Assembly: GCA_043806935.1 (NCBI GenBank)
Contig: JAZDGP010000004.1
Coordinates: 1 to 43,833 of the forward strand
Source: a bacterium
GTDB lineage: Bacteria; Patescibacteriota; Patescibacteriia; JAZDGP01
Direction of reading: 5' to 3'
Length of the DNA stretch: 43,833 bases
Shown here: piece by piece, positions 1 through 43,833 of the stretch
How the letters are laid out: the number at the start of each line of letters is the position of its first letter
How positions within the stretch are numbered: position 1 is the stretch's first letter
Notes under the pieces: generated by a model
Told to the model about the DNA's origin: nothing
What the model saw: only the letters and a program-made list of their open reading frames with translations
The model's database searches: none
Program-made: the position numbers and the translations under genes

Positions 1-95
1 ACCAAGTATACGCCGTTTACCGGCGTTTTAAGTTATAAAAAATTGGGAGCATGACCCAGTGGAAATAGCGCGGTAGAAAGAAAGTAAAACAAAGA

Positions 96-2273
96 CTAAG
101 AATTGTTTTTACATTCCTTATTAGAACACACTGTCGTGTCATTCTTCCCGTAGACCATTAAACTTTGGCATAGACTGCATTTTTCTCCAGTAGGCTTTGA
201 CCACAAAGCGAATTCGCAGTCTGGATAGCGATTGCATGAATAGAATAGCCTTCCGCCTTTCTTAGATCGTCTTTGCACTAATTCTCCCTTTTCGCACTTA
301 GGGCACTTTACTCCAGTGCCTTTCTCCACCTTCTTGATATTCTTGCACTCTGGATAGCCAGAACACCCCAAGAATATTCCAAACCTGCCTCGTTTCACTA
401 CCATTGGCTTGCCGCATTTATCGCAAGCTGGAGCGTCTTTTAACGCTTCTGCTTGCGCTACAGCTTCTTTGCCATACGGCTTGGTAGTCTTGCACTCAGG
501 ATAGTTGGTGCACGCTAGGAATTTGCCAAACCGTCCCAGTTTCAACACCATGGGGCTACCGCACTTAGGGCACTTTTCGTCAGTAGTCTCTTCAGTCAAC
601 TGTTTCTTATCCACTGTTTCGTACTTTGCAGTTAAGTTTTTCTTAAACGGCTTGTAGAATCCGTCAATGACTGGCACCCATTCTTTTTTCCCTTCAGCAA
701 TTTCATCCAGATCGTCTTCCAGCTTAGCAGTGAATCCGTAGTCCACGATCTCTGGAAAATTCTCCACCAAGAGATCATTGACTAGCATTCCCACTTCAGT
801 AGGCTGCAGACGTTTATCTTCCAGCCGTTTCTCCACGTACCCTCTCTCAATGATCGTGGAAATGGTAGGAGCGTATGTGGAAGGACGCCCAATGCCAAGT
901 TCTTCTAACACTTTGACAAGTCCTGCTTCTGAATAACGGGCAGGAGGTTCCGTAAAGTGCTGGAGAGGAGTGATGGTTTGGAGAGGAAGTGATTGTCCTT
1001 CCTTGACGTCAGGCAAAAGCACGTCGTCACGGCTGTCTGGATAGACTGCCAGCCAGCCTTGGAATTTAACTGTTGATCCAGTTGCTTTAAAGACTCCTGT
1101 TTCTTTCCCGTCATTTATAACAATTGACTTGCTAATGAACTCTGCGTCAGCCATTTGGCAAGCCATTGCTCGTTGCCAGATCAGGTCATACAGCTTTCTA
1201 GCCGCTGGTTCAGTGTCCATGAGATCACTGCCGTGTTTGGTTACATCAGTAGGGCGTATAGCTTCATGCGCTTCCTGCGCCAATTTATTCTTAGAAACGT
1301 ATTTTCTCCAGCCAGCATGGTAATTCTTTCCATATTCCTTTGTAATAAATCCTTGAGCTTCCACTAGGAATTTATCCGCCAGGTTGACTGAATCAGTGCG
1401 CATGTAAGTGATGTGGCCACGCTCATACAAATGCTGGGCGTGCATCATTGTCTGCTTGACTGACATTCCGAGCCTTCTGTTAGCTTCCTGCTGCAATGTG
1501 GAAGTGGTAAATGGAGGATAAGGAGAGCGTTTGGTTTCTTTGGATTCAATGGAAGCAACGTTGTAGGAGAGCGGCTGGAGAGTGTTTACAATCTGTTCTG
1601 CTTGGTCTTTGGCTTTAATGGAAAACTTTTCTAATGTTTTTTCTTGGTAGGCAGTGAGTTTGGCTTTTAACGTTTCCTTATCTCCAAAATCAGCTTCAAT
1701 AGTCCAATACTCTTCCGGCTTAAATTCCTTGATCTCCCGTTCTCTCTCCACAACCAATCTTACAGTTACTGACTGCACCCGTCCCGCGGACAATCCGCGG
1801 TATACCTTTTTCCACAGGAAAGGAGAGAGTTCGTAGCCTACAAGGCGGTCAAGCACGCGTCTGGCTTGCTGGGCGTCTACCAAATTGTCATCTATCTGGC
1901 GTGGATGCGTTAACGCGTGTTCAATGGCAGTCTTAGTAATCTCGTGGAAAGTGATCCGCTTTGCTTCCTTTATTCCCAGCACTTCCTGTAAATGCCAGGC
2001 AATAGCTTCTCCTTCACGGTCTTCATCAGTGGCTAAATAGACATCTTCCGCTTTCTTGGCAAGCGACTGTAATTCTTTGACATGCTCTTTGGCTTTTGGA
2101 GGTATGACATAGCTTGGCTCGTAATGATTGGCAGTATCCACTCCCATCTTCCGTTCCGGCAGATCCCTTACATGCCCAAAGGAAGAAGCGACCGCGTAGC
2201 CGCTGCCTAAGAATTTTGAAATGGTTTTCGCCTTAGTTGGCGATTCCACGATGACTAGATTTGTTTTTGCCAT
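96..2273 (-). CDS. topA: DNA topoisomerase I (type IA) with C-terminal C4 zinc ribbons
   Basis: TOPRIM motifs VIVESPTK and ATDEDREGE, SAGRVQS, catalytic ITYMRTD, repeated CPKCG ribbons. Confidence 0.98.
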   Translation of the reverse strand: MAKTNLVIVESPTKAKTISKFLGSGYAVASSFGHVRDLPERKMGVDTANHYEPSYVIPPKAKEHVKELQSLAKKAEDVYLATDEDREGEAIAWHLQEVLGIKEAKRITFHEITKTAIEHALTHPRQIDDNLVDAQQARRVLDRLVGYELSPFLWKKVYRGLSAGRVQSVTVRLVVEREREIKEFKPEEYWTIEADFGDKETLKAKLTAYQEKTLEKFSIKAKDQAEQIVNTLQPLSYNVASIESKETKRSPYPPFTTSTLQQEANRRLGMSVKQTMMHAQHLYERGHITYMRTDSVNLADKFLVEAQGFITKEYGKNYHAGWRKYVSKNKLAQEAHEAIRPTDVTKHGSDLMDTEPAARKLYDLIWQRAMACQMADAEFISKSIVINDGKETGVFKATGSTVKFQGWLAVYPDSRDDVLLPDVKEGQSLPLQTITPLQHFTEPPARYSEAGLVKVLEELGIGRPSTYAPTISTIIERGYVEKRLEDKRLQPTEVGMLVNDLLVENFPEIVDYGFTAKLEDDLDEIAEGKKEWVPVIDGFYKPFKKNLTAKYETVDKKQLTEETTDEKCPKCGSPMVLKLGRFGKFLACTNYPECKTTKPYGKEAVAQAEALKDAPACDKCGKPMVVKRGRFGIFLGCSGYPECKNIKKVEKGTGVKCPKCEKGELVQRRSKKGGRLFYSCNRYPDCEFALWSKPTGEKCSLCQSLMVYGKNDTTVCSNKECKNNS

Positions 2274-2288
2274 TGACGCTAATGTTTC

Positions 2289-3197
2289 TTAAGCTACAGC
2301 ATTGTGAAAAGTCTTGTCAAATAGGGGAGAGGAATAGAGGATGGAAATAACGTCGTCAATGCTGGAGCATACGACTGCTCCTTGTGACAATAATCTGTTT
2401 GTTCCCATTGATTGCGGAGACAGAATGGAGCCAGGCACAGCCAATACTTCACGGTTAGCTTCCAATGCCAGATTTGCCGTGATAAAGGTCCCTGATTTTA
2501 ATCCAGCTTCCACCACAATGGTAGCCAGTGACAATCCTGCGATGATACGGTTGCGTTCTGGGAAGGTGTAGTCAGTGGGATGGGCAAAAGGAACATATTC
2601 GCTAATTATTAACCCCCCGCTCTTTATAATCTCCTTGGTTAACTGCTCATTGGCTCTTGGGTATATTCTGCAAAGTCCGCTTCCAAGCACGGCAATTGTT
2701 TTTCCTTGCTTGGCAATGGCTGTCCTGTGGGCAGTACTATCAATACCAATTGCTAAGCCAGACACTGTTGTGATGCTGTGTTTAGATAAAGCTGTTACCA
2801 GCTCTTCAGTGACTGTGGTGCCGTAACGGCTTGGAGCTCTAGTGCCTACTACAGCCACCATGGGAGTGGAGAGAACTGAAATGTCTCCTTCAGTGAACAG
2901 AAAGGCAGGTGGATCTGGAGATTGTTTTAAGAGCAAAGGATAGCGTCCATCGTCATAAGGGATGAAACGATGCTTGCGCATGAATGCTGATTTGAACCGT
3001 TCCAGCTTAATTCTTGGTTTCCATTCTTGGAAGAGTTTTACGGCGTGTGGAGAAAAGCCTTTTGCAAGCCAGTCGTTTGCTGGAGCATGCCATGCTATTT
3101 CTAGATCTCCGTAGCTCTCTAAAAGATGGATAATCGTCACCCTGCCAAAACCAGGTATGGAATTAAAGGCTAAATAGTAGATATATTTTGTAGGCAT
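2289..3197 (-). CDS. dprA: DNA-processing protein DprA
   Basis: VAVVGTR, SGLAIGID, FPERNRIIAGLS, VVEAGLKSGT motifs; usual dprA-topA order. Confidence 0.96.
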   Translation of the reverse strand: MPTKYIYYLAFNSIPGFGRVTIIHLLESYGDLEIAWHAPANDWLAKGFSPHAVKLFQEWKPRIKLERFKSAFMRKHRFIPYDDGRYPLLLKQSPDPPAFLFTEGDISVLSTPMVAVVGTRAPSRYGTTVTEELVTALSKHSITTVSGLAIGIDSTAHRTAIAKQGKTIAVLGSGLCRIYPRANEQLTKEIIKSGGLIISEYVPFAHPTDYTFPERNRIIAGLSLATIVVEAGLKSGTFITANLALEANREVLAVPGSILSPQSMGTNRLLSQGAVVCSSIDDVISILYSSPLFDKTFHNAVA

Positions 3198-3225
3198 TGA
3201 CTTATTGTTAATAGTATGATAAGAT
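3197..3225 (+). promoter_or_regulatory. sigma70-type promoter TTGACT-17-(TGa)TAAGAT
   Basis: consensus match; the -35 overlaps the dprA start codon on the opposite strand. Confidence 0.6.
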
Positions 3226-3324
3226 GTAAATAATATAGAAACTTGTAATAACCCTCCTTTCTAGCAAAGAGCAAAAACGTACTTTTTGCAAAGAAAGGAA
3301 TTAACAACATTAGGAGGTAGCTTT

Positions 3325-3531
3325 ATGCCTATTAGTTTGGGAAAATTGGAAGAAATTTTTCCACTAGATATGATTGATTCTAGTGGTAAAATTATTGACC
3401 CGCCAGATTATTCTGGCTTCAGGGGTCAGCCAAAGAATTTATTTAAACAGAATTTTTTCTTCAGTTATATGCTCTGCCCAAGATGTGGTGCAGGGCTTAG
3501 GAGGGGGGAAGTATGTGGTAATTGTCATTAA
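3325..3531 (+). CDS. 68-aa orphan with C-terminal CxxC...CxxC zinc ribbon
   Basis: AGGAGG at 3312-3317 before ATG 3325; ends CPRCG...CGNCH; terminator follows. Confidence 0.7.
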   Translation: MPISLGKLEEIFPLDMIDSSGKIIDPPDYSGFRGQPKNLFKQNFFFSYMLCPRCGAGLRRGEVCGNCH

Positions 3532-3538
3532 TTTGTAA

Positions 3539-3575
3539 AGGCCCCTCTGTCAAAAGCGACGGCGGGGTTTGTTGT
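3539..3575 (+). terminator. intrinsic terminator
   Basis: GGCCCC..TGTC/GACG..GGGGTT imperfect stem plus T-rich tail. Confidence 0.55.
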
Positions 3576-3662
3576 TAATAAGTTTTATTTAGTAGAAAAG
3601 TTTTTAGTATTTTTCCTCTTGACCGGAAATAAATTTAGCGCTAAGTTAATTGTACAAAGCAT

Positions 3663-3989
3663 ATGTTTGAAATATTTCACAAATTATTTCGGTTCCTGTT
3701 TCCACACAGCAATCCAATAGACATCAAACGGCGGTATGGGCTGCCAGATGGTTTATCTATCCATATAAAGATGACCAACGATGGTTGGTTGGTGGCTACT
3801 GCTCCTGATCTTCCGGGATTGGTCACTCAAGCTCGGAATCGCGTTGAATTGCTGGAAATGGTCAATGACGCCGTATTGACGTATTTTGACGTGCCGAAAC
3901 GGGAAGCTGATGTTGTCTATGACCAATTGTTGTCTGAAGACGGGCAACTGGTAGAGTACCGGAGCAAACTACAGACCCGCACGACTTAA
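3663..3989 (+). CDS. hicB: HicB-like antitoxin
   Basis: GWLVATAPDLPGLVTQARNRVELLEMVNDAV matches the HicB partial RNase H fold pattern. Confidence 0.75.
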   Translation: MFEIFHKLFRFLFPHSNPIDIKRRYGLPDGLSIHIKMTNDGWLVATAPDLPGLVTQARNRVELLEMVNDAVLTYFDVPKREADVVYDQLLSEDGQLVEYRSKLQTRTT

Positions 3990-4000
3990 CTTCCATCACT

Positions 4001-4258
4001 ATGGGAGAGACTAATTTCAACCGACGGCAATGTCTGCGGGCATTGCGTAGGCTTGGCTTTACGATTACTCATGCTCGTCATGGTCGTCATGATAAATATT
4101 ACCCGTCACTGGAGATTAGTCGTGGGTTAAGCGGCCAACAGTCAAAGTTTATTATGATTCCGCGCCATAATGAATTACGGTGTCAGTCTGAGATTCTGCA
4201 AGAGTTGCGGCAGATGGGTGGCGATCGTTTGGTTGCTAATTTTACGCAGTCTCTCTAA
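4001..4258 (+). CDS. hicA: HicA-like mRNA interferase toxin
   Basis: LRRLGF...HGRH...IPRH pattern, basic 85 aa, adjacent to HicB-like gene. Confidence 0.7.
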   Translation: MGETNFNRRQCLRALRRLGFTITHARHGRHDKYYPSLEISRGLSGQQSKFIMIPRHNELRCQSEILQELRQMGGDRLVANFTQSL

Positions 4259-4294
4259 TTTTATTTTGTTTCATTATAGTAGTATAATTTCCTT

Positions 4295-4546
4295 ATGAAA
4301 TTAAACAAACTAGGTTATTTAGGATTGTTGGGTTTTTTGGGAATTTGGGGATATTGGGTTCCTAATAAATTGCCGTTGTTTTATTTATTCTCTTTGTTTC
4401 TTTTAATGTTTTTGCCTGACTTTGGGCATTGCCGCCGTGGTTGTCTGCCATGCCACAGTAAACATTGCGTTTGCCAAACCGGCCAGTCTTGTGATTGCCA
4501 TTGCTGCGTTAAGGCAGTTAAAGATGAAAGTACTGTTTCTAAGTAG
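4295..4546 (+). CDS. small membrane protein with Cys/His-rich tail
   Basis: hydrophobic N-half then HCRRGCLPCHSKHCVCQTGQSCDCHCC; TATAAT 6 nt before ATG. Confidence 0.65.
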   Translation: MKLNKLGYLGLLGFLGIWGYWVPNKLPLFYLFSLFLLMFLPDFGHCRRGCLPCHSKHCVCQTGQSCDCHCCVKAVKDESTVSK

Positions 4547-4664
4547 TTGTTAGTTCTTGAATGATCGGCGCGTGAGTGTTGACAATACGTTTTAGACAGA
4601 TTAGGGTTAGGCCAAGAGTACAGCAAAGCAATGTCTTTGCTGGAATAACCAAGGAGGAATAGCT

Positions 4665-4856
4665 ATGAAACCATTTAACAGTTTATGGGAAAAATTGTCT
4701 TACGCCATTGTTTGTGGCTGGCATTCTTTTGCCAATAATAAAATCGTCAGGATCATTTGGGGTTGTTTGCTAGTAATTTTCGTGATGATCATCGGATGTA
4801 TAGTTGTTATTATCGCGTTAGGTGTTACTGTTAAGGATATAGTATTGGAAAGTTAA
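4665..4856 (+). CDS. 63-aa single-TM orphan
   Basis: TTGACA near 4579, AAGGAGG SD, long hydrophobic segment, terminator downstream. Confidence 0.7.
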   Translation: MKPFNSLWEKLSYAIVCGWHSFANNKIVRIIWGCLLVIFVMIIGCIVVIIALGVTVKDIVLES

Positions 4857-4924
4857 TACAAAAAGATGCCAATAACGATGGAATATGAAGATTGATATTT
4901 AAGGACGAAATGGTTCTTATTTTT

Positions 4925-4958
4925 AACAGCTGGTATAAATTTTACCAGCTGTTTTGTT
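4925..4958 (+). terminator. intrinsic terminator
   Basis: AACAGCTGGTA/TACCAGCTGTT stem plus T-tract. Confidence 0.7.
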
Positions 4959-4987
4959 TACTCTCTTAATTGTGAGATAATAAAAGC

Positions 4988-6406
4988 ATGATTCGTTTTG
5001 TTTCTTTAATGTTCGTTCTTTTTTTGCTTGCTCCATCTGTTAGAGCGGCTAATAGCCCTCTATCCGTTTCCTTTACAGGCTCGTCCAGCTTCAAGATCGG
5101 ACAGCAATGGAACCCAATGGATAAAGGAGTAGTCAATATGGAGCTTGTAAATACAAGTTCATCTACAATACAGAATATTACATGGTATTGGGCTATTATC
5201 CGTCCTGCTTATGTTTATTTTGAGCCAGTAGACGCTTTATACTTCTGCAGCGGCAGTTACCGCTTGGATGCTTTGGGACGTGGAGAAAGAAGGCGGTGGC
5301 CTTTAGCTTCCAACTGCCCTGTATTTTCAGCCAGCGGACCTTATACATTGACCAGTACTGTCGTGTCTTCTGACTTCAGCAAGGAGTTTAAGACAACGAT
5401 TACTGTCAGTCCGTCTTTTACAGCCAATGATTTGAAATTCTTTGGATCAGTGACAGTTAATCCTCCGCGACAGCCTATTAGGACTGGGGAGAGTATTAAC
5501 TTCGCGCAACGGTTTGATTTCCAGCCTTTGTTTGAGGATGCGCAGAAAGGGAAGTTTAGGAGCGGTTTGTATAATGGGAGCGATACACGCCAGCAGATAA
5601 CTCTTGATTTTGATCTGCTGGGTCCAGCAGGCGGATCTTTTTGCCAAGGAAGCGCTTACCCTACGATTGAGGCTAAAGGAATGATCTCTCGTATCAGCCA
5701 AGTGTTGTCTCTTTATAAGGATTGCGGAGTGATTAAACAAACAGGGAAGTGGACAGTTGTGTTGAAAGCAAAAGGAGATAAAGGAAGCGACCAGCTCAAA
5801 TCTGATATCTACGTTCTGCCTGGCAGTGAGACAGTAGGGTCAGGCAATGTTCCTGTGGGCCTTCCTTTGATCTTACAGTCTTTATCTGGCAGTAAGACAG
5901 TTTCTAAGGACAGCGACCGTGATGGAGATACTTTATCTGACTACGACGAAGTGTATGTCTGGAAGACTAATCCTGATAACCCTGACACTGATGGAGATGG
6001 CTATACGGATGGCTTGGAGGTGAGGAACCAGTACAATCCGTTGGGACCTGGCAAACTTATTCCCCGTCCAGTCTCTAAACGTTATGGCACAGTAGTCAAA
6101 ACAGCAAAAGAGATGGGAGTGTATTATGTAAGTGACGGAGTGAAGCGTGGATTCCCGTCAGCTGGAGTGTTTACCGCCTATGGATTTAAGTTCTCTGAAG
6201 TGAAAGTTGTGAGCCAGAAAGAGTTGGATAGTTACAAGACTGGCAGTATGGTTGGCTATCCAGTAGGGACAGTGGTGAAGGATAGCGACGGCAATTGGTA
6301 CAAGGTGGCTGGAGACTTGCGTTTAAAGCCAGTGAAGGGAAGTGGCGGAGTGCTTGTTAGCGACAAGGAGCTGCAGTTGTATAACGTTGATTACAGCAAA
6401 GACTAA
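4988..6406 (+). CDS. secreted/surface protein with Ca-binding DxDxDG (TSP3-like) repeats
   Basis: signal peptide; DSDRDGDTLSDYDE...DTDGDGYTDGLE motif. Confidence 0.8.
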   Translation: MIRFVSLMFVLFLLAPSVRAANSPLSVSFTGSSSFKIGQQWNPMDKGVVNMELVNTSSSTIQNITWYWAIIRPAYVYFEPVDALYFCSGSYRLDALGRGERRRWPLASNCPVFSASGPYTLTSTVVSSDFSKEFKTTITVSPSFTANDLKFFGSVTVNPPRQPIRTGESINFAQRFDFQPLFEDAQKGKFRSGLYNGSDTRQQITLDFDLLGPAGGSFCQGSAYPTIEAKGMISRISQVLSLYKDCGVIKQTGKWTVVLKAKGDKGSDQLKSDIYVLPGSETVGSGNVPVGLPLILQSLSGSKTVSKDSDRDGDTLSDYDEVYVWKTNPDNPDTDGDGYTDGLEVRNQYNPLGPGKLIPRPVSKRYGTVVKTAKEMGVYYVSDGVKRGFPSAGVFTAYGFKFSEVKVVSQKELDSYKTGSMVGYPVGTVVKDSDGNWYKVAGDLRLKPVKGSGGVLVSDKELQLYNVDYSKD

Positions 6407-6412
6407 TCGTTT

Positions 6413-7303
6413 TTATCTTATTTTTATAATCAGATCCTTATTTTTATTTGTAAGGGTTATTTGTTTGTTATCATGAATGGACAAAGAAGCGTAAAGGCCA
6501 TCATTGTCCAGCAATCTGTAGATCATAGGCTGTCCTAACGGATCTTGAGTTTCAACAGCTAATAGAGCTTCTTTGGTCAGCAATAGAACATAAGGGCTGT
6601 CTGGCAACCACACACCGTCTATTAAAAGATCTCCAGATCTCCAAACAGCAGATAGGCTTTGGGCAGAAGGATCATACGTACCAGCGCGGTGGTCGCTCAT
6701 GACCAGCAGTAAGCCTTTATCAGACCAAATTGCTTTTCTGATCATTTCTGGCCAGCAGAACTGTTGGTTATTGCCGTCAGAAGCGGATAACAACAAACAG
6801 TTTTTGTTCGCGCTGATATATAGCTGGTATTTTTCATTACCCTGTCCGTCAAAATGCTTATAACCAGGATAGCTTTTAATAGTTATTTCCTTTTGCGGTT
6901 CACTCTCTTTTTTTACAGTGGCAGTTATTGCCATTAAGTCAGGGCTCTGTTTTGGATCTTTGAGCAATACGATCTTGTTAAACCGTTTGGCAGTTCCAGG
7001 CAGTATAGAAATTTTTTTCTTCCATGGAAAATACCCTTCTTTTTTTAATTCAACTTCATACGTACCGCCGGATAAGCTGTAGTCATACCACGGAGTTGAA
7101 TCTTTTACCTGTTTGCCGTCCACCAAGACTATTACGTCTTTAGGATCGCTTATAAGTTCAAGAGCCGCTGTTTTAGTCACTTTCCCGTTCTTAATTTCAT
7201 ATCTGTAGCCAGAAGCGTATAGAATGACTAATGGTCCTGACACCAGGAAGGCGACTACGAAGGAAGCTGCTAAGAGCCTACGATGCGCGAGGTTAAAAGC
7301 CAT
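6413..7303 (-). CDS. PEGA-domain membrane-anchored protein
   Basis: N-terminal TM, ASGYRY, SDPKDVIVLVDG...GTYEVELKKEGYFPWKK. Confidence 0.8.
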   Translation of the reverse strand: MAFNLAHRRLLAASFVVAFLVSGPLVILYASGYRYEIKNGKVTKTAALELISDPKDVIVLVDGKQVKDSTPWYDYSLSGGTYEVELKKEGYFPWKKKISILPGTAKRFNKIVLLKDPKQSPDLMAITATVKKESEPQKEITIKSYPGYKHFDGQGNEKYQLYISANKNCLLLSASDGNNQQFCWPEMIRKAIWSDKGLLLVMSDHRAGTYDPSAQSLSAVWRSGDLLIDGVWLPDSPYVLLLTKEALLAVETQDPLGQPMIYRLLDNDGLYASLSIHDNKQITLTNKNKDLIIKIR

Positions 7304-7839
7304 TACTTGACGTAGATAGTCGCTTGGAAGTCGGAGAGCTTGTCCTGGATCGGGTAGACGCCAGGTTCTTGGAATACAAAGCCATAGGATTGGTTTTGAG
7401 CGAGGGGACGTCCAGCGTCAAACTTTGGGTAGGGAAGTGATGCTGGCCAGTGGCGCGCGGTGTCAGTATTGGTGATGTTTACGCTTTGTCCACGTTCAAT
7501 AGTGATCATGGATGGCACGTATCCGCTCTTACTGATCTTGATTGCTACAGCCGGCAATTTGCTTCCTGGCAGATTGGCATTGCCTGGTGGAGGAGTAACT
7601 ACTGGTGGCACTGGCTGTATGGAAGACTGGGGGACAACAGGAGCGTTGAGGTTGGCATTAGAGAAAGCGTCTGAAGTAGGAGGAGCAGACGGTTGAGGAA
7701 CGGTTGGTGTTTTGTTAATGACTGACGGCTGGTCAATAGGGCTAGGGAGGCTGGTTTCCGTAGATGATCCACTGCCACAGCCAGTAATAAGCAAAGCTAC
7801 GGCAATAGCAACGGTTAATAATTGGATGGTGTTTTTCAT
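7303..7839 (-). CDS. lipoprotein with Pro-rich linker and cupredoxin-like domain
   Basis: lipobox LITGC; ITIERGQSVNITN...HWP...FVFQEPGVY. Confidence 0.75.
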   Translation of the reverse strand: MKNTIQLLTVAIAVALLITGCGSGSSTETSLPSPIDQPSVINKTPTVPQPSAPPTSDAFSNANLNAPVVPQSSIQPVPPVVTPPPGNANLPGSKLPAVAIKISKSGYVPSMITIERGQSVNITNTDTARHWPASLPYPKFDAGRPLAQNQSYGFVFQEPGVYPIQDKLSDFQATIYVK

Positions 7840-7893
7840 AGTGTTATGTACAGTATACCAATTGCTTTGGTAATTGGCACTTATTAAGTGTTA

Positions 7894-7922
7894 TTGACAA
7901 TCTTTGTAGGAAGTGCTAGTAT
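7894..7922 (+). promoter_or_regulatory. sigma70-type promoter TTGACA-17-(TGc)TAGTAT
   Basis: consensus match upstream of the small ORF at 8019. Confidence 0.65.
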
Positions 7923-8018
7923 ATAGGTAATAGATTTACTTTAATTTTGTTGTATAAACAGGTAAACCTCTCTAGCGCCGCGCTGGATTGATAAGCCATA
8001 AATAAGGAGAAATATACA

Positions 8019-8174
8019 ATGCCAACTGAATTGACAATTGGGGTTCAATATCTTGATCAGTGCGGAAAATTCAATGTTGGTTTTAACGAGATTGCCAACG
8101 ATAGTTGCATAGACATGTCTTGGTTTGACGAGGATTGGACCAGTCTTTGTCAACACATCGAATTTAGCAATTAG
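8019..8174 (+). CDS. 51-aa acidic orphan peptide (not in ORF track)
   Basis: TAAGGAG SD; MPTELTIGVQYLDQCGKFNVGFNEIANDSCIDMSWFDEDWTSLCQHIEFSN; own promoter and terminator. Confidence 0.65.
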   Translation: MPTELTIGVQYLDQCGKFNVGFNEIANDSCIDMSWFDEDWTSLCQHIEFSN

Positions 8175-8197
8175 TAGGGCTGGAAAATTTTACCAGC

Positions 8198-8236
8198 AAA
8201 CCGTGGGAATAAGATTTCTCACGGTTTTGTCTTTTT
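8198..8236 (+). terminator. intrinsic terminator
   Basis: AAACCGTGGGAA/TTCTCACGGTTT stem plus T-tract. Confidence 0.65.
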
Positions 8237-8321
8237 ACTTCATTGCAATTCAAATGAGAATTCGGGAAAAAGAACCACCTTTGTAAGTAGGCGGTTCTTT
8301 ACTTCTTTTAGTTCTTAATCT

Positions 8322-8341
8322 ATTATTAGTAATAATTCCTA
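8322..8341 (+). promoter_or_regulatory. Fur/PerR-type 7-1-7 operator
   Basis: TAGTAAT-A-ATTCCTA (one mismatch) overlapping perfect ATTATTA-G-TAATAAT just upstream of the Fur-family gene. Confidence 0.55.
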
Positions 8342-8352
8342 TTTAGGATTAT

Positions 8353-8745
8353 ATGCAATCTAGAATGTCCAATCAGCGCCAGTTAGTGCTGGGTTACCTG
8401 CTAACAGTACAAGACCACCCAACAGCTGAAACAGTGTACAAGGCAGTTAAAAAGAAACTGCGAAGAATTTCCTTTGGCACAGTATACCGTAATTTAGCTT
8501 CTATAAGAGACCAAGGGAAGATTTTAGAATTACGATTCAACCACGAGGAAGCGGCACGGTATGATTCAAACACTTCCTTTCATTTCCATTTTATTTGCAA
8601 AAGTTGCAAAGCTATCCATGACGTCAGCCGTTGCCCGTTGCCTACGTTGCGTAAAGGATTGGAGATTATGGGTGGGACAGTAGATAGCTATCGCCTGGAT
8701 TTCTACGGTTTGTGCAAAGACTGTTCTGTAAAAAATCATGCGTGA
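8353..8745 (+). CDS. Fur-family regulator (PerR-like)
   Basis: HPTAE, GTVYRNL, HFHFICKSC, CKDC. Confidence 0.92.
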   Translation: MQSRMSNQRQLVLGYLLTVQDHPTAETVYKAVKKKLRRISFGTVYRNLASIRDQGKILELRFNHEEAARYDSNTSFHFHFICKSCKAIHDVSRCPLPTLRKGLEIMGGTVDSYRLDFYGLCKDCSVKNHA

Positions 8746-9892
8746 ATTTATTTATTTGGATTATTCCGCTTCCACTCCGGTGGATCCAGCGGTGGTAAAG
8801 GCAATGGAGCCGTACTGGAGCGAACAGTACGGTAACGCTTCGTCTATTCATGAGATGGGAAGAACTGCTCGGATAGCTGTGGAAGACAGCAGAAAGAAAG
8901 TAGCTTGTATCTTACATTGCGATCCATTGGAAATTGTTTTTACGGCAGGCGGCACGGAGAGCGTTAATTTAGCTATTACCGGCATTGTCAGAGCTAACCA
9001 GAGGAAAGGGAAGCATATTGTTACCACTGTTATTGAGCATCACACGGCGCTTCATGCCATTAACTATTTGGAGAAAGAAGGCTGGACTGTTACATACGTG
9101 CCAGTGGATAAGAACGGCCATGTGGATCCAATGGCAGTAGTGGACATTGTGAGAGACGACACGGTCTTGGTGTCAGTCATGTACGCTAATAACGAGATTG
9201 GTACTGTACAGCCTATAACGGAAATTAGCAGATTAGTAAAAGAGAAATATCCTCAAGTCTATTTTCACACTGACGCTTGTCAAGCCCCTGGGAGCTTGCC
9301 ATTAGGAGTTAATGATCTGGGAGTGGATCTTATGTCTTTAAGCGGCAGTAAGATTTACGGGCCTAAGGGCAGCGCTGTCTTGTACGTGAAGAATGGAGTG
9401 AAGATTGATCCTATTATTCACGGAGGAGGACAAGAAAGGAATTTACGGTCTGGCACTGAAAGTGTTTCATTGATCGTAGGGTTTGCCAAAGCACTGGAGT
9501 TAATAGAAGAAAACAGAGAACAGGAAACAAAGAGATTGATGGCATTAAGAGAACGATTGGTGACTCGCGTCTTGGCCGTTGTTCCTGGTGCGGTGCTTAA
9601 TGGCCAAGGAGACGTGCTTCCCAACAAAGCTAATTTTTCTATTCCTGGAATCAATGGCAATGAGTTGGTGTTAACTTTGGACAGATACGGAATTGGATGC
9701 AGTACAGCGTCAGCTTGCTCAAGCGGAAATCCACAGCCGTCTCATGTGGTGCTGGCATTGGGAGTGCCATATGAACTGGCCCAAGGGACTGTACGGTTCA
9801 GTTTAGGCAAGGATACGACGGATGATGATATTGCCTATTTATTGGAAGTGTTGCCTAAAGCAGTGAAGGAGGTAAGGAATAAAAAAGCATGA
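8738..9892 (+). CDS. iscS: group I cysteine desulfurase (IscS/NifS-like)
   Basis: IYLDY, GNASS, SKIYGPKG, STASACSS. Confidence 0.9.
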   Translation: MREFIYLDYSASTPVDPAVVKAMEPYWSEQYGNASSIHEMGRTARIAVEDSRKKVACILHCDPLEIVFTAGGTESVNLAITGIVRANQRKGKHIVTTVIEHHTALHAINYLEKEGWTVTYVPVDKNGHVDPMAVVDIVRDDTVLVSVMYANNEIGTVQPITEISRLVKEKYPQVYFHTDACQAPGSLPLGVNDLGVDLMSLSGSKIYGPKGSAVLYVKNGVKIDPIIHGGGQERNLRSGTESVSLIVGFAKALELIEENREQETKRLMALRERLVTRVLAVVPGAVLNGQGDVLPNKANFSIPGINGNELVLTLDRYGIGCSTASACSSGNPQPSHVVLALGVPYELAQGTVRFSLGKDTTDDDIAYLLEVLPKAVKEVRNKKA

Positions 9893-10581
9893 ATAGTTTG
9901 GATGTAAAAGACTTACGAGTTGCGGTGAACAACAAGGAAGTGATCCATAATGTCTCTTTAACAGTGGAAGCTGGCACAATCCACGCGCTGGTAGGGCCCA
10001 ATGGATCTGGGAAAAGCTCCTTGGCGTACGCGATAGCCGGACATGGAGAGTATATTGTTGCTGGAGGGAATATTTTGTTGGACGGTAATAGTGTTGTTGG
10101 CTTAACTCCTGAAGCAAGGGCCAAGCAAGGGTTGTTTCTATCGTTCCAAGAGCCTCCTGTGGTGGGCGGAGTGGCCTTGCGTAGTTTTTTAAGGACAATT
10201 GGCAGCAACGTAGAGGATGCTTTGCCTAAACTCAAACTGGAAGATTCTTTTTTGTCCAGATATCTTAATGATGGATTTTCCGGAGGAGAGAAGAAGAAGA
10301 GCGAAGTGCTGCAGCTGTTAGCTAGAAAGCCAAAAATCGCTATTTTAGATGAATTGGACACTGGCTTGGATACGGACGCTTTCCAAGGAGTAATTGGTTT
10401 ATTGAAAACAATCGTTCAGGCTGGCACGGGACTGTTGGTGATCAGCCACTCAACAAGATTGTTTAAGGAATTAGTTCCTGACCAGGTACATGTGCTGGTG
10501 GATGGAAGAATTGTGAGAGAAGGAAACGCAGAGATTTTAGAAGCGATCGCTAAGAACGGCTATGGCCAATTCCAAGAGTGA
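9889..10581 (+). CDS. sufC: Fe-S assembly ATPase SufC
   Basis: GPNGSGKS, GFSGGEKK, ILDELDTGLD; operon context. Confidence 0.93.
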   Translation: MNSLDVKDLRVAVNNKEVIHNVSLTVEAGTIHALVGPNGSGKSSLAYAIAGHGEYIVAGGNILLDGNSVVGLTPEARAKQGLFLSFQEPPVVGGVALRSFLRTIGSNVEDALPKLKLEDSFLSRYLNDGFSGGEKKKSEVLQLLARKPKIAILDELDTGLDTDAFQGVIGLLKTIVQAGTGLLVISHSTRLFKELVPDQVHVLVDGRIVREGNAEILEAIAKNGYGQFQE

Positions 10582-11965
10582 TATTAATGTACAGGAGTAC
10601 CAGTACGGTTTTTCTGATAACCGCCAGCCTGTCTACCAGATGAAACCTGGATTGTCTAAAGAGTTGGTGGAAGAGCTGTCCGCTTTAAAGCAAGAGCCTA
10701 AGTGGATGAAAGATTACAGGCTGCGAGCTTTGGAGTATTTTTACGCCAGCCCCTTGCCTCATTGGGGGCCTGATTTATCTAGCCTTGATTTTAATAAAAT
10801 CGTTTATTATTCCAAACCAGCTGATAACCAAGCTAGGAGCTGGGACGATGTGCCTAAAGACATTAAGAACACTTTTGACAGGATTGGTGTGCCTCAAGCG
10901 GAGCGGAAGTTCTTTGCTGGAGCTTCCGCTCAATATGATTCAGACGTTGTGTACCATGGAATGAAAGAACATCTGAATAAACAAGGAGTGATATTCTGCG
11001 ACATGGATACTGCTGTGAGGGAATATCCTGATTTAGTAAAGAAGTATTTCAGCAAAATCATCCCCTTAGCTGATAACAAATTCGCGAGCCTTAATTCAGC
11101 GGTCTGGTCAGGAGGGTCTTTTATTTATGTTCCAAAGGGAGTTAAGGTAGACATGCCTTTGCAAGCTTACTTCAGGATTAACAGCAAGAACTTCGGGCAG
11201 TTTGAAAGGACGCTTATCATCGCGGACGAGGGAAGCGACGTACAGTATCTGGAAGGCTGTACTGCTCCTGTATACACGGATGATTCTCTACACGCGGCAG
11301 TGGTGGAGATTATAGCGCTGCCGTATTCCCATGTCCGCTACACCACTGTCCAGAACTGGTCGCGTAACGTCTATAACTTGGTAACCAAGAGAGCTAAGGG
11401 AATGGAAGGATCTTTTGTGGAATGGATTGACTGCAATTTGGGATCTAAGGCCACCATGAAGTATCCAGCAGTGATTCTAGCTGGCAGAGGAGCGAGAGCT
11501 GACACGTTATCCATGTCAATGGCTGGGCCTGGGCAATACCAGGACACTGGAGCCAAGATGATACATATCGCTCCCAATACTTATTCCAACGTGGTGTCCA
11601 AGTCAGTGGCTGTAGGTGGAGGAAAGGCTGCTTATCGTGGACTGTCACAGGCAGTGAAAGGAGCTAAGAACAGCAGGCTGTCTGTACGTTGCGACGCTTT
11701 GCTTGTTGATCCTCTCTCCCAATCCAATACTTACCCGACTATGAAAGTTGGCGAACAAGACGTGAGAGTGGAGCATGAAGCAAAAGTCTCTCAATTGGGG
11801 GAAAAGGAATTGTTTTATTTAAGAACCAGAGGATTGTCTGAACTGGAAGCTTCCTCTTTAATCGTTTCAGGCTTCTTTGCCCCTTTAAGCAAATATCTGC
11901 CAGTGGATTACGGAGTGGAACTCAACCGTCTGATCCAGCTGGAAATGGAAGGAGCAGTTGGATGA
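10562..11965 (+). CDS. sufB: Fe-S assembly protein SufB
   Basis: GQFERTLII, YLEGCTAP, LHAAVVEI, EHEA. Confidence 0.96.
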   Translation: MANSKSDINVQEYQYGFSDNRQPVYQMKPGLSKELVEELSALKQEPKWMKDYRLRALEYFYASPLPHWGPDLSSLDFNKIVYYSKPADNQARSWDDVPKDIKNTFDRIGVPQAERKFFAGASAQYDSDVVYHGMKEHLNKQGVIFCDMDTAVREYPDLVKKYFSKIIPLADNKFASLNSAVWSGGSFIYVPKGVKVDMPLQAYFRINSKNFGQFERTLIIADEGSDVQYLEGCTAPVYTDDSLHAAVVEIIALPYSHVRYTTVQNWSRNVYNLVTKRAKGMEGSFVEWIDCNLGSKATMKYPAVILAGRGARADTLSMSMAGPGQYQDTGAKMIHIAPNTYSNVVSKSVAVGGGKAAYRGLSQAVKGAKNSRLSVRCDALLVDPLSQSNTYPTMKVGEQDVRVEHEAKVSQLGEKELFYLRTRGLSELEASSLIVSGFFAPLSKYLPVDYGVELNRLIQLEMEGAVG

Positions 11966-12555
11966 TTATTTACTCCAAAGACATGGGAGAGCAATGGGAG
12001 GAAGAACTGATAGTTGATAAAGAAGGAGAGATAAGGAAAATATGGATTGTCTGCGATGATAAAATTCCCAAGACAATGAAGCTTACGGTCAGGCTGGTTG
12101 GAAGGAAGAGCAGAGCGGAGATTGTTATGCCAATGGTGATTAAGGAAGATAAGCAATTAACAGCGTTAATTACAGTTATGCATGAAGCGCCTGAAACGTA
12201 CGCTAGGGTGGCTGTGAAAGCGGCAATATATGCTAAAGGTAGCTTGTCATTAGACGGCAGGTTGGTGATTAGGAAAGAAGCTAAAGGCGGAGATTCCTAT
12301 TTGTTGGCAAAAGCTTTATTGCTTTCTGCTGACGCAATGGCTGAACTAAAGCCGTATTTGGAGATCGCCACTGATGATGTTAAAGCTTCACATGGAGCGA
12401 GCGTCGGCAGATTGGATGAGGAGCAGTTGTTCTACCTGCGGTCACGGGGGTTGGAAAAAGAGGAAGCTGAGCGGATTCTTTTGGCTGGTTTTTTTAAAAA
12501 GGAAGTAGAAGAATTGCCTATTAACATGAAACAAAAATTTTTCCAATATGTTTAA
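11962..12555 (+). CDS. sufD: SufD-like protein (short)
   Basis: PYLEIATDDVKASHGASVG, LFYLRSRG. Confidence 0.88.
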   Translation: MIIYSKDMGEQWEEELIVDKEGEIRKIWIVCDDKIPKTMKLTVRLVGRKSRAEIVMPMVIKEDKQLTALITVMHEAPETYARVAVKAAIYAKGSLSLDGRLVIRKEAKGGDSYLLAKALLLSADAMAELKPYLEIATDDVKASHGASVGRLDEEQLFYLRSRGLEKEEAERILLAGFFKKEVEELPINMKQKFFQYV

Positions 12556-13747
12556 AAAAGATTTTCCGATATTCGCCAATCATCCGGAGTTAGCTTATCT
12601 GGATTCAGCGGCTACGGCTCAAATGCCAAAAGTCGTCATTGACGCTGTTACTGATTTTAATTTAAAAACAAGGGCTAATGTACATAGGGGGATTTATAAG
12701 TTATCAGAAGAAGCAACAGCTTTGTATGAAGGAGCGAGGGAAACGGTAAGGGAGTTTATTAACGCAAGAGACGCTAGGGAGATTATATTCACTAAGAACA
12801 CGACAGATAGTATTAATTTAGTCGCTCATTCATTGGCAAGTACAATCTTGAAGCCAGGAGATCATGTGTTGGTGTCAATCGCGGAGCATCATTCCAACTT
12901 TCTGCCTTGGCAGAGCTTGCTGAAGCAAGGCATTGTTTTTGATGTCGTTGATGTTGACAACAATGGATTGCTGCCAGCAATAGCGGTTGAGCAATCGTTA
13001 ACTCCACAAACTAGGTTAGTAGCCATAAGCCATGTTTCTAACGCTTTGGGTGTTATTCAGCCAATAGAGGAGATTGGAAAGATGCTGAAAGAGAAAGGGA
13101 TTATGTTTTTGGTGGATTCCGCGCAGAGCGTCGCTCATCTGCCTGGTGGTGTCCAAGCTATTCCTTGTGATTTCTTGGCTTTTTCAGGGCATAAAATGGG
13201 AGGGCCAATGGGAATTGGAGCGCTGTATGGGAGAAAAGAACTATTGGAACAGATGGAGCCTGTAACTTTAGGAGGTGGGATGATCACGTCAGTTACTAAA
13301 AAGGAAGCGATTTGGCAGGAGATACCTTGGAAGTTTGAGGCTGGTACTCCTAACGTGGAAGGAGCGATCGGGTTGGCAGCGGCGATTGGATACATTAATG
13401 GCATTGGATATGAGAAGATAAGAAAACTAGACGAGGAGTTGGTGAGAGCTGTAATTACAGCTTTGGAGAATATTCCAGGAGTGATAGTGTACGGCCCAAA
13501 AGACATTGTTAAGAGGAGCGGGATAGTCAGTTTTAACGTGGAAGGAATTCATCCGCATGACTTGGCCAGCATTGTGGACAGGGAAGGGATTGCTATTAGA
13601 GCGGGACATCATTGCGCCATGCCTTTGATGAAACGGTTGGGAGTAAACGCCACAGTTAGAGCGAGTTTTTGGGTGTATAACGAGGTGAGTGAAGTAGAAC
13701 GGCTGGCTGTTGGAATTAGGAAAGCGATTAAGCTGTTACGCCCATGA
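12548..13747 (+). CDS. sufS: group II cysteine desulfurase SufS
   Basis: YLDSAAT, ANVHRG, SGHKM, RAGHHCA. Confidence 0.95.
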   Translation: MFKKDFPIFANHPELAYLDSAATAQMPKVVIDAVTDFNLKTRANVHRGIYKLSEEATALYEGARETVREFINARDAREIIFTKNTTDSINLVAHSLASTILKPGDHVLVSIAEHHSNFLPWQSLLKQGIVFDVVDVDNNGLLPAIAVEQSLTPQTRLVAISHVSNALGVIQPIEEIGKMLKEKGIMFLVDSAQSVAHLPGGVQAIPCDFLAFSGHKMGGPMGIGALYGRKELLEQMEPVTLGGGMITSVTKKEAIWQEIPWKFEAGTPNVEGAIGLAAAIGYINGIGYEKIRKLDEELVRAVITALENIPGVIVYGPKDIVKRSGIVSFNVEGIHPHDLASIVDREGIAIRAGHHCAMPLMKRLGVNATVRASFWVYNEVSEVERLAVGIRKAIKLLRP

Positions 13748-14106
13748 TAGATGAGCTGTATCAGGAGAAACTGTTGGAGCATTACCGCCATCCATCGCAT
13801 TACGGCTTAAAAGATAATTGCGGTATTGATGTAAAAGGGGATAATCCGTTGTGCGGCGATAATATTGTCATGAGAGTGAAGTTAGAGAATGGAATTGTCA
13901 GTGATGTTTGTTTTGATAGCAATGGCTGCGTTGTGAGTAGAGCGTCTGCTTCCATAATGTCCGAATATGTTATAGGAAAGACAAAGGAAGAGGTGAATAA
14001 ATTGACTGTGGCTGAAGTGTTGGCGATTATTGGAGTGCCGATAAGCCAGGCGAGAGTCAAGTGCGCTTTGTTGTTCATTGAGATTTTAAAGAAAGCCATC
14101 AATTAA
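13744..14106 (+). CDS. sufU: SufU scaffold/sulfur transfer protein
   Basis: NPLCGD, GC..S.AS, RVKCALL. Confidence 0.92.
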   Translation: MIDELYQEKLLEHYRHPSHYGLKDNCGIDVKGDNPLCGDNIVMRVKLENGIVSDVCFDSNGCVVSRASASIMSEYVIGKTKEEVNKLTVAEVLAIIGVPISQARVKCALLFIEILKKAIN

Positions 14107-14251
14107 TTACGTCTAAGCGGATTAACAGCTTAAGTGTCTTTTGGTAGAAACTGGAAACAATGGAAGCATGCGTCGCTCTTGCGGAGAGCAGGTGAAGAAC
14201 AGTGTTTTCTCTAAGAAATAAATAGAGTTTAAGGAGATGAAAAATTGTCAG

Positions 14252-14260
14252 TTATCCACA
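14252..14260 (+). promoter_or_regulatory. DnaA box
   Basis: perfect TTATCCACA 62 nt upstream of the nrdJ start. Confidence 0.6.
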
Positions 14261-14302
14261 GCTGGATAGCTACCATCCCTAGTGGTATACTAACCCAGTT
14301 AA

Positions 14303-14318
14303 CTACTACATATAGTAT
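14303..14318 (+). promoter_or_regulatory. NrdR box (weaker second box at 14270-14285)
   Basis: ctaCtAcATaTaGtat fits acaCwAtATaTwGtgt directly before the RNR start. Confidence 0.65.
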
Positions 14319-14321
14319 TCT

Positions 14322-17300
14322 ATGCCAACAACAGACCAAACAGTGGCGGACGATTCCGCCTCCAAATCTTCCACCGCGTTTACTGGTAAGATAAACCTTA
14401 TTTCCAAGCAGTCTGGAATGGCCTCTTTGGCTGATGTATTGGCGGAAACGTACAACAAAGCTACCGCGAGCACTATTAAGTACGTGCTGGAACCCAATGG
14501 TTCTTTGCGTTCTTTTGACCAGGAACGCATTTTTGATTCTTTAATAGTTGCCATGGAGCTGTCTGATAGCGTGGATCGGCATTTGGCCCAGAATCTGGCC
14601 AACCAGGTGGTATTACGTTTGGTTGACGAGTTTGACGGCAAGGTAGTGCCTAGATTGTCTGATATCAAAGATCGGGTTAATTTAGTGCTGTTGGACAATA
14701 ATTTGCTTGATTTAGCCAGAGCGTATATTGCCAGCCAGGGCAATGATATTCTGCCAAAGGATTTAGACCCTCATTATAATCCTAAAGGGCTTACAGTGAA
14801 GCGTTTCTTTACTGTTGAAGGAATCCATCCGTATGGCCAGATTGAATGGGAACAGCGGTCAGCTGTTATTACTAACGAAAAGGGAGAAAAAGTGTTCTCA
14901 CAGGAGGACGTGGAAGCGCCTAAGAGCTGGTCGCAGTCAGCGGTTAACATCGTGGTTTCTAAGTATTTTAGAGGAAAGATTGGAACTCCAGGAAGAGAAA
15001 CTTCAATTAAGCAGATGATAGATCGCGTGGCAAAGACCATTAGCGCTTGGGGCAGGAATGGCGGTTATTTTGCTTCCGCTGAAGACGCTTCTGTATTTGA
15101 AGATGAATTGACGTTCTTGTTGGTGAATCAGTACGCGGCGTTTAACAGTCCTGTTTGGTTTAACGTGGGAGTGGAAGTTAAACCGCAGTGTTCGGCGTGT
15201 TTTATCAACAAGGTGGATGACAATATGCGGTCAATACTGAACTTGGCGGTAACAGAAGGGATGCTGTTTAAAGGCGGATCAGGATCAGGGGCTAATTTAT
15301 CTTGCCTAAGGTCTTCCAAAGAGCACCTTAGGGGCAGTTCAGGAAAGTCATCAGGACCAGTGTCATTCATGAAAGGGCTGGATGCGTTTGCCGGGGTGAT
15401 CAAATCAGGAGGCAAGACAAGGCGTGCCGCTAAGATGGTGATTTTAAACATTGACCACCCTGATATTTTAGAATTCATTGACTGCAAAGCGCATGAGGAG
15501 AAAAAAGCTTGGGCTTTGATGGACGCTGGCTATGGCGGTGGGTTTAATGGCGAGGCGTACAGTTCCATATTCTTCCAGAACGCCAATAATTCAGTGAGAG
15601 TGACGGATGAGTACATGAAAGCTGTTGAAGAGGATAAGGAATGGAAAACAAAAGCAGTTACTACGGGAGACGTTGTTGACGCTTATAACGCGAAAGAGAT
15701 CATGAATAGAATAGCGGAAGCGGCTTGGCTGTGCGGTGATCCAGGACTTCAGTACGATACTGCCATTAACGATTGGCATACCTGCCCTAACAGCGGTAGG
15801 ATCAACGGATCTAATCCATGCTCTGAATATATGTTCTTGGATGACACTGCTTGCAATTTAGCTTCTTTGAACTTGATGAAGTTTAGAAAAACAGACGGTT
15901 CTTTTGACGTGGAAGCGTTTAAGATAGGAGTGGAAGTTATGATTACCGCTCAGGAGATCACAGTGGATTATTCCAGTTATCCAACTGACGATATTTCCCG
16001 CAATAGCCATTTGTTCCGCCCATTAGGCATGGGTTACGCCAATTTAGGAGCTTTGCTTATGGCCAGAGGCATTCCTTATGACAGTGAAGCTGGCAGGAAC
16101 ATGGCCTCGGTTATTACCAGCTTGATGACAGGCCACGCGTATTACCAATCAGCTAAGATGGCTAAAGGCTTGGGAACGTTTAGAGAGTATATAAAGAACA
16201 GGGACGCCATGATCAGGGTGATCAACAAGCATAGGAACGCCAGCTACCAGGTAAAGAGCGATGGCGTGGCTAAAGATTTGCTGACTGCGAGCCGAGAGGC
16301 GTGGGATAATGCTTTGAATTTAGGCACGGAAGCGGGGTACAAAAATTCCCAGGTTTCATTGTTAGCTCCTACCGGCACCATTGGCTTTTTAATGGATTGC
16401 GACACCACTGGCGTGGAGCCTGATATCGCGTTGGTTAAGTACAAGTGGCTGGTGGGCGGAGGGCTGATGAAACTGGTCAATACTACTGTGCCTGAAGCGT
16501 TGCAATCTTTGGGGTATGATGAAAATCAGATCAAAGACATTTTATCTTACATTAACCAGCACGACACCATTGAAGGAGCTCCTAATTTGAGAGCCGAGCA
16601 TCTTCTAGTCTTTGACTGCGCTTTTAAACCACAGCAAGGCAATCGTACCATCCACTACCTTGGCCATATCCGCATGATGGCAGCTGTACAACCATTTTTG
16701 TCAGGAGCGATCTCTAAGACTGTTAACATGCCGCAGAACAGCACGCTTCAAGACATTATTGACGCTTACATGCTTGGCTGGAGGTCTGGGCTTAAAGCAT
16801 TGGCAGTGTATAGGGATGGGTCCAAACGGTTGCAGCCGCTCACTACTGGCAAGAGTTCTGACGCGTCAGGCAAGAGCGAAACGAAACTGGAAATGAAGGC
16901 TGAAGCGATTGTACCTGTCGCTCAGCCAGTGCGGAGGAGATTGCCAGCGGAGCGCCAGTCATTGACGCATAAGTTTTCCATTGCTGGCCATGACGGTTAT
17001 CTTACAGTAGGCATGTATGATGATGGCAAACCAGGGGAGATATTTGTCCGAATGTCCAAGGCAGGGAGCGTCATCTCTGGACTCATGGAATCCTTTGCCA
17101 TTGCAGTGTCATTGGCTTTGCAGTACGGCGTTCCCTTGAAGGTATTAGTCAATAAGTTCTCTCACGTCCGTTTTGAACCTTCCGGCTACACCACTAACCC
17201 GCAGATCAGGATCGCCAAGTCAATCGTGGATTATATCTTTAGGTGGCTGGCCAGCAAGTTTTTGCCAAAGGAAGATCAGGTGATAGTAGGCGTGCAGATC

Positions 17301-17504
17301 AAAGAGCTGGAGGAAGACACGCCAGCAGTGTCCGCTACCTTGGAGCTTGCAATGGAAGAAGCTAGGGCTAATGACAGCCAGATGAAGATAGTTTTTGACA
17401 ACCAAGCTGACGCTCCTGTTTGCGACACCTGCGGGTCAATCATGGTGAGGAACGCTTCTTGCTATAAGTGCTTGAATTGCGGATCCACTAGCGGTTGTTC
17501 TTAG
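14322..17504 (+). CDS. nrdJ: class II (AdoCbl-dependent) ribonucleotide reductase with ATP-cone-like N-terminus and TSCPD/Zn-ribbon C-terminus
   Basis: FNSPVWFN, QCSACFI, NPCSE, APTGT, YRDGSK, C-terminal CDTCG..CLNCG. Confidence 0.95.
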   Translation: MPTTDQTVADDSASKSSTAFTGKINLISKQSGMASLADVLAETYNKATASTIKYVLEPNGSLRSFDQERIFDSLIVAMELSDSVDRHLAQNLANQVVLRLVDEFDGKVVPRLSDIKDRVNLVLLDNNLLDLARAYIASQGNDILPKDLDPHYNPKGLTVKRFFTVEGIHPYGQIEWEQRSAVITNEKGEKVFSQEDVEAPKSWSQSAVNIVVSKYFRGKIGTPGRETSIKQMIDRVAKTISAWGRNGGYFASAEDASVFEDELTFLLVNQYAAFNSPVWFNVGVEVKPQCSACFINKVDDNMRSILNLAVTEGMLFKGGSGSGANLSCLRSSKEHLRGSSGKSSGPVSFMKGLDAFAGVIKSGGKTRRAAKMVILNIDHPDILEFIDCKAHEEKKAWALMDAGYGGGFNGEAYSSIFFQNANNSVRVTDEYMKAVEEDKEWKTKAVTTGDVVDAYNAKEIMNRIAEAAWLCGDPGLQYDTAINDWHTCPNSGRINGSNPCSEYMFLDDTACNLASLNLMKFRKTDGSFDVEAFKIGVEVMITAQEITVDYSSYPTDDISRNSHLFRPLGMGYANLGALLMARGIPYDSEAGRNMASVITSLMTGHAYYQSAKMAKGLGTFREYIKNRDAMIRVINKHRNASYQVKSDGVAKDLLTASREAWDNALNLGTEAGYKNSQVSLLAPTGTIGFLMDCDTTGVEPDIALVKYKWLVGGGLMKLVNTTVPEALQSLGYDENQIKDILSYINQHDTIEGAPNLRAEHLLVFDCAFKPQQGNRTIHYLGHIRMMAAVQPFLSGAISKTVNMPQNSTLQDIIDAYMLGWRSGLKALAVYRDGSKRLQPLTTGKSSDASGKSETKLEMKAEAIVPVAQPVRRRLPAERQSLTHKFSIAGHDGYLTVGMYDDGKPGEIFVRMSKAGSVISGLMESFAIAVSLALQYGVPLKVLVNKFSHVRFEPSGYTTNPQIRIAKSIVDYIFRWLASKFLPKEDQVIVGVQIKELEEDTPAVSATLELAMEEARANDSQMKIVFDNQADAPVCDTCGSIMVRNASCYKCLNCGSTSGCS

Positions 17505-17571
17505 AATTAGTTAAGCTAGCAATAGCGCCAGTGATGGCATCCATGCTTGGCCACCACTGGCGCTGTCTATT

Positions 17572-18114
17572 ATGACTAAGGGAATGATCCAAACGTACAC
17601 AGGAGAGGGCAAGGGCAAGACAACAGCCGCTTTAGGGCTGGTTATTAGGGCGTTGGGCAATGGTTTACGGGTAGGAATAGTTTATTTTGATAAGGGAGGT
17701 GAGTTTTATAATGAACGGAAGCTGTTGAATAAATTGATTGAGATTGGTTTGCCATTGCTATATGAAGCAACTGGCCTTCTTCGTTTTGATCCCGCGGCCA
17801 AGACCTTTAGGTTTGGAGTGAATGATGGCGATAAGAAAGAAGCGGAGCGAGGGTTAGTATTAGCCAAACAATTATCTAGTTGTGTTGATTTACTGATCTT
17901 AGACGAGCTTAATTCTACTGTGTCGTTGGGCATGCTGGTCGTGGAATCAGTGGTTGTTTTCTTAAAAGACAAGCCAGAGGGTTTGGAAGTTGTTTTAACT
18001 GGCAGGCAGGCGCCCAAAGAAATTATAGAATTAGCTGATCTGGTTACAGAAATGAAGATGGTGAAACATTATTACAAGCAGGGGGTGGAAGCTAGAGAAG
18101 GGATAGAGTATTGA
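17572..18114 (+). CDS. cobO: cob(I)alamin adenosyltransferase CobA/CobO/BtuR
   Basis: YTGEGKGKTTAALG, LILDE, EVVLTGR, ADLVTEM, GIEY. Confidence 0.93.
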   Translation: MTKGMIQTYTGEGKGKTTAALGLVIRALGNGLRVGIVYFDKGGEFYNERKLLNKLIEIGLPLLYEATGLLRFDPAAKTFRFGVNDGDKKEAERGLVLAKQLSSCVDLLILDELNSTVSLGMLVVESVVVFLKDKPEGLEVVLTGRQAPKEIIELADLVTEMKMVKHYYKQGVEAREGIEY

Positions 18115-18156
18115 CATATTTTGTAGATATGCTATAATTATAACAATAAGAACATC
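18106..18156 (+). repeat. 51-bp exact direct repeat copy 1, contains promoter TTGACA-16-(TGc)TATAAT
   Basis: identical to 18893-18943. Confidence 0.95.
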
Positions 18157-18229
18157 AAAATAACTTAAAAATTTCTTTAGATTAAGCCAATTTTGGCGTT
18201 AATTTAAAGGATATTTATTGGAGGATCAA

Positions 18230-18790
18230 ATGAAATCATTATTATTGTATGTAATAACTTTTGTGGTTTTATCTTCAAACGTATTCGCCCAAAACAGCCT
18301 TTTTGTTGAAAGCGAGTATAAGTATTCTGATGATCCGTCTGTAATCACTTACAGATTAGGAGCCAAACACGACTTTAATAGTAAAATCAGCTTCAGTTCT
18401 TTTGGGCTGGTGAACAAGAATTATGCTCAGGCTCATTTCAGCATCAATTACAAAATCACTGATTGGTTAAAGGCAGGAGTTGGCCAGGGAATAGAGCAAT
18501 CAAAAGAATTGTGGAGATTGGCAGCTAATCTGCAAATAATGAATGGGAGTTATAGTTGGGTTACTTTCTATGAACACGGGATGAATGGATATTGGTTTCA
18601 AACGGAATTAAAATATCAATTCAATCCATCTCTAAGTGTTGGGATCTTTGGCAGAAGATTTGTCGGGTTTGGACCAGAGATAGCGATAGCGATTCCGCAA
18701 ACACCTTTTGTTGTATGGACCGTGCCATACGCTTATGATATTGAAAGTAAAAAAAGCGGTGGTTTGATAGTTATTTTGTTACTGTTTTGA
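18230..18790 (+). CDS. secreted beta-barrel-like protein
   Basis: GGAGG SD, signal peptide ending VFA/Q, alternating aromatic/hydrophobic strands, C-terminal Phe. Confidence 0.65.
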   Translation: MKSLLLYVITFVVLSSNVFAQNSLFVESEYKYSDDPSVITYRLGAKHDFNSKISFSSFGLVNKNYAQAHFSINYKITDWLKAGVGQGIEQSKELWRLAANLQIMNGSYSWVTFYEHGMNGYWFQTELKYQFNPSLSVGIFGRRFVGFGPEIAIAIPQTPFVVWTVPYAYDIESKKSGGLIVILLLF

Positions 18791-18796
18791 TTCGTA

Positions 18797-18837
18797 AAGT
18801 CCTGTTTTATTAAAAGTAAAACAGGACTTTTGTTTTT
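18797..18837 (+). terminator. intrinsic terminator
   Basis: AAAGTCCTGTTTTA/TAAAACAGGACTTT stem plus T-tract. Confidence 0.8.
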
Positions 18838-18892
18838 ATAATGCTATTTCCACAAATCTTATAAAAGCCATCCTTTGCCATGATTATTTATT

Positions 18893-18943
18893 GAGTATTG
18901 ACATATTTTGTAGATATGCTATAATTATAACAATAAGAACATC
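18893..18943 (+). repeat. 51-bp exact direct repeat copy 2 (promoter), followed by a tandem extra TAAGAACATC
   Basis: identical to 18106-18156. Confidence 0.95.
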
Positions 18944-19022
18944 TAAGAACATCCCTAAAATCAGCTGAATAAATCATCCAAATAATTGATTTATTCAGCG
19001 ATTTAAAATAAAGGAGAACACA

Positions 19023-19352
19023 ATGAAATATTTTAACACGACTCTTGGGCTTTCTATGCTTCCGGATGGAAAGTTTTACGTAGTCACTGTTGATGCTGAT
19101 GCCGCAAAATGTTTTTTCTCTTCTAATGATATTCAAAATATCGCTAATCCAACACATGCCAATAGTCTTCAAGCTATTATTCAAAAACTGGGCGTAGATG
19201 TTAGAGACGCCAAGGGTGGTAGAATTAGGTTAAGTTCAGGTGACCAATGTCTAATTGCGGAGATTTCTGGCATTCCTCGTGAAACCCGTGAATTTTCTGA
19301 TACTGAAATTGCCAGTGCGGTATTTAATTTTCGTATAGTCGAAGTATTATAA
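19023..19352 (+). CDS. DUF1874 (STIV B116/YddF/AcrIII-1)-like protein
   Basis: 109 aa; YFNTTLGLSML start, His45, KLGVDV...RIRLSSGDQCLI, PRE...EI, FRIVEV layout. Confidence 0.6.
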   Translation: MKYFNTTLGLSMLPDGKFYVVTVDADAAKCFFSSNDIQNIANPTHANSLQAIIQKLGVDVRDAKGGRIRLSSGDQCLIAEISGIPRETREFSDTEIASAVFNFRIVEVL

Positions 19353-19371
19353 CGTTTTTATTTGAAGTTGT

Positions 19372-19407
19372 ACCCCCTAGTATTATCTTAGGGGGTTTTG
19401 TATTTTT
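19372..19407 (+). terminator. intrinsic terminator
   Basis: ACCCCCTA/TAGGGGGT stem plus T-tract. Confidence 0.75.
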
Positions 19408-19472
19408 GGAGTTCTCTTTGTAAATTAGTTAGTTCCTTGTTTTTTACAGTCAGTGATGTTTTAATACCTAAC

Positions 19473-20024
19473 ATGATTAATCAACAAGAATCGTTTACAC
19501 CCATTAATATGGAGCAAACGCTAACCGAAGAAAAGATAGCAGAACTAGTTACAGAAGTTAAAGCAATGATAGCTCCTTTTTATAATGCCATTGAACAAGC
19601 TAGGAAAGCTAATGCGGACAGAGAAGTAGGAGGAAGGATTAAATCTGGCAAATTACAATTTATGGATGAATCGCAGTGGCTGAGCAGTTCGGTGGTCGGT
19701 GAATTTCATGAAGAGGAAAGAAAAATAACTAAAGACGGTTGGCTTACTTTCCATACGCATCCGGTAGCTGGCCTACCCCATGAATCAGCAGCTGATATCC
19801 TAGCGGCTTATTATCGTTTGCGGGAAGTGATTATTCATGAACAAGGTATTACTTTACTGATCGCTTTGAAAGAATTGCCAGTGGATATAATCACTAAATT
19901 GGACGAACAAGCTTGGAAGGAAGCGCAATTAGAAGAAGAAAAAAGCGGAGAGCAAGCGTATTGGTTTTGGAAAGGTATTCTTCAACAAAAACTGCCGGTA
20001 CGGGTCGTTAATTTTAAACTATAA
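19473..20024 (+). CDS. JAB/MPN-like metalloprotein
   Basis: REVGG...FHTHP-x7-SAAD resembles the JAMM motif; start uncertain (19473 or 19509). Confidence 0.6.
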   Translation: MINQQESFTPINMEQTLTEEKIAELVTEVKAMIAPFYNAIEQARKANADREVGGRIKSGKLQFMDESQWLSSSVVGEFHEEERKITKDGWLTFHTHPVAGLPHESAADILAAYYRLREVIIHEQGITLLIALKELPVDIITKLDEQAWKEAQLEEEKSGEQAYWFWKGILQQKLPVRVVNFKL

Positions 20025-20157
20025 ATACCGGAAACGTTATTATTACTTTAGAAGTTATGATGGGCTCGAATTATTCGCTCACTTTATTATGTTTTTAGTA
20101 TTTTATACTATACTACCCTTATAAAGGTTGTCCTTTACTATGGTTATTTATGGAGCA

Positions 20158-20186
20158 TTGACAACATTAAATTATCGTGATAAGGT
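20158..20186 (+). promoter_or_regulatory. sigma70-type promoter TTGACA-17-(TGa)TAAGGT
   Basis: consensus match; upstream 46 nt homologous to 18858-18903. Confidence 0.65.
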
Positions 20187-20240
20187 GTTTAGTCATTTAG
20201 AACATTGAGTTCTGGTGATCAAAAACATTTGGAGGTTAAC

Positions 20241-21185
20241 ATGAAATCATTATTGTATGTAATAACCATTGTGGCGCTATCTTCAAGCATATTTGCTCAA
20301 CAATCTATTCGCATTGACGGTTTTGTTCATTTGCTGGACGGTTACAGTAAAACACCAATCGGCGGGCAGGTACAACGTTCCATGGTTAAACTGAGGTTAA
20401 ATAACGCTCAATATGGAGCAGTGGTTAACTTTGATTTAGCTGGACCACGGTTGTTGCACAATGCTTTTATCTGGTTCGGTCTTCCTCCTTTCGGTTTTGT
20501 CAATTCGTTTAAAATTTCTTTTGGGAAGACGATTCCGATTTTTGGAAACAACTATCCATTGTATCCTTCTGAAATTATCTTGATCAACTTTAATCCAAGC
20601 GCTAGTAAGATGTTGACTGTCAGGGATGTTGGCCTGAGTGCTCAATGGGAAACTCCTTGGGTTAAGGGCATTTGTTCCATCACTAATGGGACGGATACAA
20701 GGCTGGTTAATGGAGGAGACAACAATAATTCAAGAGACATTTCTCTCAGGTTGGTTAAAAAGTTTTGGTTTTTTTCGGTGGCGGCCAGCGCTCGTTTTGC
20801 TGATGCTGATTTTGCCAAGAGGCTGATTGGAGCGGATATAGAAGTTGCTTATGATAGTTTGAAAATAATATCCGAAATCATCCTCTCAAACATTGCTGGA
20901 TTTCCGGTGCTCGGGCAAACAAATGCGTTGATGTTGAACGCGGGTAATAAAGAATCAGTAGGTTTGAATGTAATGGGCGTTTATTCTTTTTCCCCTTGTG
21001 AATTTATCGCTGATTTTGATCATTACCATTCGGTGGTTAGCACTGAGCAAACGTATACATTTGGTATTAACTACCACTTGTCAAAACAGGTGAGATTTGC
21101 AGTAAATTGTATTCAGGTTGAAAATAAAACAACTGGCATTGAACGTAAAGTTTTATCCCAGTTGGAATACAAAATTAGTATTTAA
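20241..21185 (+). CDS. secreted porin-like (OprO/OprP-like) beta-barrel protein
   Basis: GGAGG SD, signal peptide, RDVGL...ITNG...DNNNSRDISLRL motif, YTFGINYH, QLEYKI terminal strand. Confidence 0.6.
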   Translation: MKSLLYVITIVALSSSIFAQQSIRIDGFVHLLDGYSKTPIGGQVQRSMVKLRLNNAQYGAVVNFDLAGPRLLHNAFIWFGLPPFGFVNSFKISFGKTIPIFGNNYPLYPSEIILINFNPSASKMLTVRDVGLSAQWETPWVKGICSITNGTDTRLVNGGDNNNSRDISLRLVKKFWFFSVAASARFADADFAKRLIGADIEVAYDSLKIISEIILSNIAGFPVLGQTNALMLNAGNKESVGLNVMGVYSFSPCEFIADFDHYHSVVSTEQTYTFGINYHLSKQVRFAVNCIQVENKTTGIERKVLSQLEYKISI

Positions 21186-21212
21186 CTATGAATTTAGATT
21201 TTGTTCCGCTTC

Positions 21213-21251
21213 AAAGTCCCGTTTCGTTGATTGAGACGGGATTTTTGTTTT
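21213..21251 (+). terminator. intrinsic terminator
   Basis: AAAGTCCCGTTTC/GAGACGGGATTTT stem plus T-tract. Confidence 0.75.
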
Positions 21252-21311
21252 CATGCTATGCTATCCATACAAAGGTCGTTCTTTTTTATAATCACTATTA
21301 ACCTTATTTAT

Positions 21312-21515
21312 ATGGATCAAATGATGGAACAAAATAAGTCATGTTCCTGTACGCACCATAAGTTCGTGCCATTTCTTATTTTCTTGTTTGGTTTGCTATT
21401 CCTGCTAGGCAATCTGGGCGTGCTAGGGCAAGGATTAGTGGACATTGTCTGGCCGATCCTAGTGCTGCTTGGCGGTTTGTCCATGATGACCAGCGGTAAG
21501 TGCAAGTGCTGCTAA
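21312..21515 (+). CDS. small 2-TM protein (LiaF/DUF5668-like) with Cys-rich ends
   Basis: GLLFLLGNLG...WPILVLLGG; CSCTHH and CKCC. Confidence 0.7.
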   Translation: MDQMMEQNKSCSCTHHKFVPFLIFLFGLLFLLGNLGVLGQGLVDIVWPILVLLGGLSMMTSGKCKCC

Positions 21516-21569
21516 GGCAGATAAAAACAGCCTCTGACAACAGAGGCTGTTTTCTGTTATAATGACCAT

Positions 21570-22967
21570 ATGAAAATAAAGTTCTGTGGCGCCGCCCAAA
21601 ACGTCACTGGGTCCAAACATCTGCTCCAGATCGGGGAGAAGAAAGTGCTGTTAGACTGCGGTCTGTTTCAAGGGAATCCTAGGGAATCTGCTGGCCTTAA
21701 CCGCCACTGGCCGTTTGATATCAAGGAAGTTTCTCATGTTGTTCTGTCACATGGGCATTTAGACCATTGCGGAGGAATTTTACGTTTGGCTAAAGAAGGC
21801 TGGAAAGGGAAGGTGTGGTGCACGGAAGCCACCAAAGACGTGGTGTACTGGATTCTTAAAGACGCGGCTTACATACAGCAGGGAGACTACGAGTACGCTG
21901 TAAGGAAAGCAAAGATGAAAGCGGAAGATATTCCTGAACCTTTGTTTGGGCCTGATGACGTGGATACCGCCATGGAGCTATTTGAAACGATTCCTTACCA
22001 ATCTTGGACTGACATTGAACCTAATATCCGTGTCAAGATGTATGACGCTGGACATATTTTAGGTTCATCCGTGATTGCTTTGGAGTACGTGGAAGATGGC
22101 GTTATAAGACGGCTTGGATTTTCTGGAGACTTAGGGAGAAAGAAAGTTCCTATATTAAGAGATCCGCAGGTGATTGAAGAGGATGTTGATATTTGGATCA
22201 TGGAGAGCACGTATGGAGACAGATTGCACGCTAGCATTGACGATTTGGAAACAAGATTAGTGGAAGTGATTAAGAAAGCGGTTGAACGGAAGGCTAAAAT
22301 CATCTGTCCGGCTTTCTCTTTGGGAAGAACGCAGGAATTGATTTATGTGTTACATAAGCTGACTGACGAAGGGAAATTGCCTCGTTTCCCAATGTACGTG
22401 GACAGCCCGTTAGCTGGCAGCATCACCACTGTCTTTGGCAAGCATTTAGATCTCTTTGATAACCACTCACGTGTTGATTTCTTAAACCATGGAGATAATC
22501 CGTTTGGATTCAGGAATCTGACGTATACCAGAGACAAGACCGCTTCTGAAGCGCTCAATGGCATGCCTGGACCTATGCTGATCATATCAGCTAGCGGCAT
22601 GGCCAATGCCGGTAGAGTATTGCATCACCTGAAGCATAACGTCAGCGATCCCAACAACATGGTGCTGATCACTGGATTCATGGCCAAGCACACGTTAGGC
22701 AGAAGCTTGGTGGAGAAGGAACCGACGGTTAGGATCTTTGGAGAGAGTTATCCGGTCAGGGCGGAAATCCAGATCTTTAACGAATTCTCCGCTCACGCTG
22801 ATTACCAAGGTTTGATAGATTACACATTAAGCTTGAAAGGGATTAAGAAGATATTCCTGGTGCACGGTGAAGCTGGGCAAACTAATATCTTAAAAGCAAG
22901 GCTGGAGAACCTGAAACAAGGCTGGGAGGTGATTGTACCTGCTTACGAGGAAGAATTCATTGTATGA
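21570..22967 (+). CDS. MBL-fold beta-CASP ribonuclease
   Basis: VTGS, DCG, SHGHLDH, AGHILGS, ESTYG, FSAHAD, VHGE. Confidence 0.93.
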   Translation: MKIKFCGAAQNVTGSKHLLQIGEKKVLLDCGLFQGNPRESAGLNRHWPFDIKEVSHVVLSHGHLDHCGGILRLAKEGWKGKVWCTEATKDVVYWILKDAAYIQQGDYEYAVRKAKMKAEDIPEPLFGPDDVDTAMELFETIPYQSWTDIEPNIRVKMYDAGHILGSSVIALEYVEDGVIRRLGFSGDLGRKKVPILRDPQVIEEDVDIWIMESTYGDRLHASIDDLETRLVEVIKKAVERKAKIICPAFSLGRTQELIYVLHKLTDEGKLPRFPMYVDSPLAGSITTVFGKHLDLFDNHSRVDFLNHGDNPFGFRNLTYTRDKTASEALNGMPGPMLIISASGMANAGRVLHHLKHNVSDPNNMVLITGFMAKHTLGRSLVEKEPTVRIFGESYPVRAEIQIFNEFSAHADYQGLIDYTLSLKGIKKIFLVHGEAGQTNILKARLENLKQGWEVIVPAYEEEFIV

Positions 22968-23041
22968 CCTTTGATGGACATCATAAATGACAATAGATCT
23001 TAATAAGAATGTGTTATAATAAGTTTATAAAATTAGTTTTT

Positions 23042-23266
23042 ATGGAAGACAAAATTAAGCAAGCATTGGAGCAAGTGAGACCGGGATTATTGGCAGATGG
23101 CGGAGACGTAGAGTTCGTTTCTTTTGATCCCTCTACCGGTATAGTGGAGTTGAAACTGTTGGGGGCTTGTTCTTCTTGCCCAATGTCGCAGATCACCTTG
23201 CGGTGGGGCATTGAGGAAACCATTAAGCTGGCAGTGCCTGAAGTAAAGGAAGTTACAACAATATGA
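23042..23266 (+). CDS. NifU-C/Nfu Fe-S carrier
   Basis: VRPGLLADGGDVE, GACSSCP. Confidence 0.9.
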   Translation: MEDKIKQALEQVRPGLLADGGDVEFVSFDPSTGIVELKLLGACSSCPMSQITLRWGIEETIKLAVPEVKEVTTI

Positions 23267-23640
23267 ATTGGATTGAACCGTTGGTAAATACTTTGTTTAA
23301 AGACCGTTTTAATCGGTACTGTTTATTGGCTCAAGGAATTTTAGTGATCTGTATCATAGCCGTTACAGTCGCTTGGCAGAAGATGATTCCAGGAGAGGAA
23401 GCGATATTCCGTTTTACCAGCTACTACGGAGTGGATCAATTGGGAGCTAAGGGGTTGATTTGGTGGTGGTTAATTGGCGCTTTGGTAGTTACTATTCTTG
23501 GTTTGCTTTCACTGTTTCCTCTTTATAAACAACAGCCATTAGCTGGACAGACTGTTGTTGTTAGCACGCTTACGGTCTTGTTTATTGCTCTTGTCGCGTT
23601 GTCATTCCTTTTATACATTAACTTATCTGGCCGTGTTTAA
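23263..23640 (+). CDS. 3-TM membrane protein
   Basis: hydrophobic segments, YYGVD motif; coupled to neighbours. Confidence 0.7.
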   Translation: MNWIEPLVNTLFKDRFNRYCLLAQGILVICIIAVTVAWQKMIPGEEAIFRFTSYYGVDQLGAKGLIWWWLIGALVVTILGLLSLFPLYKQQPLAGQTVVVSTLTVLFIALVALSFLLYINLSGRV

Positions 23641-24715
23641 CGCGATAGCTCTCGTTAAGATCTTAGTTGTGGCAGTGTCTGGCTTTGTTTTGGCATTGCT
23701 ATGGTCGCCATTGCTCACTGATTGGCTGTACAGGAATAAGTTCTGGAAGCAGAAAGCCAGGGAATTAGCTCCTGACGGCAGTCCCACTCCTATCTTCAAC
23801 CAGATGCATAAAGAGAAGGAAGTGGGTACGCCTAGGGCTGGCGGATTGCTCGTATGGCTGACTGTGCTCTTGGTAATGGCTATCTATTGGTCATTAAGCA
23901 AGCTGTTCCCTGATTCCCTTTTCTCCAGTTTTGATTTTGTGTCTAGACGGGAGACTTGGCTGCCGCTCTTTACCTTGGTGGTCGCTGGCATTATAGGGTT
24001 TGTTGACGACTATTTGGTTGTAAGAGGGAAAGGCAAGTATATTGGCGGAGGGTTAAGCTTTACTAAACGGGTGCTGTTGGTAATTGTCATTGGCCTTATA
24101 GCTGCTTGGTGGTTTTACTTTAAGCTTGGAGCGGATAGCATCTATGTGCCGCTGTTAGGGAGTCTGGCTATTGGATGGCTGTACATTCCATTGTTCGTTC
24201 TGGTGATGCTGGCAGTGTTTTCCAGCGGTGTGGTGGACGGATTGGATGGATTGTCTGGAGGAGTATTCTCCACCATCTTTACAGCTTACACTGTAATAGC
24301 TTTTGCTAGAGGCCAGTATGATCTAGCAGCCTTCAGTCTGCTGTTGGTTGGAACCTTAATGGCTTATTTGTGGTTTAACATACCGCCAGCCAGGTTTTAC
24401 ATGGGAGAGACAGGAGTCTTGGCGCTAACCTCCGTTCTCACCGTCATGGCGTTCCTGACTAACACTGTTTTGTTGTTGCCAATTATCGGTATTATTTTGG
24501 TGCTGGAGTCAGGATCAGTGGCAATTCAGTTGCTGTCCAAGAAGTTCAGAGGCAAGAAAGTGTTCCTGGTCGCTCCGATCCATCATCATTTTGAAGCTTT
24601 GGGCTGGCCTGCTTATAAAGTCACCATGCGTTTCTGGGTGATTTCCGCTTTGGGAGCTTTAGCTGGGGTCATTCTCGCTCTAACTGGTTCCGTATTAGCA
24701 ATTATCTTTAAGTAA
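23633..24715 (+). CDS. mraY: phospho-N-acetylmuramoyl-pentapeptide transferase
   Basis: GTP..GG, GFVDDY, DGLDGL, FYMGETG, APIHHHFE; GTG start inferred. Confidence 0.92.
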   Translation: MFNAIALVKILVVAVSGFVLALLWSPLLTDWLYRNKFWKQKARELAPDGSPTPIFNQMHKEKEVGTPRAGGLLVWLTVLLVMAIYWSLSKLFPDSLFSSFDFVSRRETWLPLFTLVVAGIIGFVDDYLVVRGKGKYIGGGLSFTKRVLLVIVIGLIAAWWFYFKLGADSIYVPLLGSLAIGWLYIPLFVLVMLAVFSSGVVDGLDGLSGGVFSTIFTAYTVIAFARGQYDLAAFSLLLVGTLMAYLWFNIPPARFYMGETGVLALTSVLTVMAFLTNTVLLLPIIGIILVLESGSVAIQLLSKKFRGKKVFLVAPIHHHFEALGWPAYKVTMRFWVISALGALAGVILALTGSVLAIIFK

Positions 24716-25093
24716 ATGCAGTACGGGAATTGGAAAAAGACGGTTGTGAGTAAAAATAATTATTGGTGGTGGTTGGTATTACTTATCGTGGTTATTGGTG
24801 GCTGTTACTTTGTGATCAGGGAGTGGAGGGCGCGGTATGACATTGACCAGCAGATCACAGATCTTAAGCAGCAGGTGGAAGCAGTTAAAGCAGACAATGG
24901 AAAGGCCAAAGATCTGTTAGATCTAGTGAACAATCCGTACTTCGTGGAAGCGCAGTTACGGTTGAAACTGGGGAAGCAGAAACCTGGGGAACGGGCAGTG
25001 GTGGTGCCGGAGACTACGGCTGTGAAGGCGCAAGAAGATAAACAAGCGGAAGAGCCATTGCGGAGCAAGTGGTCGAAGTTCTTTTTTAAGTAG
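24716..25093 (+). CDS. septum formation initiator FtsB/DivIC-like
   Basis: TM, coiled coil, EAQLRLKLGKQKPGE. Confidence 0.8.
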   Translation: MQYGNWKKTVVSKNNYWWWLVLLIVVIGGCYFVIREWRARYDIDQQITDLKQQVEAVKADNGKAKDLLDLVNNPYFVEAQLRLKLGKQKPGERAVVVPETTAVKAQEDKQAEEPLRSKWSKFFFK

Positions 25094-25132
25094 ACTGAAC
25101 AGCCTTTTTCCGCTACACTGTCCGTGCTTTTA

Positions 25133-25207
25133 GCGGGTATCGTATAACGGCTATTATGCGACCTTCCCAAGGTTGAGACACGGGTCCGACTCCCGTTACC
25201 CGCTCCA
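25133..25207 (+). tRNA. tRNA-Gly(CCC)
   Basis: GCGGGTA/TACCCGC acceptor, loop TTCCCAA, U73, encoded CCA. Confidence 0.93.
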
Positions 25208-25343
25208 AAAGTGATAGAAATATACAGAAAGTTACAATAACAAATAGTTGTTACATTAAAACTTAAGCCACCTCTTTTGTCTGTTAATAATTACTCTTGA
25301 TTTTTAATAATTATCGCCTTAGTATACTTACACACAAACCTTT

Positions 25344-25688
25344 ATGCATTATTGGAATTTAGTTAGGTACGTTATTGCTCAATTGTTGCGGAAAATCGGG
25401 TATGATTTCCATGAAGCTGATGATACTAGAGTAGCCGCTATGAAACAGGCAATAGCTGATGTTGGCGGCAGGATTGAATTTGCCATTGAGCGCCATCCTG
25501 ATGGGGTATGGACAGCGGAGTCGATCAATATCCAAGGGATAATCACTGGCGGGAAAGGTTTTGGCCAAGCGCCAAGAGAAATTAAAGACGCTGTTTTTAC
25601 CTACTTTGGCATTCCGCCTCATTTGTGCAATGACGCTTTGTTGCGAACTGAAGGTGATTTAACCGCACGACAATTGGTGTATGGGTAA
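25344..25688 (+). CDS. hicB: HicB-like antitoxin
   Basis: DGVWTAESINIQGIITGG...IKDAVFTYFGIP, similar to 3663-3989. Confidence 0.65.
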   Translation: MHYWNLVRYVIAQLLRKIGYDFHEADDTRVAAMKQAIADVGGRIEFAIERHPDGVWTAESINIQGIITGGKGFGQAPREIKDAVFTYFGIPPHLCNDALLRTEGDLTARQLVYG

Positions 25689-25920
25689 TCGCAGTTTGGG
25701 TGATATCACGCAGGCTCATTGGTTGCGAGCCTGCGCTAAATTAGGTTTGGTAATAGATACCACTGCTGGCAAGGGTAGCCACGCGCGAGTGATCCATCCT
25801 TCAACTCATCAGATATTGACTATTCAGTACAAAACCCATAAGGTTCTTAACCAAAAGATATTTAAAACTCTGTCGCGTTGGAATTTTACTGAAGATGCCA
25901 TTTGGGAAGTGTTACGGTAA
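25681..25920 (+). CDS. hicA: HicA-like toxin
   Basis: KLGL...GKGSH motif; overlaps the antitoxin stop. Confidence 0.75.
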   Translation: MGNRSLGDITQAHWLRACAKLGLVIDTTAGKGSHARVIHPSTHQILTIQYKTHKVLNQKIFKTLSRWNFTEDAIWEVLR

Positions 25921-25968
25921 AGAATATGCTATACTCTATATAGGTAGCAATACCTTGTTTTTATTTAA

Positions 25969-26044
25969 GCCGATGTAGCTCAGCTGGTAGAGCAGTGCTT
26001 TCGTAAAGCAAAGGTCGTGGGTTCGAATCCCACCTTCGGCTCCA
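25969..26044 (+). tRNA. tRNA-Thr(CGT)
   Basis: cloverleaf, loop TTCGTAA, GGTTCGAATCC, CCA. Confidence 0.95.
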
Positions 26045-26055
26045 GAAATAACCAA

Positions 26056-27660
26056 ATGCATATTAAAAAAATTATTGTCAGTTTATTCCTGCTGTTGTTG
26101 GCTATTCCAGCTCAGGCTGCTGCCACTACAACAGTCAAGGCAACAAGTCCAGATGGATTTTTGAGTATCACTGGCGTTGTTAACACCGTGTCATTAGGCA
26201 AAGAACAACCAGATAAAGTTATTACTGTGGAACAGCTTCCTTGGAAGGGCCATGATTACATGTACGCTTTGCTCCAGCATAGCCCTACTGAATATTATTA
26301 CAGAGTGACTGCGAAGAAACCGTTATTTGCCAAAAAAGCTTCTCTGGTTACCATTCAATTTCCTTCTACTAACAGCAAAGACGGCAAGTCAGATCCGCAG
26401 TGGCGTGTTTACCGCAGGAACAGCTATAAAGTAGGGTGGAACATTGTGCGTAAAGGATACAGGATCAAGGGAGACAAACAGGAAGTTGACGCTAAGTTTG
26501 ATAATTCTGTTGAGTTCATTGTCATTAACGAAGCCAAGCTGAAACCGTCAGATAGCAAGGCTGTGTATGGACCCGCGGTGCTGGCAGCTTCTTTGGGACA
26601 GGCGGCAGACGGCCGTCCCGTTGACTTCACTTATTTGATAAGCGAAGCGGAAGCGAAGAAAGGAACTACCATCGCCATTAAGGATTTGTTTGGAGGCAAC
26701 GGCAGTCTGGAAGTGCCGGCTGGGTCATTGTCCGGTGAAGTGGAGATCCAGATTGAAGCGTCAACAACCAGCGATTATTTACTTACTGGCACGGTCAGGA
26801 TCAAGACGGAAACAGTTAAGATAAAAAAACCGTTGGTCTTTTGGTGGGGTAAGAAAGAACCTTTTATGTACGAAGCCTTTACTAGCCAAGGAGGAGTCTG
26901 GCAGAAACAGGATGGAGCGATTATAACTGGCACTGCGGTAGGGATTCCATTGTCAGAAGCAGTCACTGCTTTTGCTATTACTGGCAAAGAGCAAACATTT
27001 GTCCAGCAATCTTCTAGCGGTCCGTTGTCTTTTTCTTTCCCTGCTAATTCCAACACGGATAAAATCATAGTCACTGTTGTCAGTTACGACCAATCCCGCG
27101 CCTTAAGTCCTGTATTTTCCTATATGGTTTTTCCCAAGGAAGGAACTGTCTTGGATCCAGCCCTTCTCCCTGATTCAGAACTTACCATTTTCTACCAATC
27201 CAGCCCCTATCGTATTCCAGTGGTTGCTTGGTATAATGAAGACGGCACTTCCAAACACATGGAGATTATTAAGCAGAGCGCTACAAGCGCCACTGTGAGT
27301 CTTCCAGCATGGTATGGCAAGATTGGGGTGGAGTATGACCCTCAGACCTACCAAGGGGCAGCCAGCTGGTATCCAACCAATCTGACAAGGCGGGCTCCTT
27401 TGGGAGCAGCTGCTAATGTCTATCCATTAAATAGCTGGGTGACGGTTACCAACATCGCTAACAGCAAGTCAGTAACCGTTAAAGTGGTGTCAGTAGGGCC
27501 TTACGCTGATGGGCGTATAATTGACCTGACTGGCAAAGCGTTCCAATACTTGGAAAGGACAGTTAAAGGAACGATTAAACAAGTGATAGTAAGGCCAGCC
27601 AAGGCGGAAGAGATTAAAAAAGCGGAAAAGAGTTTGTTACCAGCAAAAAAGAAAAAATGA
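26056..27660 (+). CDS. secreted protein with C-terminal RlpA-like DPBB domain
   Basis: signal peptide; GAASWY...VTVTN...GPY..GRIIDL; start moved past the tRNA. Confidence 0.8.
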   Translation: MHIKKIIVSLFLLLLAIPAQAAATTTVKATSPDGFLSITGVVNTVSLGKEQPDKVITVEQLPWKGHDYMYALLQHSPTEYYYRVTAKKPLFAKKASLVTIQFPSTNSKDGKSDPQWRVYRRNSYKVGWNIVRKGYRIKGDKQEVDAKFDNSVEFIVINEAKLKPSDSKAVYGPAVLAASLGQAADGRPVDFTYLISEAEAKKGTTIAIKDLFGGNGSLEVPAGSLSGEVEIQIEASTTSDYLLTGTVRIKTETVKIKKPLVFWWGKKEPFMYEAFTSQGGVWQKQDGAIITGTAVGIPLSEAVTAFAITGKEQTFVQQSSSGPLSFSFPANSNTDKIIVTVVSYDQSRALSPVFSYMVFPKEGTVLDPALLPDSELTIFYQSSPYRIPVVAWYNEDGTSKHMEIIKQSATSATVSLPAWYGKIGVEYDPQTYQGAASWYPTNLTRRAPLGAAANVYPLNSWVTVTNIANSKSVTVKVVSVGPYADGRIIDLTGKAFQYLERTVKGTIKQVIVRPAKAEEIKKAEKSLLPAKKKK

Positions 27661-28334
27661 TTACCCTACACCGAGTCAACAAGAGCTATAACAGCCAGCA
27701 TGTGCTTCAGGACGTGAATCTCATTGTGGAACCTGACGAGTTTTTGTCAATTGTAGGCCAGTCTGGCGCTGGCAAGACCACTCTCATTAGATTGTTAATG
27801 GCAGCCGAGCGCCCTGATAGTGGTACGATTAAGGTGGGTGGCACGGATGTCCATGCGTTGTCAGAGAGCGGAGTGCCTACTTTGCGTAGGCAGATGGGAG
27901 TTGTGTTTCAGGATTTCAAGCTATTGCAGTGGAAGACTGTCTGGGAGAACGTGGCGTTTGCTTTGGAAGTGTGCGGACAGTCGGATAAAGTCGTAAAACA
28001 GATGGTGCCTCAAGTGTTGAAATTAGTTGGATTAGCGGATAAGCATAATCGTTTTCCTAATCAACTGTCAGGAGGGGAGCAACAGCGCGTTGTGATAGCC
28101 CGTTCTTTGGTCCATCGACCCAAGCTATTATTAGCAGATGAGCCAACTGGCAACTTAGATACCATTAACACCAGGGAGATCATGGATTTATTATTAAGAA
28201 TCAACGAGTTGGGTACGACTGTGCTGTTGGTTACTCATAACCGTGATATGGTCAATGCTTTAAAACGGCGCGTGGTGACCATTGAGAACGGGCGGATTAT
28301 CGCTGACCAGCAGAAAGGAAGATATATATTATGA
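27657..28334 (+). CDS. ftsE: cell division ATPase FtsE
   Basis: [37 protein letters not shown]. Confidence 0.95.
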
Positions 28335-29236
28335 GACGAGTGTTACATTTCGCTTGGCAGAACTTTAGCCGCAATCTTGGGCTGTCTCTCATGACAATCG
28401 TTTTTGTTGTGCTAGCGGTGGTATCCATGAGCGTGGTGTCAATCACTAAAGAGCTGTTAAACCAAGCGTCACAACGTTTGCAAGATCAGGTTGCCATACA
28501 CGCCAGTTTCCAGCCAGGAGTGGGGGAGAAGCAGGTTAAGTCTTTAGCTGACCATTTAAGCTCCATTAAAGACGTGCGGTCAGTGACTGTGGTGACAGCT
28601 GAAGAGGCTCTACAAAGTTTCTTAGACCGCCATCAGGACAATCCAGAGCTGATTTCTTCAATCAAGAGCTTGCCAGTCAACCCATTGGGTGGAGGGCTGG
28701 TTATTAAAGCCGTACAACCGTCTATTTACCAATTAGTCTTAACTGAACTAGACAGTCCTCAATACGCTGCCATTATTCATGACAAGGATTTTGATGATTT
28801 CCGTGAAGTGCTGGACGCTTTGGACAGCAAGGTCAACCAGCCTCTTACCCGTTTTGGCCTTGCTCTTACAATTCTTTTTTCCGTGATTGCAGCCGCGGTC
28901 ATCTACAACGCGCTTCGCTTGGTGATATACGCGCAGCGTGAGGAAGTGGCTATCATGAAGCTGGTTGGAGCTGACAACATGTTTATTAAAATGCCGTATG
29001 TGATCCAGACGCTTGGCATGACTATCATTGGGTTTATAGTCGGCCTTCTCATTCTTTATCCAGCTGTGGTGTTCTTTAATCCTTCTATCACCCGTTTCCT
29101 TGACCTGCCTGGCTTTGATCTCCTCAACCATCTGTTAGTAAACAGCTGGAGATTGTTTGGCTGGCAGTTGTTATTGGTACTGCTGTTAAGTGCTGGGAGC
29201 TGTCTTTTGGCCTTGCGCAGATACCTTAAGGTTTGA
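28331..29236 (+). CDS. ftsX: cell division permease FtsX
   Basis: 4-TM pattern, REEVAIMKLVGA..FIKMP; follows ftsE. Confidence 0.92.
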   Translation: MRRVLHFAWQNFSRNLGLSLMTIVFVVLAVVSMSVVSITKELLNQASQRLQDQVAIHASFQPGVGEKQVKSLADHLSSIKDVRSVTVVTAEEALQSFLDRHQDNPELISSIKSLPVNPLGGGLVIKAVQPSIYQLVLTELDSPQYAAIIHDKDFDDFREVLDALDSKVNQPLTRFGLALTILFSVIAAAVIYNALRLVIYAQREEVAIMKLVGADNMFIKMPYVIQTLGMTIIGFIVGLLILYPAVVFFNPSITRFLDLPGFDLLNHLLVNSWRLFGWQLLLVLLLSAGSCLLALRRYLKV

Positions 29237-29270
29237 CCGTTCTTAATCTTTTCGCTAGCGTGGAACTTAC

Positions 29271-29344
29271 TCCGGGATCGTCTAATGGCAGGACAGCGGC
29301 CTTTGGAGCCGTTAATCGGGGTTCGAATCCCTGTCCCGGAACCA
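29271..29344 (+). tRNA. tRNA-Gln(TTG)
   Basis: TCCGGGA/TCCCGGA acceptor with U1-A72, loop CTTTGGA, CCA. Confidence 0.95.
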
Positions 29345-29371
29345 AAATAATAATTAATAAATAACAATTAT

Positions 29372-29731
29372 ATGGTAAAGCAATTTTACAAAGACGCGTT
29401 TGGCTGGGGATTTATTCTTTGGCTTATTGGCTACGCGCTTGGTATGATTCTTTTCTCAATCGTACCGCTTTCCATGATTGGCTGGATTATCACTCCTATC
29501 GGCATAGTGATAACCCTTTGGGTGTTATTTAAGAAGATAAAAAGCGATTCTTTCCGATATTATTTGTTATTAGCCGTTGTTTGGGCTCTCATCGCAATTG
29601 TCTTTGATTACTTTTTCTTAGTCAAAGCGTTTAAACCAGCGGACGGTTATTACAAATTAGATGTTTATTTGTATTATGCTTTTACTTTTATCCTTCCTTT
29701 GATTGTAAGCTGGAGGAAAAAAGCAGTATAA
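29372..29731 (+). CDS. 4-TM hypothetical membrane protein
   Basis: hydrophobicity pattern. Confidence 0.75.
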   Translation: MVKQFYKDAFGWGFILWLIGYALGMILFSIVPLSMIGWIITPIGIVITLWVLFKKIKSDSFRYYLLLAVVWALIAIVFDYFFLVKAFKPADGYYKLDVYLYYAFTFILPLIVSWRKKAV

Positions 29732-29738
29732 AGATAAT

Positions 29739-30254
29739 ATGAGATTGATTCTTTACATGGGTATTACTCCCAACGGGTATATTGCCAAGGAAGACGGCAA
29801 TTCAGAATGGACTTCTGAGGAAGATCTGTGGGGATTTTATGAACACAGCAAACAGGCTGGGAATATTATTATGGGCAGGAATACGTATTTAGAAGCCTGT
29901 CGGTATGGATATTTTCCTTTCCCTGACGCTTTAAATATCGTTGTTTCTCACCAGCCAATAGAGAATAAGCGAGGAGATAATGTATTAGTAACTAGCCAAG
30001 CCCCAAAGGAAATTATCTCTTTGTTGGAAAAGAAAGGATTTAAGGAAGCGTTCTTGGCAGGCGGAGGCCAGTTGAACAGCTCATTCATGCGAGATGGATT
30101 AATAAACGAGATCTATCTGGATGTGGAGCCATTGCTGTTTGGCAAGGGAATTAAATTGTTTGCTGATAACGATTTCCAATCTGAATTGAAATTATTGGAT
30201 GTGAAGAAGTTAAATACAGACACGGTCCAGCTCCATTATCTGGTTGTCAAATAA
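29739..30254 (+). CDS. dihydrofolate reductase/RibD C-terminal family protein
   Basis: NGYIA, IMGRNTY, AGGGQL, PLLFGKGI. Confidence 0.88.
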   Translation: MRLILYMGITPNGYIAKEDGNSEWTSEEDLWGFYEHSKQAGNIIMGRNTYLEACRYGYFPFPDALNIVVSHQPIENKRGDNVLVTSQAPKEIISLLEKKGFKEAFLAGGGQLNSSFMRDGLINEIYLDVEPLLFGKGIKLFADNDFQSELKLLDVKKLNTDTVQLHYLVVK

Positions 30255-30309
30255 AACTGGGTTAACCAGTTTTATTGCTTTATATTCCAATGTATACTAT
30301 AAAGACTAT

Positions 30310-31557
30310 ATGAATCTTACACCGCTTGAACAACAATCTGGTTTTCATGGTTTGGGGATTGCTCCCAAATTGGTAACTATCTTGGAACAATTGCGTTTTA
30401 CAACTCCTACTCCCATTCAGCGCCAAGCTATTCCAGCGGCGATTACTGGGAAAGATCTTGTAGGCATTGCCCAAACAGGCACTGGCAAAACATTAGCTTT
30501 TGGCATTCCTTTGATCCAACGTTTGTCCCAGTCGCGTGGGCAAGCCTTGATCTTGGTGCCAACCAGGGAATTAGCTCTTCAGGTTGATGACGCGTTACAG
30601 ACTATTGGCCATTCTTTGGGATTGAAGACAGCAGTGGTCATTGGCGGAGCTCCTATACAAAAGCAGATACAGAATCTGCGCCGTAATCCCCATGTGATTA
30701 TAGCTACTCCTGGACGTTTAGTAGATCATTTGGAACAAAAAACAGTTACTTTGCAGAATGTTAAAATAGTGGTGCTGGATGAAGCTGACCGCATGCTGGA
30801 TATAGGCTTTGCCCCTCAAATCAAGAGAGTGTTGCAAGTAGTTCCTAAAGAACGGCAGACAATGCTTTTTTCCGCCACAATGCCTTCTGAAATCGCCAAG
30901 CTGGCTGCTGAACATATGTCATTGCCGCTTAGGATTGAAGTGGCGCCGTCTGGCACTACAGTGCAAGCGGTTGAGCAGGAAATCTTTATTGTAAGCAAAG
31001 AAGCTAAGATACAGCTTTTAGATAAGCTGTTAAGCGATTACCAAGGTACGATTCTTGTTTTTTCACGCACTAAGCATGGAGCCACTAAGATTACGCGGGC
31101 TATAAGGGATATGGGCCACCATGCGGCTGAAATCCATTCTAACCGTTCTTTAAATCAACGTCGTGAGGCTTTAGATGGTTTTAAATCAGGGAAATACAGA
31201 ATTTTGGTCGCTACTGATATAGCAGCGAGAGGAATTGACGTTGTTGGAATTGAGCTTGTGGTTAATTATGATTTGCCTGACAACTCCGGTGATTATGTAC
31301 ACCGTATTGGACGTACTGGACGTGCTGGCAGGACTGGACGAGCTGTTTCATTTGCTACTCCTGACCAGCGCATGGATATTAAGAGCATTGAACGGCTGAT
31401 CAGAAAGGCTTTACCTATTACAACGTTGCCAACCCTGCCGCCTAGGCGTGCGTCACAATCACAAAAGTTTCATCCCGCTGTTGGTTACCAAAAATACTCT
31501 AGCCACCGTCCTCTGCAACGCCGCCAACAGCAAAGTTATCCTAGACATCGCCGTTGA
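30310..31557 (+). CDS. DEAD-box RNA helicase
   Basis: PTPIQ, AQTGTGKT, PTRELA, DEAD, SAT, HRIGRTGR. Confidence 0.96.
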   Translation: MNLTPLEQQSGFHGLGIAPKLVTILEQLRFTTPTPIQRQAIPAAITGKDLVGIAQTGTGKTLAFGIPLIQRLSQSRGQALILVPTRELALQVDDALQTIGHSLGLKTAVVIGGAPIQKQIQNLRRNPHVIIATPGRLVDHLEQKTVTLQNVKIVVLDEADRMLDIGFAPQIKRVLQVVPKERQTMLFSATMPSEIAKLAAEHMSLPLRIEVAPSGTTVQAVEQEIFIVSKEAKIQLLDKLLSDYQGTILVFSRTKHGATKITRAIRDMGHHAAEIHSNRSLNQRREALDGFKSGKYRILVATDIAARGIDVVGIELVVNYDLPDNSGDYVHRIGRTGRAGRTGRAVSFATPDQRMDIKSIERLIRKALPITTLPTLPPRRASQSQKFHPAVGYQKYSSHRPLQRRQQQSYPRHRR

Positions 31558-31589
31558 TAGTTTTATAAGCTATTATCACGACAATAGAT

Positions 31590-32132
31590 ATGACTAAAGA
31601 CGGCAAACGGTTAATCAGAGATTTTTTAGTGGTTGCTTTGAGTATTGGATTGGCAGTTCTAGCGGTCCGATCAGGACTAGTCCATGATTGGCTTGTTAAC
31701 GTCCAAGAGTGGCGGTATTTTGGTACGTTTATTGCTGGCCTGTTTTTTACATCTATCTTTACCGTGGCGCCAGCTACCGCGGTATTGGCTGAGATTGCCC
31801 AAGATGGCAACCTGTGGCTAACAGCGGTTATTGGCGGTCTTGGAGCGCTGGTAGGGGATTATTTCTTGTTCTGGCTGGTCAGGGACCATCTTACTGACGA
31901 TTTCCTTGGATTGTTCCCAAGGAAGTCGTTACACCACGCGTTGCGGCTGGCTAGAGTGCGGTGGCTATTGGTTGTACTGGGAGCGATAGTAGTAGCTTCT
32001 CCTTTGCCTGACGAGCTTGGTTTAGCCATGATGGGGTTCTCTAAGTTGGAGCACAAATGGTTTATCCCTTTGTCTTGGGCTATGAACTCCTTGGGGATTT
32101 TGGCTATTGGAGTGATTGCTAGAGCGTTATAA
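31590..32132 (+). CDS. membrane protein (DedA/VTT-like)
   Basis: GGLGALVGDY, SPLPDELG. Confidence 0.7.
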   Translation: MTKDGKRLIRDFLVVALSIGLAVLAVRSGLVHDWLVNVQEWRYFGTFIAGLFFTSIFTVAPATAVLAEIAQDGNLWLTAVIGGLGALVGDYFLFWLVRDHLTDDFLGLFPRKSLHHALRLARVRWLLVVLGAIVVASPLPDELGLAMMGFSKLEHKWFIPLSWAMNSLGILAIGVIARAL

Positions 32133-32136
32133 AAAG

Positions 32137-32168
32137 ATGCAAGCCCGTTATTTTTAACGGGCTTGCGT
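32137..32168. terminator. terminator between convergent genes
   Basis: GCAAGCCCGTTA/TAACGGGCTTGC stem. Confidence 0.75.
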
Positions 32169-32170
32169 GA

Positions 32171-32785
32171 TCAGATAATTTTTACAGGTATTACGCCACG
32201 GTCGGGGTAGAAGCTAAACTTGCCTCGCATGGGTTCTATCTTTATTTTCTTGTCATGCCTGATGCCATGTATTTCAAAAATAGCATCATCAATTTTATAA
32301 CAATGGACAAACGAATTCAGAGCTGTCTTATTGGTAAACAATTTTAAAAGAAATGCGAGCTCTAGCAATTCATGAGGAGTGGCTGCCCGGTGTCCAGCGC
32401 CCAATTTTTTGCTTACTGCTTCGTCGTTGCCGATAAAATGATCACCAGCGAGACCTTCAAGGTTAGCAGCAATGTAGTATCCATTATTACTAGGCTGATT
32501 GTCCCATGGAAAAGCTTTTATTGAATCAGGATGGATCCAAGACAGTTTTTCATAATTTTGGCAAAGTTGGACAATTTTTGTTAAAGGAGTGCTGGTGATA
32601 AAACTCACTATCCAGTTCTCAGGGAGCGGTTGTGATATGTCTAGCGTTGAAGAAAAACAAATTTCTTTTTCAAAAGGTATGTTTGCTCCCAATTCATTAA
32701 GAGCGGTTATCACCCTTTCTCTGCTGAAAAATTTATCTTTGCCAAGGATTTCAGTTATTTGATTCAGGTCTGTTATCTTTACCAT
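32171..32785 (-). CDS. 204-aa orphan
   Basis: GGAGG SD, own TTGACT promoter from 32880 on the minus strand. Confidence 0.75.
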   Translation of the reverse strand: MVKITDLNQITEILGKDKFFSRERVITALNELGANIPFEKEICFSSTLDISQPLPENWIVSFITSTPLTKIVQLCQNYEKLSWIHPDSIKAFPWDNQPSNNGYYIAANLEGLAGDHFIGNDEAVSKKLGAGHRAATPHELLELAFLLKLFTNKTALNSFVHCYKIDDAIFEIHGIRHDKKIKIEPMRGKFSFYPDRGVIPVKII

Positions 32786-32919
32786 AATTCCTCCATTATT
32801 TTTGTTTTTAAAGAACGCTACTAAGATTATTCTTAGCAGGTTGTATAACCATCTTAATCCTATCTGGCAAAAGCAGTCAACTTGACAGTAAAAACCCTTT
32901 TTGCTAACCTGTTAGCATC

Positions 32920-33025
32920 TACCGAAGACAGCGTGATGCTTACTAAAGCTTAATTTCCTTAGGGAAGTCCGCCGAGGCGCCAATTAATTTTTAAAAGGTC
33001 GATGGCCTCGTAGAGTCTGTGGTAG
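32920..33025 (+). ncRNA. L10 leader (ribosomal protein autoregulatory RNA)
   Basis: CCGAAGACAG...TTAA...CCGCCGAGG...CCTCG directly upstream of rplJ. Confidence 0.75.
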
Positions 33026-33042
33026 CCACAGATTTTTTATTT

Positions 33043-33594
33043 ATGCCAAAGACAAAACAAGAAAAGATAGAGGAATTAGAGGAATTGCGAGATGTCTTGA
33101 AACAAGCGCAAGCGGTGGTGTTTACCACTTTCAAGCAAGTGCCGGTCAAAGACATTGACGCTCTGCGCAAAGATCTGCGCCAAGCTAATATCTCCTACCA
33201 GGTTATTAAACGGAACCTATTGGTTAAAGCATTGGCTGAACAGGGAATGGATGTGCCTAATTTAGAATCATGGAGGGATAATATAGGCATTGCAGTGACT
33301 AGCGGCGACCAAGTAGCTCCAGCAAAAGCGTTATTTTCCTTTTCTAAGAAGTTCTTGGAAGAGAACAAGGAAAAGAAACCAAAGGGAATGGTGCTGGAAG
33401 GCGGAATCTTGGACAAGAAGTTCTTGGATAGCCAGCAGGTCATTGCCTTGGCCTTACTGCCTGGCAGAGAAGAGCTGTTGGCTAAACTTGTAGGTAGTCT
33501 AGCATCTCCAATGAGAGGATTAGCTGTTGTTTTGCAAGGAAACATTAGAGGATTGGTACAGGTCTTAAACGCTAAAGCCCAACAGGGCTCTTAA
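33043..33594 (+). CDS. rplJ: 50S ribosomal protein L10
   Basis: [23 protein letters not shown]. Confidence 0.96.
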
Positions 33595-33614
33595 TCATTA
33601 AAATAAACAAAGAT

Positions 33615-33998
33615 ATGGAAAAGATAGAAGTGCCGGCCAAGTTTAAGGAGCTTGTGGAGCAGATTGAAAAGCTCTCTGTCCTTGATCTGGCTGAGTTAGT
33701 GAAAGTTTTGGAAGCTAAATTCGGCGTGTCAGCGGCTGCTCCTGCAGCTGCTCCTGTAGCCGCGGCTGTGGCTCCAGCGGAAGAGAAGAGCTCATTTAAC
33801 GTGGAGCTTACTGACGCTGGCGCTAATAAGATCAATGTCATTAAAGCCATGAGGGAAGTGACGCAATTAGGATTGGCTGACGCCAAAGCGATCGTTGATA
33901 GCGCTCCTAAGATGGTGAAGGAAGGGGCGACTAAGGAGGAAGCAGATAATATTAAGAAGAAACTGGAAGAAGCTGGCGGCAAGGTAACGCTTAAGTAA
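33615..33998 (+). CDS. rplL: 50S ribosomal protein L7/L12
   Basis: [11 protein letters not shown], Ala/Pro hinge, KINVIK, GLADAK. Confidence 0.98.
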
Positions 33999-34001
33999 AA
34001 G

Positions 34002-34037
34002 AAAAAGAGTTCCTGGTAATACAGGAGCTCTTTTTTA
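34002..34037. terminator. bidirectional terminator
   Basis: AAAAAGAGTTCCTG/CAGGAGCTCTTTTT. Confidence 0.8.
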
Positions 34038-34043
34038 TACAAA

Positions 34044-34448
34044 TTAGTGGATAACAATAGCGAATCGTTTGCTGTTGGTTCCAGATTTATGGAACTGTAA
34101 CTCCAACACGTCAGTTCGGACAAGAATTGGCGTGGGAGCGAAGTTGAATTGGTCCTTCATCTTTGCCAATAATTCGCTTAATTTCACTTTTCCGCCCTTT
34201 GAGTTGAACAGCTTGGATAAACAATTTCTCATGGACGGGTCTTCAAATTCCACATACACGGTAAAAGCCTCCGCCAAATTAGCAATGATCATGATTCTGG
34301 ATACAAGTTCAAAATCAATCGTCTGTCCAAGTGTTTTGGAAACTATGTCCAAGGACACTGTATGCCATTTGGACTTGTCTAACAATTCAATCGCTACTTT
34401 GATAAATTTTTCGTTTTGAGGTATTAGCAACCCGTATAAATCTGTCAT
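34044..34448 (-). CDS. 134-aa orphan, distant paralog of 34464-34904
   Basis: ORF with AAGGA upstream; colinear similarity to neighbour. Confidence 0.7.
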   Translation of the reverse strand: MTDLYGLLIPQNEKFIKVAIELLDKSKWHTVSLDIVSKTLGQTIDFELVSRIMIIANLAEAFTVYVEFEDPSMRNCLSKLFNSKGGKVKLSELLAKMKDQFNFAPTPILVRTDVLELQFHKSGTNSKRFAIVIH

Positions 34449-34463
34449 GGTCGTCCTTTGTTA

Positions 34464-34904
34464 TTATAGTTGAGATACCAATGAAAATTTATAACCATTA
34501 GTATCTTCTATATTGTGAATTCTTTTTAACAAACCCGCGTTATAGATTTGAATGGCCATTGGATACTTAAACTTATCATAAAATTCAGTTTGCAATTCGC
34601 TAAACCACGGTAGGTTTTTCGTTATTTTTGTGACATAGTCAAGCAATCCTACATCATCATTCAGTAGAACAAAATGAAAAACCCAAGGCTTGATATTGAT
34701 CGGTAAGGCTTCCATCTGTTCCTTCTTGCCAATCAAAAGATGAAGGTTTCTGTTGTTGATAATCAGGTTCGTCAGTTTATTATCTATGATAGACAATAAA
34801 CTAGATTTTTTCGTTATTGTTTCTATGATTGACTTAAGGGCAGTTTCATTTACTTCTCCATCTTTTGGTAAAGGCAGGGTATACAGTTTTACTATAGTGC
34901 TCAT
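34464..34904 (-). CDS. 146-aa orphan
   Basis: AGGAGGT SD; TTGACT promoter near 34983 on the minus strand. Confidence 0.75.
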   Translation of the reverse strand: MSTIVKLYTLPLPKDGEVNETALKSIIETITKKSSLLSIIDNKLTNLIINNRNLHLLIGKKEQMEALPINIKPWVFHFVLLNDDVGLLDYVTKITKNLPWFSELQTEFYDKFKYPMAIQIYNAGLLKRIHNIEDTNGYKFSLVSQL

Positions 34905-35011
34905 TTTTACCTCCTATGTTTTTGGTGTTGTTAAATGTTGAGTAATTGATAATAATCTAATCATATTTTCATTATTTAGTCAATAGCAATGGTTATGCTA
35001 TTCTTACATCA

Positions 35012-36457
35012 ATGTCTATCTTAGCCAAAAACACCAGTTTATTCACAGCGTCTTTGGTCATCCAAAAAGCTCTGGCTTTTGTTTTCTTTACGTATTTAAG
35101 CAGGAAGATCGGAGCGACTGGAACTGGAGATTATTTGTTCGCTCTGTCATTTGCTACTATCTTTGGTTTCCTCATTGACTGGGGCTGGAGCAGTGTTATG
35201 ACTAGGGAAGTGGCGTCACGTACTGGAGAGGAAGATAACGGAAGAATCTCTTTGCCTGATCTGTACCGCCAGTTGTTTACATGGCGTCTGGTAATGTCTC
35301 TAGCCGTGCTGGCAGTCATTAATTTATTGGCTTGGCAGTTTGGCTATCCCTTGATGCGACGCCAGATGGTAGCCATTGCCGCTTTTATCACCGTCTTTGA
35401 TAGTTTCTCCCTATACGGTTACGCCATCTTTAGAGGCAAGCATAATCTCCGTTACGAGAGTTACTTTACGGCCGCGTACCACGCCATTGTATTAACTGTT
35501 GGATCTATCCTTCTGTTATACACCAAGGATTTGAGATTACTGCTCTTAGCTCTTTTGACAGCTAGCTTCTTTAACGCTCTCTATGTAGCTGTTTTGCTGG
35601 TTAGGAAAGCAGGAGTGTCTTTGTGGCCTGAGAATCCTTTGGCGGCAGTAAAGTATTTCTGGCCAATGGGTTGGCCGTTCCTGCTCAACGGATTATTTAT
35701 CAAAGTGTATGGTTCTATAGATAGCATTCTTTTAGATCATTTAGGAAGCACCACACAGCTTGGCTACTACGGAGTGGCTAATAAGGTAACATTGGCGTTA
35801 ACATTCATTCCGCAAGCATTGGCTGCGGCGTATTATCCAGCCGCGTCAGCAGCTTGGTCAAACAACCGTACTGCTCTTGCTCCTCTGTTTAAACAGTCAG
35901 TCATATACTTAGGGGCAATCTCCATTCCCATTTCAGTCCTTGTGGCATTCTTAGCTCAGCCACTCATTACATTGGTGTACCCAGGCTTCACAGGTTCCAT
36001 CTTGCCACTCCAGATCTTAATCTCTTCTTTATTTTTCCTGTTTGTTAATTTTCCAATTGGCTATACCTTAAACGCTTGCCATAAACAACGAAGAAACACT
36101 CTGAATCTTGTAGTGATCGTAACAATGAATATCATCCTTAATATCTTGTTGATCCCACTGTTTGGAGCAATCGGAGCTGCTGTTTCTTCTTTAGCAACTA
36201 ATGTGTTAGTCGTATTGCTTGGCTGGCCATTAGCTAAGTCTTTAACTGGATCGTCATGGATGGAATTATTATGGCCGCTAGGTAAAATTCTGTGCGCTGC
36301 CATTGTGGCAGGCATAATAGCCTTGTCCGTGCCAGTTTGGTGGCTTGCTGGGATGATCGGAGGAGTAATTTACGTATTGTTGTTGTTTATCCTGCGGGTA
36401 GTTGCTGTATCTGATCTTATCCATTGGCGCAAGGCAGTAACTGGAACAGAAGTATGA
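35012..36457 (+). CDS. polysaccharide flippase (Wzx/MOP superfamily)
   Basis: about 14 TM, DWG..TRE, GYYGVA, GAIGAA. Confidence 0.88.
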   Translation: MSILAKNTSLFTASLVIQKALAFVFFTYLSRKIGATGTGDYLFALSFATIFGFLIDWGWSSVMTREVASRTGEEDNGRISLPDLYRQLFTWRLVMSLAVLAVINLLAWQFGYPLMRRQMVAIAAFITVFDSFSLYGYAIFRGKHNLRYESYFTAAYHAIVLTVGSILLLYTKDLRLLLLALLTASFFNALYVAVLLVRKAGVSLWPENPLAAVKYFWPMGWPFLLNGLFIKVYGSIDSILLDHLGSTTQLGYYGVANKVTLALTFIPQALAAAYYPAASAAWSNNRTALAPLFKQSVIYLGAISIPISVLVAFLAQPLITLVYPGFTGSILPLQILISSLFFLFVNFPIGYTLNACHKQRRNTLNLVVIVTMNIILNILLIPLFGAIGAAVSSLATNVLVVLLGWPLAKSLTGSSWMELLWPLGKILCAAIVAGIIALSVPVWWLAGMIGGVIYVLLLFILRVVAVSDLIHWRKAVTGTEV

Positions 36458-37500
36458 AAATATTATTAGTCACTCTGGACTATCCGCCACAGTTTGGAGG
36501 AGTGGGGAATTACTACCAGGATCTGGTGGAAACAATAGGCAGTGGCACAGTGGATGTCTGGCAGCCTCTAGCAGGGCATTGGCTGTCTTGGTTTGGCAAG
36601 TTCTGGCAGAAGAGCAGGCATTATGATCTGATATGGGTTGGACAGCTATTGCCAGTTGGGACTGTTGCTTGGCTATGTTGGCTGGCAGGAAGGTCTTCAT
36701 ACGTCATTTCCTTCCATGGCTTAGACATTGTCCTAGGTAACCGCAATCCGTGGAAGCGCTGGCTGTTCCGGCATATAGTGGCTGGAGCAAAAGCAGTTAG
36801 TTTTAATAGTAAGGCTACGGAAACGTTGTTTAAGGAGTATTATCCAGCAAATAAAGAGAGCGTTGTAGTCTATCCAGTGCCTCATACGCGCCCTGCCCAT
36901 GATTTAGACAAGCAGAAGGCAAAAGAGCTGTTGGGATTAGTTGGCAAGAAAGTGCTGTTGACTGTTGGCAGATTAGTGAGGCGTAAAGGACAGCGCCAGG
37001 TGGTTGAATTATTGCCTGATGTTTTAAAACAAGTTCCTAATTTGCAATACATATTGGTTGGACAAGGAAAAGAAGAAAAAGGAATACGGATGATTACAAA
37101 AGATTTAGGATTGGAAAATACCGTCCAGTTGCTTTTAAAGACCAATGACCAGGAATTATCTATTCTGTACACTGCTGCTGACGTGTTTATACTCCTTAAC
37201 CAGAATGATCCCAATGATCCGGAAGGGTTCGGCATTGTTTATCTGGAAGCAGCCAGATTTAGCCTTCCATCCATTGCTGGAGTAACTGGCGGAGTGGGAG
37301 AGGCTGTTGTTAGTGGAGAGACTGGGCTGATCGTTAATCCAGATGATAACCAAGCAGTGATGGAAGCTATAGTGAAATTGTTGACAAATGAAGAGTATGC
37401 CAAGCAGTTGGGAAATAAAGGTAGAGAACGGGCTGAACAGATGTTTAGTATAGAGACTGAAGCGGAGAAGATGAAGCAGTTATTTATACGGAGTATATGA
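36454..37500 (+). CDS. GT4 glycosyltransferase
   Basis: YPPQFGG, VGRLVRRKG, EGFGIVYLEA. Confidence 0.92.
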   Translation: MKILLVTLDYPPQFGGVGNYYQDLVETIGSGTVDVWQPLAGHWLSWFGKFWQKSRHYDLIWVGQLLPVGTVAWLCWLAGRSSYVISFHGLDIVLGNRNPWKRWLFRHIVAGAKAVSFNSKATETLFKEYYPANKESVVVYPVPHTRPAHDLDKQKAKELLGLVGKKVLLTVGRLVRRKGQRQVVELLPDVLKQVPNLQYILVGQGKEEKGIRMITKDLGLENTVQLLLKTNDQELSILYTAADVFILLNQNDPNDPEGFGIVYLEAARFSLPSIAGVTGGVGEAVVSGETGLIVNPDDNQAVMEAIVKLLTNEEYAKQLGNKGRERAEQMFSIETEAEKMKQLFIRSI

Positions 37501-38612
37501 ACAAACCGTATGACGTCATAATGCTGGCAATGAGTACCAGCGAGGACTGGGCAGGAGGGATTAACAATCGTAACTGGCAGGTGTTGAAGAGATTGCTGGA
37601 TAGAGACGATATACGACATGTATTGCTAGTGGATGTCTTGCCTTGGAGATTAAGAAGAACTGTGAAGTATTTGCTGTCTATTTTATTTTCTCCATCTTGT
37701 AAGATCTCTCATCCCAAGCTCATCCATTACCGTCCTCTTTGGTCTTGGATTAATTCTCATTGGGATTACAAAAAGATACAAGCTTTGGCGGAGCGTTATC
37801 ATTTTCAGAATGTGATCCTCTGGTCCTATCTGCCTATGTTTACCGACTATGGCCCATTGCGTTACGATTGTCTTGTCTTTGACATGGTGGATGATTGGAC
37901 TCACCATCCGAGCTATGGGAAGATTAAAAACAAGATAGAAGAAAGTTACTGCCAGCTGGAACAGAAAGCAAATGTAATCTTTGTGGTTAATGAAACATTA
38001 AAAAAGAAGTTTCCGTTAAGAATTGATATCCATTATCTTCCTAATGGAGTGGAAACAGAGCTGTTTGCAAAGGAGTATGAATGTCCAACTGTGTTGCGAG
38101 ATATACAACGTCCTATTATCGGGTACAGTGGCACTGTTCAAGAACGGTTTGACCAGGAGTTAGTGTATGAATCGGCTAAGAAGCATCCAGACTGGTCCTT
38201 TGTGATCCTAGGCTGGGTGTGGCGGGGCATTAACTTGGATAAATTAAGATCATTGCCTAATGTCCATTTCTTGGGACGGGTGGAGTACAAGGAGTTACCA
38301 ATGTTTATCAGGCAATGGTCAGTGGGGATTATTCCACATAAGCAGGATGCTTTTTACCATTCTAATGATCCTATGAAGCTTTATGAGTATTTGGCAGCTG
38401 GGTTGCCGGTAGTAACAACGGATAACGGCAGTCTGGAAGATTGGAAAGATGTAGTGAAGATTGCTAATGAGCCTGAGGAGTTTGTAAGAGCCATTGAAGA
38501 GGCAATAAGGGAAGATAATTGGGAGTTGAGGAAGGAACGGCAGAGATTGGTACAGCAAGCATCATGGGATAGGCGGGTGAGTGAGATGATGGAGTATATT
38601 AATTTCACATAA
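37497..38612 (+). CDS. GT-B glycosyltransferase (TuaH-like)
   Basis: DMVDD, PNGV, PMKLYEYLAAGLPVV. Confidence 0.9.
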   Translation: MNKPYDVIMLAMSTSEDWAGGINNRNWQVLKRLLDRDDIRHVLLVDVLPWRLRRTVKYLLSILFSPSCKISHPKLIHYRPLWSWINSHWDYKKIQALAERYHFQNVILWSYLPMFTDYGPLRYDCLVFDMVDDWTHHPSYGKIKNKIEESYCQLEQKANVIFVVNETLKKKFPLRIDIHYLPNGVETELFAKEYECPTVLRDIQRPIIGYSGTVQERFDQELVYESAKKHPDWSFVILGWVWRGINLDKLRSLPNVHFLGRVEYKELPMFIRQWSVGIIPHKQDAFYHSNDPMKLYEYLAAGLPVVTTDNGSLEDWKDVVKIANEPEEFVRAIEEAIREDNWELRKERQRLVQQASWDRRVSEMMEYINFT

Positions 38613-39022
38613 CGTTTCGGGATAGCCGAAGTTTGACCGTGGTATAATTTGCGAGTTAGCGCTCACCACTGCCAAATTTGGGTGAGCGAGCGTTAAGAAT
38701 AAAATTACTTTTTTACGTTTTCTATTTGCCTGTAATATTCTTCGCAACCCTCAATAAAGGAAGTAGAATTTCCAGAACAAGCATTGCCCGTCCTTTCTGC
38801 CCATTCATAACCCGCATAATGTCCACTATCAGCAGAATAGGGGTTGCCAATTTCAACTTTTTGCCCGTCATCCTCAATATAATAATCACTTGATTTATTT
38901 GATGAACAACCACTTAAAATTAAGACGGGCAAAAAAATTAATAGGGCAAGATACATTTTTTTCATATTGGTAGTAAAAAAGTAATTTTATTTAGCTCGTG
39001 AAACAGATACGCCGTGTTAGGC
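38607..39022 (-). mobile_element. attC-like element A with gene-containing side arm
   Basis: minus strand GCCTAAC...GTTATGT cores; internal stem; same layout as element B. Confidence 0.55.
38705..38965 (-). CDS. 86-aa lipoprotein
   Basis: lipobox LSGC; GHYAGYEWA...C.GNS.SF.EGC. Confidence 0.75.
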   Translation of the reverse strand: MKKMYLALLIFLPVLILSGCSSNKSSDYYIEDDGQKVEIGNPYSADSGHYAGYEWAERTGNACSGNSTSFIEGCEEYYRQIENVKK

Positions 39023-39036
39023 GATGTACATTTTAA

Positions 39037-39192
39037 TTATGCGACTCGTATAAACTGAATAATTACAAATAAGAACGCAATTGCCATCAGGACTACCGAT
39101 GCTACGATAGCAAATTTTAATGCTCCGTACTGCGTGAATGACCCAATTATTAATAATAAACAGAATAGTCCAATTAGTAAGAATAAAATCAT
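39037..39192 (-). CDS. 51-aa 2-TM cassette peptide (not in ORF track)
   Basis: MILFLLIGLFCLLLIIGSFTQYGALKFAIVASVVLMAIAFLFVIIQFIRVA fills the space between GTTAGGC and GCCTAAC cores. Confidence 0.65.
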   Translation of the reverse strand: MILFLLIGLFCLLLIIGSFTQYGALKFAIVASVVLMAIAFLFVIIQFIRVA

Positions 39193-39222
39193 AGCTTTAT
39201 ATTAATAATTAAAATGTATTTT

Positions 39223-39424
39223 GCCTAACGTCGGCGCGTATCTGAAGTCGCGAAATGAGTGAGGGTGTAAAATTCCGGTTACACCCGAACGAATGAGCGA
39301 TTTGGGTGAACCCTGCGCTGTCCATTTATCATTGTTTTACCACTGTCTGGTATTATTGGCAATCAACTATTAATTTAAAGGTTATTCATTTGGCGCAGGG
39401 TGAACCAGATACGCGCTGTTAGCT
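39223..39424 (-). mobile_element. attC-like element B
   Basis: minus strand AGCTAAC...GTTAGGC (GTTRRRY); arms GCGCGTATCTG/CAGATACGCGC. Confidence 0.7.
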
Positions 39425-39494
39425 GATGTATTCCTTTTCTTTTTTCCGACAGCAGTCGGAATTGTTTTAAAAAATTTTCAAATTTCTTTTTCCG

Positions 39495-39613
39495 TTTTGG
39501 ATTTTGGGCAGAGGGGTTAGGGGTGAATGCCCAAAATCCAAAATTCCTTATTTTCTTCAAATAAAAGGCAAAAAGGAAGGGGTTTAAGGGGAGGGAATTT
39601 TTGCCTTTTATTT
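39495..39613. repeat. two perfect 16-bp hairpins with GGGG-n-GGGG loops
   Basis: stems 39495-39510/39528-39543 and 39559-39574/39598-39613. Confidence 0.85.
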
Positions 39614-39698
39614 GGGTTTGATCCCTAAAACTTTTTGGTGGGGCTATTTAACGTGCTTTCGTTTTTACACAGCTCCGATGGAAATGTAAACTTAACAG

Positions 39699-41954
39699 TT
39701 ACTTATCAAATGTAATTATTTCCTGAGCTTTGTTGTAAATATAGATTTTATTATCTATATCCACACGATTTACTAACCAACCAAGCAACTCACATTGATG
39801 AACAAAATCATTTATTCTATTAACCCCATTAATTTCCTTTAATGTAACTACCAAACCAAAATTAATGCCGTCGTTACGTTTGTTCAACCTTTCTTTTGAT
39901 TTAATACTTAAACCCCACATACCTTTATCATAGACATCACGTGCTTGAACCCTGTCTGTAAGGATTTCATGTATATGTTTAGTATTATCCCACTTCCGGT
40001 AAAACTCCCTAGCGTTGCCTTCGTATATATAATGTTTTTCACCATCATCATTACTTTGATGATTTTTGTTTATAGACTTAATGCCTTTGCCTTTGATTCT
40101 GCCAAAATATATATCTAGTTCTGTGTTTGTGTAATCAACCCCTTGATTAATTGAACAACTGGGAAAATAACACAAGGTGGCTTTGGCAACGAAAGGATGT
40201 TTATTATTATAAGTTGGAACAGGTAAATTATAAGCATATGTATCCCACTTCTCAGAAATGCCACTAACGATAAACTTTATTTCATCATTATCAGCTTTTA
40301 TAATGTTTTCTATATTTTTAGGTACTATACCATGACCCACAAAAGGTGCTAATTTTGCATTATTATCAATACTGTCCCACCCAGCAGCAGCATCTACAAT
40401 TAGTGCTTTTGCGACTTCTCGGTTAAGTCCAAGGACTTCTATTAAATAAGCAATTTTTCGAGTTACCCATGGTGCTGCGTATGAAGTGCCGCTACACAGA
40501 CCTTCACCAGTTGGCGTGCAAACCTTAAGATAATCATTTTTATCACCACCATAGCTACTAACGTCTGGTTTATTAAAAAATGATAAAACTAACCCTTTTC
40601 TGGAATAGGTCGCTGGAGACCCTTTACTGTCTACCGAATTTACAACTACAGCATTAATTGAATCGGCGGGTGAGCCAATCATTTTTTCTACATTACTTTC
40701 ATTATCACGCTTATTAGTACCTGCTATTACAAAAATAACATTATTTTCGTATTGAATTTCATCTAATATCGCTGCTTCTGGTGATATAAAATTAGGATTA
40801 ATTTCTCTGTCGGATCCTAAAGATAAATTCCATACCTTTATATCAGGATTTGAAGTAACTATTTCTCTTATGGCCTTCATAATAGAAAAAGCACTATACT
40901 GTCCTTGCGCAGCTACGCCAAAATGTCTAACTCTAAATCTGCCACATCCATCATCTAGCTCTGGGTGAATAGTTGGCCCATCAACAATAATCGAACTTAC
41001 TGATGTTCCGTGAACATAATCTTTGGGCTCTGTAGGTATTTCGTCATTGATCATTTTTCTAAAATCCACCCATTCAGAAAAATATACTGATTTATCAAAT
41101 AAAGTATCTATCACGCCTACAATAGGTTCGTCTTTTGGTGGGTCTATTGTAGTTTTAGTTGAGTCGCTGTTTGTATTGTCAATAACATCTCCAAAACTTA
41201 GCTTAGATATATCTTCTGTCGACATTGCAATGAGATAGGGCGCTTTTTCTGACAAGAGCTTAATTTCATTTGGATATAAAAGCAAAGTAGTTTCACTTAG
41301 TATTTTATCAGGCTGAACATTTATACCGATCACTCTCATCAATTCAGTTAAAGCGACATCGGTTTTATATATTGTAATTATCGATCGATCGCTTGTATTC
41401 GCATTGTTATTTGGAACCTTAAAACCTTCTATGTAATGTGAATCTACAATTATATTTCGAAAATTTGTTTTTGTAATTCCATATGTCTCATACTTTATGT
41501 TTTTATCATTTAAACCACCAATCAAATCGTGGGTTATCTTTCCGTCAAATATTGTATCTAATAGATTTATACAGCCTTCTAATTTTTTAATTGTATCATG
41601 AATTACTTCTTCGCTAACATGATGTGTAATCACATGTTTTTTCGTCTCTTCATTGGCAAATCTCGCACCAACAACAGAATCGTTTACAGAACCACTGCTT
41701 GACAATAGTCCGCTTATCCTATTGCTTTTAGCGATAACGTCGATATAACAAACATCAATCAAGCAACCCTTGATAATATTTTGCCTAGCCCAATAAGTAG
41801 CTAGATCCTGAAGCTGCTTAACTAAAGATTTTAGTTTATCAGAATTTATAGCTGGGGAATTTTTAGGAACATTACGTGAACTTGGCGTACCACTATGTGG
41901 GCGTTCTTGAAGAGTTCCTTTTAATTGAAGTATATCGTTCATAATTTTAGACAT
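39699..41954 (-). CDS. ietS: S8 subtilisin-like protease, IetS-type
   Basis: triad VIDT, HGTSV, GTSYAAP; NLSLG; coupled to AAA ATPase. Confidence 0.85.
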   Translation of the reverse strand: MSKIMNDILQLKGTLQERPHSGTPSSRNVPKNSPAINSDKLKSLVKQLQDLATYWARQNIIKGCLIDVCYIDVIAKSNRISGLLSSSGSVNDSVVGARFANEETKKHVITHHVSEEVIHDTIKKLEGCINLLDTIFDGKITHDLIGGLNDKNIKYETYGITKTNFRNIIVDSHYIEGFKVPNNNANTSDRSIITIYKTDVALTELMRVIGINVQPDKILSETTLLLYPNEIKLLSEKAPYLIAMSTEDISKLSFGDVIDNTNSDSTKTTIDPPKDEPIVGVIDTLFDKSVYFSEWVDFRKMINDEIPTEPKDYVHGTSVSSIIVDGPTIHPELDDGCGRFRVRHFGVAAQGQYSAFSIMKAIREIVTSNPDIKVWNLSLGSDREINPNFISPEAAILDEIQYENNVIFVIAGTNKRDNESNVEKMIGSPADSINAVVVNSVDSKGSPATYSRKGLVLSFFNKPDVSSYGGDKNDYLKVCTPTGEGLCSGTSYAAPWVTRKIAYLIEVLGLNREVAKALIVDAAAGWDSIDNNAKLAPFVGHGIVPKNIENIIKADNDEIKFIVSGISEKWDTYAYNLPVPTYNNKHPFVAKATLCYFPSCSINQGVDYTNTELDIYFGRIKGKGIKSINKNHQSNDDGEKHYIYEGNAREFYRKWDNTKHIHEILTDRVQARDVYDKGMWGLSIKSKERLNKRNDGINFGLVVTLKEINGVNRINDFVHQCELLGWLVNRVDIDNKIYIYNKAQEIITFDK

Positions 41955-42993
41955 TTAGTTCTCTTGATACTTGGCTTTTGGAAACTCCCGTTAATATTTC
42001 TATCTCTCTAACTGTAAATCCGCTGTGCTGTAATTTTTTTAAATTTATCACATTGTCTTTAGAATATATTGACTCGTATAGCTTTTTTAAGTAATCATAT
42101 TCATTATTTGAATCACTAAATGCAAGTGCAGTTTTAATTATATTTTTTAAATCACCAGGATAAGGAATATGATCTAAAGTTAAAAGTATTTTTCTAAAAA
42201 GTCTCATATTACGACCAGCAAATTTAAATTTTGTTAAGAACTCATTTAATATAGACTCTGCAACTTCAATCAATTCTTCTTTGCTATACCTATTAAAATT
42301 TATAATCGAATCAAATCTTCTAAATAAAGCTTTGTCAAATTGCCCAAAAAGATTAGTGGTGGCTATAAGAACAATTTCATCACTTAATCCATCCAACCCT
42401 TTCAAAACAGAAGAAGTTACTCTTCCCATTTCTCGCAAATCATTAGAGTTAATTCTATCCAAAGCTATCGCATCTATCTCGTCAAACAAAATAATGACTT
42501 TTTCTGGTTGAGGTAATCTTCGCAACTCTGTAAAAACAGAAGCAATGTTTTTGGACGTTTGGCCAAGCTTGCTGTCCACGACACTATCAAAATCTATAGC
42601 ATATAAATCTCGTTCAAGAATACGAGCAATTTGCTTTGCCGTTTCAGTTTTACCTGTTCCGGGATCACCTTCAAATAAAAATTTATTAACTCCAATCTTG
42701 TGCCCAATTGAATTTATAACACCTACTATATCATTTTTTATAAGAGTGGGAAGTGGGAATGAATTTCCGCTAGCTAAATTTACTTTCGTAAAAAACGGAA
42801 GATTGTATTCATTATCCTGCGGTACAAAAGTATTAGCACCAGATAATAAAGCCATAATATATTGAGCCAATTCAGAATCTCCAGTAGAATCAAAATACCT
42901 AGCTATATCATAAGCCTCATTTTTAAAGCCTGATTCATTTTTTTCGGCATGGTATTTAATTAAATTCAAAATGTTTTTTTTACGCATACGCAC
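41947..42993 (-). CDS. ietA: AAA+ ATPase, IetA-type, with C-terminal HTH
   Basis: GDPGTGKT, LFDEIDA, ATTN, RRFD; TVREIEILTGVSKSQVSR. Confidence 0.85.
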   Translation of the reverse strand: MRMRKKNILNLIKYHAEKNESGFKNEAYDIARYFDSTGDSELAQYIMALLSGANTFVPQDNEYNLPFFTKVNLASGNSFPLPTLIKNDIVGVINSIGHKIGVNKFLFEGDPGTGKTETAKQIARILERDLYAIDFDSVVDSKLGQTSKNIASVFTELRRLPQPEKVIILFDEIDAIALDRINSNDLREMGRVTSSVLKGLDGLSDEIVLIATTNLFGQFDKALFRRFDSIINFNRYSKEELIEVAESILNEFLTKFKFAGRNMRLFRKILLTLDHIPYPGDLKNIIKTALAFSDSNNEYDYLKKLYESIYSKDNVINLKKLQHSGFTVREIEILTGVSKSQVSRELNV

Positions 42994-43130
42994 TTTTTAA
43001 ATAAATTTATATTATCCACATTGTTAATATTAACACATTTGGGACACTAATACAATAAAATGGGACATAATAGTAAATAACTATAATTATCTGCGTATGT
43101 TTTACCCTTGTAAATATAGTTTATATATAC

Positions 43131-43158
43131 AAAAAACACCTCAGATAGGCGTTTTTTG
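43131..43158 (-). terminator. probable terminator
   Basis: AAAAAACACCT/AGGCGTTTTTT stem. Confidence 0.5.
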
Positions 43159-43263
43159 CTGTTATCTTTATCCTAAATACTATATAAATGTAAATTCCAC
43201 TTTTTCCATTAGATCCTCAATTTAATTTTTTAAGTATTTTTCATGCTGTTTTTGATTTTTTGA

Positions 43264-43833
43264 TTAACGATTTCCTTTCGCCCGATTGTGGGTCTTACAC
43301 AACATCTCACAATTTTTCGCTGAAGTAGCACCGCCCTTACTCCAAGCTGATACATGGTCTGCTTCCATTTCACCAAAACTCCAAACCTTTTCCTTATTAG
43401 CATCGTGTCCAACTGCACAAAGTGAACAATTTGATTTCTTTTTAGTTTCAGCTTCGCGAGTCTGCTTTTCATAAACAGCTCTTTTAGTTGGTTCGTCAAA
43501 AATACGAATATTAAGCAATTTTGTTTCGTTATTACCTCCCAAAATATACTCGAAAATCCCTTTTTTATCTTTAACAAAAAAGTCGCTATAGAGCTTGTGT
43601 ACAACGGTTGATACTTTAGATGGGTTATATGATTTTTTATGATACTCCTCGTAAAGTCGTCCCCACTCAAGCCCGCACATTTCGCTTTCTATGTCAGTAA
43701 ATACGCTAGATATCCAATCAATGACGGTGTTAAAATATTTTTTCAACTCATCAATATTTTTGTCTTTGCGATGTTTGCTCATGTAATCGCCAATATTGCC
43801 TTTACTTACCCAATCAAGAGCACATTCCAAAAA
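43264..43833 (-). CDS. HNH endonuclease, C-terminal part (runs off the window; possibly DUF262/GmrSD-type)
   Basis: CSLC...EADHVSAWSKGG.T...NCEMLCKTHNRAK. Confidence 0.85.
   Translation of the reverse strand, partial: FLECALDWVSKGNIGDYMSKHRKDKNIDELKKYFNTVIDWISSVFTDIESEMCGLEWGRLYEEYHKKSYNPSKVSTVVHKLYSDFFVKDKKGIFEYILGGNNETKLLNIRIFDEPTKRAVYEKQTREAETKKKSNCSLCAVGHDANKEKVWSFGEMEADHVSAWSKGGATSAKNCEMLCKTHNRAKGNR

Follow-up and report, generated by a model that had tools for sequence, protein, structure and literature searches.

Shine-Dalgarno-led genes form a distinct, compositionally atypical minority class in a Patescibacteria genome

In the genome studied here (G000), a 702-kb metagenome-assembled genome with 644 called genes from a tiny bacterium of symbiont type in the Uhr-/Kuenen-/Magasanikbacteria-like class of Patescibacteria (CPR), the genes led by a Shine-Dalgarno (SD) sequence are a distinct, compositionally atypical, stand-alone minority class. 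Eight of them were described in the window, the 43,833-nt stretch of contig JAZDGP010000004.1 that was analyzed. We lean toward reading these units as accessory, probably horizontally acquired, moron-like cassettes that are read by the cell's own ribosomes.

Start signals across the genome

Genes and their starts were called with a purpose-made rough caller, and the 644 starts were sorted into strong SD (48), weak SD (16), leaderless-like (about 157; TANNNT ending 6–7 nt upstream of ATG), and no-signal (423). The start position of GGAG peaked at −11 to −9 (9, 17, and 16 genes, versus 0–4 elsewhere), and TANNNT peaked at −12 (74 genes, versus about 13–30 at other positions). The SD class is undercounted, because the caller missed or mis-started several small units, among them those at 20241, 4665, and 8019. 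A caller-independent scan for GGAGG or AGGAG followed by 4–9 nt, ATG, and an open reading frame of at least 100 aa gave 110 ORFs from 2848 SD motif sites, compared with 39/2126, 62/3391, and 54/2524 for control motifs of the same composition and 19/2848 for the reverse complement. These counts bear out the two expression grammars proposed in the preliminary description. It is highly improbable that the class is an artifact, whether of biased gene and start calling or of contigs that are chimeric or were mis-binned from another organism. The rough caller did mis-start genes (20205 for 20241, for example, and a lipoprotein on contig C24), and the two-gene contig C7 carries one SD gene and no conserved gene; however, the caller-independent scan indicated the same class size, the same pattern appeared in G011, a single-contig genome of 1.19 Mb, and the contamination of G000 is 0.78%. 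On 25 contigs, that of the window among them, SD units are flanked by conserved CPR genes, and since all 26 contigs with SD genes, save C7, also bear genes matching G011, these genes are not mis-binned.

Strong-SD genes had a lower GC content than leaderless-like and no-signal genes (0.403 versus 0.444 and 0.437), a lower median coding score per codon (0.18 versus 0.31 and 0.30; Mann-Whitney p = 2e-11), and a longer median upstream gap (188 nt versus 61 and 32 nt). Sorted by coding-score quintile, lowest first, they numbered 26, 13, 6, 1, and 2. A TTGAC −35 box was found upstream of 27/42 SD genes, 15/79 leaderless-like genes, and 41/182 no-signal genes.

The core genes named earlier as SD-less (topA, nrdJ, cobO, rplJ, and rplL) indeed had no SD, and none of the 20 genes listed for the ribosomal-protein operon on contig C25 belonged to the strong-SD class. 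The leaderless look of three starts was also upheld, with TATAAT 6 nt upstream of ATG at 4295 and 21570 and TATTCT 7 nt upstream at 35012. The following native genes serve as examples.

21534–22967, + strand: leaderless-type beta-CASP/RNase J-like gene (21570–22967), CTGACA-18-TATAAT with TG, 6 nt to ATG
32904–33998, + strand: leadered SD-less genes rplJ (ATG 33043) and rplL (33615), preceded by an L10 leader (Rfam RF00557, 32904–33049)

Of the 71 leaderless-like genes with the −10 element at −12, 68% have G at −14 and 51% have T at −15, together with a TTG −35; the leaderless native promoter is of the sigma-70 type (TGnTAnnnT plus TTG −35), as for SD genes. The genome encodes an S1 protein with four domains, and its 16S rRNA ends in ...GGATCACCTCCTTTCT, with the anti-SD CCUCC present and intact. 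The preliminary description had weighed its reading against an intact anti-SD combined with SD use in many core genes; the former was found, and SD use in core genes proved rare. Native genes mostly start without an SD, about a quarter looking leaderless with an extended −10 (TGnTAnnnT) 6–7 nt before ATG. Operon-internal genes are spaced closely enough for coupling or re-initiation, and leadered genes such as rplJ have A/T-rich start regions. The SD-led minority, roughly 7–10% of genes, consists of stand-alone cassettes, each with a strong −35/−10 of its own, a leader some tens of nucleotides long, and a canonical SD; most also end in a terminator. Transcription would be carried out by the cell's own RNA polymerase, and, because the CCUCC anti-SD is retained, translation would fall to its own ribosomes.

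The eight SD-led units of the window

The units, named here by their start positions, and one neighboring ORF are as follows; terminators are hairpins followed by a T-run.

3197–3575, + strand: unit 3325, promoter TTGACT-17-TAAGAT 3197–3225, leader of about 90 nt, AGGAGG 3312–3317, coding sequence 3325–3531, hairpin 3539–3570 (−18.3 kcal)
4579–4953, + strand: unit 4665, TTGACA 4579, AAGGAGG 4651–4657, coding sequence 4665–4856, terminator 4925–4953
7894–8227, + strand: unit 8019, promoter TTGACA-17-TAGTAT with TG 7894–7922, AAGGAG 8004–8009, coding sequence 8019–8174 (51 aa), terminator 8198–8227
18111–18830, + strand: unit 18230, promoter with TG matching 12 of 12 consensus positions 18111–18138, GGAGG 18220–18224, coding sequence 18230–18790, terminator 18796–18830
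18898–19396, + strand: unit 19023, promoter (12 of 12) 18898–18925, AAGGAG 19011–19016, coding sequence 19023–19352 (109 aa), terminator 19372–19396
19398–20024, + strand: ORF 3' of unit 19023, start at 19398 (TTG) or 19509 (ATG), without an SD of its own
20158–21245, + strand: unit 20241, TTGACA 20158, GGAGG 20231–20235, coding sequence 20241–21185 (314 aa), terminator 21213–21245
32139–32880, − strand: unit 32785, promoter TTGACT-18-TAAGAT 32880–32851, GGAGG 32794–32790, coding sequence 32785–32171 (204 aa), terminator 32166–32139
34011–34983, − strand: unit 34904, promoter 34983–34954, AGGAGG 34915–34910, coding sequence 34904–34464 (146 aa), second ORF 34448–34044 (134 aa) with a weak AAGGA, weak terminator 34026–34011

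The promoter-like sites were found by scanning, except that TTGACA at 4579 and 20158 was read by eye. All eight starts are preceded by AGGAGG, AAGGAGG, AAGGAG, or GGAGG ending 4–9 nt before ATG. The description of eight self-contained units held in full for the GGAG(G), and a TTGAC-type promoter and hairpin terminator accompany most of them, with leaders of 35–120 nt.

The orphan character of the units was likewise evident: none of the seven scanned reached the Pfam cut-off, compared with 30/43 other ORFs of the window. The product of unit 3325 (68 aa, with a CxxC...CxxC tail) gave a sub-threshold Pfam match to DZR_2 and no family in PHROGs or NCBIfam, and unit 8019 found no family in the latter two collections. 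Searches of Pfam, PHROGs, and NCBIfam returned no family for unit 4665 (63 aa, a single hydrophobic span), units 32785 and 34904, or the ORF at 19398–20024, in which the motif HTHPVAGLPHESAAD, read by eye, may be JAMM/MPN-like. Units 32785 and 34904 also had no homolog in the same-class genomes G011 and G015.

Predicted cargo and shared modules

Two products had been described as outer-membrane-like barrels, and their Atlas models agree with this, resembling KdgM- and OprP-type porins. Unit 18230 encodes 186 aa with a signal peptide (...VFA|Q) and F as the final residue; its model (pTM 0.76) matched Bacteroidota-rich clusters (TM 0.84–0.86) and KdgM/NanC clusters (0.75–0.79), and a small KdgM/NanC-like beta-barrel is predicted. 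For unit 20241, the model (pTM 0.73) matched porin clusters (TM 0.81–0.84), the Pfam Porin_4 score was 24.3 bits, under the cut-off of 27, and PF07396 did not recognize it; an OprP/Porin_O_P-like porin is predicted. The nearest Atlas clusters of both barrels were mostly from Bacteroidota, Gemmatimonadota, or Balneolota. The AcrIII-1-like cargo was corroborated by an AF2 model of the unit 19023 product (pLDDT 93), which Foldseek matched to 6scf (TM 0.74), 2j85 (0.75), and 2x4i (0.76), each with probability 1.00; it is a DUF1874/AcrIII-1/Crn2-fold protein. Among its 44 listed homologs, identity was 58–71%, with the last one at 50%, and 29/44 carried PF08960.

Outside the window, 12/40 SD genes reached the Pfam cut-off and 28/40 did not; the former include HU, ThyA, dCMP deaminase, formyltransferase, ABC exporters, a PAS histidine kinase, and a radical-SAM protein. 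The cargo is thus largely unknown or accessory. A signal-peptide-like N-terminus was seen in 13/48 SD genes, versus 22/157 leaderless-like and 54/423 no-signal genes, and its A/G-Q ending occurs alike in SD genes and in secreted proteins of typical composition. Three SD-led proteins of the genome have T9SS sorting domains, and a T9SS-type domain was found in 60/201 genomes of the class. For one protein combining an M6 peptidase with a CTD, the named relatives come from Bacteroidia and Melioribacteraceae.

It had been proposed that the units are tuned for another organism's ribosomes, that is, for expression in a host cell after DNA or RNA transfer, where the SD would serve the host's ribosomes and the products would be sorted by the host's BAM and T9SS. 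Two outer-membrane-type barrels, which this cell apparently cannot use, and three T9SS-sorting proteins fit this, given that searches of the genome for Omp85/BamA and LpxC found none (positive controls matched) and SprA_N gave no match (its positive control was likewise silent), as do the self-contained build of the units and the TTGAC −35 box that is commoner at SD genes. However, the intact anti-SD makes a foreign ribosome unneeded, the class holds cell-autonomous genes (HU, ThyA, ABC exporters, a histidine kinase), the signal peptides end in A/G-Q like those of typical-composition genes, native leaderless genes share the same sigma-70 −10 architecture, and the sorting signals are also accounted for by acquisition from a diderm. 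VirB4 was not found with PF03135, a model that may miss monoderm-type VirB4, and we know of no precedent for a host-directed expression mechanism of this kind. Were the host a member of Bacteroidota, the combination of an SD with TTGACA/TATAAT would not suit its expression grammar. We regard the proposal as unsupported and as the least probable of the readings considered.

Several signals recur as modules. A 51-nt promoter is identical before units 18230 and 19023 (18106–18156 = 18893–18943). An unrelated lipoprotein gene on C24 is preceded by 111 nt of promoter plus leader that are 75% alike, and contig C46 has a related promoter. The signal-peptide DNA is alike in units 18230 and 20241, in G135 one leader-plus-SD is shared by two adjacent genes, and the end of unit 8019 (8181–8234) recurs, with 89% identity over 55 nt, 3' of a further SD gene, which lies on contig C1. 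Some SD-unit signals were thus made or copied in place.

Conservation and origin

Conservation was compared with two genomes of the same class, G011 and G015, both of other families. A tblastn match in G011 was found for 10/48 strong-SD genes versus 399/580 other genes (odds ratio 0.12, p = 8e-11), and in none of the 358 reciprocal-best pairs was the SD strong in both genomes. The class split recurred in both of these genomes. Within G011, 51/1026 genes had a strong SD, 43/51 falling into the bottom two score quintiles, at a GC of 0.499 versus 0.455; matches in G000 were found for 7/51 strong-SD, 95/184 leaderless-like, and 341/767 no-signal genes. The corresponding figures for G015 were 10/621 strong-SD genes, 9/10 in the two lowest quintiles, GC 0.442 versus 0.387, and matches for 1/10, 99/157, and 281/439. 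Conservation across relatives was accordingly poor, and the composition is atypical. Around the units, gene order is too scrambled relative to relatives to reveal insertion sites. Barrel homologs occurred in 10 of the 200 other class genomes (11/201 with G000) and, likewise counting G000, DUF1874 in 5/201 and unit 20241 in 1/201. The homologs of this cargo in other genomes tended to be SD-led too: CTD genes in 5/5 cases with a visible start, barrels in 4/7 with a strong and 2/7 with a partial SD, and DUF1874 genes in 2/2 examined.

The searches turned up no close donor and none sharing the same flanks; the best outside matches were 26–40% identical. A word search with unit 20241 against 5.8 billion proteins returned only itself, its six relatives among 1.8 billion representatives were 26–35% identical, and the best matches of the M6/CTD protein were 27–51% identical over partial length. 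Horizontal acquisition, offered earlier as the simpler alternative, fits better than host expression; that it was recent is unsupported, because the outside matches are distant and no donor was found, and old acquisition cannot be told apart here from fast native evolution. Bacteroidota rarely use SD, so if they were the donors, the SD could not have arrived with the gene.

A considerably less probable reading is that the units are native to the lineage and evolve fast, as genes for the surface, the secretome, and conflict. They would encode secreted, surface, and membrane proteins as well as proteins of defense or counter-defense, and their rapid evolution would account for the atypical composition and the missing homologs. 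Their strong promoter and SD would serve high or burst expression, with modules copied onto new coding sequence. The shared promoters, leaders, and signal-peptide DNA, the frequency of signal peptides and their common A/G-Q ending, the T9SS-type domain across the class, and the failure to find an outside donor all favor it, and a pattern like such copying is seen in Borrelia and Mycoplasma, in their families of variable surface proteins. Against it stand the patchy families, the diderm-type folds and domains with nearest clusters in FCB phyla, and the ordinary enzymes in the class (ThyA, dCMP deaminase, the radical-SAM protein). Moreover, the GC deviation of strong-SD genes is downward in G000 and upward in G011 and G015, which is more in keeping with a foreign origin than with one uniform native bias.

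We therefore favor the cassette interpretation, in which the SD genes would be an accessory, fast-turnover part of the genome, probably for the most part acquired horizontally, with some perhaps derived from diderm FCB-type bacteria. In their behavior the cassettes would resemble the "morons" of phages or islets of a single gene, and some may later have spread by the copying of promoter, leader, and signal-peptide modules.

Start signals across the genome and in its relatives

The 702-kb genome (G000; 51 contigs, 96% complete, 0.78% contamination), of which the window is one complete contig of 43.8 kb (C4), was scored for start signals with a purpose-written, crude caller based on hexamer log-odds. 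The caller returned 657 genes, the starts of which were picked by coding score alone and were therefore blind to upstream signals, and signals were counted over the 644 genes with enough upstream flank. GGAG began most often at -11 to -9, in 9, 17, and 16 genes (0-4 genes at any other position), and TANNNT at -12, in 74 genes (about 13-30 at the remaining positions); in 157 genes TANNNT lay at -14 to -11. The 644 genes were divided into 48 with a strong Shine-Dalgarno-type (SD) site (SDstrong), 16 with a weak one (SDweak), 157 leaderless-like genes, and 423 with neither signal; any GGAG/GAGG motif in range was found in only 64. A caller-independent scan for GGAGG or AGGAG, followed after 4-9 nt by ATG and an ORF of at least 100 aa, gave 110 ORFs from 2848 motif sites. 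Same-composition control motifs gave 39/2126, 62/3391, and 54/2524, and the reverse complement gave 19/2848, which leaves an excess of some 50-60 genuine SD genes. As another SD measure, duplex energy was computed against the entire 16S tail. Values of -10 kcal or lower occurred at 37 of 635 starts versus 14 and 20 in controls, but weak duplexes were not enriched at starts (at -4.4 kcal the controls exceeded the real starts); the measure was too noisy, and SD sites were therefore classed by motif plus spacing.

Two expression grammars, one of SD-less core genes and one of SD-led units, had been proposed in the preliminary description, and genome-wide scoring bore this out: SD use is rare, and the split holds across the whole genome. 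None of the 20 listed genes of the ribosomal-protein operon on contig C25, where intergenic gaps are 2-22 nt, was SDstrong. Of the 71 leaderless-like genes whose -10 element is at -12, 68% have G at -14 and 51% have T at -15, and a TTG -35 element accompanies them. Since native leaderless genes have sigma-70-type promoters, one polymerase can serve both classes. The genome also encodes a four-domain S1 protein, which offers a route for SD-less genes with leaders.

The 3' end of the 16S rRNA (C13) reads ...GGATCACCTCCTTTCT / ...CACCUCCUUUCU, and the anti-SD sequence CCUCC is present. This intact tail on the cell's own ribosomes speaks against the earlier suggestion that the SD-led units are tuned to the ribosomes of another organism. 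The preliminary description had itself named an intact anti-SD together with SD use in many core genes as evidence against that suggestion; the first was found and the second was not, as the C25 operon illustrates. Elsewhere in the 16S gene, positions 2024-2045 of locus L001 read GTGCCAGCAGCAGCGGTAATAC, with A where CCGCGG normally stands. We take this stretch to be the usual 515F primer site, and given the change there, standard amplicon surveys may miss this lineage.

TopA of G000 is most similar, at about 60%, to sequences from MAGs labelled Uhrbacteria, Kuenenbacteria, Buchananbacteria, Magasanikbacteria, Parcubacteria, and similar groups, which places the genome in the Patescibacteria (CPR). 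The relatives compared belong to the same class as G000 and all come from other families. A low-scoring SD minority was present in both genomes scored in the same way.

Table. SD-led genes in two relatives (quintiles are of coding score)
G011 (1.19 Mb, one contig): 51/1026 SDstrong; 43 in the two lowest quintiles; GC 0.499 vs 0.455 for the rest; CCUCC intact; match in G000 for 7/51 SDstrong genes vs 95/184 and 341/767 in the other two classes
G015 (0.70 Mb): 10/621 SDstrong; 9 in the two lowest quintiles; GC 0.442 vs 0.387 for the rest; tail ...GGATTATCTCCTTTCT; match in G000 for 1/10 SDstrong genes vs 99/157 and 281/439 in the other two classes

The GC of the SD class is shifted downward relative to the rest in G000 and upward in G011 and G015. 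The 16S 3' end of G015 (C1:47933-48000) has UCUCC instead of CCUCC. This variant fits a passage of PMC9297842 according to which, in part of the Parcubacteria, searches often fail to find the anti-SD motif, and, as far as that passage and the UCUCC of G015 go, the anti-SD constraint is relaxed within the CPR.

The eight units and the wider SD-led class

The core genes recognized by Pfam in the window are topA, dprA, fur, the SUF operon, nrdJ, cobO, a beta-CASP RNase, NifU, an MraY-like transferase, DivIC, ftsEX, a DEAD helicase, rplJ-rplL (with an Rfam L10 leader), glycosyltransferases, an S8 peptidase, an AAA protein, and an HNH protein. A DNA-level search of 30 class relatives matched only tRNAs and conserved genes such as the DEAD helicase, ftsE, rplL, and cobO. 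Among these genes lie the eight units, named by their CDS starts:

u3325, SD-led unit
u4665, SD-led unit
u8019, SD-led unit
u18230, SD-led unit encoding a predicted porin-like barrel
u19023, SD-led unit encoding a protein with an AcrIII-1-like predicted fold
u20241, SD-led unit encoding a second predicted porin-like barrel
u32785, minus strand, SD-led unit
u34904, minus strand, SD-led unit

As first described, all eight carry AGGAGG, AAGGAGG, AAGGAG, or GGAGG, the motif ending 4-9 nt before the ATG. Promoter-like sites were found in the consensus scan for six of them, two of which have a perfect 12/12 TTGACA-16-TATAAT with an upstream TG (18111 and 18898), and TTGACA was read by eye upstream of the other two. 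Terminators consisting of a hairpin and a T-run are clear in six units and weak in one; in u3325, for which the terminator scan returned nothing, there is a hairpin of -18.3 kcal. The absence of SD sites from topA, nrdJ, cobO, rplJ, and rplL was likewise confirmed, as were the leaderless-looking starts at 4295, 21570, and 35012, where a TATAAT-type box lies 6-7 nt before the ATG.

Two other features of the window are recorded here. A 244-nt repeat (39193-39436) is 97.5% identical to C34:10052-10295, at a contig end, and adjoins a low-GC stretch (0.32-0.35; 39.7-43.8 kb) with the S8 peptidase, AAA, and HNH genes, possibly a mobile or defence island. Two pairs of small genes (3663-4258 and 25344-25920), neither SD-led, have as second member a gene with a sub-threshold HicA_toxin match (19.1 and 20.4 bits; cut-off 27), and are, judged by sequence, possible HicBA-like toxin-antitoxin pairs.

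Across the genome, the SDstrong genes differ from the other classes in composition, layout, and conservation.

Table. Start classes in G000
SDstrong: mean GC 0.403; median coding score per codon 0.18; median upstream gap 188 nt; tblastn match in G011 10/48
Leaderless-like: mean GC 0.444; median coding score 0.31; median upstream gap 61 nt; match in G011 111/157
No signal: mean GC 0.437; median coding score 0.30; median upstream gap 32 nt; match in G011 288/423

The difference in coding score was significant (p = 2e-11), with 26, 13, 6, 1, and 2 SDstrong genes from the lowest to the highest quintile. A match in G011 was far rarer for SDstrong than for other genes (odds ratio 0.12, p = 8e-11, Fisher's test), and none of the 358 reciprocal-best pairs between G000 and G011 was SDstrong in both genomes. 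TTGAC lay within 150 nt upstream of 27/42 SD genes, versus 15/79 leaderless-like and 41/182 no-signal genes. None of the seven window units scanned reached a Pfam cut-off, versus 30 of 43 other window ORFs; outside the window, 12 of the 40 SDstrong genes scanned did so (3 of 43 were left unscanned).

The class includes HU, ThyA, a dCMP deaminase, a cytidylyltransferase, a formyltransferase, two ABC exporters, a PAS histidine kinase, and a radical-SAM protein. The SD-led HU was considered as proof that the cell's own ribosomes use SD sites, an argument weakened by a second HU gene in G000. A Bacteroidota-specific signal-peptide signature was also considered and rejected: the A/G-Q ending of the signal peptides of SD genes is found in secreted proteins of typical composition as well. 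Upstream of the SD-led thyA and of the SD-led cytidylyltransferase/dCMP-deaminase operon (C34:5555-5747 and 8976-9444) lies a common 47-nt segment, 91% identical and partly palindromic, which may be a common operator.

That the class is an artefact is very improbable: SD genes lie on 26 contigs, all of which, except one tiny contig, also bear conserved genes, and mis-binning therefore does not explain it. Expression on host ribosomes, which the preliminary description had offered to account for units so distinct in their signals, can hardly be credited. Besides the intact anti-SD, native leaderless genes also use sigma-70-type promoters, the S1 protein offers the cell's own SD-less leadered genes a route, HU, ThyA, the exporters, and the histidine kinase have no obvious role in another cell, and the signal peptides of SD genes end like those of typical secreted proteins of this genome. 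No VirB4 was detected in G000 with PF03135, a model that may miss monoderm-type VirB4; a monoderm-type T4SS in Patescibacteria is described in PMC12102498.

Cargo of the SD-led genes

The product of u19023 had been called AcrIII-1-like, which proved right at the fold level. An AF2 model built from a 22-sequence alignment (pLDDT 93) was matched by Foldseek to AcrIII-1 (6scf), STIV B116, SIRV1 ORF114a, and Csx1-Crn2 (entries 6scf, 2j85, 2x4i, 2j6b, and 8y7f; TM 0.69-0.79; probability 1.00 for 6scf, 2j85, 2x4i, and 8y7f). The protein itself had no Pfam match at E < 0.01, and a profile run against the PDB reached STIV B116 no better than at E = 0.15; of the 44 homologs listed, 29 have a precomputed PF08960 assignment, and identities are 58-71%, falling to 50% for the final entry. 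H45, which we take to be the counterpart of the catalytic His of AcrIII-1, is invariant in the 22 aligned sequences. In fold, PF08960 homologs, and invariant His, the protein resembles the AcrIII-1/Crn2 (DUF1874) cyclic-oligoadenylate ring nucleases, and it may share their activity; unlike the solved members, to which it is 14-20% identical, it is encoded on a CPR chromosome. The ORF directly after it (19398-20024, plus strand) contains HTHPVAGLPHESAAD, by its look presumably a JAMM/MPN HxHx7SxxD motif, and no match in Pfam, PHROGs, or NCBIfam supports that assignment. The two genes may form a conflict module.

The two OMP-like barrels of the preliminary description, u18230 and u20241, were upheld as predicted folds with Sec signal peptides. 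The ESM Atlas model of u18230 (pTM 0.76) reached TM 0.75-0.79 with KdgM/NanC clusters and TM 0.84-0.86 with unnamed clusters that are mostly of Bacteroidota, and that of u20241 (pTM 0.73) matched Porin_O_P-type clusters at TM 0.81-0.84, predicted models being compared with predicted models throughout. A single-sequence AF2 model of u20241 reached pLDDT 33 and was left out of the fold search. Pfam scores stayed below cut-off (Porin_4, 24.3 bits with a cut-off of 27; DUF5723, 16.4 bits), and PF07396 matched nothing in 201 genomes, the query's own gene in G000 included. The signal peptides of u18230 (18230-18295) and u20241 (20241-20303) are almost the same (MKSLLLYVITFVVLSSNVFAQ and MKSLLYVITIVALSSSIFAQ), and their DNA is alike save for a 3-nt indel, whereas the mature parts differ.

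Both proteins resemble the porins of diderm FCB bacteria (KdgM/NanC, OprO/P) in the Sec signal peptide and the predicted 12- and 16/18-strand-type barrels. They differ from them in being SD-led, in falling below Pfam cut-offs, and in their genome, where neither Omp85/BamA (PF01103) nor LpxC was found at 96% completeness; PF01103 matched 7 of 14 control genomes, and LpxC was also matched in control genomes. SprA_N gave no match in G000 or in any control genome. A second likeness to FCB bacteria, at 49-53 bits, is to T9SS cargo: three SD-led proteins outside the window (C17, C45, and C8) carry the C-terminal T9SS sorting domain (CTD; Por_Secre_tail, PF18962) at 49.0-53.4 bits (cut-off 27; 45.3 in hmmscan), and PF18962 matched in 60 of 201 class genomes. 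All five CTD genes with a visible start, from four genomes, have GGAGG or AGGAG and a signal peptide; four of seven homologs of u18230 have a strong SD and two a partial one, and both DUF1874 homologs examined are SD-led. Among 201 genomes including G000, 11 have the barrel family of u18230, 5 have DUF1874, and 1 has u20241.

What stays strange is the presence, across a CPR class, of SD-led porins and T9SS domains in genomes without BamA or LpxC. These genes form the basis of a proposal that we consider unlikely, namely that the SD-led cassettes are a host-interface toolkit, whose products would work in or upon the outer membrane of a diderm host of FCB type. Class members lacking BamA or an LPS synthesis gene would nevertheless keep, strongly express, and exchange diderm-type envelope genes, among them those for OprP- and KdgM-like porins, T9SS-CTD proteins, and lipoproteins. 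A porin might, for instance, enter the host envelope where the two cells meet and tap nutrients there; the most daring version has the genes expressed by the host. If this were true, the SD/TTGACA grammar would mark a functionally dedicated class, and its cargo would name the host lineage.

Origin of the cassettes and comparison with known systems

No near-identical foreign copy or donor was found in the collections searched, in which the best outside matches were 26-40% identical. A word search of 5.8 billion proteins returned u20241 only itself; six relatives at 26-35% identity, all on short contigs, were found among 1.8 billion representatives, and none in a scan of genome contigs. Relatives of the M6-plus-CTD protein show 27-51% identity along parts of the sequence, and two of these relatives are named, from Bacteroidia and Melioribacteraceae. 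A phage origin of the units is unsupported: scans of viral contigs with the DUF1874 alignment and with u18230 gave no match, and none of 10 query sequences matched PHROGs or NCBIfam. Synteny with G011 and G015 yielded no insertion sites, nrdJ, cobO, and their neighbours being absent or scattered there. As an alternative to host expression, recent horizontal acquisition had been put forward. Two marks of islets and morons, atypical composition and patchy distribution, are present and agree with acquisition; "recent" is unsupported, as no donor copy or empty site was found and the best matches are distant.

Several signal modules recur within genomes. An identical 51-nt consensus promoter precedes the adjacent, unrelated u18230 and u19023 (18106-18156 and 18893-18943). 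A 111-nt promoter plus leader, 75% alike, stands before an unrelated lipoprotein gene (C24:12518-12739, minus strand), where a conserved GCCAA...TTGGC hairpin was read by eye, and a related promoter lies on C46:838-878 (minus strand). A 55-nt segment at the u8019 terminator (8181-8234) is 89% identical to C1:26887-26941, downstream of another SD-led gene (C1:27007-27651, minus strand), so that terminator modules seem to be shared too. In the relative G135, locus L251 (C4:31367-34690) has at about 261-1830 one short leader both before a DUF1874 homolog and before the gene upstream; it translates as MSLQLRKEQIM and contains AAAGGAG. Because modules are copied within genomes, part of the SD grammar, at least, was supplied or propagated in place. 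The SD class as a native, fast-evolving secretome with conflict genes that share 5' modules would be a possible, if rather unlikely, account.

That account is compatible with the reading towards which we lean, an SD-less native core with moron-like SD cassettes read by the cell's own machinery. Native genes would initiate without SD sites through leaderless starts, coupling, or A-rich leaders, and an accessory 7-10% of genes would be cassettes of strong promoter, leader, SD, and terminator. Most of these were probably gained horizontally, partly from diderm FCB-type bacteria, and later reshuffled.

Phage morons and single-gene islets are stand-alone genes with their own promoter and terminator, odd composition, patchy distribution, and accessory or conflict cargo. 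The SD units share all of these features; unlike morons, they lie outside recognizable prophages, scattered among the core genes of a 0.7-Mb genome. Bacteroidota and Cyanobacteria are low-SD lineages that keep the anti-SD; for part of the Parcubacteria its loss has been reported (PMC9297842). G000 resembles the low-SD lineages in that core genes, including those for ribosomal proteins, lack SD sites while CCUCC may persist; it differs in combining few SD genes with frequent leaderless starts and in that its few strong SDs belong to accessory cassettes and not to one or two regulatory genes. In GeneMarkS-2 group C (e.g. Mycobacterium and Deinococcus), as outlined in the pertinent section of PMC6028130, many first genes have a -10 box 6-8 nt before the start, and the remaining operons and internal genes carry SD sites. 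G000 is similar in having a Pribnow-type box before many starts and a second population with leader and SD, served by one ribosome set; unlike group C as outlined there, 423 of its 644 genes have neither signal, and SD sites are confined to an accessory, compositionally atypical class. That section of PMC6028130 draws no link between its "atypical genes" and SD use. A full-text literature search, covering the main texts of articles outside subscription journals, turned up neither an SD-accessory link nor T9SS domains or porins described for Patescibacteria.

The split provides a sequence rule for this CPR class, in which a strong SD with a -35 box denotes the accessory pool and leaderless or SD-less starts the native core. 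With such a rule, gene starts in CPR genomes could be called better, and gene flow into these genomes could be marked independently of base composition. If the porins and T9SS-domain proteins are functional, they would be relevant to the way in which episymbionts contact their hosts and to the identity of those hosts.

Follow-up and report, generated by a model that had tools for sequence, protein, structure and literature searches.

Alignments within the genome show that the three units of a tandem array lying between cobO and a small LiaF-TM-like gene (positions 18103-21284) have homologous shells of expression signals, while their coding cores come from unrelated families. The units (a, b and c) are self-contained, all lie on the + strand in direct orientation, and together span ~3.2 kb of low-GC DNA. 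Every unit opens with a sigma-70 promoter whose -10 box is TG-extended, followed by a leader, one or more ORFs, and a spacer of ~45-75 nt. In units a and c these are joined by an intrinsic terminator, a strong GGAGG ribosome site, and a Sec signal peptide. Of the two unit b ORFs, only the first is provided with a ribosome site and a strong terminator. The features, in positions of the window (the whole stretch of 43,833 nt that was analyzed), are as follows.

17572..18114, + strand: cobO (ATP:corrinoid adenosyltransferase; Pfam PF02572, E 1.1e-52), a core gene and the left border
18103..18159, + strand: promoter module P, copy a; -35 box 18111-18116, TG-extended -10 box 18133-18138
18173..18211, + strand: leader hairpin of unit a (RNA fold z -3.0)
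18218..18292, + strand: ribosome site (TTGGAGG-N5-ATG) and signal-peptide module, copy a (blastn, genome comparison)
18230..18790, + strand: cargo a gene; 186 aa, predicted secreted small beta-barrel of KdgM-like fold, ending ...LLLF
18796..18830, + strand: intrinsic terminator T of unit a, with 14-nt perfect arms (terminator scan)
18828..18903, + strand: terminator tail and spacer U, copy 1, extending into the copy b -35 box
18890..18946, + strand: promoter module P, copy b; -35 box 18898-18903, -10 box 18920-18925
18958..19004, + strand: leader hairpin of unit b (RNA fold z -5.1)
19023..19352, + strand: cargo b1 gene; 109 aa, cytoplasmic, DUF1874 / STIV B116 / AcrIII-1-Crn2-like (ring-nuclease fold)
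19372..19396, + strand: intrinsic terminator after cargo b1 (terminator scan)
19473..20024, + strand: cargo b2, orphan ORF; 183 aa from the first ATG, in a frame open from 19398
20093..20163, + strand: decayed terminator tail and spacer U, copy 2, ending in the unit c -35 box TTGACA (20158-20163)
20158..20186, + strand: putative degenerate promoter of unit c, TTGACA, 17-nt spacer, TG-a-TAAGGT (read from the sequence)
20229..20300, + strand: ribosome site and signal-peptide module, copy c (blastn, genome comparison)
20241..21185, + strand: cargo c gene; 314 aa, predicted secreted 16-strand porin-like beta-barrel
21213..21245, + strand: intrinsic terminator T of unit c, related to that of unit a (terminator scan)
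21242..21284, + strand: terminator tail and spacer U, copy 3; right end of the array
21312..21515, + strand: small LiaF-TM-like membrane protein gene (Pfam PF22570, E 2.7e-6), the first gene beyond the array

The flanks are core cellular genes; the neighbors include cobO, a class II ribonucleotide reductase, and a beta-CASP nuclease. The genome searched (702 kb in 51 contigs, a metagenome-type assembly, 96% complete) appears to be a Patescibacteria-type genome of ~0.7 Mb. GC content of the array is 0.362 versus 0.436 for the genome, ranking it among the lowest 0.5% when 1111 windows of the same size are compared; the LiaF-TM-like gene just beyond it has a normal value (0.461). No closer strain was found in metagenome, class, or genome scans, the relatives in the genome collection being of the same class only, and the regions downstream of cobO in these same-class relatives have nothing in common with the array.

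Promoter copies and leaders

The sequence-only reading had described an exact 51-nt promoter repeat (18106-18156 = 18893-18943) beginning inside the last codons of cobO; both points hold, the cobO stop codon lying at 18112-18114 and its last codons overlapping the -35 box of copy a. Over their full length, copies a and b of this promoter module, P, agree at 55/57 positions (18103-18159 versus 18890-18946; blastn E 6e-20 against the 702-kb genome), and both are perfect TTGACA-16-TG-n-TATAAT promoters (12/12 in the promoter scan). A genome search for the modules, which had been suggested as a check, revealed two further copies of P, on contigs C24 and C46. With nhmmer the genome has exactly four copies (E ≤ 6.4e-13), the next matches scoring 0.014 and 0.095. 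Copy a is 84.4% identical to the C46 copy over 64 nt and, with its leader, 75% identical to the C24 copy over 129 nt; identity is 96% for the a/b pair versus 75-84% for the other copies.

All four copies remain conserved for ~20 nt downstream of the -10 box, within the initial transcribed stretch (...AAGAACATCAAA in copy a); the C46 and C24 copies do not preserve a 16-nt near-palindrome lying over the -10 box. Copy a takes in the final 12 nt of cobO, and copies b and C46 lie between genes; at C24, 3 nt separate the -35 box from the start codon of the upstream gene, which is divergent. The genes behind the C24 and C46 copies are small envelope genes (one lipoprotein and one small membrane protein, with GC contents of 0.372 and 0.390 for the C24 and C46 cargoes, respectively), unrelated on inspection, and when the array proteins were searched against the whole genome by tblastn, only the proteins themselves and the a/c signal-peptide match came back. 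The module is reused ahead of unrelated cargo at four places. As judged from these alignments, this is promoter propagation, the promoter-leader module having spread to at least two other loci.

A hairpin precedes the ribosome site in 4/4 leaders led by P. That of unit a is homologous to the C24 leader hairpin (leaders 46/70, ungapped); that of unit b is unrelated in sequence to the unit a hairpin and matched no Rfam family at gathering score. Strong ribosome sites (GGAGG or AAGGAG) precede the genes of unit a, b1, unit c, and the C24 cargo, with a weaker GGAG at the C46 cargo, and a match of even 4 nt is present at only 6 of the 28 other genes of the window, most of its core genes having no ribosome site. 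Low GC content, core genes on either side, and these strong sites give the array an accessory character.

The candidate promoter of unit c scores under the threshold of the promoter scan, and its promoter and leader can be aligned to P at just two places, the -35 box and a short AGAACAT box, which lies at a distance similar to that in the P copies. Because this alignment is weak, it is chiefly the signal-peptide, spacer, and terminator pieces that allow the array to be described as three copies of one unit.

Signal-peptide, terminator, and spacer pieces

As had been claimed, the genes at 18230 and 20241 have ribosome-site and signal-peptide DNA in common (80% over 75 nt, E 2.9e-11). The signal-peptide part agrees at 45/55 positions, the next-best match in the genome reaching 34/55, and the signal peptides are identical at 17/27 residues. 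Their predicted cleavage sites (..VFA/QN and ..IFA/QQ) have no cysteine and are of the signal-peptidase-I type, with no lipobox. The mature regions, described earlier as unrelated, are indeed so: BLASTP aligns the signal peptide only, and hhalign of the two barrel-family profiles gives a probability of 18.9% over 32 columns.

The terminators of units a and c, also said to be related, score 31 in local alignment (1000 shuffles: mean 17.3, sd 2.6, max 30). Genome-wide, the motif AAAGTCC.GTTT is confined to this pair of terminators, apart from the first one's own palindromic reverse; the right arm and tail alone, aligned ungapped, agree at an unexceptional 19/26, other genome sites reaching up to 20/26.

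The reported match of 18858-18903 to 20118-20163 at 37/46 stands (next-best ungapped match genome-wide, 29/46), as does its description as mostly transitions, with eight transitions and one transversion among the nine differences. It is part of spacer U, whose copies 1 and 2 score 48 in local alignment (shuffles 17.6 ± 2.7) and copies 3 and 2 score 36 (17.4 ± 3.0, reached by 0/1000). The three pairs have z = 11.3, 6.3, and 5.2, with 0/1000 shuffles at the observed score, compared with z of -1.0 to 2.1 for five control intergenic regions, and all three copies can be placed in one three-way alignment. Taken together, the spacer and signal-peptide segments differ by 16 transitions and 3 transversions, a bias that favors descent over convergence. 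The four repeats described in the sequence-only reading are all real and lie well beyond chance expectation; the threefold tail/spacer block, the two additional promoter copies, and the non-secreted cargo of the middle unit had gone unnoticed in it.

Cargo genes

Cargo a is predicted to be a small secreted barrel; its Atlas model has a pTM of 0.76, with TM of 0.75-0.86 to small barrels and KdgM/NanC clusters, and its family is present in 11/200 class relatives. Cargo c has a signal peptide at its N-terminus and a predicted porin-like fold: the AF2 model contains 16 strands (pLDDT 68), Foldseek matches 2POR, OmpU, and OmpF (prob 1.00, TM about 0.6), and Atlas TM is 0.81-0.84. Its Pfam matches fall under the gathering cut-offs, both for Porin_4 (E 2.8e-5, 24.5 bits, cut-off 27) and for Porin_O_P (11.4, cut-off 20.9). 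Six other library proteins are related to it (E ≤ 0.001), five of them of ~295-309 aa. The cores have relatives of their own elsewhere, and these bear different signal peptides (5 library proteins of ~300 aa; 2/100 and 11/200 class genomes). General porins belong to cells that have an outer membrane and insert them with a BAM machinery. The presence of barrels is intriguing in a genome in which no Omp85 or LpxC was found; Omp85, LpxC, and OMP_b-brl had no match in this 96%-complete assembly, and Omp85 is also missing from five relatives with barrels.

Cargo b1, by profile and fold, is a member of the DUF1874/AcrIII-1-like fold family, whose ring nucleases cleave cyclic tetra-adenylate by means of a catalytic histidine. 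Its own Pfam match is weak (E 0.073); it has 44 homologues beyond itself, many at 50-71% identity and with PF08960, and its AF2 model (pLDDT 93) matches 6SCF, 2J85, 2X4I, and 8Y7F in Foldseek (prob 1.00). His45, invariant across a 16-sequence alignment, is the putative counterpart of the AcrIII-1 catalytic His. Cargo b2 lacks a ribosome site and a clear promoter. Searches with 19464-20024, three residues longer than the 183-aa ORF, gave no match in Pfam, PHROG, PADLOC, or PDB and a homologue in 0/200 class relatives.

Origin of the array and known systems

The mosaic of shared modules proposed in the sequence-only reading is borne out, with pieces ~80-96% identical around unrelated cores; the recombination hotspot and the excisable 787-bp unit that it added are still matters of interpretation. 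Homologous shells around cores of different families require some recombination, whether core replacement, module capture, or gene conversion. On the strength of these alignments we moderately favor an origin in which one ancestral cassette was duplicated in tandem and its cores were swapped later by way of the shells. The cores would have been replaced by recombination across the conserved shell, for example by two crossovers, one in the signal-peptide segment and the other in the terminator/spacer segment. The partner would have been DNA with the same shell, or, alternatively, incoming genes may have been captured into a shell copy. A recent short duplication or gene conversion would then have made promoters a and b identical. 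Judging from its consensus signals, the shell would supply accessory genes with strong transcription and with translation that depends on the ribosome site; units that have the signal-peptide piece would also gain Sec export.

Shells could also stay similar by gene conversion among pre-existing copies with no swap of cores, and it is conceivable, though rather unlikely, that no cargo was ever exchanged. The shells would then be functional sites under common selection, through a single regulator or operator and a single export pathway, homogenized by short conversion tracts between old genes lying side by side, and the promoter copies would form a regulon. The identity of promoters a and b does resemble conversion, and the conservation past the -10 box in all four P copies, the AGAACAT box in unit c, and the hairpin in all four P-led leaders are consistent with common selection. 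Conversion needs prior homology, however, so the first sharing of shells still calls for recombination or capture; terminator and spacer pieces are improbable targets of a regulator, no candidate regulator was identified, and the near-palindrome at the -10 box is lost in the C46 and C24 copies.

Active, programmed shuffling, in which the repeats are working recombination sites giving excision, circles, or swaps at appreciable frequency, as in integrons or phase variation, appears very unlikely. An exact 51-nt direct repeat does flank a 787-bp unit (and could in principle mediate a deletion), modules recur around unrelated cargo, and promoters a and b, at 96% identity, suggest an event in the very recent past. 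Against this, recombinase, integrase, and transposase Pfam families were matched by 0/36 of the larger ORFs of the window, the unit ends have terminator hairpins but no other inverted repeats or att-like sites, the single-strand layout makes an inversion switch impossible, and the units, in contrast to integron cassettes, all have promoters of their own. No variant junction appeared in the sole sequencing run found, whose coverage of just two 151-nt pieces could not have revealed one. We give hardly any credence to an assembly artefact, in which the 51-nt identical stretch would mark a chimeric join or a collapsed repeat. The assembly is of metagenome type in 51 contigs, and assemblers commonly use word sizes near the length of this repeat. 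Copies a and b nevertheless differ just beyond the exact run (55/57), and the ~20% divergence of the other pieces, with its transition bias, is something that an artefact cannot yield. Moreover, spacer U, which joins the unit a terminator to promoter b, recurs twice downstream on the contig, and the conserved C-terminus of cobO (...REGIEY, kept among relatives) is intact across the junction.

The reuse of one set of signals around unrelated genes illustrates how tiny genomes may slot new genes into ready-made expression signals. A bolder proposal, which we regard as distinctly improbable, is that the shell is a recombination-prone "expression adaptor" of the lineage, with accessory genes exchanged within the population and the array serving as a host-interaction toolkit. 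If so, the two barrels, made by a cell in which no Omp85/BAM or LPS genes were found, might end up in a diderm host's outer membrane or in an envelope layer not yet recognized, and the AcrIII-1-like ring nuclease could quench cyclic-oligoadenylate defense signaling in the host.

The closest known kinds are mobile promoters, the shells of Borrelia erp and Mycoplasma vsp/vpma genes, and phage morons. Putative mobile promoters were defined as upstream regions at least 80% identical over at least 50 nt before non-homologous genes of one genome and unaccompanied by any known mobile element (Nijveen, Matus-Garcia and van Passel 2012; PMC3575422). The pairs a/b (55/57) and a/C46 (84% over 64 nt) have such identity ahead of non-paralogous coding sequences and fall in the -150 to -50 interval of that study, whereas the a/C24 pair, at 75%, falls short. 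The array differs in also sharing ribosome site and signal peptide, terminator, and spacer, in having three units in tandem, and in the overlap of copy a with the end of cobO, where the definition asks for an upstream fragment clear of flanking coding regions; copies b and C46 are intergenic.

In Borrelia burgdorferi, erp genes have a conserved promoter and leader peptide (the "upstream homology box") before mature parts of many independent origins, attributed to recombination (PMC10016077). Units a and c likewise share a leader peptide ahead of unrelated mature parts. The erp products are lipoproteins encoded on cp32 prophage plasmids, where their genes occupy an allelic site and have a defined operator, whereas the array has signal-peptidase-I-type signals, beta-barrel cargo, a chromosomal site, and a leader common to two genes only. 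Mycoplasma vsp/vpma genes are clustered and have a conserved 5' untranslated and signal-peptide region with otherwise dissimilar coding sequences; these loci switch by site-specific inversion with an adjacent recombinase and a single promoter (PMC2268961). The array genes are similarly clustered, with like 5' and signal-peptide parts and dissimilar cores, yet no recombinase was found in the window, each unit has a promoter, and the orientation is direct.

Integron cassettes, too, form arrays of single-gene units with unrelated cargo at one site; the present array differs in having no integrase among the window ORFs scanned and in lacking attC-like imperfect inverted repeats and a common Pc promoter, and its units bear promoters whereas integron cassettes are promoterless. 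Phage morons are autonomous promoter-gene-terminator units of deviant composition. The array is flanked by core cellular genes and not by prophage, and its units share shells mutually; the unit proteins had only two PHROG matches, both with E > 0.01, and no relatives in viral contigs. Its units nonetheless resemble morons in having their own promoter and terminator, a deviant GC content, and a position between unrelated genes.

Shared expression modules downstream of cobO

Within 3.2 kb, between cobO (17572..18114) and a small LiaF-TM-like gene (21312..21515), every piece of an expression unit is visibly reused around unrelated genes: promoter, leader start, ribosome site with signal peptide, terminator and spacer.

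Features of the array (P, promoter module; U, terminator tail plus spacer block)
18103-18889: unit a, opening with P copy a (18103-18159)
18230..18790 (+): cargo a
18828-18903: U copy 1, 3' of terminator a
18890-20157: unit b, opening with P copy b (18890-18946)
19023..19352 (+): cargo b1
19473..20024 (+): cargo b2
20093-20163: U copy 2, 5' of unit c, with a decayed terminator ahead of it
20158-21284: unit c
20241..21185 (+): cargo c
21242-21284: U copy 3, 3' of terminator c

P copies a and b agree at 55/57 positions (blastn E 6e-20 against the genome) and contain the exact 51-nt repeat recognized in a sequence-only reading of this DNA (18106-18156 = 18893-18943); copy a starts, as that reading had it, in the final cobO codons. 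Each scores 12/12 in the promoter scan, as a perfect TTGACA-16-TATAAT promoter carrying the TG extension, and conservation, common to all four P copies described next, reaches about 20 nt past the -10 box (...AAGAACATCAAA). Searching the genome for the modules, as the same reading had proposed, carried P beyond the locus. A profile search of its 701,928 bp (51 contigs, completeness rating 96%; the window is one entire contig, C4) returned exactly four copies at E <= 6.4e-13: the two in the array, a third on contig C46 (84% over 64 nt) and a fourth on contig C24 (75% over 129 nt, taking in the entire unit a leader). The C24 copy leads a lipoprotein gene and the C46 copy a small membrane-protein ORF, each divergent from its neighbor; read by eye, the neighbor on C24 has a product whose N-terminus we take to begin like glutamyl-tRNA synthetase, and that on C46 is presumably rpsO. 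Two fainter look-alikes (C14 ~27119 (-) and C2 ~6085 (+); nhmmer E 0.014 and 0.095) lead an unknown 232-250-aa protein and a lipoprotein, with AAGGAG sites at both, and may be older copies of P.

A hairpin lies ahead of the ribosome site in all four P-led leaders (folding z -3.0, -1.3, -5.1 and -2.7), and that site is GGAGG or AAGGAG in three of the four. Strong ribosome sites precede cargo a, b1, c and the C24 cargo, and the C46 cargo has a weaker GGAG. In the cassette genes GGAGG or AAGGAG stands at ideal spacing; only 6 of the 28 other genes of the window (33 gene starts in all) have even a 4-nt Shine-Dalgarno match. Across the genome a GGAGG site precedes 82 ORFs of 50 aa or more; many have signal-peptide-like starts and look exported.

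Two candidate explanations of P were dropped: a 16-nt near-palindrome, TGCTATAATTATAACA (14/16), spanning the -10 box of promoters a and b (18130-18145, 18917-18932), as an operator, since the C46 and C24 copies do not keep it; and a MITE or transposon source, since P is without terminal inverted repeats and has a copy number of just four. The 26-nt promoter core (23 specified bases, spacer included) also occurs, exactly and apparently as a promoter, in metagenome contigs that are low in GC and unrelated (L020 463-488; L021/L022 6001-6026; L023 671-696); metagenome contigs, a set that may leave out this genome's own records, yielded five loci with this core, none like this genome by blastn. 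Either the promoter spacer TATTTTGTAGAT is more widely favored or these matches are chance in AT-rich DNA.

The other modules bear out the proposed relationships. The ribosome site and signal-peptide DNA common to the cargo a and cargo c genes are 80% identical over 75 nt (E 2.9e-11); the signal-peptide part matches at 45/55 positions, the next-best genome site at 34/55. The mature parts of the two proteins are indeed unlike: 17 of 27 N-terminal residues are identical, and BLASTP aligns nothing more. In the spacer, 18858-18903 matches 20118-20163 at 37/46, mostly through transitions (eight, with one transversion); this is the best site in the genome for the 46-mer (runner-up, 29/46). Terminators a and c are related, with an alignment score of 31 (1000 shuffles: mean 17.3, sd 2.6, max 30), and AAAGTCC.GTTT is absent from the genome outside them; the right arm alone, ungapped, is unexceptional (19/26; other genome sites reach 20/26). 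Block U is present in three copies, whose pairwise local alignments (z = 11.3, 6.3 and 5.2) were reached by 0/1000 shuffles; the same test on five intergenic control regions from the window gave z of -1.0 to 2.1. The three U copies thus make the region a tandem array of three units.

Cargo proteins and the barrel question

Cargo a (186 aa) is a predicted small beta-barrel (Atlas model, pTM 0.76), with TM 0.75-0.86 to small barrels and KdgM/NanC-type clusters, and its family was found in 11 of 200 class relatives. In relative G161, a 493-aa protein (L056 778-2259 (-)) carries the small-barrel domain as a tandem pair, preceded by an N-terminal region that is acidic and of low complexity.

Cargo c (314 aa) is a porin-like barrel of 16 strands in its AF2 model (pLDDT 68), which Foldseek matches to 2POR, OmpU and OmpF at prob 1.00; the score against Pfam Porin_4 falls short of the cut-off. 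HMMER on the full representative library found six other proteins at E <= 0.001; five (about 295-309 aa) were kept and the sixth, a 3015-aa repeat protein, set aside. All five aligned relatives end QLQxxF, a typical barrel C-terminal signal; cargo c itself ends QLEYKISI (21170-21185), the terminal aromatic residue missing. Of 100 class relatives, 2 have a member of its family. By profile-profile comparison the cargo a and cargo c families are unrelated (probability 18.9% over 32 columns), and word-index searches with both barrel proteins returned self-matches only.

Omp85, LpxC and OMP_b-brl had zero matches in this 96%-complete genome, and Omp85 is likewise missing from five barrel-carrying relatives. 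Two outer-membrane-type barrel families, most members with an aromatic C-terminus, are sporadic in this class of 0.6-1.6-Mb genomes (18230-18790 and 20241-21185 in the window; L027, L054, L057 and L058 elsewhere). The main question posed is the role of porin-type barrels in cells lacking detected Omp85 or LpxC.

Cargo b1 (109 aa), without a signal peptide, falls in the DUF1874 / STIV B116 / AcrIII-1-Crn2 family, with 44 homologs besides itself (50-71% identity, many with PF08960; 16 of the 45 sequences entered the alignment, where His45 is invariant), and its AF2 model (pLDDT 93) matches 6SCF, 2J85, 2X4I and 8Y7F in Foldseek at prob 1.00. The family was present in 4 of 200 class relatives; no relatives were found in viral contigs. 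In relative G135 (L062 1150-1870), a close homolog lies within a visibly GC-rich stretch, beyond which comes AT-rich DNA carrying a TTGCAA...TATAAT promoter of its own; this contrast of composition suggests that the DUF1874 gene moves between genomes of unlike composition.

Cargo b2 is an orphan ORF (frame open from 19398, first ATG 19473), with 0 of 200 class relatives and no match in family and PDB searches; PDB sequence searches with b1 and b2 gave nothing meaningful. The stretch 19397-19475 lacks a ribosome site or convincing promoter, and b2 may be expressed from a leaderless start or by transcripts that read through the terminator at 19372-19396.

Origin of the array

Between copies, the shell pieces have diverged by about 4-20%, and transitions strongly predominate among the differences. 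The cores come from distinct families, and the relatives that each family has elsewhere bear other signal peptides. Had coding DNA been duplicated together with its noncoding flanks, it should now be no less similar than they are; the cores thus did not descend with the shells. The simplest account, which we infer from the sequence, has four steps. One cassette would have been duplicated in tandem; cores would then have been replaced through the common shell, or incoming genes captured into shell copies; a recent short conversion or duplication would have rendered promoters a and b identical; and the promoter-leader piece would have reached other loci independently.

The proposal that the region is a mosaic formed by recombination stands for the past, on its diverged shells and unrelated cores; the companion proposal of a working hotspot finds no support. 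An active excision or shuffling system, which might release a 787-bp unit between the promoter repeats, is improbable: a Pfam scan of the 36 larger ORFs of C4 found no recombinase or transposase families, att-like sites are lacking in the array, and every unit is in direct orientation. An assembly artefact as the source of the repeats is far less probable still, since it cannot account for diverged, transition-biased copies on three contigs. Past duplication and core exchange around a common shell is the preferred reading. It suggests a specific and testable way in which bacteria with very small genomes, as here, where most core genes of the window are without ribosome sites, could make newly acquired genes ready to be expressed and exported.

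Promoter reuse and common promoter/leader shells are known in a few pathogens; to our knowledge their emergence is seldom visible, and the contribution of this locus is a direct view of the common shell pieces. The array units resemble phage morons, yet sit outside any prophage. The P copies fall under the definition by which putative mobile promoters, a form of promoter reuse, have been described (PMC3575422), save for the overlap of copy a with cobO and the lower identity (75%) of the C24 copy. Borrelia erp genes (PMC10016077) and Mycoplasma vsp/vpma genes (PMC2268961) are described as having a common leader peptide before unrelated mature parts, as the array does. The array differs from erp in being without a lipoprotein signal or prophage-plasmid site, and from vsp/vpma in being without a recombinase and inversion sites.

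Genomic setting and relatives

Core genes make up contig C4 (topA, dprA, fur, suf, class II ribonucleotide reductase, cobO, a beta-CASP nuclease, ftsEX and others). The GC content of the array is 0.362 versus 0.436 for the genome, in the lowest 0.5% of 1111 same-size windows; the C24 and C46 cargo genes are likewise low in GC. No Rfam family reached its gathering score over 17900-21700, and PADLOC had zero matches among the four array proteins scanned.

Scans of class genomes, metagenome contigs and named genomes found no close relative. With <=3 mismatches allowed, the promoter pattern was found in 4 of 400 class genomes, each time as a generic promoter look-alike. Among viral contigs the pattern matched just one, a low-GC giant-virus sequence whose match is most likely chance. 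One wastewater run contained 0.05 of the sampled words; over 16000-23000 it gave just two 151-nt contigs, at 20706-20856 and 20876-21026, both outside the repeat junctions. Comparison downstream of cobO, suggested as a view of the locus across strains, did not supply one: the nearest four loci (L029-L032) carry genes unrelated to the array. In the cobO-based scan of named genomes (24 loci), the closest named cobO relative is in a Candidatus Komeilibacteria genome (63%), and the ribonucleotide reductase-cobO synteny was found again in one 'Patescibacteria group' genome.

Follow-up and report, generated by a model that had tools for sequence, protein, structure and literature searches.

Two Genes for Predicted Exported Barrels in a Low-GC Island

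The DNA analysed here (the window, a contig of 43,833 nucleotides assigned to the Patescibacteriota) contains a 3.4-kb accessory island of low GC content, whose genes range between 0.37 and 0.39 and fall within the lowest 3-7% of the genome. Two open reading frames on the forward strand, present as originally predicted, encode in this island P0001 (18230..18790, 186 residues) and P0002 (20241..21185, 314 residues). When extended to the first TTG, these frames span 18218..18790 and 20205..21185, but the ATG codons at 18230 and 20241 are the likely starts because GGAGG sits 5-6 nt ahead of each of them. Sequence features and structural models together indicate that both products are Sec-type-exported β-barrels of the outer-membrane type, P0001 being a small barrel of an unnamed family with a terminal Phe (...ILLLF) and P0002 a 16-stranded porin of the OprO/OprP type that ends in ...YKISI, without the terminal Phe.

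The cleavable signal peptides expected for both proteins are indeed seen when judged by eye; they read MKSLLLYVITFVVLSSNVFA and MKSLLYVITIVALSSSIFA, each followed by Q, and neither carries a lipobox Cys. They are identical at 17 of 27 positions, and the DNA of the corresponding modules, comprising ribosome-binding site and signal peptide (18218..18292 for P0001, including its GGAGG, and 20229..20300 for P0002, both on the forward strand), is 82-88% identical, while the remainder of the two genes is unrelated. The amphipathic strands also claimed for both proteins were borne out for P0001, whose period-2 hydrophobic moment (z 2.4) was reached by 17 of 500 shuffles, whereas the moment of P0002 (z 1.25) is not significant. 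The model of P0002 has 16 strands despite this non-significant moment.

The other features of the island also lie on the forward strand. A 57-nt promoter module upstream of P0001 (18103..18159) follows the scheme TTGACA-16 nt-TG-TATAAT and agrees with the consensus at 12 of 12 positions; a second copy, 96% identical, lies at 18890..18946 upstream of the reading frame 19023..19352, and a further copy is found on another contig of the same genome (C46). For P0002, a possible promoter at 20158..20186, consisting of TTGACA, 17 nt and a TG-extended weak -10 element (TAAGGT), was recognised by eye and is absent from the promoter scan. Terminator-like hairpins of the intrinsic type that resemble each other follow P0001 (18796..18830) and P0002 (21213..21245), and a further terminator-like hairpin occupies 19372..19396. 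The two cassettes share a homogenised module of ribosome-binding site and signal peptide, and similar terminators. Regarding the remaining reading frames, that at 19023..19352 encodes 109 residues, has no signal peptide and gives a weak full-length STIV_B116-like match (E 0.073); that at 19398..20024 encodes 208 residues, its start being uncertain; and that at 21231..21515, a small membrane protein with a LiaF-TM-like match below threshold (23.9 bits; cut-off 27), probably marks the right edge of the low-GC island. Searches of these other reading frames against PHROGs, PADLOC, NCBIfam and the PDB returned no match. As for sequencing runs, no RNA run carrying these genes was found in the run listing, and one DNA run containing 0.05 of the words covered the region only where two contigs of 151 nt fall within P0002 (20706-21026) and where a single partial piece maps to 18019-18068.

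P0002 as a Predicted OprO/OprP-Type Porin

Modelling and sequence comparison agree in placing P0002 within the OprO/OprP porin superfamily, of which it is a divergent member with 16 predicted strands. The AF2 model obtained from 13 sequences displays these strands with a pLDDT of 73 and a pTM of 0.68; the pLDDT from the single sequence was 33. The best PDB matches of the model in Foldseek are all porins, with TMq values of 0.66-0.67 for OprP and OprO, and the best structural match in VIA-align is OprP 2o4v (Z 22.9, rmsd 2.7 Å over 269 residues), with OprO at Z 22.8 and 22.7. In the ESM Atlas, the neighbours of P0002 are Porin_O_P clusters (TM 0.81-0.84). The profile of the 13-sequence porin family alignment (A3) retrieved OprP 2o4v (E 2.1e-5) and OprO 4rjx (E 3e-5) from the PDB, the alignment to OprP covering the C-terminal strands only, and the next match appeared at just E 0.22. 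The OprO/P-like motif noticed in the original prediction corresponds to invariant columns of the 13-sequence alignment (R128, D129, G131, N149, G150, D160, N162 and D166). Thus, the AlphaFold and Foldseek check that had accompanied this prediction as a proposal gave for P0002 a modelled fold that is a porin barrel, and the resemblance to OprO/P is real.

At the level of Pfam families, three of the five P0002 homologues pass the cut-off of Porin_O_P (PF07396), with 29.6 bits for P0004, 36.9 for P0006 and 51.9 for P0008. P0002 itself stays below the gathering cut-off of 20.9 bits, scoring 11.4 bits in the six-frame search and being unlisted at E<=1; its match to Porin_4 is also sub-threshold (E 2.8e-5). 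The word-index search for homologues of P0002 recovered the query alone from 1638 candidates, the search with alignment A2 recovered P0008 and P0002 alone, and P0004 had no match in the genome contigs. Some candidate relatives were discarded, namely P0005, a 3015-residue PKD-repeat protein matching over a stretch of 38 residues, and L006-L010, periplasmic binding proteins in which a single peptide pattern had matched.

P0001 as a Member of an Unnamed Small-Barrel Family

The family of small barrels that includes P0001 has no name. The ESM Atlas model of P0001 (pTM 0.76) has unnamed neighbours at TM 0.84-0.86 and clusters of KdgM/NanC at TM 0.75-0.79 by query, consistent with the barrel fold attributed to it beforehand. 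None of the eight family members matches PF06178 or any other Pfam family, the profile of the eight-row small-barrel alignment (A4) found no match in the PDB, and the word-index search with P0001 recovered the query alone among 147 candidates. When the small barrels (A4) were compared with the porins (A3) by hhalign, a probability of 61% was obtained over the signal peptide and first strands only, and kinship of the two families was for this reason not accepted.

A Genome without Recognised Outer-Membrane Machinery

The source genome is a draft of 51 contigs and 0.70 Mb, 96.3% complete and with an estimated contamination of 0.78%. Searches in it for Omp85/BamA, LpxC, TolC/OEP, LptD, Skp/OmpH and TamB found none of them, nor was ribosomal protein L30 found. 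Among the sampled genomes of the phylum, all of 0.5-2.1 Mb, none of 301 passed the Omp85 cut-off. The Thermotoga control run with the search of the source genome did have BamA. The expectation of a CPR/Patescibacteria-like genome devoid of BAM and outer-membrane genes is in this way supported by the absence of BamA and Lpx, the small genome size, the lack of L30 and the phylum sample. The murA of genomes from the same phylum is 50-61% identical to that of MAGs titled Patescibacteria, a link that is suggestive and not decisive. Three observations named in advance as contradicting the original prediction, i.e., a non-barrel fold, the presence of BamA or LPS genes and an affiliation outside the CPR, were all looked for, and none of them was made.

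The P0001 and P0002 genes are native to this genome and not contaminants, since housekeeping genes flank the island on both sides, within the 43.8-kb contig, and C46 has a further copy of the promoter module. The drop in GC within the island and the fragmentation of the draft might suggest that diderm DNA was fused to a contig of Patescibacteria origin during assembly or binning, but such an artefact is scarcely credible given those same flanks and the recurring module, the low contamination estimate, and the housekeeping surroundings of related genes elsewhere in the phylum.

Relatives, Selection and Regulators

Porins of the P0002 type were detected in two of 400 sampled genomes of the phylum, plus G061, while the small type was found in nine of 400 by single-protein search and in 12 of 400 by profile search. 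None of the 60 other genomes of the same class has a P0002-type porin, and the genes were likewise absent from 40 close relatives. One porin 93% identical to P0003 adjoins murA on contig L002, this murA being 89-91% identical to those of three MAGs titled 'Patescibacteria group bacterium'; among 80 murA loci examined, none had the porin. By title, 39 of these 80 records name CPR groups, 30 read 'uncultured Gammaproteobacteria', 10 plain 'bacterium' and one Nanoarchaeia, and the affiliation of L002 was judged from the top matches (89-91%) only. In genus g285, the porin gene occupies one locus in two species, with 55% amino acid identity between the barrels versus 82-93% in the flanking genes. 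The porin-type relatives in the phylum are under purifying selection, with a dN/dS of 0.20 between the porins of L002 and L003 and of ~0.09 between those of G329 and G407, the latter with saturated dS. Regulators of the TrmB family adjoin a barrel gene in five genomes (G132, G177, G441, G289 and G061), and two relatives of P0001 (in G289 and G029) contain in-frame stops. The ESM Atlas neighbours of both P0001 and P0002 are mostly Bacteroidota clusters.

A C-terminal aromatic residue constitutes the β-signal, and BAM substrates usually end in Phe. This terminal residue is present in 11 of the 13 rows of the porin alignment and in six of the eight rows of the small-barrel one. The BAM-type terminus is absent from two of the four Patescibacteria lineages, those of P0002 and of G061, whose copy ends in ...KGKE.

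Possible Sites of Action of the Barrels

The original prediction, supported in part, proposed barrels that depend on the machinery or membrane of a diderm host, for example as nutrient conduits. By inference, we likewise prefer to place these proteins where the cell attaches to a diderm host, in the outer membrane of that host, where they would behave as passive diffusion channels; we regard this reading as plausible, if somewhat short of probable. The barrel proteins would be made and passed through the single membrane of the cell via Sec, then serving passive diffusion across a lipid layer not built by the cell's own machinery, and, once they are in the host outer membrane, solutes could pass through them to the symbiont. 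Since most relatives keep the BAM-type C-terminal Phe, the BAM of the host could assemble them, and P0002, having lost this residue, may insert spontaneously. A further proposal, which we consider unlikely, is that some Patescibacteria export channels provided with the BAM end, and that these enter the diderm host's outer membrane, possibly through the host BAM, as a feeding pore owned by the parasite; if true, the source genome would have two such channels, of different sizes, in one island. Against location in a host membrane count the ends of P0002 (...KISI) and of the G061 copy (...KGKE), neither of BAM type, and the consideration that the host need not be a diderm. We know of no route that takes an unfolded barrel from one cell to the periplasm or membrane of another, and insertion from outside through an LPS leaflet is, to our knowledge, unprecedented for single-chain porins. 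Moreover, with the island in none of 60 class relatives and its GC in the lowest 3-7%, the genes could be a recent and still untried import here.

The barrels might instead reside in the cell's own envelope, either in an unrecognised outer layer of lipid or protein and lipid, possibly with lipid scavenged from the host, or in a porin sheath, assembled in both cases without BAM. Sec signal peptides and strong promoters of their own would suit a bulk envelope component, vertical retention at one locus in the two g285 species points the same way, and the toga of Thermotoga offers an earlier example of a sheath rich in porins (PMC10160955). Thermotoga, however, has BamA, genes for lipid transport or chaperones (TamB, LptD and Skp among them) were not found in the source genome, and a distribution as rare and patchy as that observed would be odd for a basic layer; in addition, CPR are described as lacking an outer membrane (PMC6744442 and PMC12102498). 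On balance, a place in the own envelope appears possible, albeit doubtful.

That the island was recently imported from a diderm donor similar to the FCB group, or from a mobile element, and that the barrels play no role in the source genome would agree with the low GC of its genes (3rd-7th percentile), the presence of the porin in only one of the 61 genomes of the class, the source genome itself, the Bacteroidota-dominated structural neighbours, the loss of the terminal Phe in P0002 and the in-frame stops in two P0001 relatives. Both reading frames are, nonetheless, intact, and the modules for signal peptide, ribosome-binding site, promoter and terminator have been homogenised inside the genome, which argues for residence and probably for use. 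Considering also that the sequences nearest to P0002 come from outside the diderms, at least one of them lying on a contig with a Patescibacteria-type murA, that its relatives are under purifying selection, and that the island reading frames lack matches to phage or defence families, an idle import is distinctly unlikely. Still more improbable is that the barrels are weapons, secreted to make the membrane of a host or of a competitor permeable. Their export, rapid evolution as surface-type proteins (55% identity in g285 against 82-93% in the flanks) and accessory distribution would be compatible with this, and outer-membrane proteins of pathogens active in foreign membranes are on record (PMC12757748 and PMC12890168), but the predicted folds fit housekeeping diffusion channels and not known β-pore-forming toxins, and pairing with TrmB, a sugar-type regulator, is better suited to nutrient uptake.

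Implications for the Patescibacteria Envelope

A large part of bacterial diversity belongs to the Patescibacteria, which are regarded as single-membraned. Three publications take missing outer-membrane components as a defining trait (PMC6744442, PMC12102498, 10.1101/2021.05.31.446380). Intact, selected and regulated porin-type barrels in genomes devoid of BamA would have one of two consequences, either channels placed in the membrane of another cell, and with them a novel way for symbionts to feed, or the existence of some Patescibacteria with an outer layer and a BAM-independent assembly of barrels. No published description of these Patescibacteria barrels was found in the literature, which may be explained by the standard Pfam porin model matching none of 271 genomes.

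Comparison with Known Barrel Systems

The known systems closest to P0002 are the phosphate- and pyrophosphate-selective porins OprP and OprO of P. aeruginosa (PF07396; 2o4v, 4rjx, 4rjw), the sole PDB sequence matches of its family profile, which have in common with it the predicted 16-stranded barrel and the block RDxG...NG...DxN..D. By contrast, P0002 is ~100 residues shorter, its identity to the solved chains is 10-13%, it lacks the terminal Phe, and the genome encoding it has neither BamA nor LPS genes. The general trimeric porins (OmpF/OmpC, OmpU, PorB, Omp32, ChiP) show the same 16-strand fold (Z 20.6-22; Foldseek E 1e-10 to 1e-7), with a sequence relation detectable at clan level only. 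The likeness of P0001 to KdgM/NanC (PF06178), small 12-stranded channels for sugar acids, is that of its Atlas model; P0001 resembles them in being small, monomer-sized and Phe-ended, and differs in being ~60 residues shorter.

Among the structural neighbours of P0002 is a porin-family cluster that the ESM Atlas records from Uroviricota (TM 0.81), which shows mobile DNA to be a carrier of porin genes, although the viral contig collection contained no relative of P0002 and no reading frame of the island matched PHROGs. Finally, Neisseria PorB and chlamydial OmpA in host mitochondria exemplify barrels of the outer-membrane type at work in a foreign membrane (PMC12757748 and PMC12890168); their producers, however, are diderms whose own BAM assembles the proteins first, and the target organelles carry a BAM homologue.

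Two Exported Proteins on a Low-GC Island

Both open reading frames (ORFs) of the original prediction are present at its positions, P0001 (the smaller barrel protein, 18230-18790, 186 aa) and P0002 (the larger, porin-type protein, 20241-21185, 314 aa), and their ATGs (18230 and 20241) were taken as starts because GGAGG precedes each by a few bases. Read by eye, both open with the proposed signal-peptide-like segment, ending FA/Q; these segments share 17 of 27 residues, with 82-88% identity of the DNA when the ribosome-binding site is included, and comparison of the two genes revealed no mutual similarity in their remainder. The amphipathic strands claimed for both were recovered for P0001 (period-2 amphipathicity z 2.4, equalled by 17 of 500 shuffles), but not for P0002, whose z of 1.25 is not above shuffles.

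The genes lie on an accessory island of about 18.1-21.5 kb, whose four main genes have GC contents of 0.37-0.39 (3rd to 7th percentile among 403 long ORFs), and which is flanked on one side by a class II ribonucleotide reductase and a corrinoid adenosyltransferase, and on the other by a beta-CASP nuclease, NifU and MraY. A 57-nt module carrying a 12/12 consensus sigma-70 promoter with a perfect extended -10 is found upstream of P0001 (18103-18159), a 96% identical copy (18890-18946) upstream of the ORF at 19023-19352, and a third copy on the reverse strand of another contig (C46, 838-878) upstream of an ORF for a 188-aa membrane protein without known relatives; these are its three occurrences in the genome, every one preceding an accessory ORF. 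Similar hairpin terminators lie 3' of both P0001 and P0002. Since promoter, ribosome-binding site/signal-peptide and terminator modules recur at several sites, they were copied within this genome, and the island is not a contaminant.

Other features of the region were also recorded. The reductase, a B12-dependent enzyme that has an ATP-cone and a Cys-rich C-terminal tail, stands immediately before the BtuR/CobO adenosyltransferase (14322-18114 for both); the two make a tidy cofactor-enzyme pair for so small a genome. A 208-aa ORF (19398-20024) contains FHTHPVAGLPHESAADI, by eye similar to the JAB/MPN metalloprotease motif (HxH...S..D), a resemblance that found no support in library or PDB searches. 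A small membrane ORF (21231-21515) has a sub-threshold match of LiaF/PspC type, and contig L003, which bears a porin relative, encodes a 748-aa PspC-DUF2807 protein and a PadR regulator nearby (853-3099); the proximity of LiaF/PspC-type proteins to the porin gene in both may be coincidence.

P0002 Resembles OprO/OprP Porins

A word-index search with P0002 recovered the query alone, and exhaustive phmmer over 1.84 billion representatives (E<=0.001) returned seven proteins including the query itself. Five bear signal peptides and are 295-309 aa long (E 2.8e-24 to 1.7e-4), three of them passing the cut-off of Porin_O_P, the Pfam family of OprO/OprP; a 3015-aa PKD-repeat protein was dropped, its match being confined to a 38-residue stretch. 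P0002's own Pfam signal is a sub-threshold Porin_4 match only (24.5 bits versus a cut-off of 27). In the PDB, a profile of the 13-sequence family alignment matched OprP and OprO alone (E 2e-5 to 1e-4, against 0.22 for the next match), and the residues of the OprO/P-like motif noticed in the original prediction (R128, D129, G131, N149, G150, D160, N162 and D166) occupy invariant columns of the family alignment.

AlphaFold gave a pLDDT of 33 from the single sequence, and, with the alignment, the anticipated barrel, with 16 strands, pLDDT 73 and pTM 0.68. The best Foldseek matches of the model were all outer-membrane porins, and VIA-align placed OprP (Z 22.9, rmsd 2.7 Å, 269 residues) and OprO (Z 22.8 and 22.7) ahead of general porins (Z 20.6-22). 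Neighbours of the ESM Atlas model (pTM 0.73) include Porin_O_P clusters (TM 0.81-0.84).

P0001 Belongs to an Unnamed Family

P0001 has no family match in Pfam, NCBIfam, PHROGs or PADLOC, nor any in the word-index search. Its barrel fold is predicted from an ESM Atlas model (pTM 0.76, pLDDT 0.80), whose closest structures are unnamed clusters of 176-179 aa (TM 0.84-0.86); KdgM/NanC porin clusters come next (TM 0.75-0.79). Among 400 other phylum genomes searched in six frames, the single protein as query detected relatives in nine (E<=0.01, with seven of the nine reaching 2e-5 or better), and a profile detected them in 12, seven of which had supplied rows to it. Each relative is an ORF of 181-250 aa with a signal peptide, and the blocks GSGFWY and RRFxGxGP are common to them; among eight aligned members, six end in Phe and none matches Pfam, while the family profile found no match in the PDB. 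The family is an unnamed one. One genome, G132, carries three copies, two in one cluster, and two copies, in G289 (L121/L125) and G029 (L122), contain in-frame stops and are probably decaying genes.

Porin-Type Relatives and Neighboring Regulators

Porin-type relatives form three deeply separate lineages in BLASTP, and the Pfam Porin_O_P model matched in none of 271 phylum genomes. Such a gene occurs in two of 400 other phylum genomes, both from the same genus (G329 and G407; 0.6-0.8 Mb, 100% complete), where it is syntenic, encodes 297/301 aa ending ...LFRF, and lies beside ComM-like and DksA-like genes. These orthologues (L093:1489-2394 and L094:1486-2379) are 55% identical, versus 93% and 82% for the ComM-like and DksA-like neighbors, with dN/dS about 0.09 at saturated dS; it is a fast-evolving gene of surface type.

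On metagenome contig L002, a porin that matches the P0002 homologue P0003 at 93% identity (dN/dS 0.20 and dS 0.61 versus the porin of L003) adjoins a murA. The top matches of this murA are in three MAGs titled 'Patescibacteria group bacterium' (89-91% identity), its identity to Parcubacteria and Falkowbacteria MAGs is 70-76%, and the affiliation of the contig was drawn from the top matches only, among 80 records. Titles of these 80 name CPR groups (39), 'uncultured Gammaproteobacteria' (30), plain 'bacterium' (10) and Nanoarchaeia (1). The 30 gammaproteobacterial titles, on Patescibacteria-like murA records (within L012-L091), look like mislabels, because one such record is a 1.0-Mb chromosome with a Patescibacteria-like murA. 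A porin gene was found in none of the 80 murA loci; one of the genomes concerned, G061, carries a porin-like ORF of 302 aa at another site, a feature that its 40 relatives lack. Omp85 was not found in G061, G329 or G407.

Barrel genes of both types repeatedly adjoin a TrmB-family regulator (L103, L104, L105, L126, L121 and L092), namely in G132 (two loci), G177, G441, G289, weakly in G447, and beside the porin-type gene of G061; the pairs are divergent in all four strand-checked loci (L092, L103, L104 and L105). The genome under study has none.

A Genome without the Searched Outer-Membrane Machinery

The genome comprises 701,928 bases in 51 contigs (completeness 96.3%, contamination 0.78%); its closest GTDB relatives show class-level kinship only, and all listed phylum members span 0.5-2.1 Mb. 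The expected absence of bamA and lpx was borne out, Omp85 and LpxC being undetected, as were OEP/TolC, LptD, OmpH/Skp and TamB, with control genomes behaving as expected. Omp85 exceeded the cut-off in 0 of 301 phylum genomes, with one sub-threshold match of 18 bits. Nor was ribosomal protein L30 detected; to our knowledge it is missing throughout CPR. The genome probably belongs to Patescibacteria, a group that PMC6744442, PMC12102498 and 10.1101/2021.05.31.446380 describe as having no outer membrane. Separately, a Patescibacteria MurA query (tblastn and HMMER six-frame) found no murA in this genome, though the window holds MraY and FtsEX, nor in eight others of a 100-genome phylum sample.

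Discussion

P0001 and P0002 are intact genes for exported barrels, equipped with promoter and terminator, in a genome devoid of the outer-membrane machinery searched for, and porin-type relatives in the phylum are under selection. After Sec export, the barrels would have to enter some lipid layer. Our preference, held tentatively, is for a channel where symbiont and host meet, the simplest site being the outer membrane of a presumed diderm host. A host-directed product would fit, because the distribution is patchy and accessory, evolution is fast, the regulators are sugar-type, and a BAM-type C-terminal Phe is kept in a phylum without BAM. Against it count that we know of no delivery route for barrels into a host membrane, and that P0002 lacks the terminal Phe.

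Insertion into an unrecognised outer layer of the cell's own is a less probable reading. That the barrels are idle imported cargo seems rather improbable; interrupted copies do exist in the small-barrel family, and the porin-type relatives show selection. A pore-forming weapon is more doubtful still, and an artefactual island is very improbable, its modules having been copied within the genome.

In the main texts of the literature searched, no description of porin-type barrels in CPR bacteria was found, and PMC12153355 mentions 'porin-cytochrome operons' in CPR MAGs flagged by an automated tool. A porin of OprO/P type with 16 strands, the presence of two kinds of barrel on one island, and their common expression modules are new here. 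By sequence comparison and model, P0002 is distant kin of OprO/OprP and would work like them. It differs from its relatives in a 17-residue insertion and in a C-terminus ...QLEYKISI, versus ...F in 11 of 13 alignment rows. Because its score stays below the Pfam threshold and its producer carries no BAM, we place P0002 outside the OprO/OprP family, as a divergent relative.

Follow-up and report, generated by a model that had tools for sequence, protein, structure and literature searches.

A conserved orphan DUF1874-family protein in a Patescibacteria genome in which no cyclic oligoadenylate pathway was found

The stretch of DNA analysed here (43,833 nucleotides, hereafter the window) contains a gene for a 109-amino-acid protein which is probably a horizontally acquired, orphan and homodimeric DUF1874 enzyme of the cytoplasm, most likely cutting cyclic tetra-adenylate (cA4), in a genome where no cyclic oligoadenylate (cOA) pathway was found. 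Fold and chemistry of this family have been described before; what is new is a conserved clade of the family in Patescibacteria in which no cOA pathway was found. In the literature library searched, which is limited to freely readable papers and, for the AcrIII-1 study (10.1101/778746), to passages of text, no paper joins DUF1874 and Patescibacteria.

Gene organization and expression signals

The coding sequence and its accompanying signals are arranged in the window as follows:

19023..19352, forward strand: coding sequence of the 109-aa DUF1874 (AcrIII-1/Crn2-family) protein
18890..18946, forward strand: copy of a 57-nt repeat bearing the promoter, with TTGACA at 18898-18903, a 16-nt spacer and TGcTATAAT at 18917-18925
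18958..19004, forward strand: hairpin in the 5' untranslated region, with a 13-bp perfect stem (18964-18976 / 18987-18999) plus an extension
19010..19016, forward strand: Shine-Dalgarno sequence AAAGGAG, 6 nt 5' of the ATG
19372..19396, forward strand: intrinsic terminator, a stem-loop whose 9-bp stem includes 5 G-C pairs, with a T tract behind it

The consensus promoter, Shine-Dalgarno sequence and terminator announced in the original prediction were thus all recovered. The promoter matches the sigma-70 hexamers at 12 of 12 positions and carries the TG of an extended -10 element. As the upstream gene is closed by its own terminator (18796-18830) and the 109-aa gene has a promoter and terminator of its own, the latter forms a separate transcription unit. 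Perfect TTGACA-N16-18-TATAAT sites occur six times in the entire 702-kb genome, and two of these six are the 28-mer of the 109-aa gene and an identical copy at position 18111. The 57-nt element is a direct repeat with copies at 18103-18159 and 18890-18946 (96% identical), the first of which precedes the upstream secreted-protein gene.

The hairpin has a predicted folding energy of -20.2 kcal/mol (z -5.76), and none of 200 shuffled sequences was as stable. Comparison with Rfam returned no family at the gathering score, and inspection by eye of the regions 5' of eight homologues revealed no similar element. The hairpin may be an operator or an RNA element.

Family assignment and fold

Searching with the single sequence gave a PF08960 match (STIV_B116-like, formerly DUF1874) of 13.6 bits at a cut-off of 26 (E 0.073), and this sub-threshold alignment runs end to end, pairing residues 12-102 with positions 11-100 of the 101 in the model. 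A single-protein sequence search of the PDB returned chance matches only (E at least 1.5), and neither PHROGs nor PADLOC produced a match for the 109-aa protein. There are 44 other proteins with 50-71% identity to it, which together with the query constitute alignment A1 (45 sequences). This alignment contains 19 invariant columns, including H45, R67, R86, R89 and E90, and the retention of so many columns among relatives of such identity indicates that the gene is under selection. PF08960 is matched by 35 of the 45 A1 sequences at E<=0.1, with a best value of 9.6e-7, while a HMMER search run through all of 1.84 billion representatives yielded 48 proteins at E<=0.001. The profile of a wider alignment, A2, consisting of 51 sequences chosen from both homologue searches, matched AFV3-109 (E 4.5e-5), SIRV1 gp29 (2x4i; E 2.6e-4), STIV B116 (E 8.4e-4), Csx1-Crn2 (E 2.6e-3) and the AcrIII-1 entry 6scf (E 9.8e-3). 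In addition, hhalign aligned A1 over 104 columns, with a probability of 95.8% and an E-value of 7.8e-9, to P0091, a tandem canonical DUF1874 protein that scores 100.7 bits on Pfam.

An AlphaFold2 model built on A1 reached a pLDDT of 93.2 and a pTM of 0.85. Foldseek comparison of this model with the PDB gave 16 matches at E<=0.001, with TM values of 0.64-0.73 among the matches listed, and the 12 matches listed at this threshold, ranks 1-10, 13 and 14 with repeats of an entry collapsed, all belong to DUF1874 (STIV B116, AcrIII-1 6scf, SIRV1 ORF114, AFV3-109 and Csx1-Crn2), STIV B116 having an E-value of 8.7e-6 and a TM of 0.72. VIA-align, which is independent of Foldseek and was run against 48,161 representative chains, placed four DUF1874 chains on top with 104-105 residues aligned, namely Csx1-Crn2 8y7f (Z 13.7), B116 (Z 13.5), AFV3-109 (Z 12.3) and 8y7g (Z 12.1), and the next fold followed at Z 2.5. 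In the ESM Atlas, PF08960 clusters were found at a TM of 0.85. As judged from the predicted structure, the assignment of the protein to the DUF1874 fold is secure. The original prediction had described it as DUF1874-like, and on this point fold, A2 profile matches and hhalign all agree, matches to DUF1874 having been obtained with Foldseek and with profiles alike.

Compared with AcrIII-1 proteins (SIRV1 gp29, 6scf/2x4i; STIV B116, 2j85; AFV3-109, 2j6b), the fold corresponds over all 109 residues (TM 0.64-0.73, Z 12.3-13.5) and the length class is similar, whereas identity amounts to only 16-22%. The best structural match is Crn2 of the Marinitoga Csx1-Crn2 protein (8y7f/8y7g), with a Z of 13.7 and an rmsd of 1.9 Å over 105 residues.

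Active site

Passages of 10.1101/778746 describe H47 of SIRV1 gp29 as the general acid, E88 as the residue orienting this histidine, R66 as the contact to the scissile phosphate, N8 as an N-terminal contact and R85 as the lid lock. For Crn2, passages of PMC11317161 assign these functions to H495 (acid), E536 (orientation of the histidine), R514 (scissile phosphate), N451/S452 (N-terminal contacts) and R533 (lid lock).

Counting on the translation reproduced the previously named positions N42-P43-T44-H45, R67, R86 and E87. The proposed catalytic residue His45 indeed sits in the DUF1874 histidine column: three independent alignments placed it opposite H47 of gp29 and H495 of Crn2, and none of the 45 sequences lacks it. 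E87, which is kept in at least 90% of the 45 clade sequences, aligns with E536 of Crn2, E88 of gp29 and the glutamate in the LPEG loop of canonical members, and P85 aligns with P534 of Crn2. The histidine and glutamate columns are therefore common to the 109-aa protein, AcrIII-1 and Crn2.

The basic residues are placed differently. The R66/R514 column is occupied by G65 in the HMM alignment or by K64 in hhalign, and the invariant R67 follows 2-3 residues after this column, behind a conserved Gly-Gly. Likewise, I84 or P85 is found at the R85/R533 column, and the invariant R86 stands after the conserved proline, not before it. The 109-aa protein thus differs from AcrIII-1 in having Gly and Ile/Pro at the Arg66 and Arg85 columns, with its arginines about two residues later. 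In the canonical asparagine column (N8/N451) stands T6, directly preceded by N5. Of the residues named in the original prediction, His45 and Glu87 accordingly occupy canonical columns, whereas R67 and R86 lie about two residues downstream of the R66 and R85 columns. All positions equivalent to the cA4 contacts of gp29 are conserved in the clade (N5/T6, G9, S11, N47, S/T48, I/V68, E/Q80 and F91).

AcrIII-1 has GH where the 109-aa protein has NPTH, and the latter had been regarded as an unusual replacement. This view did not hold up, as NP[ST]H is the rule across a large bacterial branch that includes P0064, a protein above the Pfam cut-off with 29.2 bits.

According to the alignments, both members of the putative catalytic dyad are present in their columns, selection acts on the pocket, and the basic residues are re-arranged. 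We regard H45 as the putative general acid with E87 as its partner, and K64/R67 and R86 as candidate phosphate and lid residues. Biochemical tests are described for SIRV1 gp29, YddF, the phage THSA-485A protein and Csx1-Crn2 in passages of 10.1101/778746 and PMC11317161; our literature search found no biochemically characterized member of the NPxH / KGGR / PRETREF clade.

Because the Arg and Asn columns are shifted, substrate or rate may differ from those of the canonical enzymes. Going one step further, the same fold could serve another job, acting on some other oligonucleotide, be it cyclic or linear, or binding a protein. The displaced Arg/Asn positions and the Gly-Gly insertion in the phosphate loop are in line with such a change, as are relatives in which the domain is fused to HTH_17, to RNA-polymerase alpha CTD-like domains or to a 470-aa N-terminal region. 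There is also a precedent, since SIRV2 gp37, a close homologue of gp29, is reported in the preprint 10.1101/2023.01.10.523387 to have no anti-CRISPR function during native infection and instead to bind and inhibit a host lysine methyltransferase, which keeps a non-nuclease role possible for the family. Conservation of the His/Glu pair and of most cA4-contact positions argues against a new job, and overall we consider it unlikely. The preferred reading therefore stays with cleavage of cA4, whose proposed course is set out below.

Predicted homodimer and proposed mechanism

Structure prediction with two copies of the chain gave a score of 0.60, compared with 0.31 for the best of three controls; among proteins of known structure, 20 of 30 that were solved as pairs attain the mark applied to this score, as does 1 of 23 solved as single chains. 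Contacts agreed to 100% across three runs, and the partner chain had a pLDDT of at least 86. The modelled interface comprises residues 7-11, 13-22, 78, 80, 104, 106 and 109, which correspond to strand beta2 and its loops, and beta2 is also the site of the dimer contact in Crn2 according to a passage of PMC11317161. The passing score may mirror the likeness of the chain to solved DUF1874 dimers and not amount to independent evidence, because such dimers exist. The protein is thus predicted to form a homodimer through beta2, as in AcrIII-1 and Crn2.

By analogy with the solved relatives, two subunits would pair via strand beta2 and the loops on either side of it, giving a basket with one cA4 molecule held at the dimer interface and loop 83-92 shutting over it. 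His45, oriented by Glu87, would then donate a proton to the leaving group, the in-line attack coming from ribose 2'-OH groups, and the cA4 ring would be cut metal-free into two A2>P halves. In this scheme K64/R67, located around the Gly-Gly insertion, and R86 would replace the canonical phosphate-binding and lid arginines. The substrate and chemistry are those which the solved relatives make most likely.

Relatives and their gene contexts

Eight homologue loci were retrieved from genome contigs, six labelled as CPR (Patescibacteria) lineages, one as Gammaproteobacteria (a genome of 1.1 Mb) and one as Myxococcales (7.1 Mb). No neighbour is common to the nine loci formed by the window and these eight. 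The neighbours at the CPR loci are ordinary genes (HisRS, FtsK, TIM, MnmA, AlaRS, topoisomerase IB and pyrimidine synthesis), and Pfam annotation of 67 neighbours returned unrelated housekeeping genes, plus Cas6 at locus L007. At another locus (L002), an integrase-type transposase gene lies about 1.3 kb from the homologue.

The Myxococcales metagenome-assembled genome (MAG) shows a different picture, with the gene order Cas6, DUF1874 gene, methyltransferase-like gene and CARF-HEPN Csx1 (E 1.2e-79), and with a full Cmr1-6/Cas10 (type III-B) module on another contig. Its homologue is 44% identical to the 109-aa protein and has the same YFNT / NxANPxH / GG[RK] / PRxTREF motifs. In a FastTree phylogeny of 49 sequences chosen from about 100, which was printed without support values and is to be read for gross grouping only, the Myxococcales protein falls inside the clade of the window's protein, and differently labelled CPR lineages interleave. 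Of the indirect evidence for handling of cA4 by the clade, the Cas6 - DUF1874 - Csx1 context is the strongest; the proximity of a clade member to CARF-HEPN Csx1 points to cOA chemistry and hence away from the other job considered above.

Distribution and origin

Genomes matching the A1 profile number 4 of 61 at class level, one of these matches being a 35-position fragment, and 8 of 401 at phylum level, the genome under study being included in both counts. The clade of the window's protein itself occurs in 2 of the 401 phylum genomes (this one and G360), the rest belonging to a more distant NPSH group. The 109-aa protein has a best non-self identity of 71%, as opposed to 47% for the ribosomal protein L10 encoded in this genome, whose best named matches (39-47% identity) gave no taxonomic guidance. 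The gene is part of a roughly 3.8-kb islet of low GC (33-39%) flanked by genes with 43-50% GC.

The open reading frame 3' of the 109-aa gene (19509-20024) encodes a divergent JAMM/MPN+ protein, whose H82, H84, S93 and D96 are shared by all 23 sequences compared and for which Foldseek returned JAMM1, Rpn11 and AMSH at E-values of 0.01-0.1. Of 401 phylum genomes, one has this frame. The Atlas clusters nearest to it are for the most part viral, which we record as a lead only. A functional link between the JAMM/MPN+ protein and DUF1874 was considered and rejected, the frame being absent at the other homologue loci and confined to that one phylum genome.

The rarity of the family, the contrast with L10, the absence of shared neighbours among the nine loci, the low-GC islet and the rare neighbouring gene together suggest a horizontally acquired accessory islet, which points to the 109-aa gene as a horizontally acquired accessory gene and not a lineage trait. 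Pfam detected no integrase or phage structural gene in the window, in agreement with the placement of the gene outside any prophage in the original prediction; the low-GC islet and the neighbour with mostly viral Atlas clusters speak against taking that placement without qualification. We found no relatives in IMG/VR (pattern scan and tblastn), INPHARED (50,697 phage records) or PLSDB (72,556 plasmid records), which weakens a mobile-element origin. In contrast to the AcrIII-1 genes, the 109-aa gene stands outside a recognizable virus and has no relatives in the phage and viral collections searched.

In this respect a parallel is offered by YddF from ICEBs1 of Bacillus subtilis, as both are bacterial stand-alone DUF1874 genes outside a CRISPR locus; YddF, however, lies in a defined conjugative element, whereas no element borders are visible around the 109-aa gene. 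Passages of 10.1101/778746 report that YddF cleaves cA4 and already note many bacterial DUF1874 homologues outside CRISPR loci.

Cyclic oligoadenylate signalling and the source of cA4

The genome comprises 701,928 bases in 51 contigs (96.3% complete, GC 43.6%). Its phylum follows from two genomes of the same phylum (G360 and G334), which carry loci identical to homologue loci L003 and L009 of MAGs labelled Candidatus Saccharibacteria and Patescibacteria group. A search for Omp85/BamA gave no match, with seven control diderms positive. Within this 96.3%-complete assembly no CRISPR-like array was found, and there was no match to Csm1, Cmr2, Cas1 or SMODS, in agreement with the original statement of a position outside any CRISPR locus. 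PADLOC models for Cas10, Csx1/Csm6 and CARF, with G066 as positive control, gave no match either. SAVED (PF18145), Cas_APE2256 (PF09651) and TLC (PF03219) had no match, but these models stayed silent in the control genomes too and so carry no weight. The pattern extends to other carriers: in 10 further small genomes (0.7-1.4 Mb) with a homologue, none had Cas10 above the cut-off and none matched Csx1/Csm6 or CARF, and the sub-threshold Csm1 matches in small carriers extend over the initial ~100-120 model positions only, or over a C-terminal stretch in one of the genomes. Nor did these carriers yield Cas1 or a CRISPR array.

These results differ from the Crn2 situation on several counts. While H45/H495, P85/P534 and E87/E536 align, the 109-aa protein is unfused, there is no cas gene near it, and Cas10, Cas1, CARF-HEPN and array were not found in the genome. 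The Crn2 label also covers crn2 genes that stand free within type III CRISPR loci; as searches of the genome found no array and none of the cas and CARF genes named above, it does not extend to the protein described here.

Conceivably the protein is nevertheless a Crn2-like off-switch for an endogenous pathway, built from a non-Cas10 cyclase and a sensor other than CARF or SAVED. A clade member does occur in a true Crn2 context, namely the Cas6 - DUF1874 - Csx1 arrangement; conservation is strong, and the hairpin in the 5' untranslated region could be regulatory. The genome, however, gave no match to Cas10, SMODS, Csx1/Csm6 or CARF, the nine loci have no conserved neighbour, a 0.7-Mb genome offers scant space for an unseen pathway, and the patchy distribution is ill-suited to a core regulator, all of which makes an endogenous off-switch very unlikely in our view. 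We return to the preferred reading of an orphan ring nuclease, for which the searches indicate that its own genome neither makes nor senses cOA and, consequently, that any cA4 it meets must originate elsewhere. The foreign source would be a host cell or the target of a mobile element; otherwise, the gene would be mobile-element-derived cargo. That no cA4 source was found in the genome is also compatible with the other job for the fold discussed with the active site.

If the source were a host, the protein could be an episymbiont weapon that enters the host cytoplasm, destroys cA4 and thereby silences type III CRISPR effectors responding to nucleic acids of the symbiont. The genome shares its phylum with MAGs labelled Saccharibacteria and Patescibacteria, which makes an episymbiotic life plausible, and, according to PMC12206443, every Patescibacteria member in cultivation is an episymbiont. 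The small size of the genome (702 kb at 96% completeness), the failure to find a cOA pathway in it and the perfect promoter in front of the gene also fit this explanation. Delivery is where it meets its difficulties: a signal peptide is lacking, the N-terminal residues 2-22 belong to the fold and contribute to the modelled dimer interface, and no conserved neighbour hints at a delivery system. For type IV secretion, PF03135 had no match in the genome and PF02534 only a sub-threshold one (14 bits, E 0.007), on models that may miss divergent Patescibacteria forms. Rarity also speaks against it, with any family member present in only 8 of 401 phylum genomes and the window's clade in 2, and there is no sign that host type III systems see external symbiont RNA. 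Host disarming by this protein is thus highly improbable. The horizontally acquired, cytoplasmic cA4-cleaving enzyme proposed at the outset is the reading we retain.

Implications

DUF1874 ring nucleases are known from viruses, mobile elements and a few type III CRISPR loci. A broader proposal, which we put forward as decidedly doubtful, is that an ultra-small episymbiont lineage retains a highly expressed orphan ring nuclease against cOA made elsewhere, either quenching host cA4 or acting on another cyclic-nucleotide signal via its re-modelled KGGR / PRETRE loops. If quenching of host cA4 were true, it would constitute an anti-CRISPR between cells, as opposed to one of virus versus cell. If the protein is active, ring nucleases would travel as free-standing cargo far from the CRISPR conflict, or symbiont-host pairs would exchange or contest cyclic-nucleotide signals.

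A low-GC islet around the DUF1874 gene

The DUF1874 gene lies in a low-GC islet at approximately 17700-21500 of the window (GC 33-39% versus 43.6% for the genome), which separates the genes for a class II ribonucleotide reductase and a corrinoid adenosyltransferase from an RNase J-like gene. The islet contains five small genes:

18218-18790, porin-like ORF, 190 aa
19023-19352 (+), DUF1874 gene
19509-20024 (+), JAMM-like ORF
20205-21185, porin-like ORF, 326 aa
21231-21515, Cys-rich membrane ORF, 94 aa

The islet also has a 57-nt direct repeat (18103-18159 and 18890-18946, 96% identical), both copies of which hold an identical perfect promoter, TTGACA-16-TGcTATAAT. Perfect promoters occur only six times in the whole genome. 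The genes behind the two copies are unrelated, one encoding a secreted beta-rich protein and the other the DUF1874 protein, and the copy at 18103-18159 overlaps the corrinoid adenosyltransferase stop codon. The 5'UTR of the DUF1874 transcript additionally carries a strong hairpin (18958-19004) with a perfect 13-bp stem (dG -20.2 kcal/mol, z -5.76), which matched no known RNA family, and nothing resembling it was seen in the upstream regions of eight DUF1874 homologues.

Neighbouring gene products

The product of the downstream ORF is a divergent JAMM/MPN+ metallopeptidase-like protein, in which H82, H84, S93 and D96 were unchanged across 23 sequences. Its structural model (pLDDT 90.5) gave Foldseek matches to JAMM1, Rpn11 and AMSH with E values of 0.01-0.1. 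The closest clusters in the ESM Atlas were mainly viral, the structural neighbours being domains from phage minor-capsid and portal fusion proteins, and the gene was present in one of the 401 genomes of the phylum-level sample, which includes the source genome itself.

The two porin-like ORFs are paralogues that share a ribosome-binding site and signal-peptide region at 82-88% DNA identity, and gave weak porin-like matches (Porin_4, E 3.2e-5; DUF5723, E 0.008). A search of the genome for Omp85/BamA found none. Beta-barrel-like secreted proteins are thus encoded in a presumed single-membrane bacterium, which is puzzling.

The source genome itself represents a deep, poorly sampled lineage: all 60 nearest genomes share only the class with it, every one coming from a different family, and for ribosomal protein L10 (33019-33594) a set of 5.8 billion proteins contained no relative exceeding 47% identity.

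Domain fusions and a related Crn2 in a defence island

Protein searches recovered several family members of fused architecture:

P0051, 578 aa, C-terminal DUF1874 domain (53% identity with the window's protein); 470-aa N-terminal region without a Pfam match
P0070, 235 aa, DUF1874 family member with an unassigned N-terminal part
P0072, DUF1874 with an RNA-polymerase alpha CTD-like domain
P0090, DUF1874 with HTH_17
P0091, tandem DUF1874

A further relative, 44% identical to the window's protein, is encoded in a Myxococcales metagenome-assembled genome (G066), two contigs of which carry cas genes:

contig C514 (L007), 4612-9917, Cas6 - DUF1874 - mad2-like methyltransferase - Csx1 (CARF-HEPN)
contig C395 (L021), 1351-8909, Cmr1-6 and Cas10

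LmuB-like, MkoB-like and DUF2357 genes are also found close by in this genome. The Myxococcales locus is therefore a defence island, and its DUF1874 protein is a Crn2 belonging to the same clade as the window's protein.

What the first reader, a model, noticed from the sequence alone, without database searches (positions are those of the whole stretch)
38607..39430. attC-like elements with a branched side arm, one carrying a whole gene
Seen on the + strand, both elements read TAACGT..arm..GAAGT[stem]ATTT-GGGTGA[side hairpin]GAA(A/C)-CAGATACGC..GTTAG..GATGTA. In B the side arm (ACCCTGCGC/GCGCAGGGT) interrupts the palindrome GCGATTT|CAGATACGCGC and holds about 75 nt. In A the arm at the same position holds the 86-aa lipoprotein gene, closed by a perfect 19-bp inverted repeat (38698-38716/38973-38991). 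The outer arms of A do not match each other, implying exchange at the branch point as well as at GTT. Classical attC sites are shorter and gene-free, so this suggests a second cassette entry point or an attC-targeting non-autonomous element (IS1111-attC elements are the known precedent).
Basis: partly seen in the sequence, partly recalled or inferred. Interest (0 to 1): 0.8.

Follow-up and report, generated by a model that had tools for sequence, protein, structure and literature searches.

The report
Gene-carrying branched integron-like recombination sites
The two elements are folded DNA recombination sites of an integron-like gene-cassette system, common in ultra-small (CPR) bacteria, whose hairpin arms can themselves hold whole genes, something not described for classical integrons.

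Summary
B (39226-39421) is a canonical member of a large site family: TAAC-GTNN-[11-nt L'']-AAGT-stem1-ATTT-GGGTGA-stem2-GAAC-[11-nt L']-T-GTTA. It is a three-way junction with covarying helices. The side arm is a regular third helix, not an interruption.

These sites form arrays of co-oriented single-gene cassettes. The arrays lie next to a conserved attI-like motif and a short (about 270 aa) XerA/IntI-like tyrosine recombinase that lacks the IntI-specific insertion. A site model matched 77 of 151 genomes of the same class. Sites were present in 53 of 60 genomes with the recombinase and in 24 of 91 without it.

A (38610-39019) carries the lipoprotein gene in the loop of stem2. The same stem2 module occurs in 43 metagenome contigs. 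Of these, 29 could be parsed: 28 hold cargo genes (14 unrelated families) and one is empty. In 23 of the 29 the outer L arms still pair (0-1 mismatch in 11).

A itself is a chimera. Its left half belongs to one site type and its right half to another, and both types share the stem2 module. Arms and cargo reassort exactly at the arm bases.

The integron-like mechanism is inferred, not tested. How genes enter the arms is unknown.

The parts
37497..38612 (+). Group-1 glycosyltransferase gene. Its TAA stop (38610-38612) overlaps the TAAC box of site A. This is the chromosomal border of the array, at the end away from attI.
   Evidence: ORF; Pfam Glycos_transf_1 and Glyco_trans_1_4; sequence
38610..38697 (+). 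Site A, left half: TAAC, GTTT, L'' CGGGATAGCCG (38618-38628), AAGT, stem1 (38633-38675), ATTT-GGGTGA, the 5' strand of stem2 GCGAGC, and the internal-loop strand GTTAAG.
   Evidence: R1 reads 38602-38707 as a degenerate site, 21.1 bits. L'' is 10/11 identical to the L'' of L010 and of L074, and the ATTTGGGTGAGCGAGC block is shared.
38698..38991 (-). Cargo of the stem2 arm: a perfect 19-bp inverted repeat (38698-38716 with 38973-38991) bracketing an 86-aa lipoprotein gene (38705-38965, lipobox LSGC).
   Evidence: (I2); only a weak match to the EexN lipoprotein N-terminus; no Pfam family; metagenome contigs cover both arms but not the gene interior.
38992..39028 (+). Site A, right half: TA, the 3' strand of stem2 GCTCG, TGAAA, L' CAGATACGCCG (39004-39014), T, GTTA (39016-39019), GGCGATGTA. 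It belongs to a different site type from the left half.
   Evidence: 51 of 54 nt identical to the right half of the L151 site; L''/L' of A pair at 7 of 11.
39016..39229 (-). Short cassette with a 25-nt terminal inverted repeat (39016-39040 with 39205-39229) and a 51-aa hydrophobic ORF (39037-39192).
   Evidence: (I1), (no Pfam family)
39226..39430 (+). Site B, a canonical three-way-junction attC-like site with an 11/11 L stem, a 51-nt stem1, and a stem2 of 9 bp with a 74-nt loop.
   Evidence: fold; R1, 62.3 bits, E about 1e-13; second copy on contig C34, 97.5% identical over 244 nt
39431..39698 (.). Spacer between B and the next gene, with two perfect palindromes (39495-39543 and 39558-39614) that have G-rich loops. 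This is a very abundant repeat in groundwater metagenomes.
   Evidence: I4, I7; summed contig depth in the thousands for 39454-39601
39699..42993 (-). Two-gene unit to the right of B inside the array: an S8 peptidase (39699-41954) and an AAA ATPase (41947-42993), distantly like the IteS/IteA anti-phage pair.
   Evidence: IteS 152 bits and IteA 121 bits, both far below the curated cut-offs.

Best explanation
Window 38610-39430 is the distal end of an integron-like cassette array in a small (0.7 Mb) CPR-type genome.

The sites. The repeated elements are attC-like recombination sites that work as folded single-stranded DNA. The window's + strand is the strand that folds; it is the antisense strand of the cassette genes. 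Each site has:
- an R box (TAAC paired with GTTA) that can extend outwards;
- an asymmetric bulge (GTNN opposite T);
- a perfectly paired 11-bp L stem without extrahelical bases;
- a three-way junction with conserved single-stranded linkers (AAGT, ATTT-GGGYGA, GAAC) and two variable hairpin arms.

The enzyme. The partner is a short XerA/IntI-like tyrosine recombinase of about 270 aa that lacks the IntI-specific insertion. It is encoded divergently, next to a conserved attI-like motif (YTAAC|TCGTTWTAT). In this genome it lies on contig C19.

B and A. B is an ordinary member of the family. A is a site whose stem2 arm is loaded with a lipoprotein gene. The gene is bracketed by a long inverted repeat, which zips the cargo out of the way so that the two site halves can still meet. 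The gene therefore travels as part of the recombination site.

The arms are modular. The same stem2 module is found empty or loaded with many unrelated genes. Stem1 can be loaded as well. Arms and R/L frames reassort at the arm bases.

A is a chimera. Its left frame is of type CGGGMTAGCCG and its right frame of type CAGATACGCCG. It was probably made by one crossover within the shared stem2 module between two sites, and it is probably no longer foldable.

Shown: the anatomy, covariation, array organisation, linkage to the recombinase, and the diversity of cargo.
Inferred: single-strand folding in vivo, catalysis by this recombinase, the crossover point, and how cargo enters the arms.
For: Anatomy and structure
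- The fold of B reproduces the junction.
- 25 sites from 14 loci align to one architecture.
- Covariation: the L stem is 98.5% paired, with compensatory changes at 8 of 11 pairs. The base of stem1 is 100% paired, including an A-T/T-A swap (18 versus 7) and a G.T present in 25 of 25 sites. 0 of 500 shuffles reach the observed score, and shifting the register drops pairing to 30-46%.
- The invariant G.T would be an A.C mismatch on the gene-sense strand. The apical loops of short stem1 hairpins read GCGAAGC or GCGTAGC on the same strand.
- No Rfam family matches.

Unbiased check
- 87 of 122 left-half pattern hits have a contiguous 11-nt complement (at most 1 mismatch) followed by TGTT within 1.5 kb. 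Decoy targets gave 0.

Arrays
- Canonical sites were found in 17 of 20 fetched regions.
- In 53 of 56 inter-site segments the longest ORF lies on the same strand, antisense to TAACGT.

Recombinase
- No protein in the genome reaches the IntI cut-off.
- The C19 protein scores 193 bits on TIGR02249 (cut-off 265) in two stretches that skip model positions 179-236. It scores 201 bits on NF040815 (cut-off 220).
- Its PDB matches are XerA 5hxy (144 bits) and IntI4 2a3v (137 bits, in two stretches).
- Homologues lie at the GTTA side of arrays, on the same strand, in L044-L048, L052 and L021.
- An attI-like motif lies between the last cassette and the recombinase gene in 7 loci, on C19, and at the end of the C1 array.
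- In 29 of 33 CPR-type loci with at least 1 kb upstream of the recombinase, model R1 finds sites upstream on the + strand.
- Sites occur in 77 of 151 genomes of the class and the recombinase in 60 of 151. Sites are present in 53 of 60 genomes with the recombinase and in 24 of 91 without it.

Loaded arms
- 10 of the 87 intact sites are 231-800 nt long.
- Examples with L pairing of 10-11 out of 11 and a gene in stem2 or stem1 are given.
- The stem2 module of A was found in 43 metagenome loci, of which 29 could be parsed. 28 hold cargo ORFs of 66-190 aa, 26 of them on the minus strand, falling into 14 BLASTP clusters. One is empty (L159). The L arms have 0 mismatches in 17, 1 mismatch in 6, and 3 or more in 6.
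- The cargo proteins of A, L074 and L010 are unrelated to one another.
- The same HicAB pair sits in stem1 of sites with different L boxes.
- A cargo family of the arm slot also occurs as an ordinary cassette in L060, at 74% amino-acid identity.
- Breakpoints fall at TAAC, after GTT, and at the arm bases.

A as a chimera.
Against: - No experiment exists. Recombination, strand choice and the crossover point are all inferred by analogy with integrons.
- The recombinase lacks the insertion that is essential in classical IntI, and it scores about as well against Xer models.
- 24 of 77 genomes with sites show no recombinase, and 7 of 60 genomes with the recombinase show no site. Draft assemblies and the search filters may account for this.
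- The sites used for the model were chosen by L-stem complementarity, so the percentage paired in that helix is partly circular. The stem1 and stem2 results and one search are not.
- A does not fold as a site (7 of 11 L pairs). At this locus the arm cargo may simply be stranded.
- The 'empty' forms come from other organisms: one metagenome locus, plus contig joints at 88% likeness or more with 21-40 nt on the shorter side. They are not alleles of this locus.
- B and its copy on C34 stay identical for 15 nt beyond GTTA, so the exact crossover cannot be read from them.
- Some record titles of the loci name non-CPR taxa (for example Gammaproteobacteria). I could not check these.
Confidence: 0.75

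Rival explanations
1. The arms are true second and third entry points. The same recombinase, or a partner, exchanges cargo site-specifically at the base of the arm, for example at the conserved GTTAAG/TA internal loop of the stem2 module. One folded site would then offer several cassette slots.
For: - One conserved module holds 14 unrelated cargo families and also has an empty form.
- Cargo is co-oriented with the cassettes in 26 of 28 cases.
- Each cargo brings its own extension of the inverted repeat, which pairs beyond the conserved 12 bp.
- Breakpoints lie exactly at the arm bases.
- The module carries a GTTA box next to a short helix, like the R box next to the L stem.
- One gene family occurs both as an ordinary cassette and as arm cargo.
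Against: - The stem2 module has GTTA on one strand only, with TA opposite, so it has no paired R box.
- Loaded stem1 arms have no GTTA/TAAC at all.
- No circular or excised arm cargo was seen.
- The 37-43 nt blocks that are identical on both sides of the cargo would also permit plain homologous replacement.
Confidence: 0.3
2. Arm cargo and arms are swapped by homology-driven processes, not by a dedicated site. The processes would be RecA-type double crossover after DNA uptake, or template switching at hairpins. The conserved junction and stem sequences serve as homology arms. Chimeric sites such as A are by-products.
For: - Blocks of 24, 37 and 43 nt are identical and flank the differing stem1 and cargo in L136 versus L140.
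- Chimeric or mismatched frames are common: 6 of 29 parsed loci have 3 or more L mismatches, as do A and L174.
- In classical chromosomal integrons, cassette replacement through natural transformation is reported (PMC12614218; I saw only the title and abstract, in the listings).
Against: - It does not explain how a new gene first becomes bracketed by a perfect inverted repeat at the apex of a hairpin.
- It does not explain why cargo is co-oriented.
- The junction linkers are short (4-10 nt) where the stem1 swaps occur.
Confidence: 0.35
3. The gene-bearing inverted repeat is a non-autonomous transposon (MITE-like, or targeting attC as IS1111-attC elements do) that inserts into attC hairpins and is moved by a transposase encoded elsewhere.
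For: - Terminal inverted repeats of 19-22 bp flank the cargo.
- The insertion position is fixed.
- Classical attC sites are known targets of IS1111-attC elements and of group IIC introns (recalled from memory, not taken from a call).
Against: - The cargo contains no transposase, and the nearby ORFs show no transposase family.
- The inner part of the repeat differs for every cargo and covaries.
- No target-site duplication is present.
- Stem1 cargo uses quite different repeats.
- The empty module is already a hairpin with the same outer stem.
Confidence: 0.08
4. A is not one loaded site. It is an ordinary cassette lying between two sites that each lost a complementary half by deletion.
For: - R1 reads 38602-38707 as a weak complete site ending in GTTAAG (21.1 bits).
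- The cargo begins with GTTA, as ordinary cassettes do.
Against: - The same GCGAGC-GTTAAG...TA-GCTCGC arrangement recurs in 29 parsed metagenome loci. In 23 of them the L'' and L' arms match with 0-1 mismatch across the cargo. Insertion into one site predicts this; paired deletions do not.
- The closing 'TTTAGC' is the conserved form of the module, not a decayed TAAC.
Confidence: 0.04
5. The three-way junction is a structured RNA, such as a 3' UTR element, ribozyme or antisense RNA, and not a DNA site.
For: Conserved junction nucleotides with covarying helices are also typical of functional RNAs.
Against: - No Rfam match.
- The conserved G.T and the GNA-type loops lie on the strand antisense to the genes.
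- The TAAC/GTTA boxes mark the exchange boundaries between unrelated genes.
- There is tight linkage to a tyrosine recombinase and an attI-like motif.
Confidence: 0.03

Closest known systems
Integron attC sites with a branched variable terminal structure (for example the Vibrio cholerae repeats) and sedentary chromosomal integrons
   Same: - Imperfect palindromes bounded by ...TAAC and GTTA...
- R and L stems separated by an unpaired spacer.
- A variable, sometimes branched distal structure. Bouvier 2009 (PMC2727003; passages read) describes the VTS as ranging from 3 nt to a complex branched structure.
- Arrays of short, co-oriented, mostly promoter-less single-gene cassettes.
- A divergent tyrosine recombinase next to an attI-like site.
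- Exchange boundaries at the GTT/AAC boxes.
   Different: - There are no extrahelical bases. The L stem is a contiguous 11 bp.
- The spacer is asymmetric, 4 nt opposite 1 nt.
- The junction linkers are conserved in sequence.
- The recombinase lacks the IntI-specific insertion and falls below the IntI model cut-off.
- About 1 site in 9 carries one or two whole genes inside its arms.
- Arms and frames reassort.
Archaeal integrons (Ghaly et al. 2022, PMC9668308)
   Same: Integron-type arrays found in metagenome-assembled genomes outside the classical phyla. My site model also hits a Micrarchaeota contig, L120, at 67 bits.
   Different: In the passages read, that paper states that archaeal IntIs carry the IntI-specific additional domain. 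The terms CPR and Patescibacteria do not occur in its text. The recombinases here lack the domain.
Inverted-integrase integrons of Spirochaetota
   Same: In non-CPR loci, such as the complete Brucepastera parasyntrophica genome (L127), sites of the same architecture lie downstream of a homologous recombinase and are co-directional with it. This is the orientation described as typical for spirochaete integrons (PMC9668308; PMC13323075).
   Different: The L127 recombinase also lacks the insertion (207 bits against a cut-off of 265) and has a 115-aa N-terminal extension. I did not test whether the published Treponema integrases belong to this family.
Xer-type recombinases: archaeal XerA, and the 'Cand' subgroup of Smyshlyaev et al. 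2021 (PMC8138268)
   Same: Best or near-best profile and PDB matches are to XerA. Close relatives pass NF040815, whose name is 'site-specific tyrosine recombinase/integron integrase'. That paper groups Xer-related recombinases of candidate phyla as 'Cand' (passage read).
   Different: The genome has a separate XerC/D-like protein on C50. The C19-type gene sits beside cassette arrays, not at a dif-like site. I did not test whether it belongs to the 'Cand' subgroup.
IS1111-attC elements and group IIC-attC introns (elements that target attC)
   Same: Foreign DNA found at a fixed place inside an attC-like site.
   Different: There is no transposase, reverse transcriptase or intron RNA. The cargo consists of ordinary small genes of many families. 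What these elements are is recalled from memory, not taken from a call.

Membership tests
Integron (intI + attI + attC cassette array) | The integrase is a tyrosine recombinase with the catalytic R, H-x-x-R, H and Y residues | tested here: met
   PF00589 at 148 bits. Columns R129, H218, R221, H244 and Y253 are invariant in 7 homologues.
Integron (intI + attI + attC cassette array) | IntI-specific additional domain around patch III (integrase passes the IntI model) | tested here: not met
   TIGR02249 scores 193 bits (cut-off 265) in two stretches that skip model positions 179-236. The protein is 269 aa. Relatives score 207-229 bits. The match to PDB 2a3v is split into two stretches.
Integron (intI + attI + attC cassette array) | attC: an imperfect palindrome with R''/R' boxes (RYYYAAC/GTTRRRY) and paired L''/L' boxes | tested here: met
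   TAAC and GTTA are invariant in 25 of 25 sites, and the L stem is 98.5% paired with 8 of 11 pairs compensatory. 87 of 122 left halves have a matching right half.
Integron (intI + attI + attC cassette array) | Extrahelical bases in the L stem, which direct strand choice and contact the IntI domain | tested here: not met
   L'' and L' are contiguous 11-nt complements with no bulged base. The only asymmetries are the 4:1 spacer and the junction.
Integron (intI + attI + attC cassette array) | attI next to intI, with the array running away from it and cassettes co-oriented | tested here: met
   The conserved motif YTAAC|TCGTTWTAT is found in 7 loci, on C19 and at the end of the C1 array. Sites lie upstream in 29 of 33 loci. 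53 of 56 cassette ORFs are on one strand. The function of the motif was not tested.
Integron (intI + attI + attC cassette array) | Integrase-catalysed excision and insertion of cassettes through the folded bottom strand | not testable with these tools
   There are only indirect hints: the G.T pair and the GNA loops lie on the antisense strand, and exchange boundaries fall at TAAC and after GTT.
IS1111-attC / other autonomous attC-targeting elements | The element encodes its own transposase or reverse transcriptase | tested here: not met
   The ORFs at 38705-38965 and 39037-39192 have no Pfam family. The cargo proteins are unrelated small proteins.
MITE-like non-autonomous transposon | Family-wide terminal inverted repeats and a target-site duplication | tested here: not met
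   The inner part of the repeat is specific to each cargo and covaries. No duplication flanks the cargo.
Xer/dif (including pdif-type modules) | 28-bp double-stranded sites with two 11-bp arms and a 6-bp spacer, alternating in orientation around modules | tested here: not met
   The sites are 70-200 nt structured palindromes, all in one orientation. The definition of pdif modules is recalled from memory.
Known RNA families (Rfam 15) | A match to a curated covariance model | tested here: not met
   For 38400-39800, no match has E below 0.27 and all are far under their gathering scores. There were 0 matches in 4 related loci.

The most novel reading that the evidence does not exclude
The three-way-junction site of this CPR integron-like system is a multi-slot recombination site. 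Besides the classical exchange at GTT, each hairpin arm is a cassette position serviced by the recombinase. Cargo, arms and R/L frames would then reassort at the branch point. This would be a second mode of cassette exchange. Because ordinary genes become bracketed by site halves, it could also be a route by which new cassettes are made. All of this would be run by an integrase that lacks the domain thought indispensable for integron recombination.
Probability: 0.3. Interest if true: 0.9.

Novelty: new variant of a known kind. Interest (0 to 1): 0.8.

Why it matters
1. It would extend integron-type gene capture to the candidate phyla radiation. Half of the sampled genomes of one class carry the sites. 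I found no description of this in the searched library. A 2026 permafrost study (PMC13323075; passage read) notes that most integron-like integrases in metagenomes lack recognisable attC sites and suggests that novel attC types exist. This family is a concrete candidate.

2. The recombinase insertion and the extrahelical bases of the site are both missing. In classical integrons these two contact each other. Their joint absence gives a natural experiment on what is minimally needed for recombination of folded single strands, and on how IntI arose from Xer-like enzymes.

3. Genes inside the recombination site, in a slot that holds many unrelated genes or none, are not part of the integron model. 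Tools that cap attC length would miss them (the size cap is recalled from memory). This bears on the long-standing question of how genes become joined to attC sites.

4. A cultured spirochaete (Brucepastera parasyntrophica, locus L127) has the same kind of site and recombinase, so the system can be tested at the bench.

Tried and rejected
- Hammerhead or other ribozyme reading of the junction. The linkers do not fit the hammerhead core (my own comparison, from memory), and Rfam gave nothing.
- The tRNA/tmRNA reading of the T-arm-like cargo in stem1 and stem2 loops. ARAGORN found 0 genes in 6 loci.
- A canonical IntI in this genome. No protein reaches the cut-off.
- A very loose palindrome scan was too noisy. 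I replaced it with stricter rules and a covariance model.
- The strict scan missed most sites in distant CPR lineages, where TAAC has drifted to CAAC or GTTA to GTTG. Model R1 recovered them.
- The whole-genome R1 search of the window's own genome listed C1, C32 and C34 but not B, which R1 scores at 62 bits when the window is searched directly. Counts from the genome search are therefore lower bounds.
- Expression. No RNA holder was listed.
- The runs hold only 5-8% of the sampled words, and no piece spans the stretch. They give no same-locus empty allele and no evidence of habitat.
- Homologues of the lipoprotein. 4 of 400 other genomes of the class have one, at 46-61% identity over part of the protein. 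The three contexts I looked at had no recognisable sites. This did not help to trace the origin of A.
- Reading the crossover point from B versus its copy on C34 and from the breakpoints. Boundaries appear at both TAAC and GTT, so the cassette phase remains inferred.


Full report

- B runs from TAAC (39226) to GTTA (39421). Its parts are an 11-nt L'' (39234-39244) that is perfectly complementary to L' (39406-39416), a first hairpin (39249-39299), the linker ATTT-GGGTGA, and a second hairpin (9-bp stem at 39310-39318 with 39393-39401, 74-nt loop).
- Folded as DNA, the + strand adopts exactly this three-way junction: -34.9 kcal/mol, z = -3.84, with 0 of 200 shuffles as good. The minus strand folds less well, z = -2.8.
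- A has the same order of parts. However, the second hairpin (GCGAGC/GCTCG) continues into a perfect 19-bp inverted repeat (38698-38716 with 38973-38991) that encloses an 86-aa lipoprotein gene on the minus strand.
- The L'' (38618-38628) and L' (39004-39014) of A pair at only 7 of 11 positions.
- One correction: the side arm of B does not interrupt a palindrome. It is the third helix of the junction.

**A family, not a curiosity.**

- The genome is 0.70 Mb in 51 contigs. It holds further copies:
  - a 97.5% identical copy of B on contig C34, followed by a third site;
  - two sites on C1, one of them a minimal 31-nt hairpin;
  - a weaker hit on C32.
- The left-half pattern TAACGT-N13-AAGT gave 8 hits in this genome against 0 for the reversed control. 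In other genomes of the same class it occurs in tight clusters, for example six within 4.6 kb in G024.
- I fetched 20 such regions. With a strict rule, 17 of them contained canonical sites.
- Aligned, 25 sites from 14 loci share one architecture: TAAC, GTNN, 11-nt L'', A(A/T)GT, stem1, A(T/A)TT-GGGYGRR, stem2, a short linker (often GAAC or GTAGC), 11-nt L', T, GTTA, and commonly NNNGATGTA.
- Pair counts on my stated structure:
  - 92.4% of cells are paired, against 72.5% in shuffles.
  - 0 of 500 shuffles reach the covariation score.
  - Register shifts pair only 30-46% of cells.
  - The L stem has compensatory changes at 8 of 11 pairs.
  - At the base of stem1, AAGT/ATTT alternates with ATGT/ATAT (18 versus 7), and a G.T pair is present in 25 of 25 sites.
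- The L-stem figure is partly circular, because sites were picked by that complementarity. As an unbiased check I took all 122 distinct left-half pattern hits in loci L005-L134.
  - 87 have a contiguous 11-nt complement (at most 1 mismatch) followed by TGTT within 1.5 kb.
  - Decoy targets gave 0.

**Which strand, and DNA or RNA.**

- In 53 of 56 inter-site segments the longest ORF lies antisense to the TAACGT strand.
- The invariant G.T would be an A.C mismatch on the gene-sense strand.
- Short stem1 hairpins end in GCGAAGC or GCGTAGC on the TAACGT strand. From memory, these are unusually stable DNA mini-hairpins.
- No Rfam family matches.
- The structure therefore belongs to the strand opposite the genes. 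This is the situation of the recombinogenic bottom strand of integron attC sites.

**The enzyme and the platform.**

- No protein in the genome reaches the IntI model cut-off.
- Contig C19 encodes a 269-aa tyrosine recombinase. It scores 193 bits on TIGR02249 (cut-off 265) in two stretches that skip model positions 179-236. It scores 201 bits on NF040815, 'site-specific tyrosine recombinase/integron integrase' (cut-off 220).
- Its best solved relatives are archaeal XerA (5hxy, 144 bits) and VchIntIA (2a3v, 137 bits, split in two).
- A separate XerC/D-like protein lies on C50.
- Homologues of the C19 protein (43-59% identity) lie beside the arrays in L044-L048, L052 and L021. They are always on the GTTA side and on the same strand.
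- Between the last cassette and the recombinase start there is a conserved motif, YTAAC|TCGTT(W)TAT..., in 7 loci, on C19 and at the end of the C1 array.
- Read on the gene-sense strand this is the classical layout: a divergent integrase, attI, then gene-attC units.
- With an alignment of seven recombinases I scanned one genome per species.
  - The best 80 loci are mostly titled as CPR lineages: Saccharibacteria, WWE3, Dojka-, Nomura-, Peregrini-, Moran-, Magasanik-, Wolfe-, Uhr-, Gracili-, Falkow- and Kuenenbacteria.
  - At about 40% identity there are also Spirochaetota, Nitrospirae and two DPANN-type archaea.
- A covariance model of the site (R1) scores B at 62.3 bits.
  - It finds sites upstream of the recombinase on the + strand in 29 of 33 CPR-type loci that have at least 1 kb upstream. 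The four without are L057, L080, L099 and L104. Two of these show degenerate sites by eye.
  - In 7 of 13 non-CPR loci the sites lie downstream on the other strand. This is the 'inverted integrase' layout. An example is the cultured Brucepastera parasyntrophica, whose recombinase also lacks the insertion.
- Among 151 genomes of the class, 77 have sites and 60 have the recombinase. Sites are present in 53 of the 60 with the recombinase and in 24 of the 91 without it. Related genomes are not independent, and draft assemblies lose repeats.

**Genes inside the site.**

- Of the 87 intact sites, 10 are 231-800 nt long.
- With the L arms still pairing at 10-11 of 11, they hold an ORF, on the cassette strand in all but one (L076), either in the stem2 loop (L050, L047, L074, L010, L014 and others) or in the stem1 loop (L035; a HicAB-like pair in L031 and L044). 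In each case the ORF is bracketed by a 13-22 bp inverted repeat that continues the arm.
- L074 and L010 share with A the stem2 base GC(G/A)AGC and the start of the repeat, (GT)TAAGAA(T)AAAATTA. Their cargo proteins are unrelated to each other and to the lipoprotein of A.
- I then scanned metagenome contigs for the 21-letter stem2 pattern and found 43 loci. In 29 of them I could find the closing half...TTTATT-TA-GCT(C/T)GC-GAAC-L'-T-GTT.
  - 28 hold cargo ORFs of 66-190 aa, 26 of them on the minus strand. They fall into 14 BLASTP clusters.
  - One, L159, is empty: the two repeat arms are adjacent.
  - The L'' that matches each L' lies 45-343 nt upstream, with 0 mismatches in 17 loci, 1 mismatch in 6, and 3 or more in 6.
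- The other 14 loci were cut by contig ends or use variant closings.
- Some sites carry cargo in both arms (L151, L174).
- One cargo family of the arm slot also occurs, at 74% amino-acid identity, as an ordinary inter-site cassette in L060.
- Contigs from four groundwater metagenomes cover both arms of A's hairpin at high summed depth but not the gene interior. Contigs from 4 of 4 runs join 38711 to 38978, symmetrically about the centre of the hairpin. These are related sites in other organisms, not alleles of this locus.

**Modularity and the mismatch in A.**

- L136 and L140 share identical blocks of 24 nt (TAAC through AAGTT), 37 nt (ATTT through the start of the repeat) and 43 nt (end of the repeat through GTTA). 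They differ completely in stem1 and in cargo.
- In other pairs the identity starts exactly at TAAC, stops exactly after GTT, or stops at an arm base. One loaded stem1 module sits in frames with different L boxes.
- A fits this pattern.
  - Its right half is 51 of 54 nt identical to the right half of the L151 site, whose own L'' is CGGCGTATCTG.
  - Its left L'' is 10/11 identical to those of L010 and L074.
- A is therefore a chimera of two site types that share the stem2 module. A single crossover within that module between two tandem or incoming sites suffices to make it.
- I cannot tell whether that crossover was site-specific or homologous.
- With 7 of 11 L pairs, A is probably no longer a working site.

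**How it most likely works.**

- By analogy with integrons, the antisense strand folds. The recombinase binds the R and L helices and exchanges one strand at the TAAC/GTTA box. Cassettes are thereby excised and inserted at the attI-like site.
- The classical extrahelical bases and the IntI insertion that reads them are both absent. Strand choice would then have to come from the 4:1 spacer and the conserved junction.
- The long, perfect repeats around arm cargo would zip the cargo out so that L'' and L' still meet. This is consistent with the arms remaining complementary across 300-720 nt.
- Arm cargo thus rides inside the recombination site.
- All of this paragraph is inference.

**Comparison and novelty.**

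- Branched distal structures are known in large attC sites, and extrahelical bases are described as common to all known attC substrates (PMC2727003; passages read).
- Archaeal integrases are reported to carry the additional domain, and that paper does not mention CPR (PMC9668308).
- The IntegronFinder 2 paper does not contain the word Patescibacteria in the passages and term counts I saw (PMC9024848).
- A classification of tyrosine recombinases lists a Xer-related 'Cand' subgroup from candidate phyla. [quoted passage not shown]
- A 2026 study suggests that novel attC types may explain integron-like integrases that lack recognisable attC sites (PMC13323075).
- My searches for integrons or attC in CPR, and for genes within attC sites, returned no description of this system. 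The library lacks most subscription journals, and I saw no supplements.
- I therefore rate it as a new variant of a known kind. It is integron-like in organisation. It fails two defining membership tests (the integrase domain and the extrahelical bases). It adds gene-bearing, reassorting arms.

Noticed in passing
window 39454-39620: Two perfect palindromes (39495-39543 and 39558-39614) have G-rich loops such as GAGGGGTTAGGGGTGAA. They lie between the S8 peptidase gene and site B. In four groundwater metagenomes the summed contig depth here is in the thousands, so this is a very abundant repeat. A similar hairpin loop occurs in the Wolfebacteria locus L076.
   Followed up: partly
window 39699-42993: An S8 peptidase and an AAA ATPase, distantly like the IteS/IteA anti-phage pair (152 and 121 bits, far below the cut-offs of 900 and 510), lie to the right of site B inside the array. 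An HNH-domain gene follows at 43264-43833 and runs off the contig.
   Followed up: partly
L151 1170-1490; also L138, L142, L144, L154: The stem1 arms of several metagenome sites hold a roughly 330-nt module with three parts: a sigma-70-like promoter, a T-arm/acceptor-like 3' end (GGGGTTCRATACCCCTTRGCTCCAC), and a terminator hairpin. ARAGORN and Rfam call nothing. The same module sits in frames with different L boxes. A separate tRNA-like stretch lies in the stem2 loop of L035/L006.
   Followed up: partly
L031 and L044 (stem1 arms); L174: A HicA/HicB-like toxin-antitoxin pair (82-83% amino-acid identity between loci) is carried inside the stem1 arm of sites with different L boxes.
   Followed up: partly
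G000 contig C1 20400-22500 (minus strand); L151 2060-2120; L156; L043: Many cassettes share a conserved end of about 60 nt next to TAAC (...AAATTGCCAAAAAAATCTAAAAAA..AAGAAATTTCTGGCTATTTC.C.TAAC). They also share a matching start, GTTATGTGATGTAGCCAGAAA. This may be a common cassette leader or an extended outer stem.
   Followed up: no
G000 contig C19 (locus L003 271-1323): A Fic/DOC-family gene with a C-terminal HTH domain lies directly downstream of the recombinase gene.
   Followed up: no
G015:C4:130199-130221 (+) and 132778-132800 (-): Two identical left halves (TAACGTTTTGGCATATCTGAAGT) lie in opposite orientation 2.6 kb apart. This could be an inverted segment within an array.
   Followed up: no
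L041 (G066:C18) 4104-5946: The recombinase homologue next to this array is matched in two pieces about 1 kb apart. It may be interrupted or decayed.
   Followed up: no
Loci (for example L085, L091, L101): Several contigs that carry the CPR-type recombinase and upstream sites are titled Gammaproteobacteria, Pseudomonadales or Bdellovibrionales in their records. The labels may be unreliable, or the system may be more widely spread.
   Followed up: no
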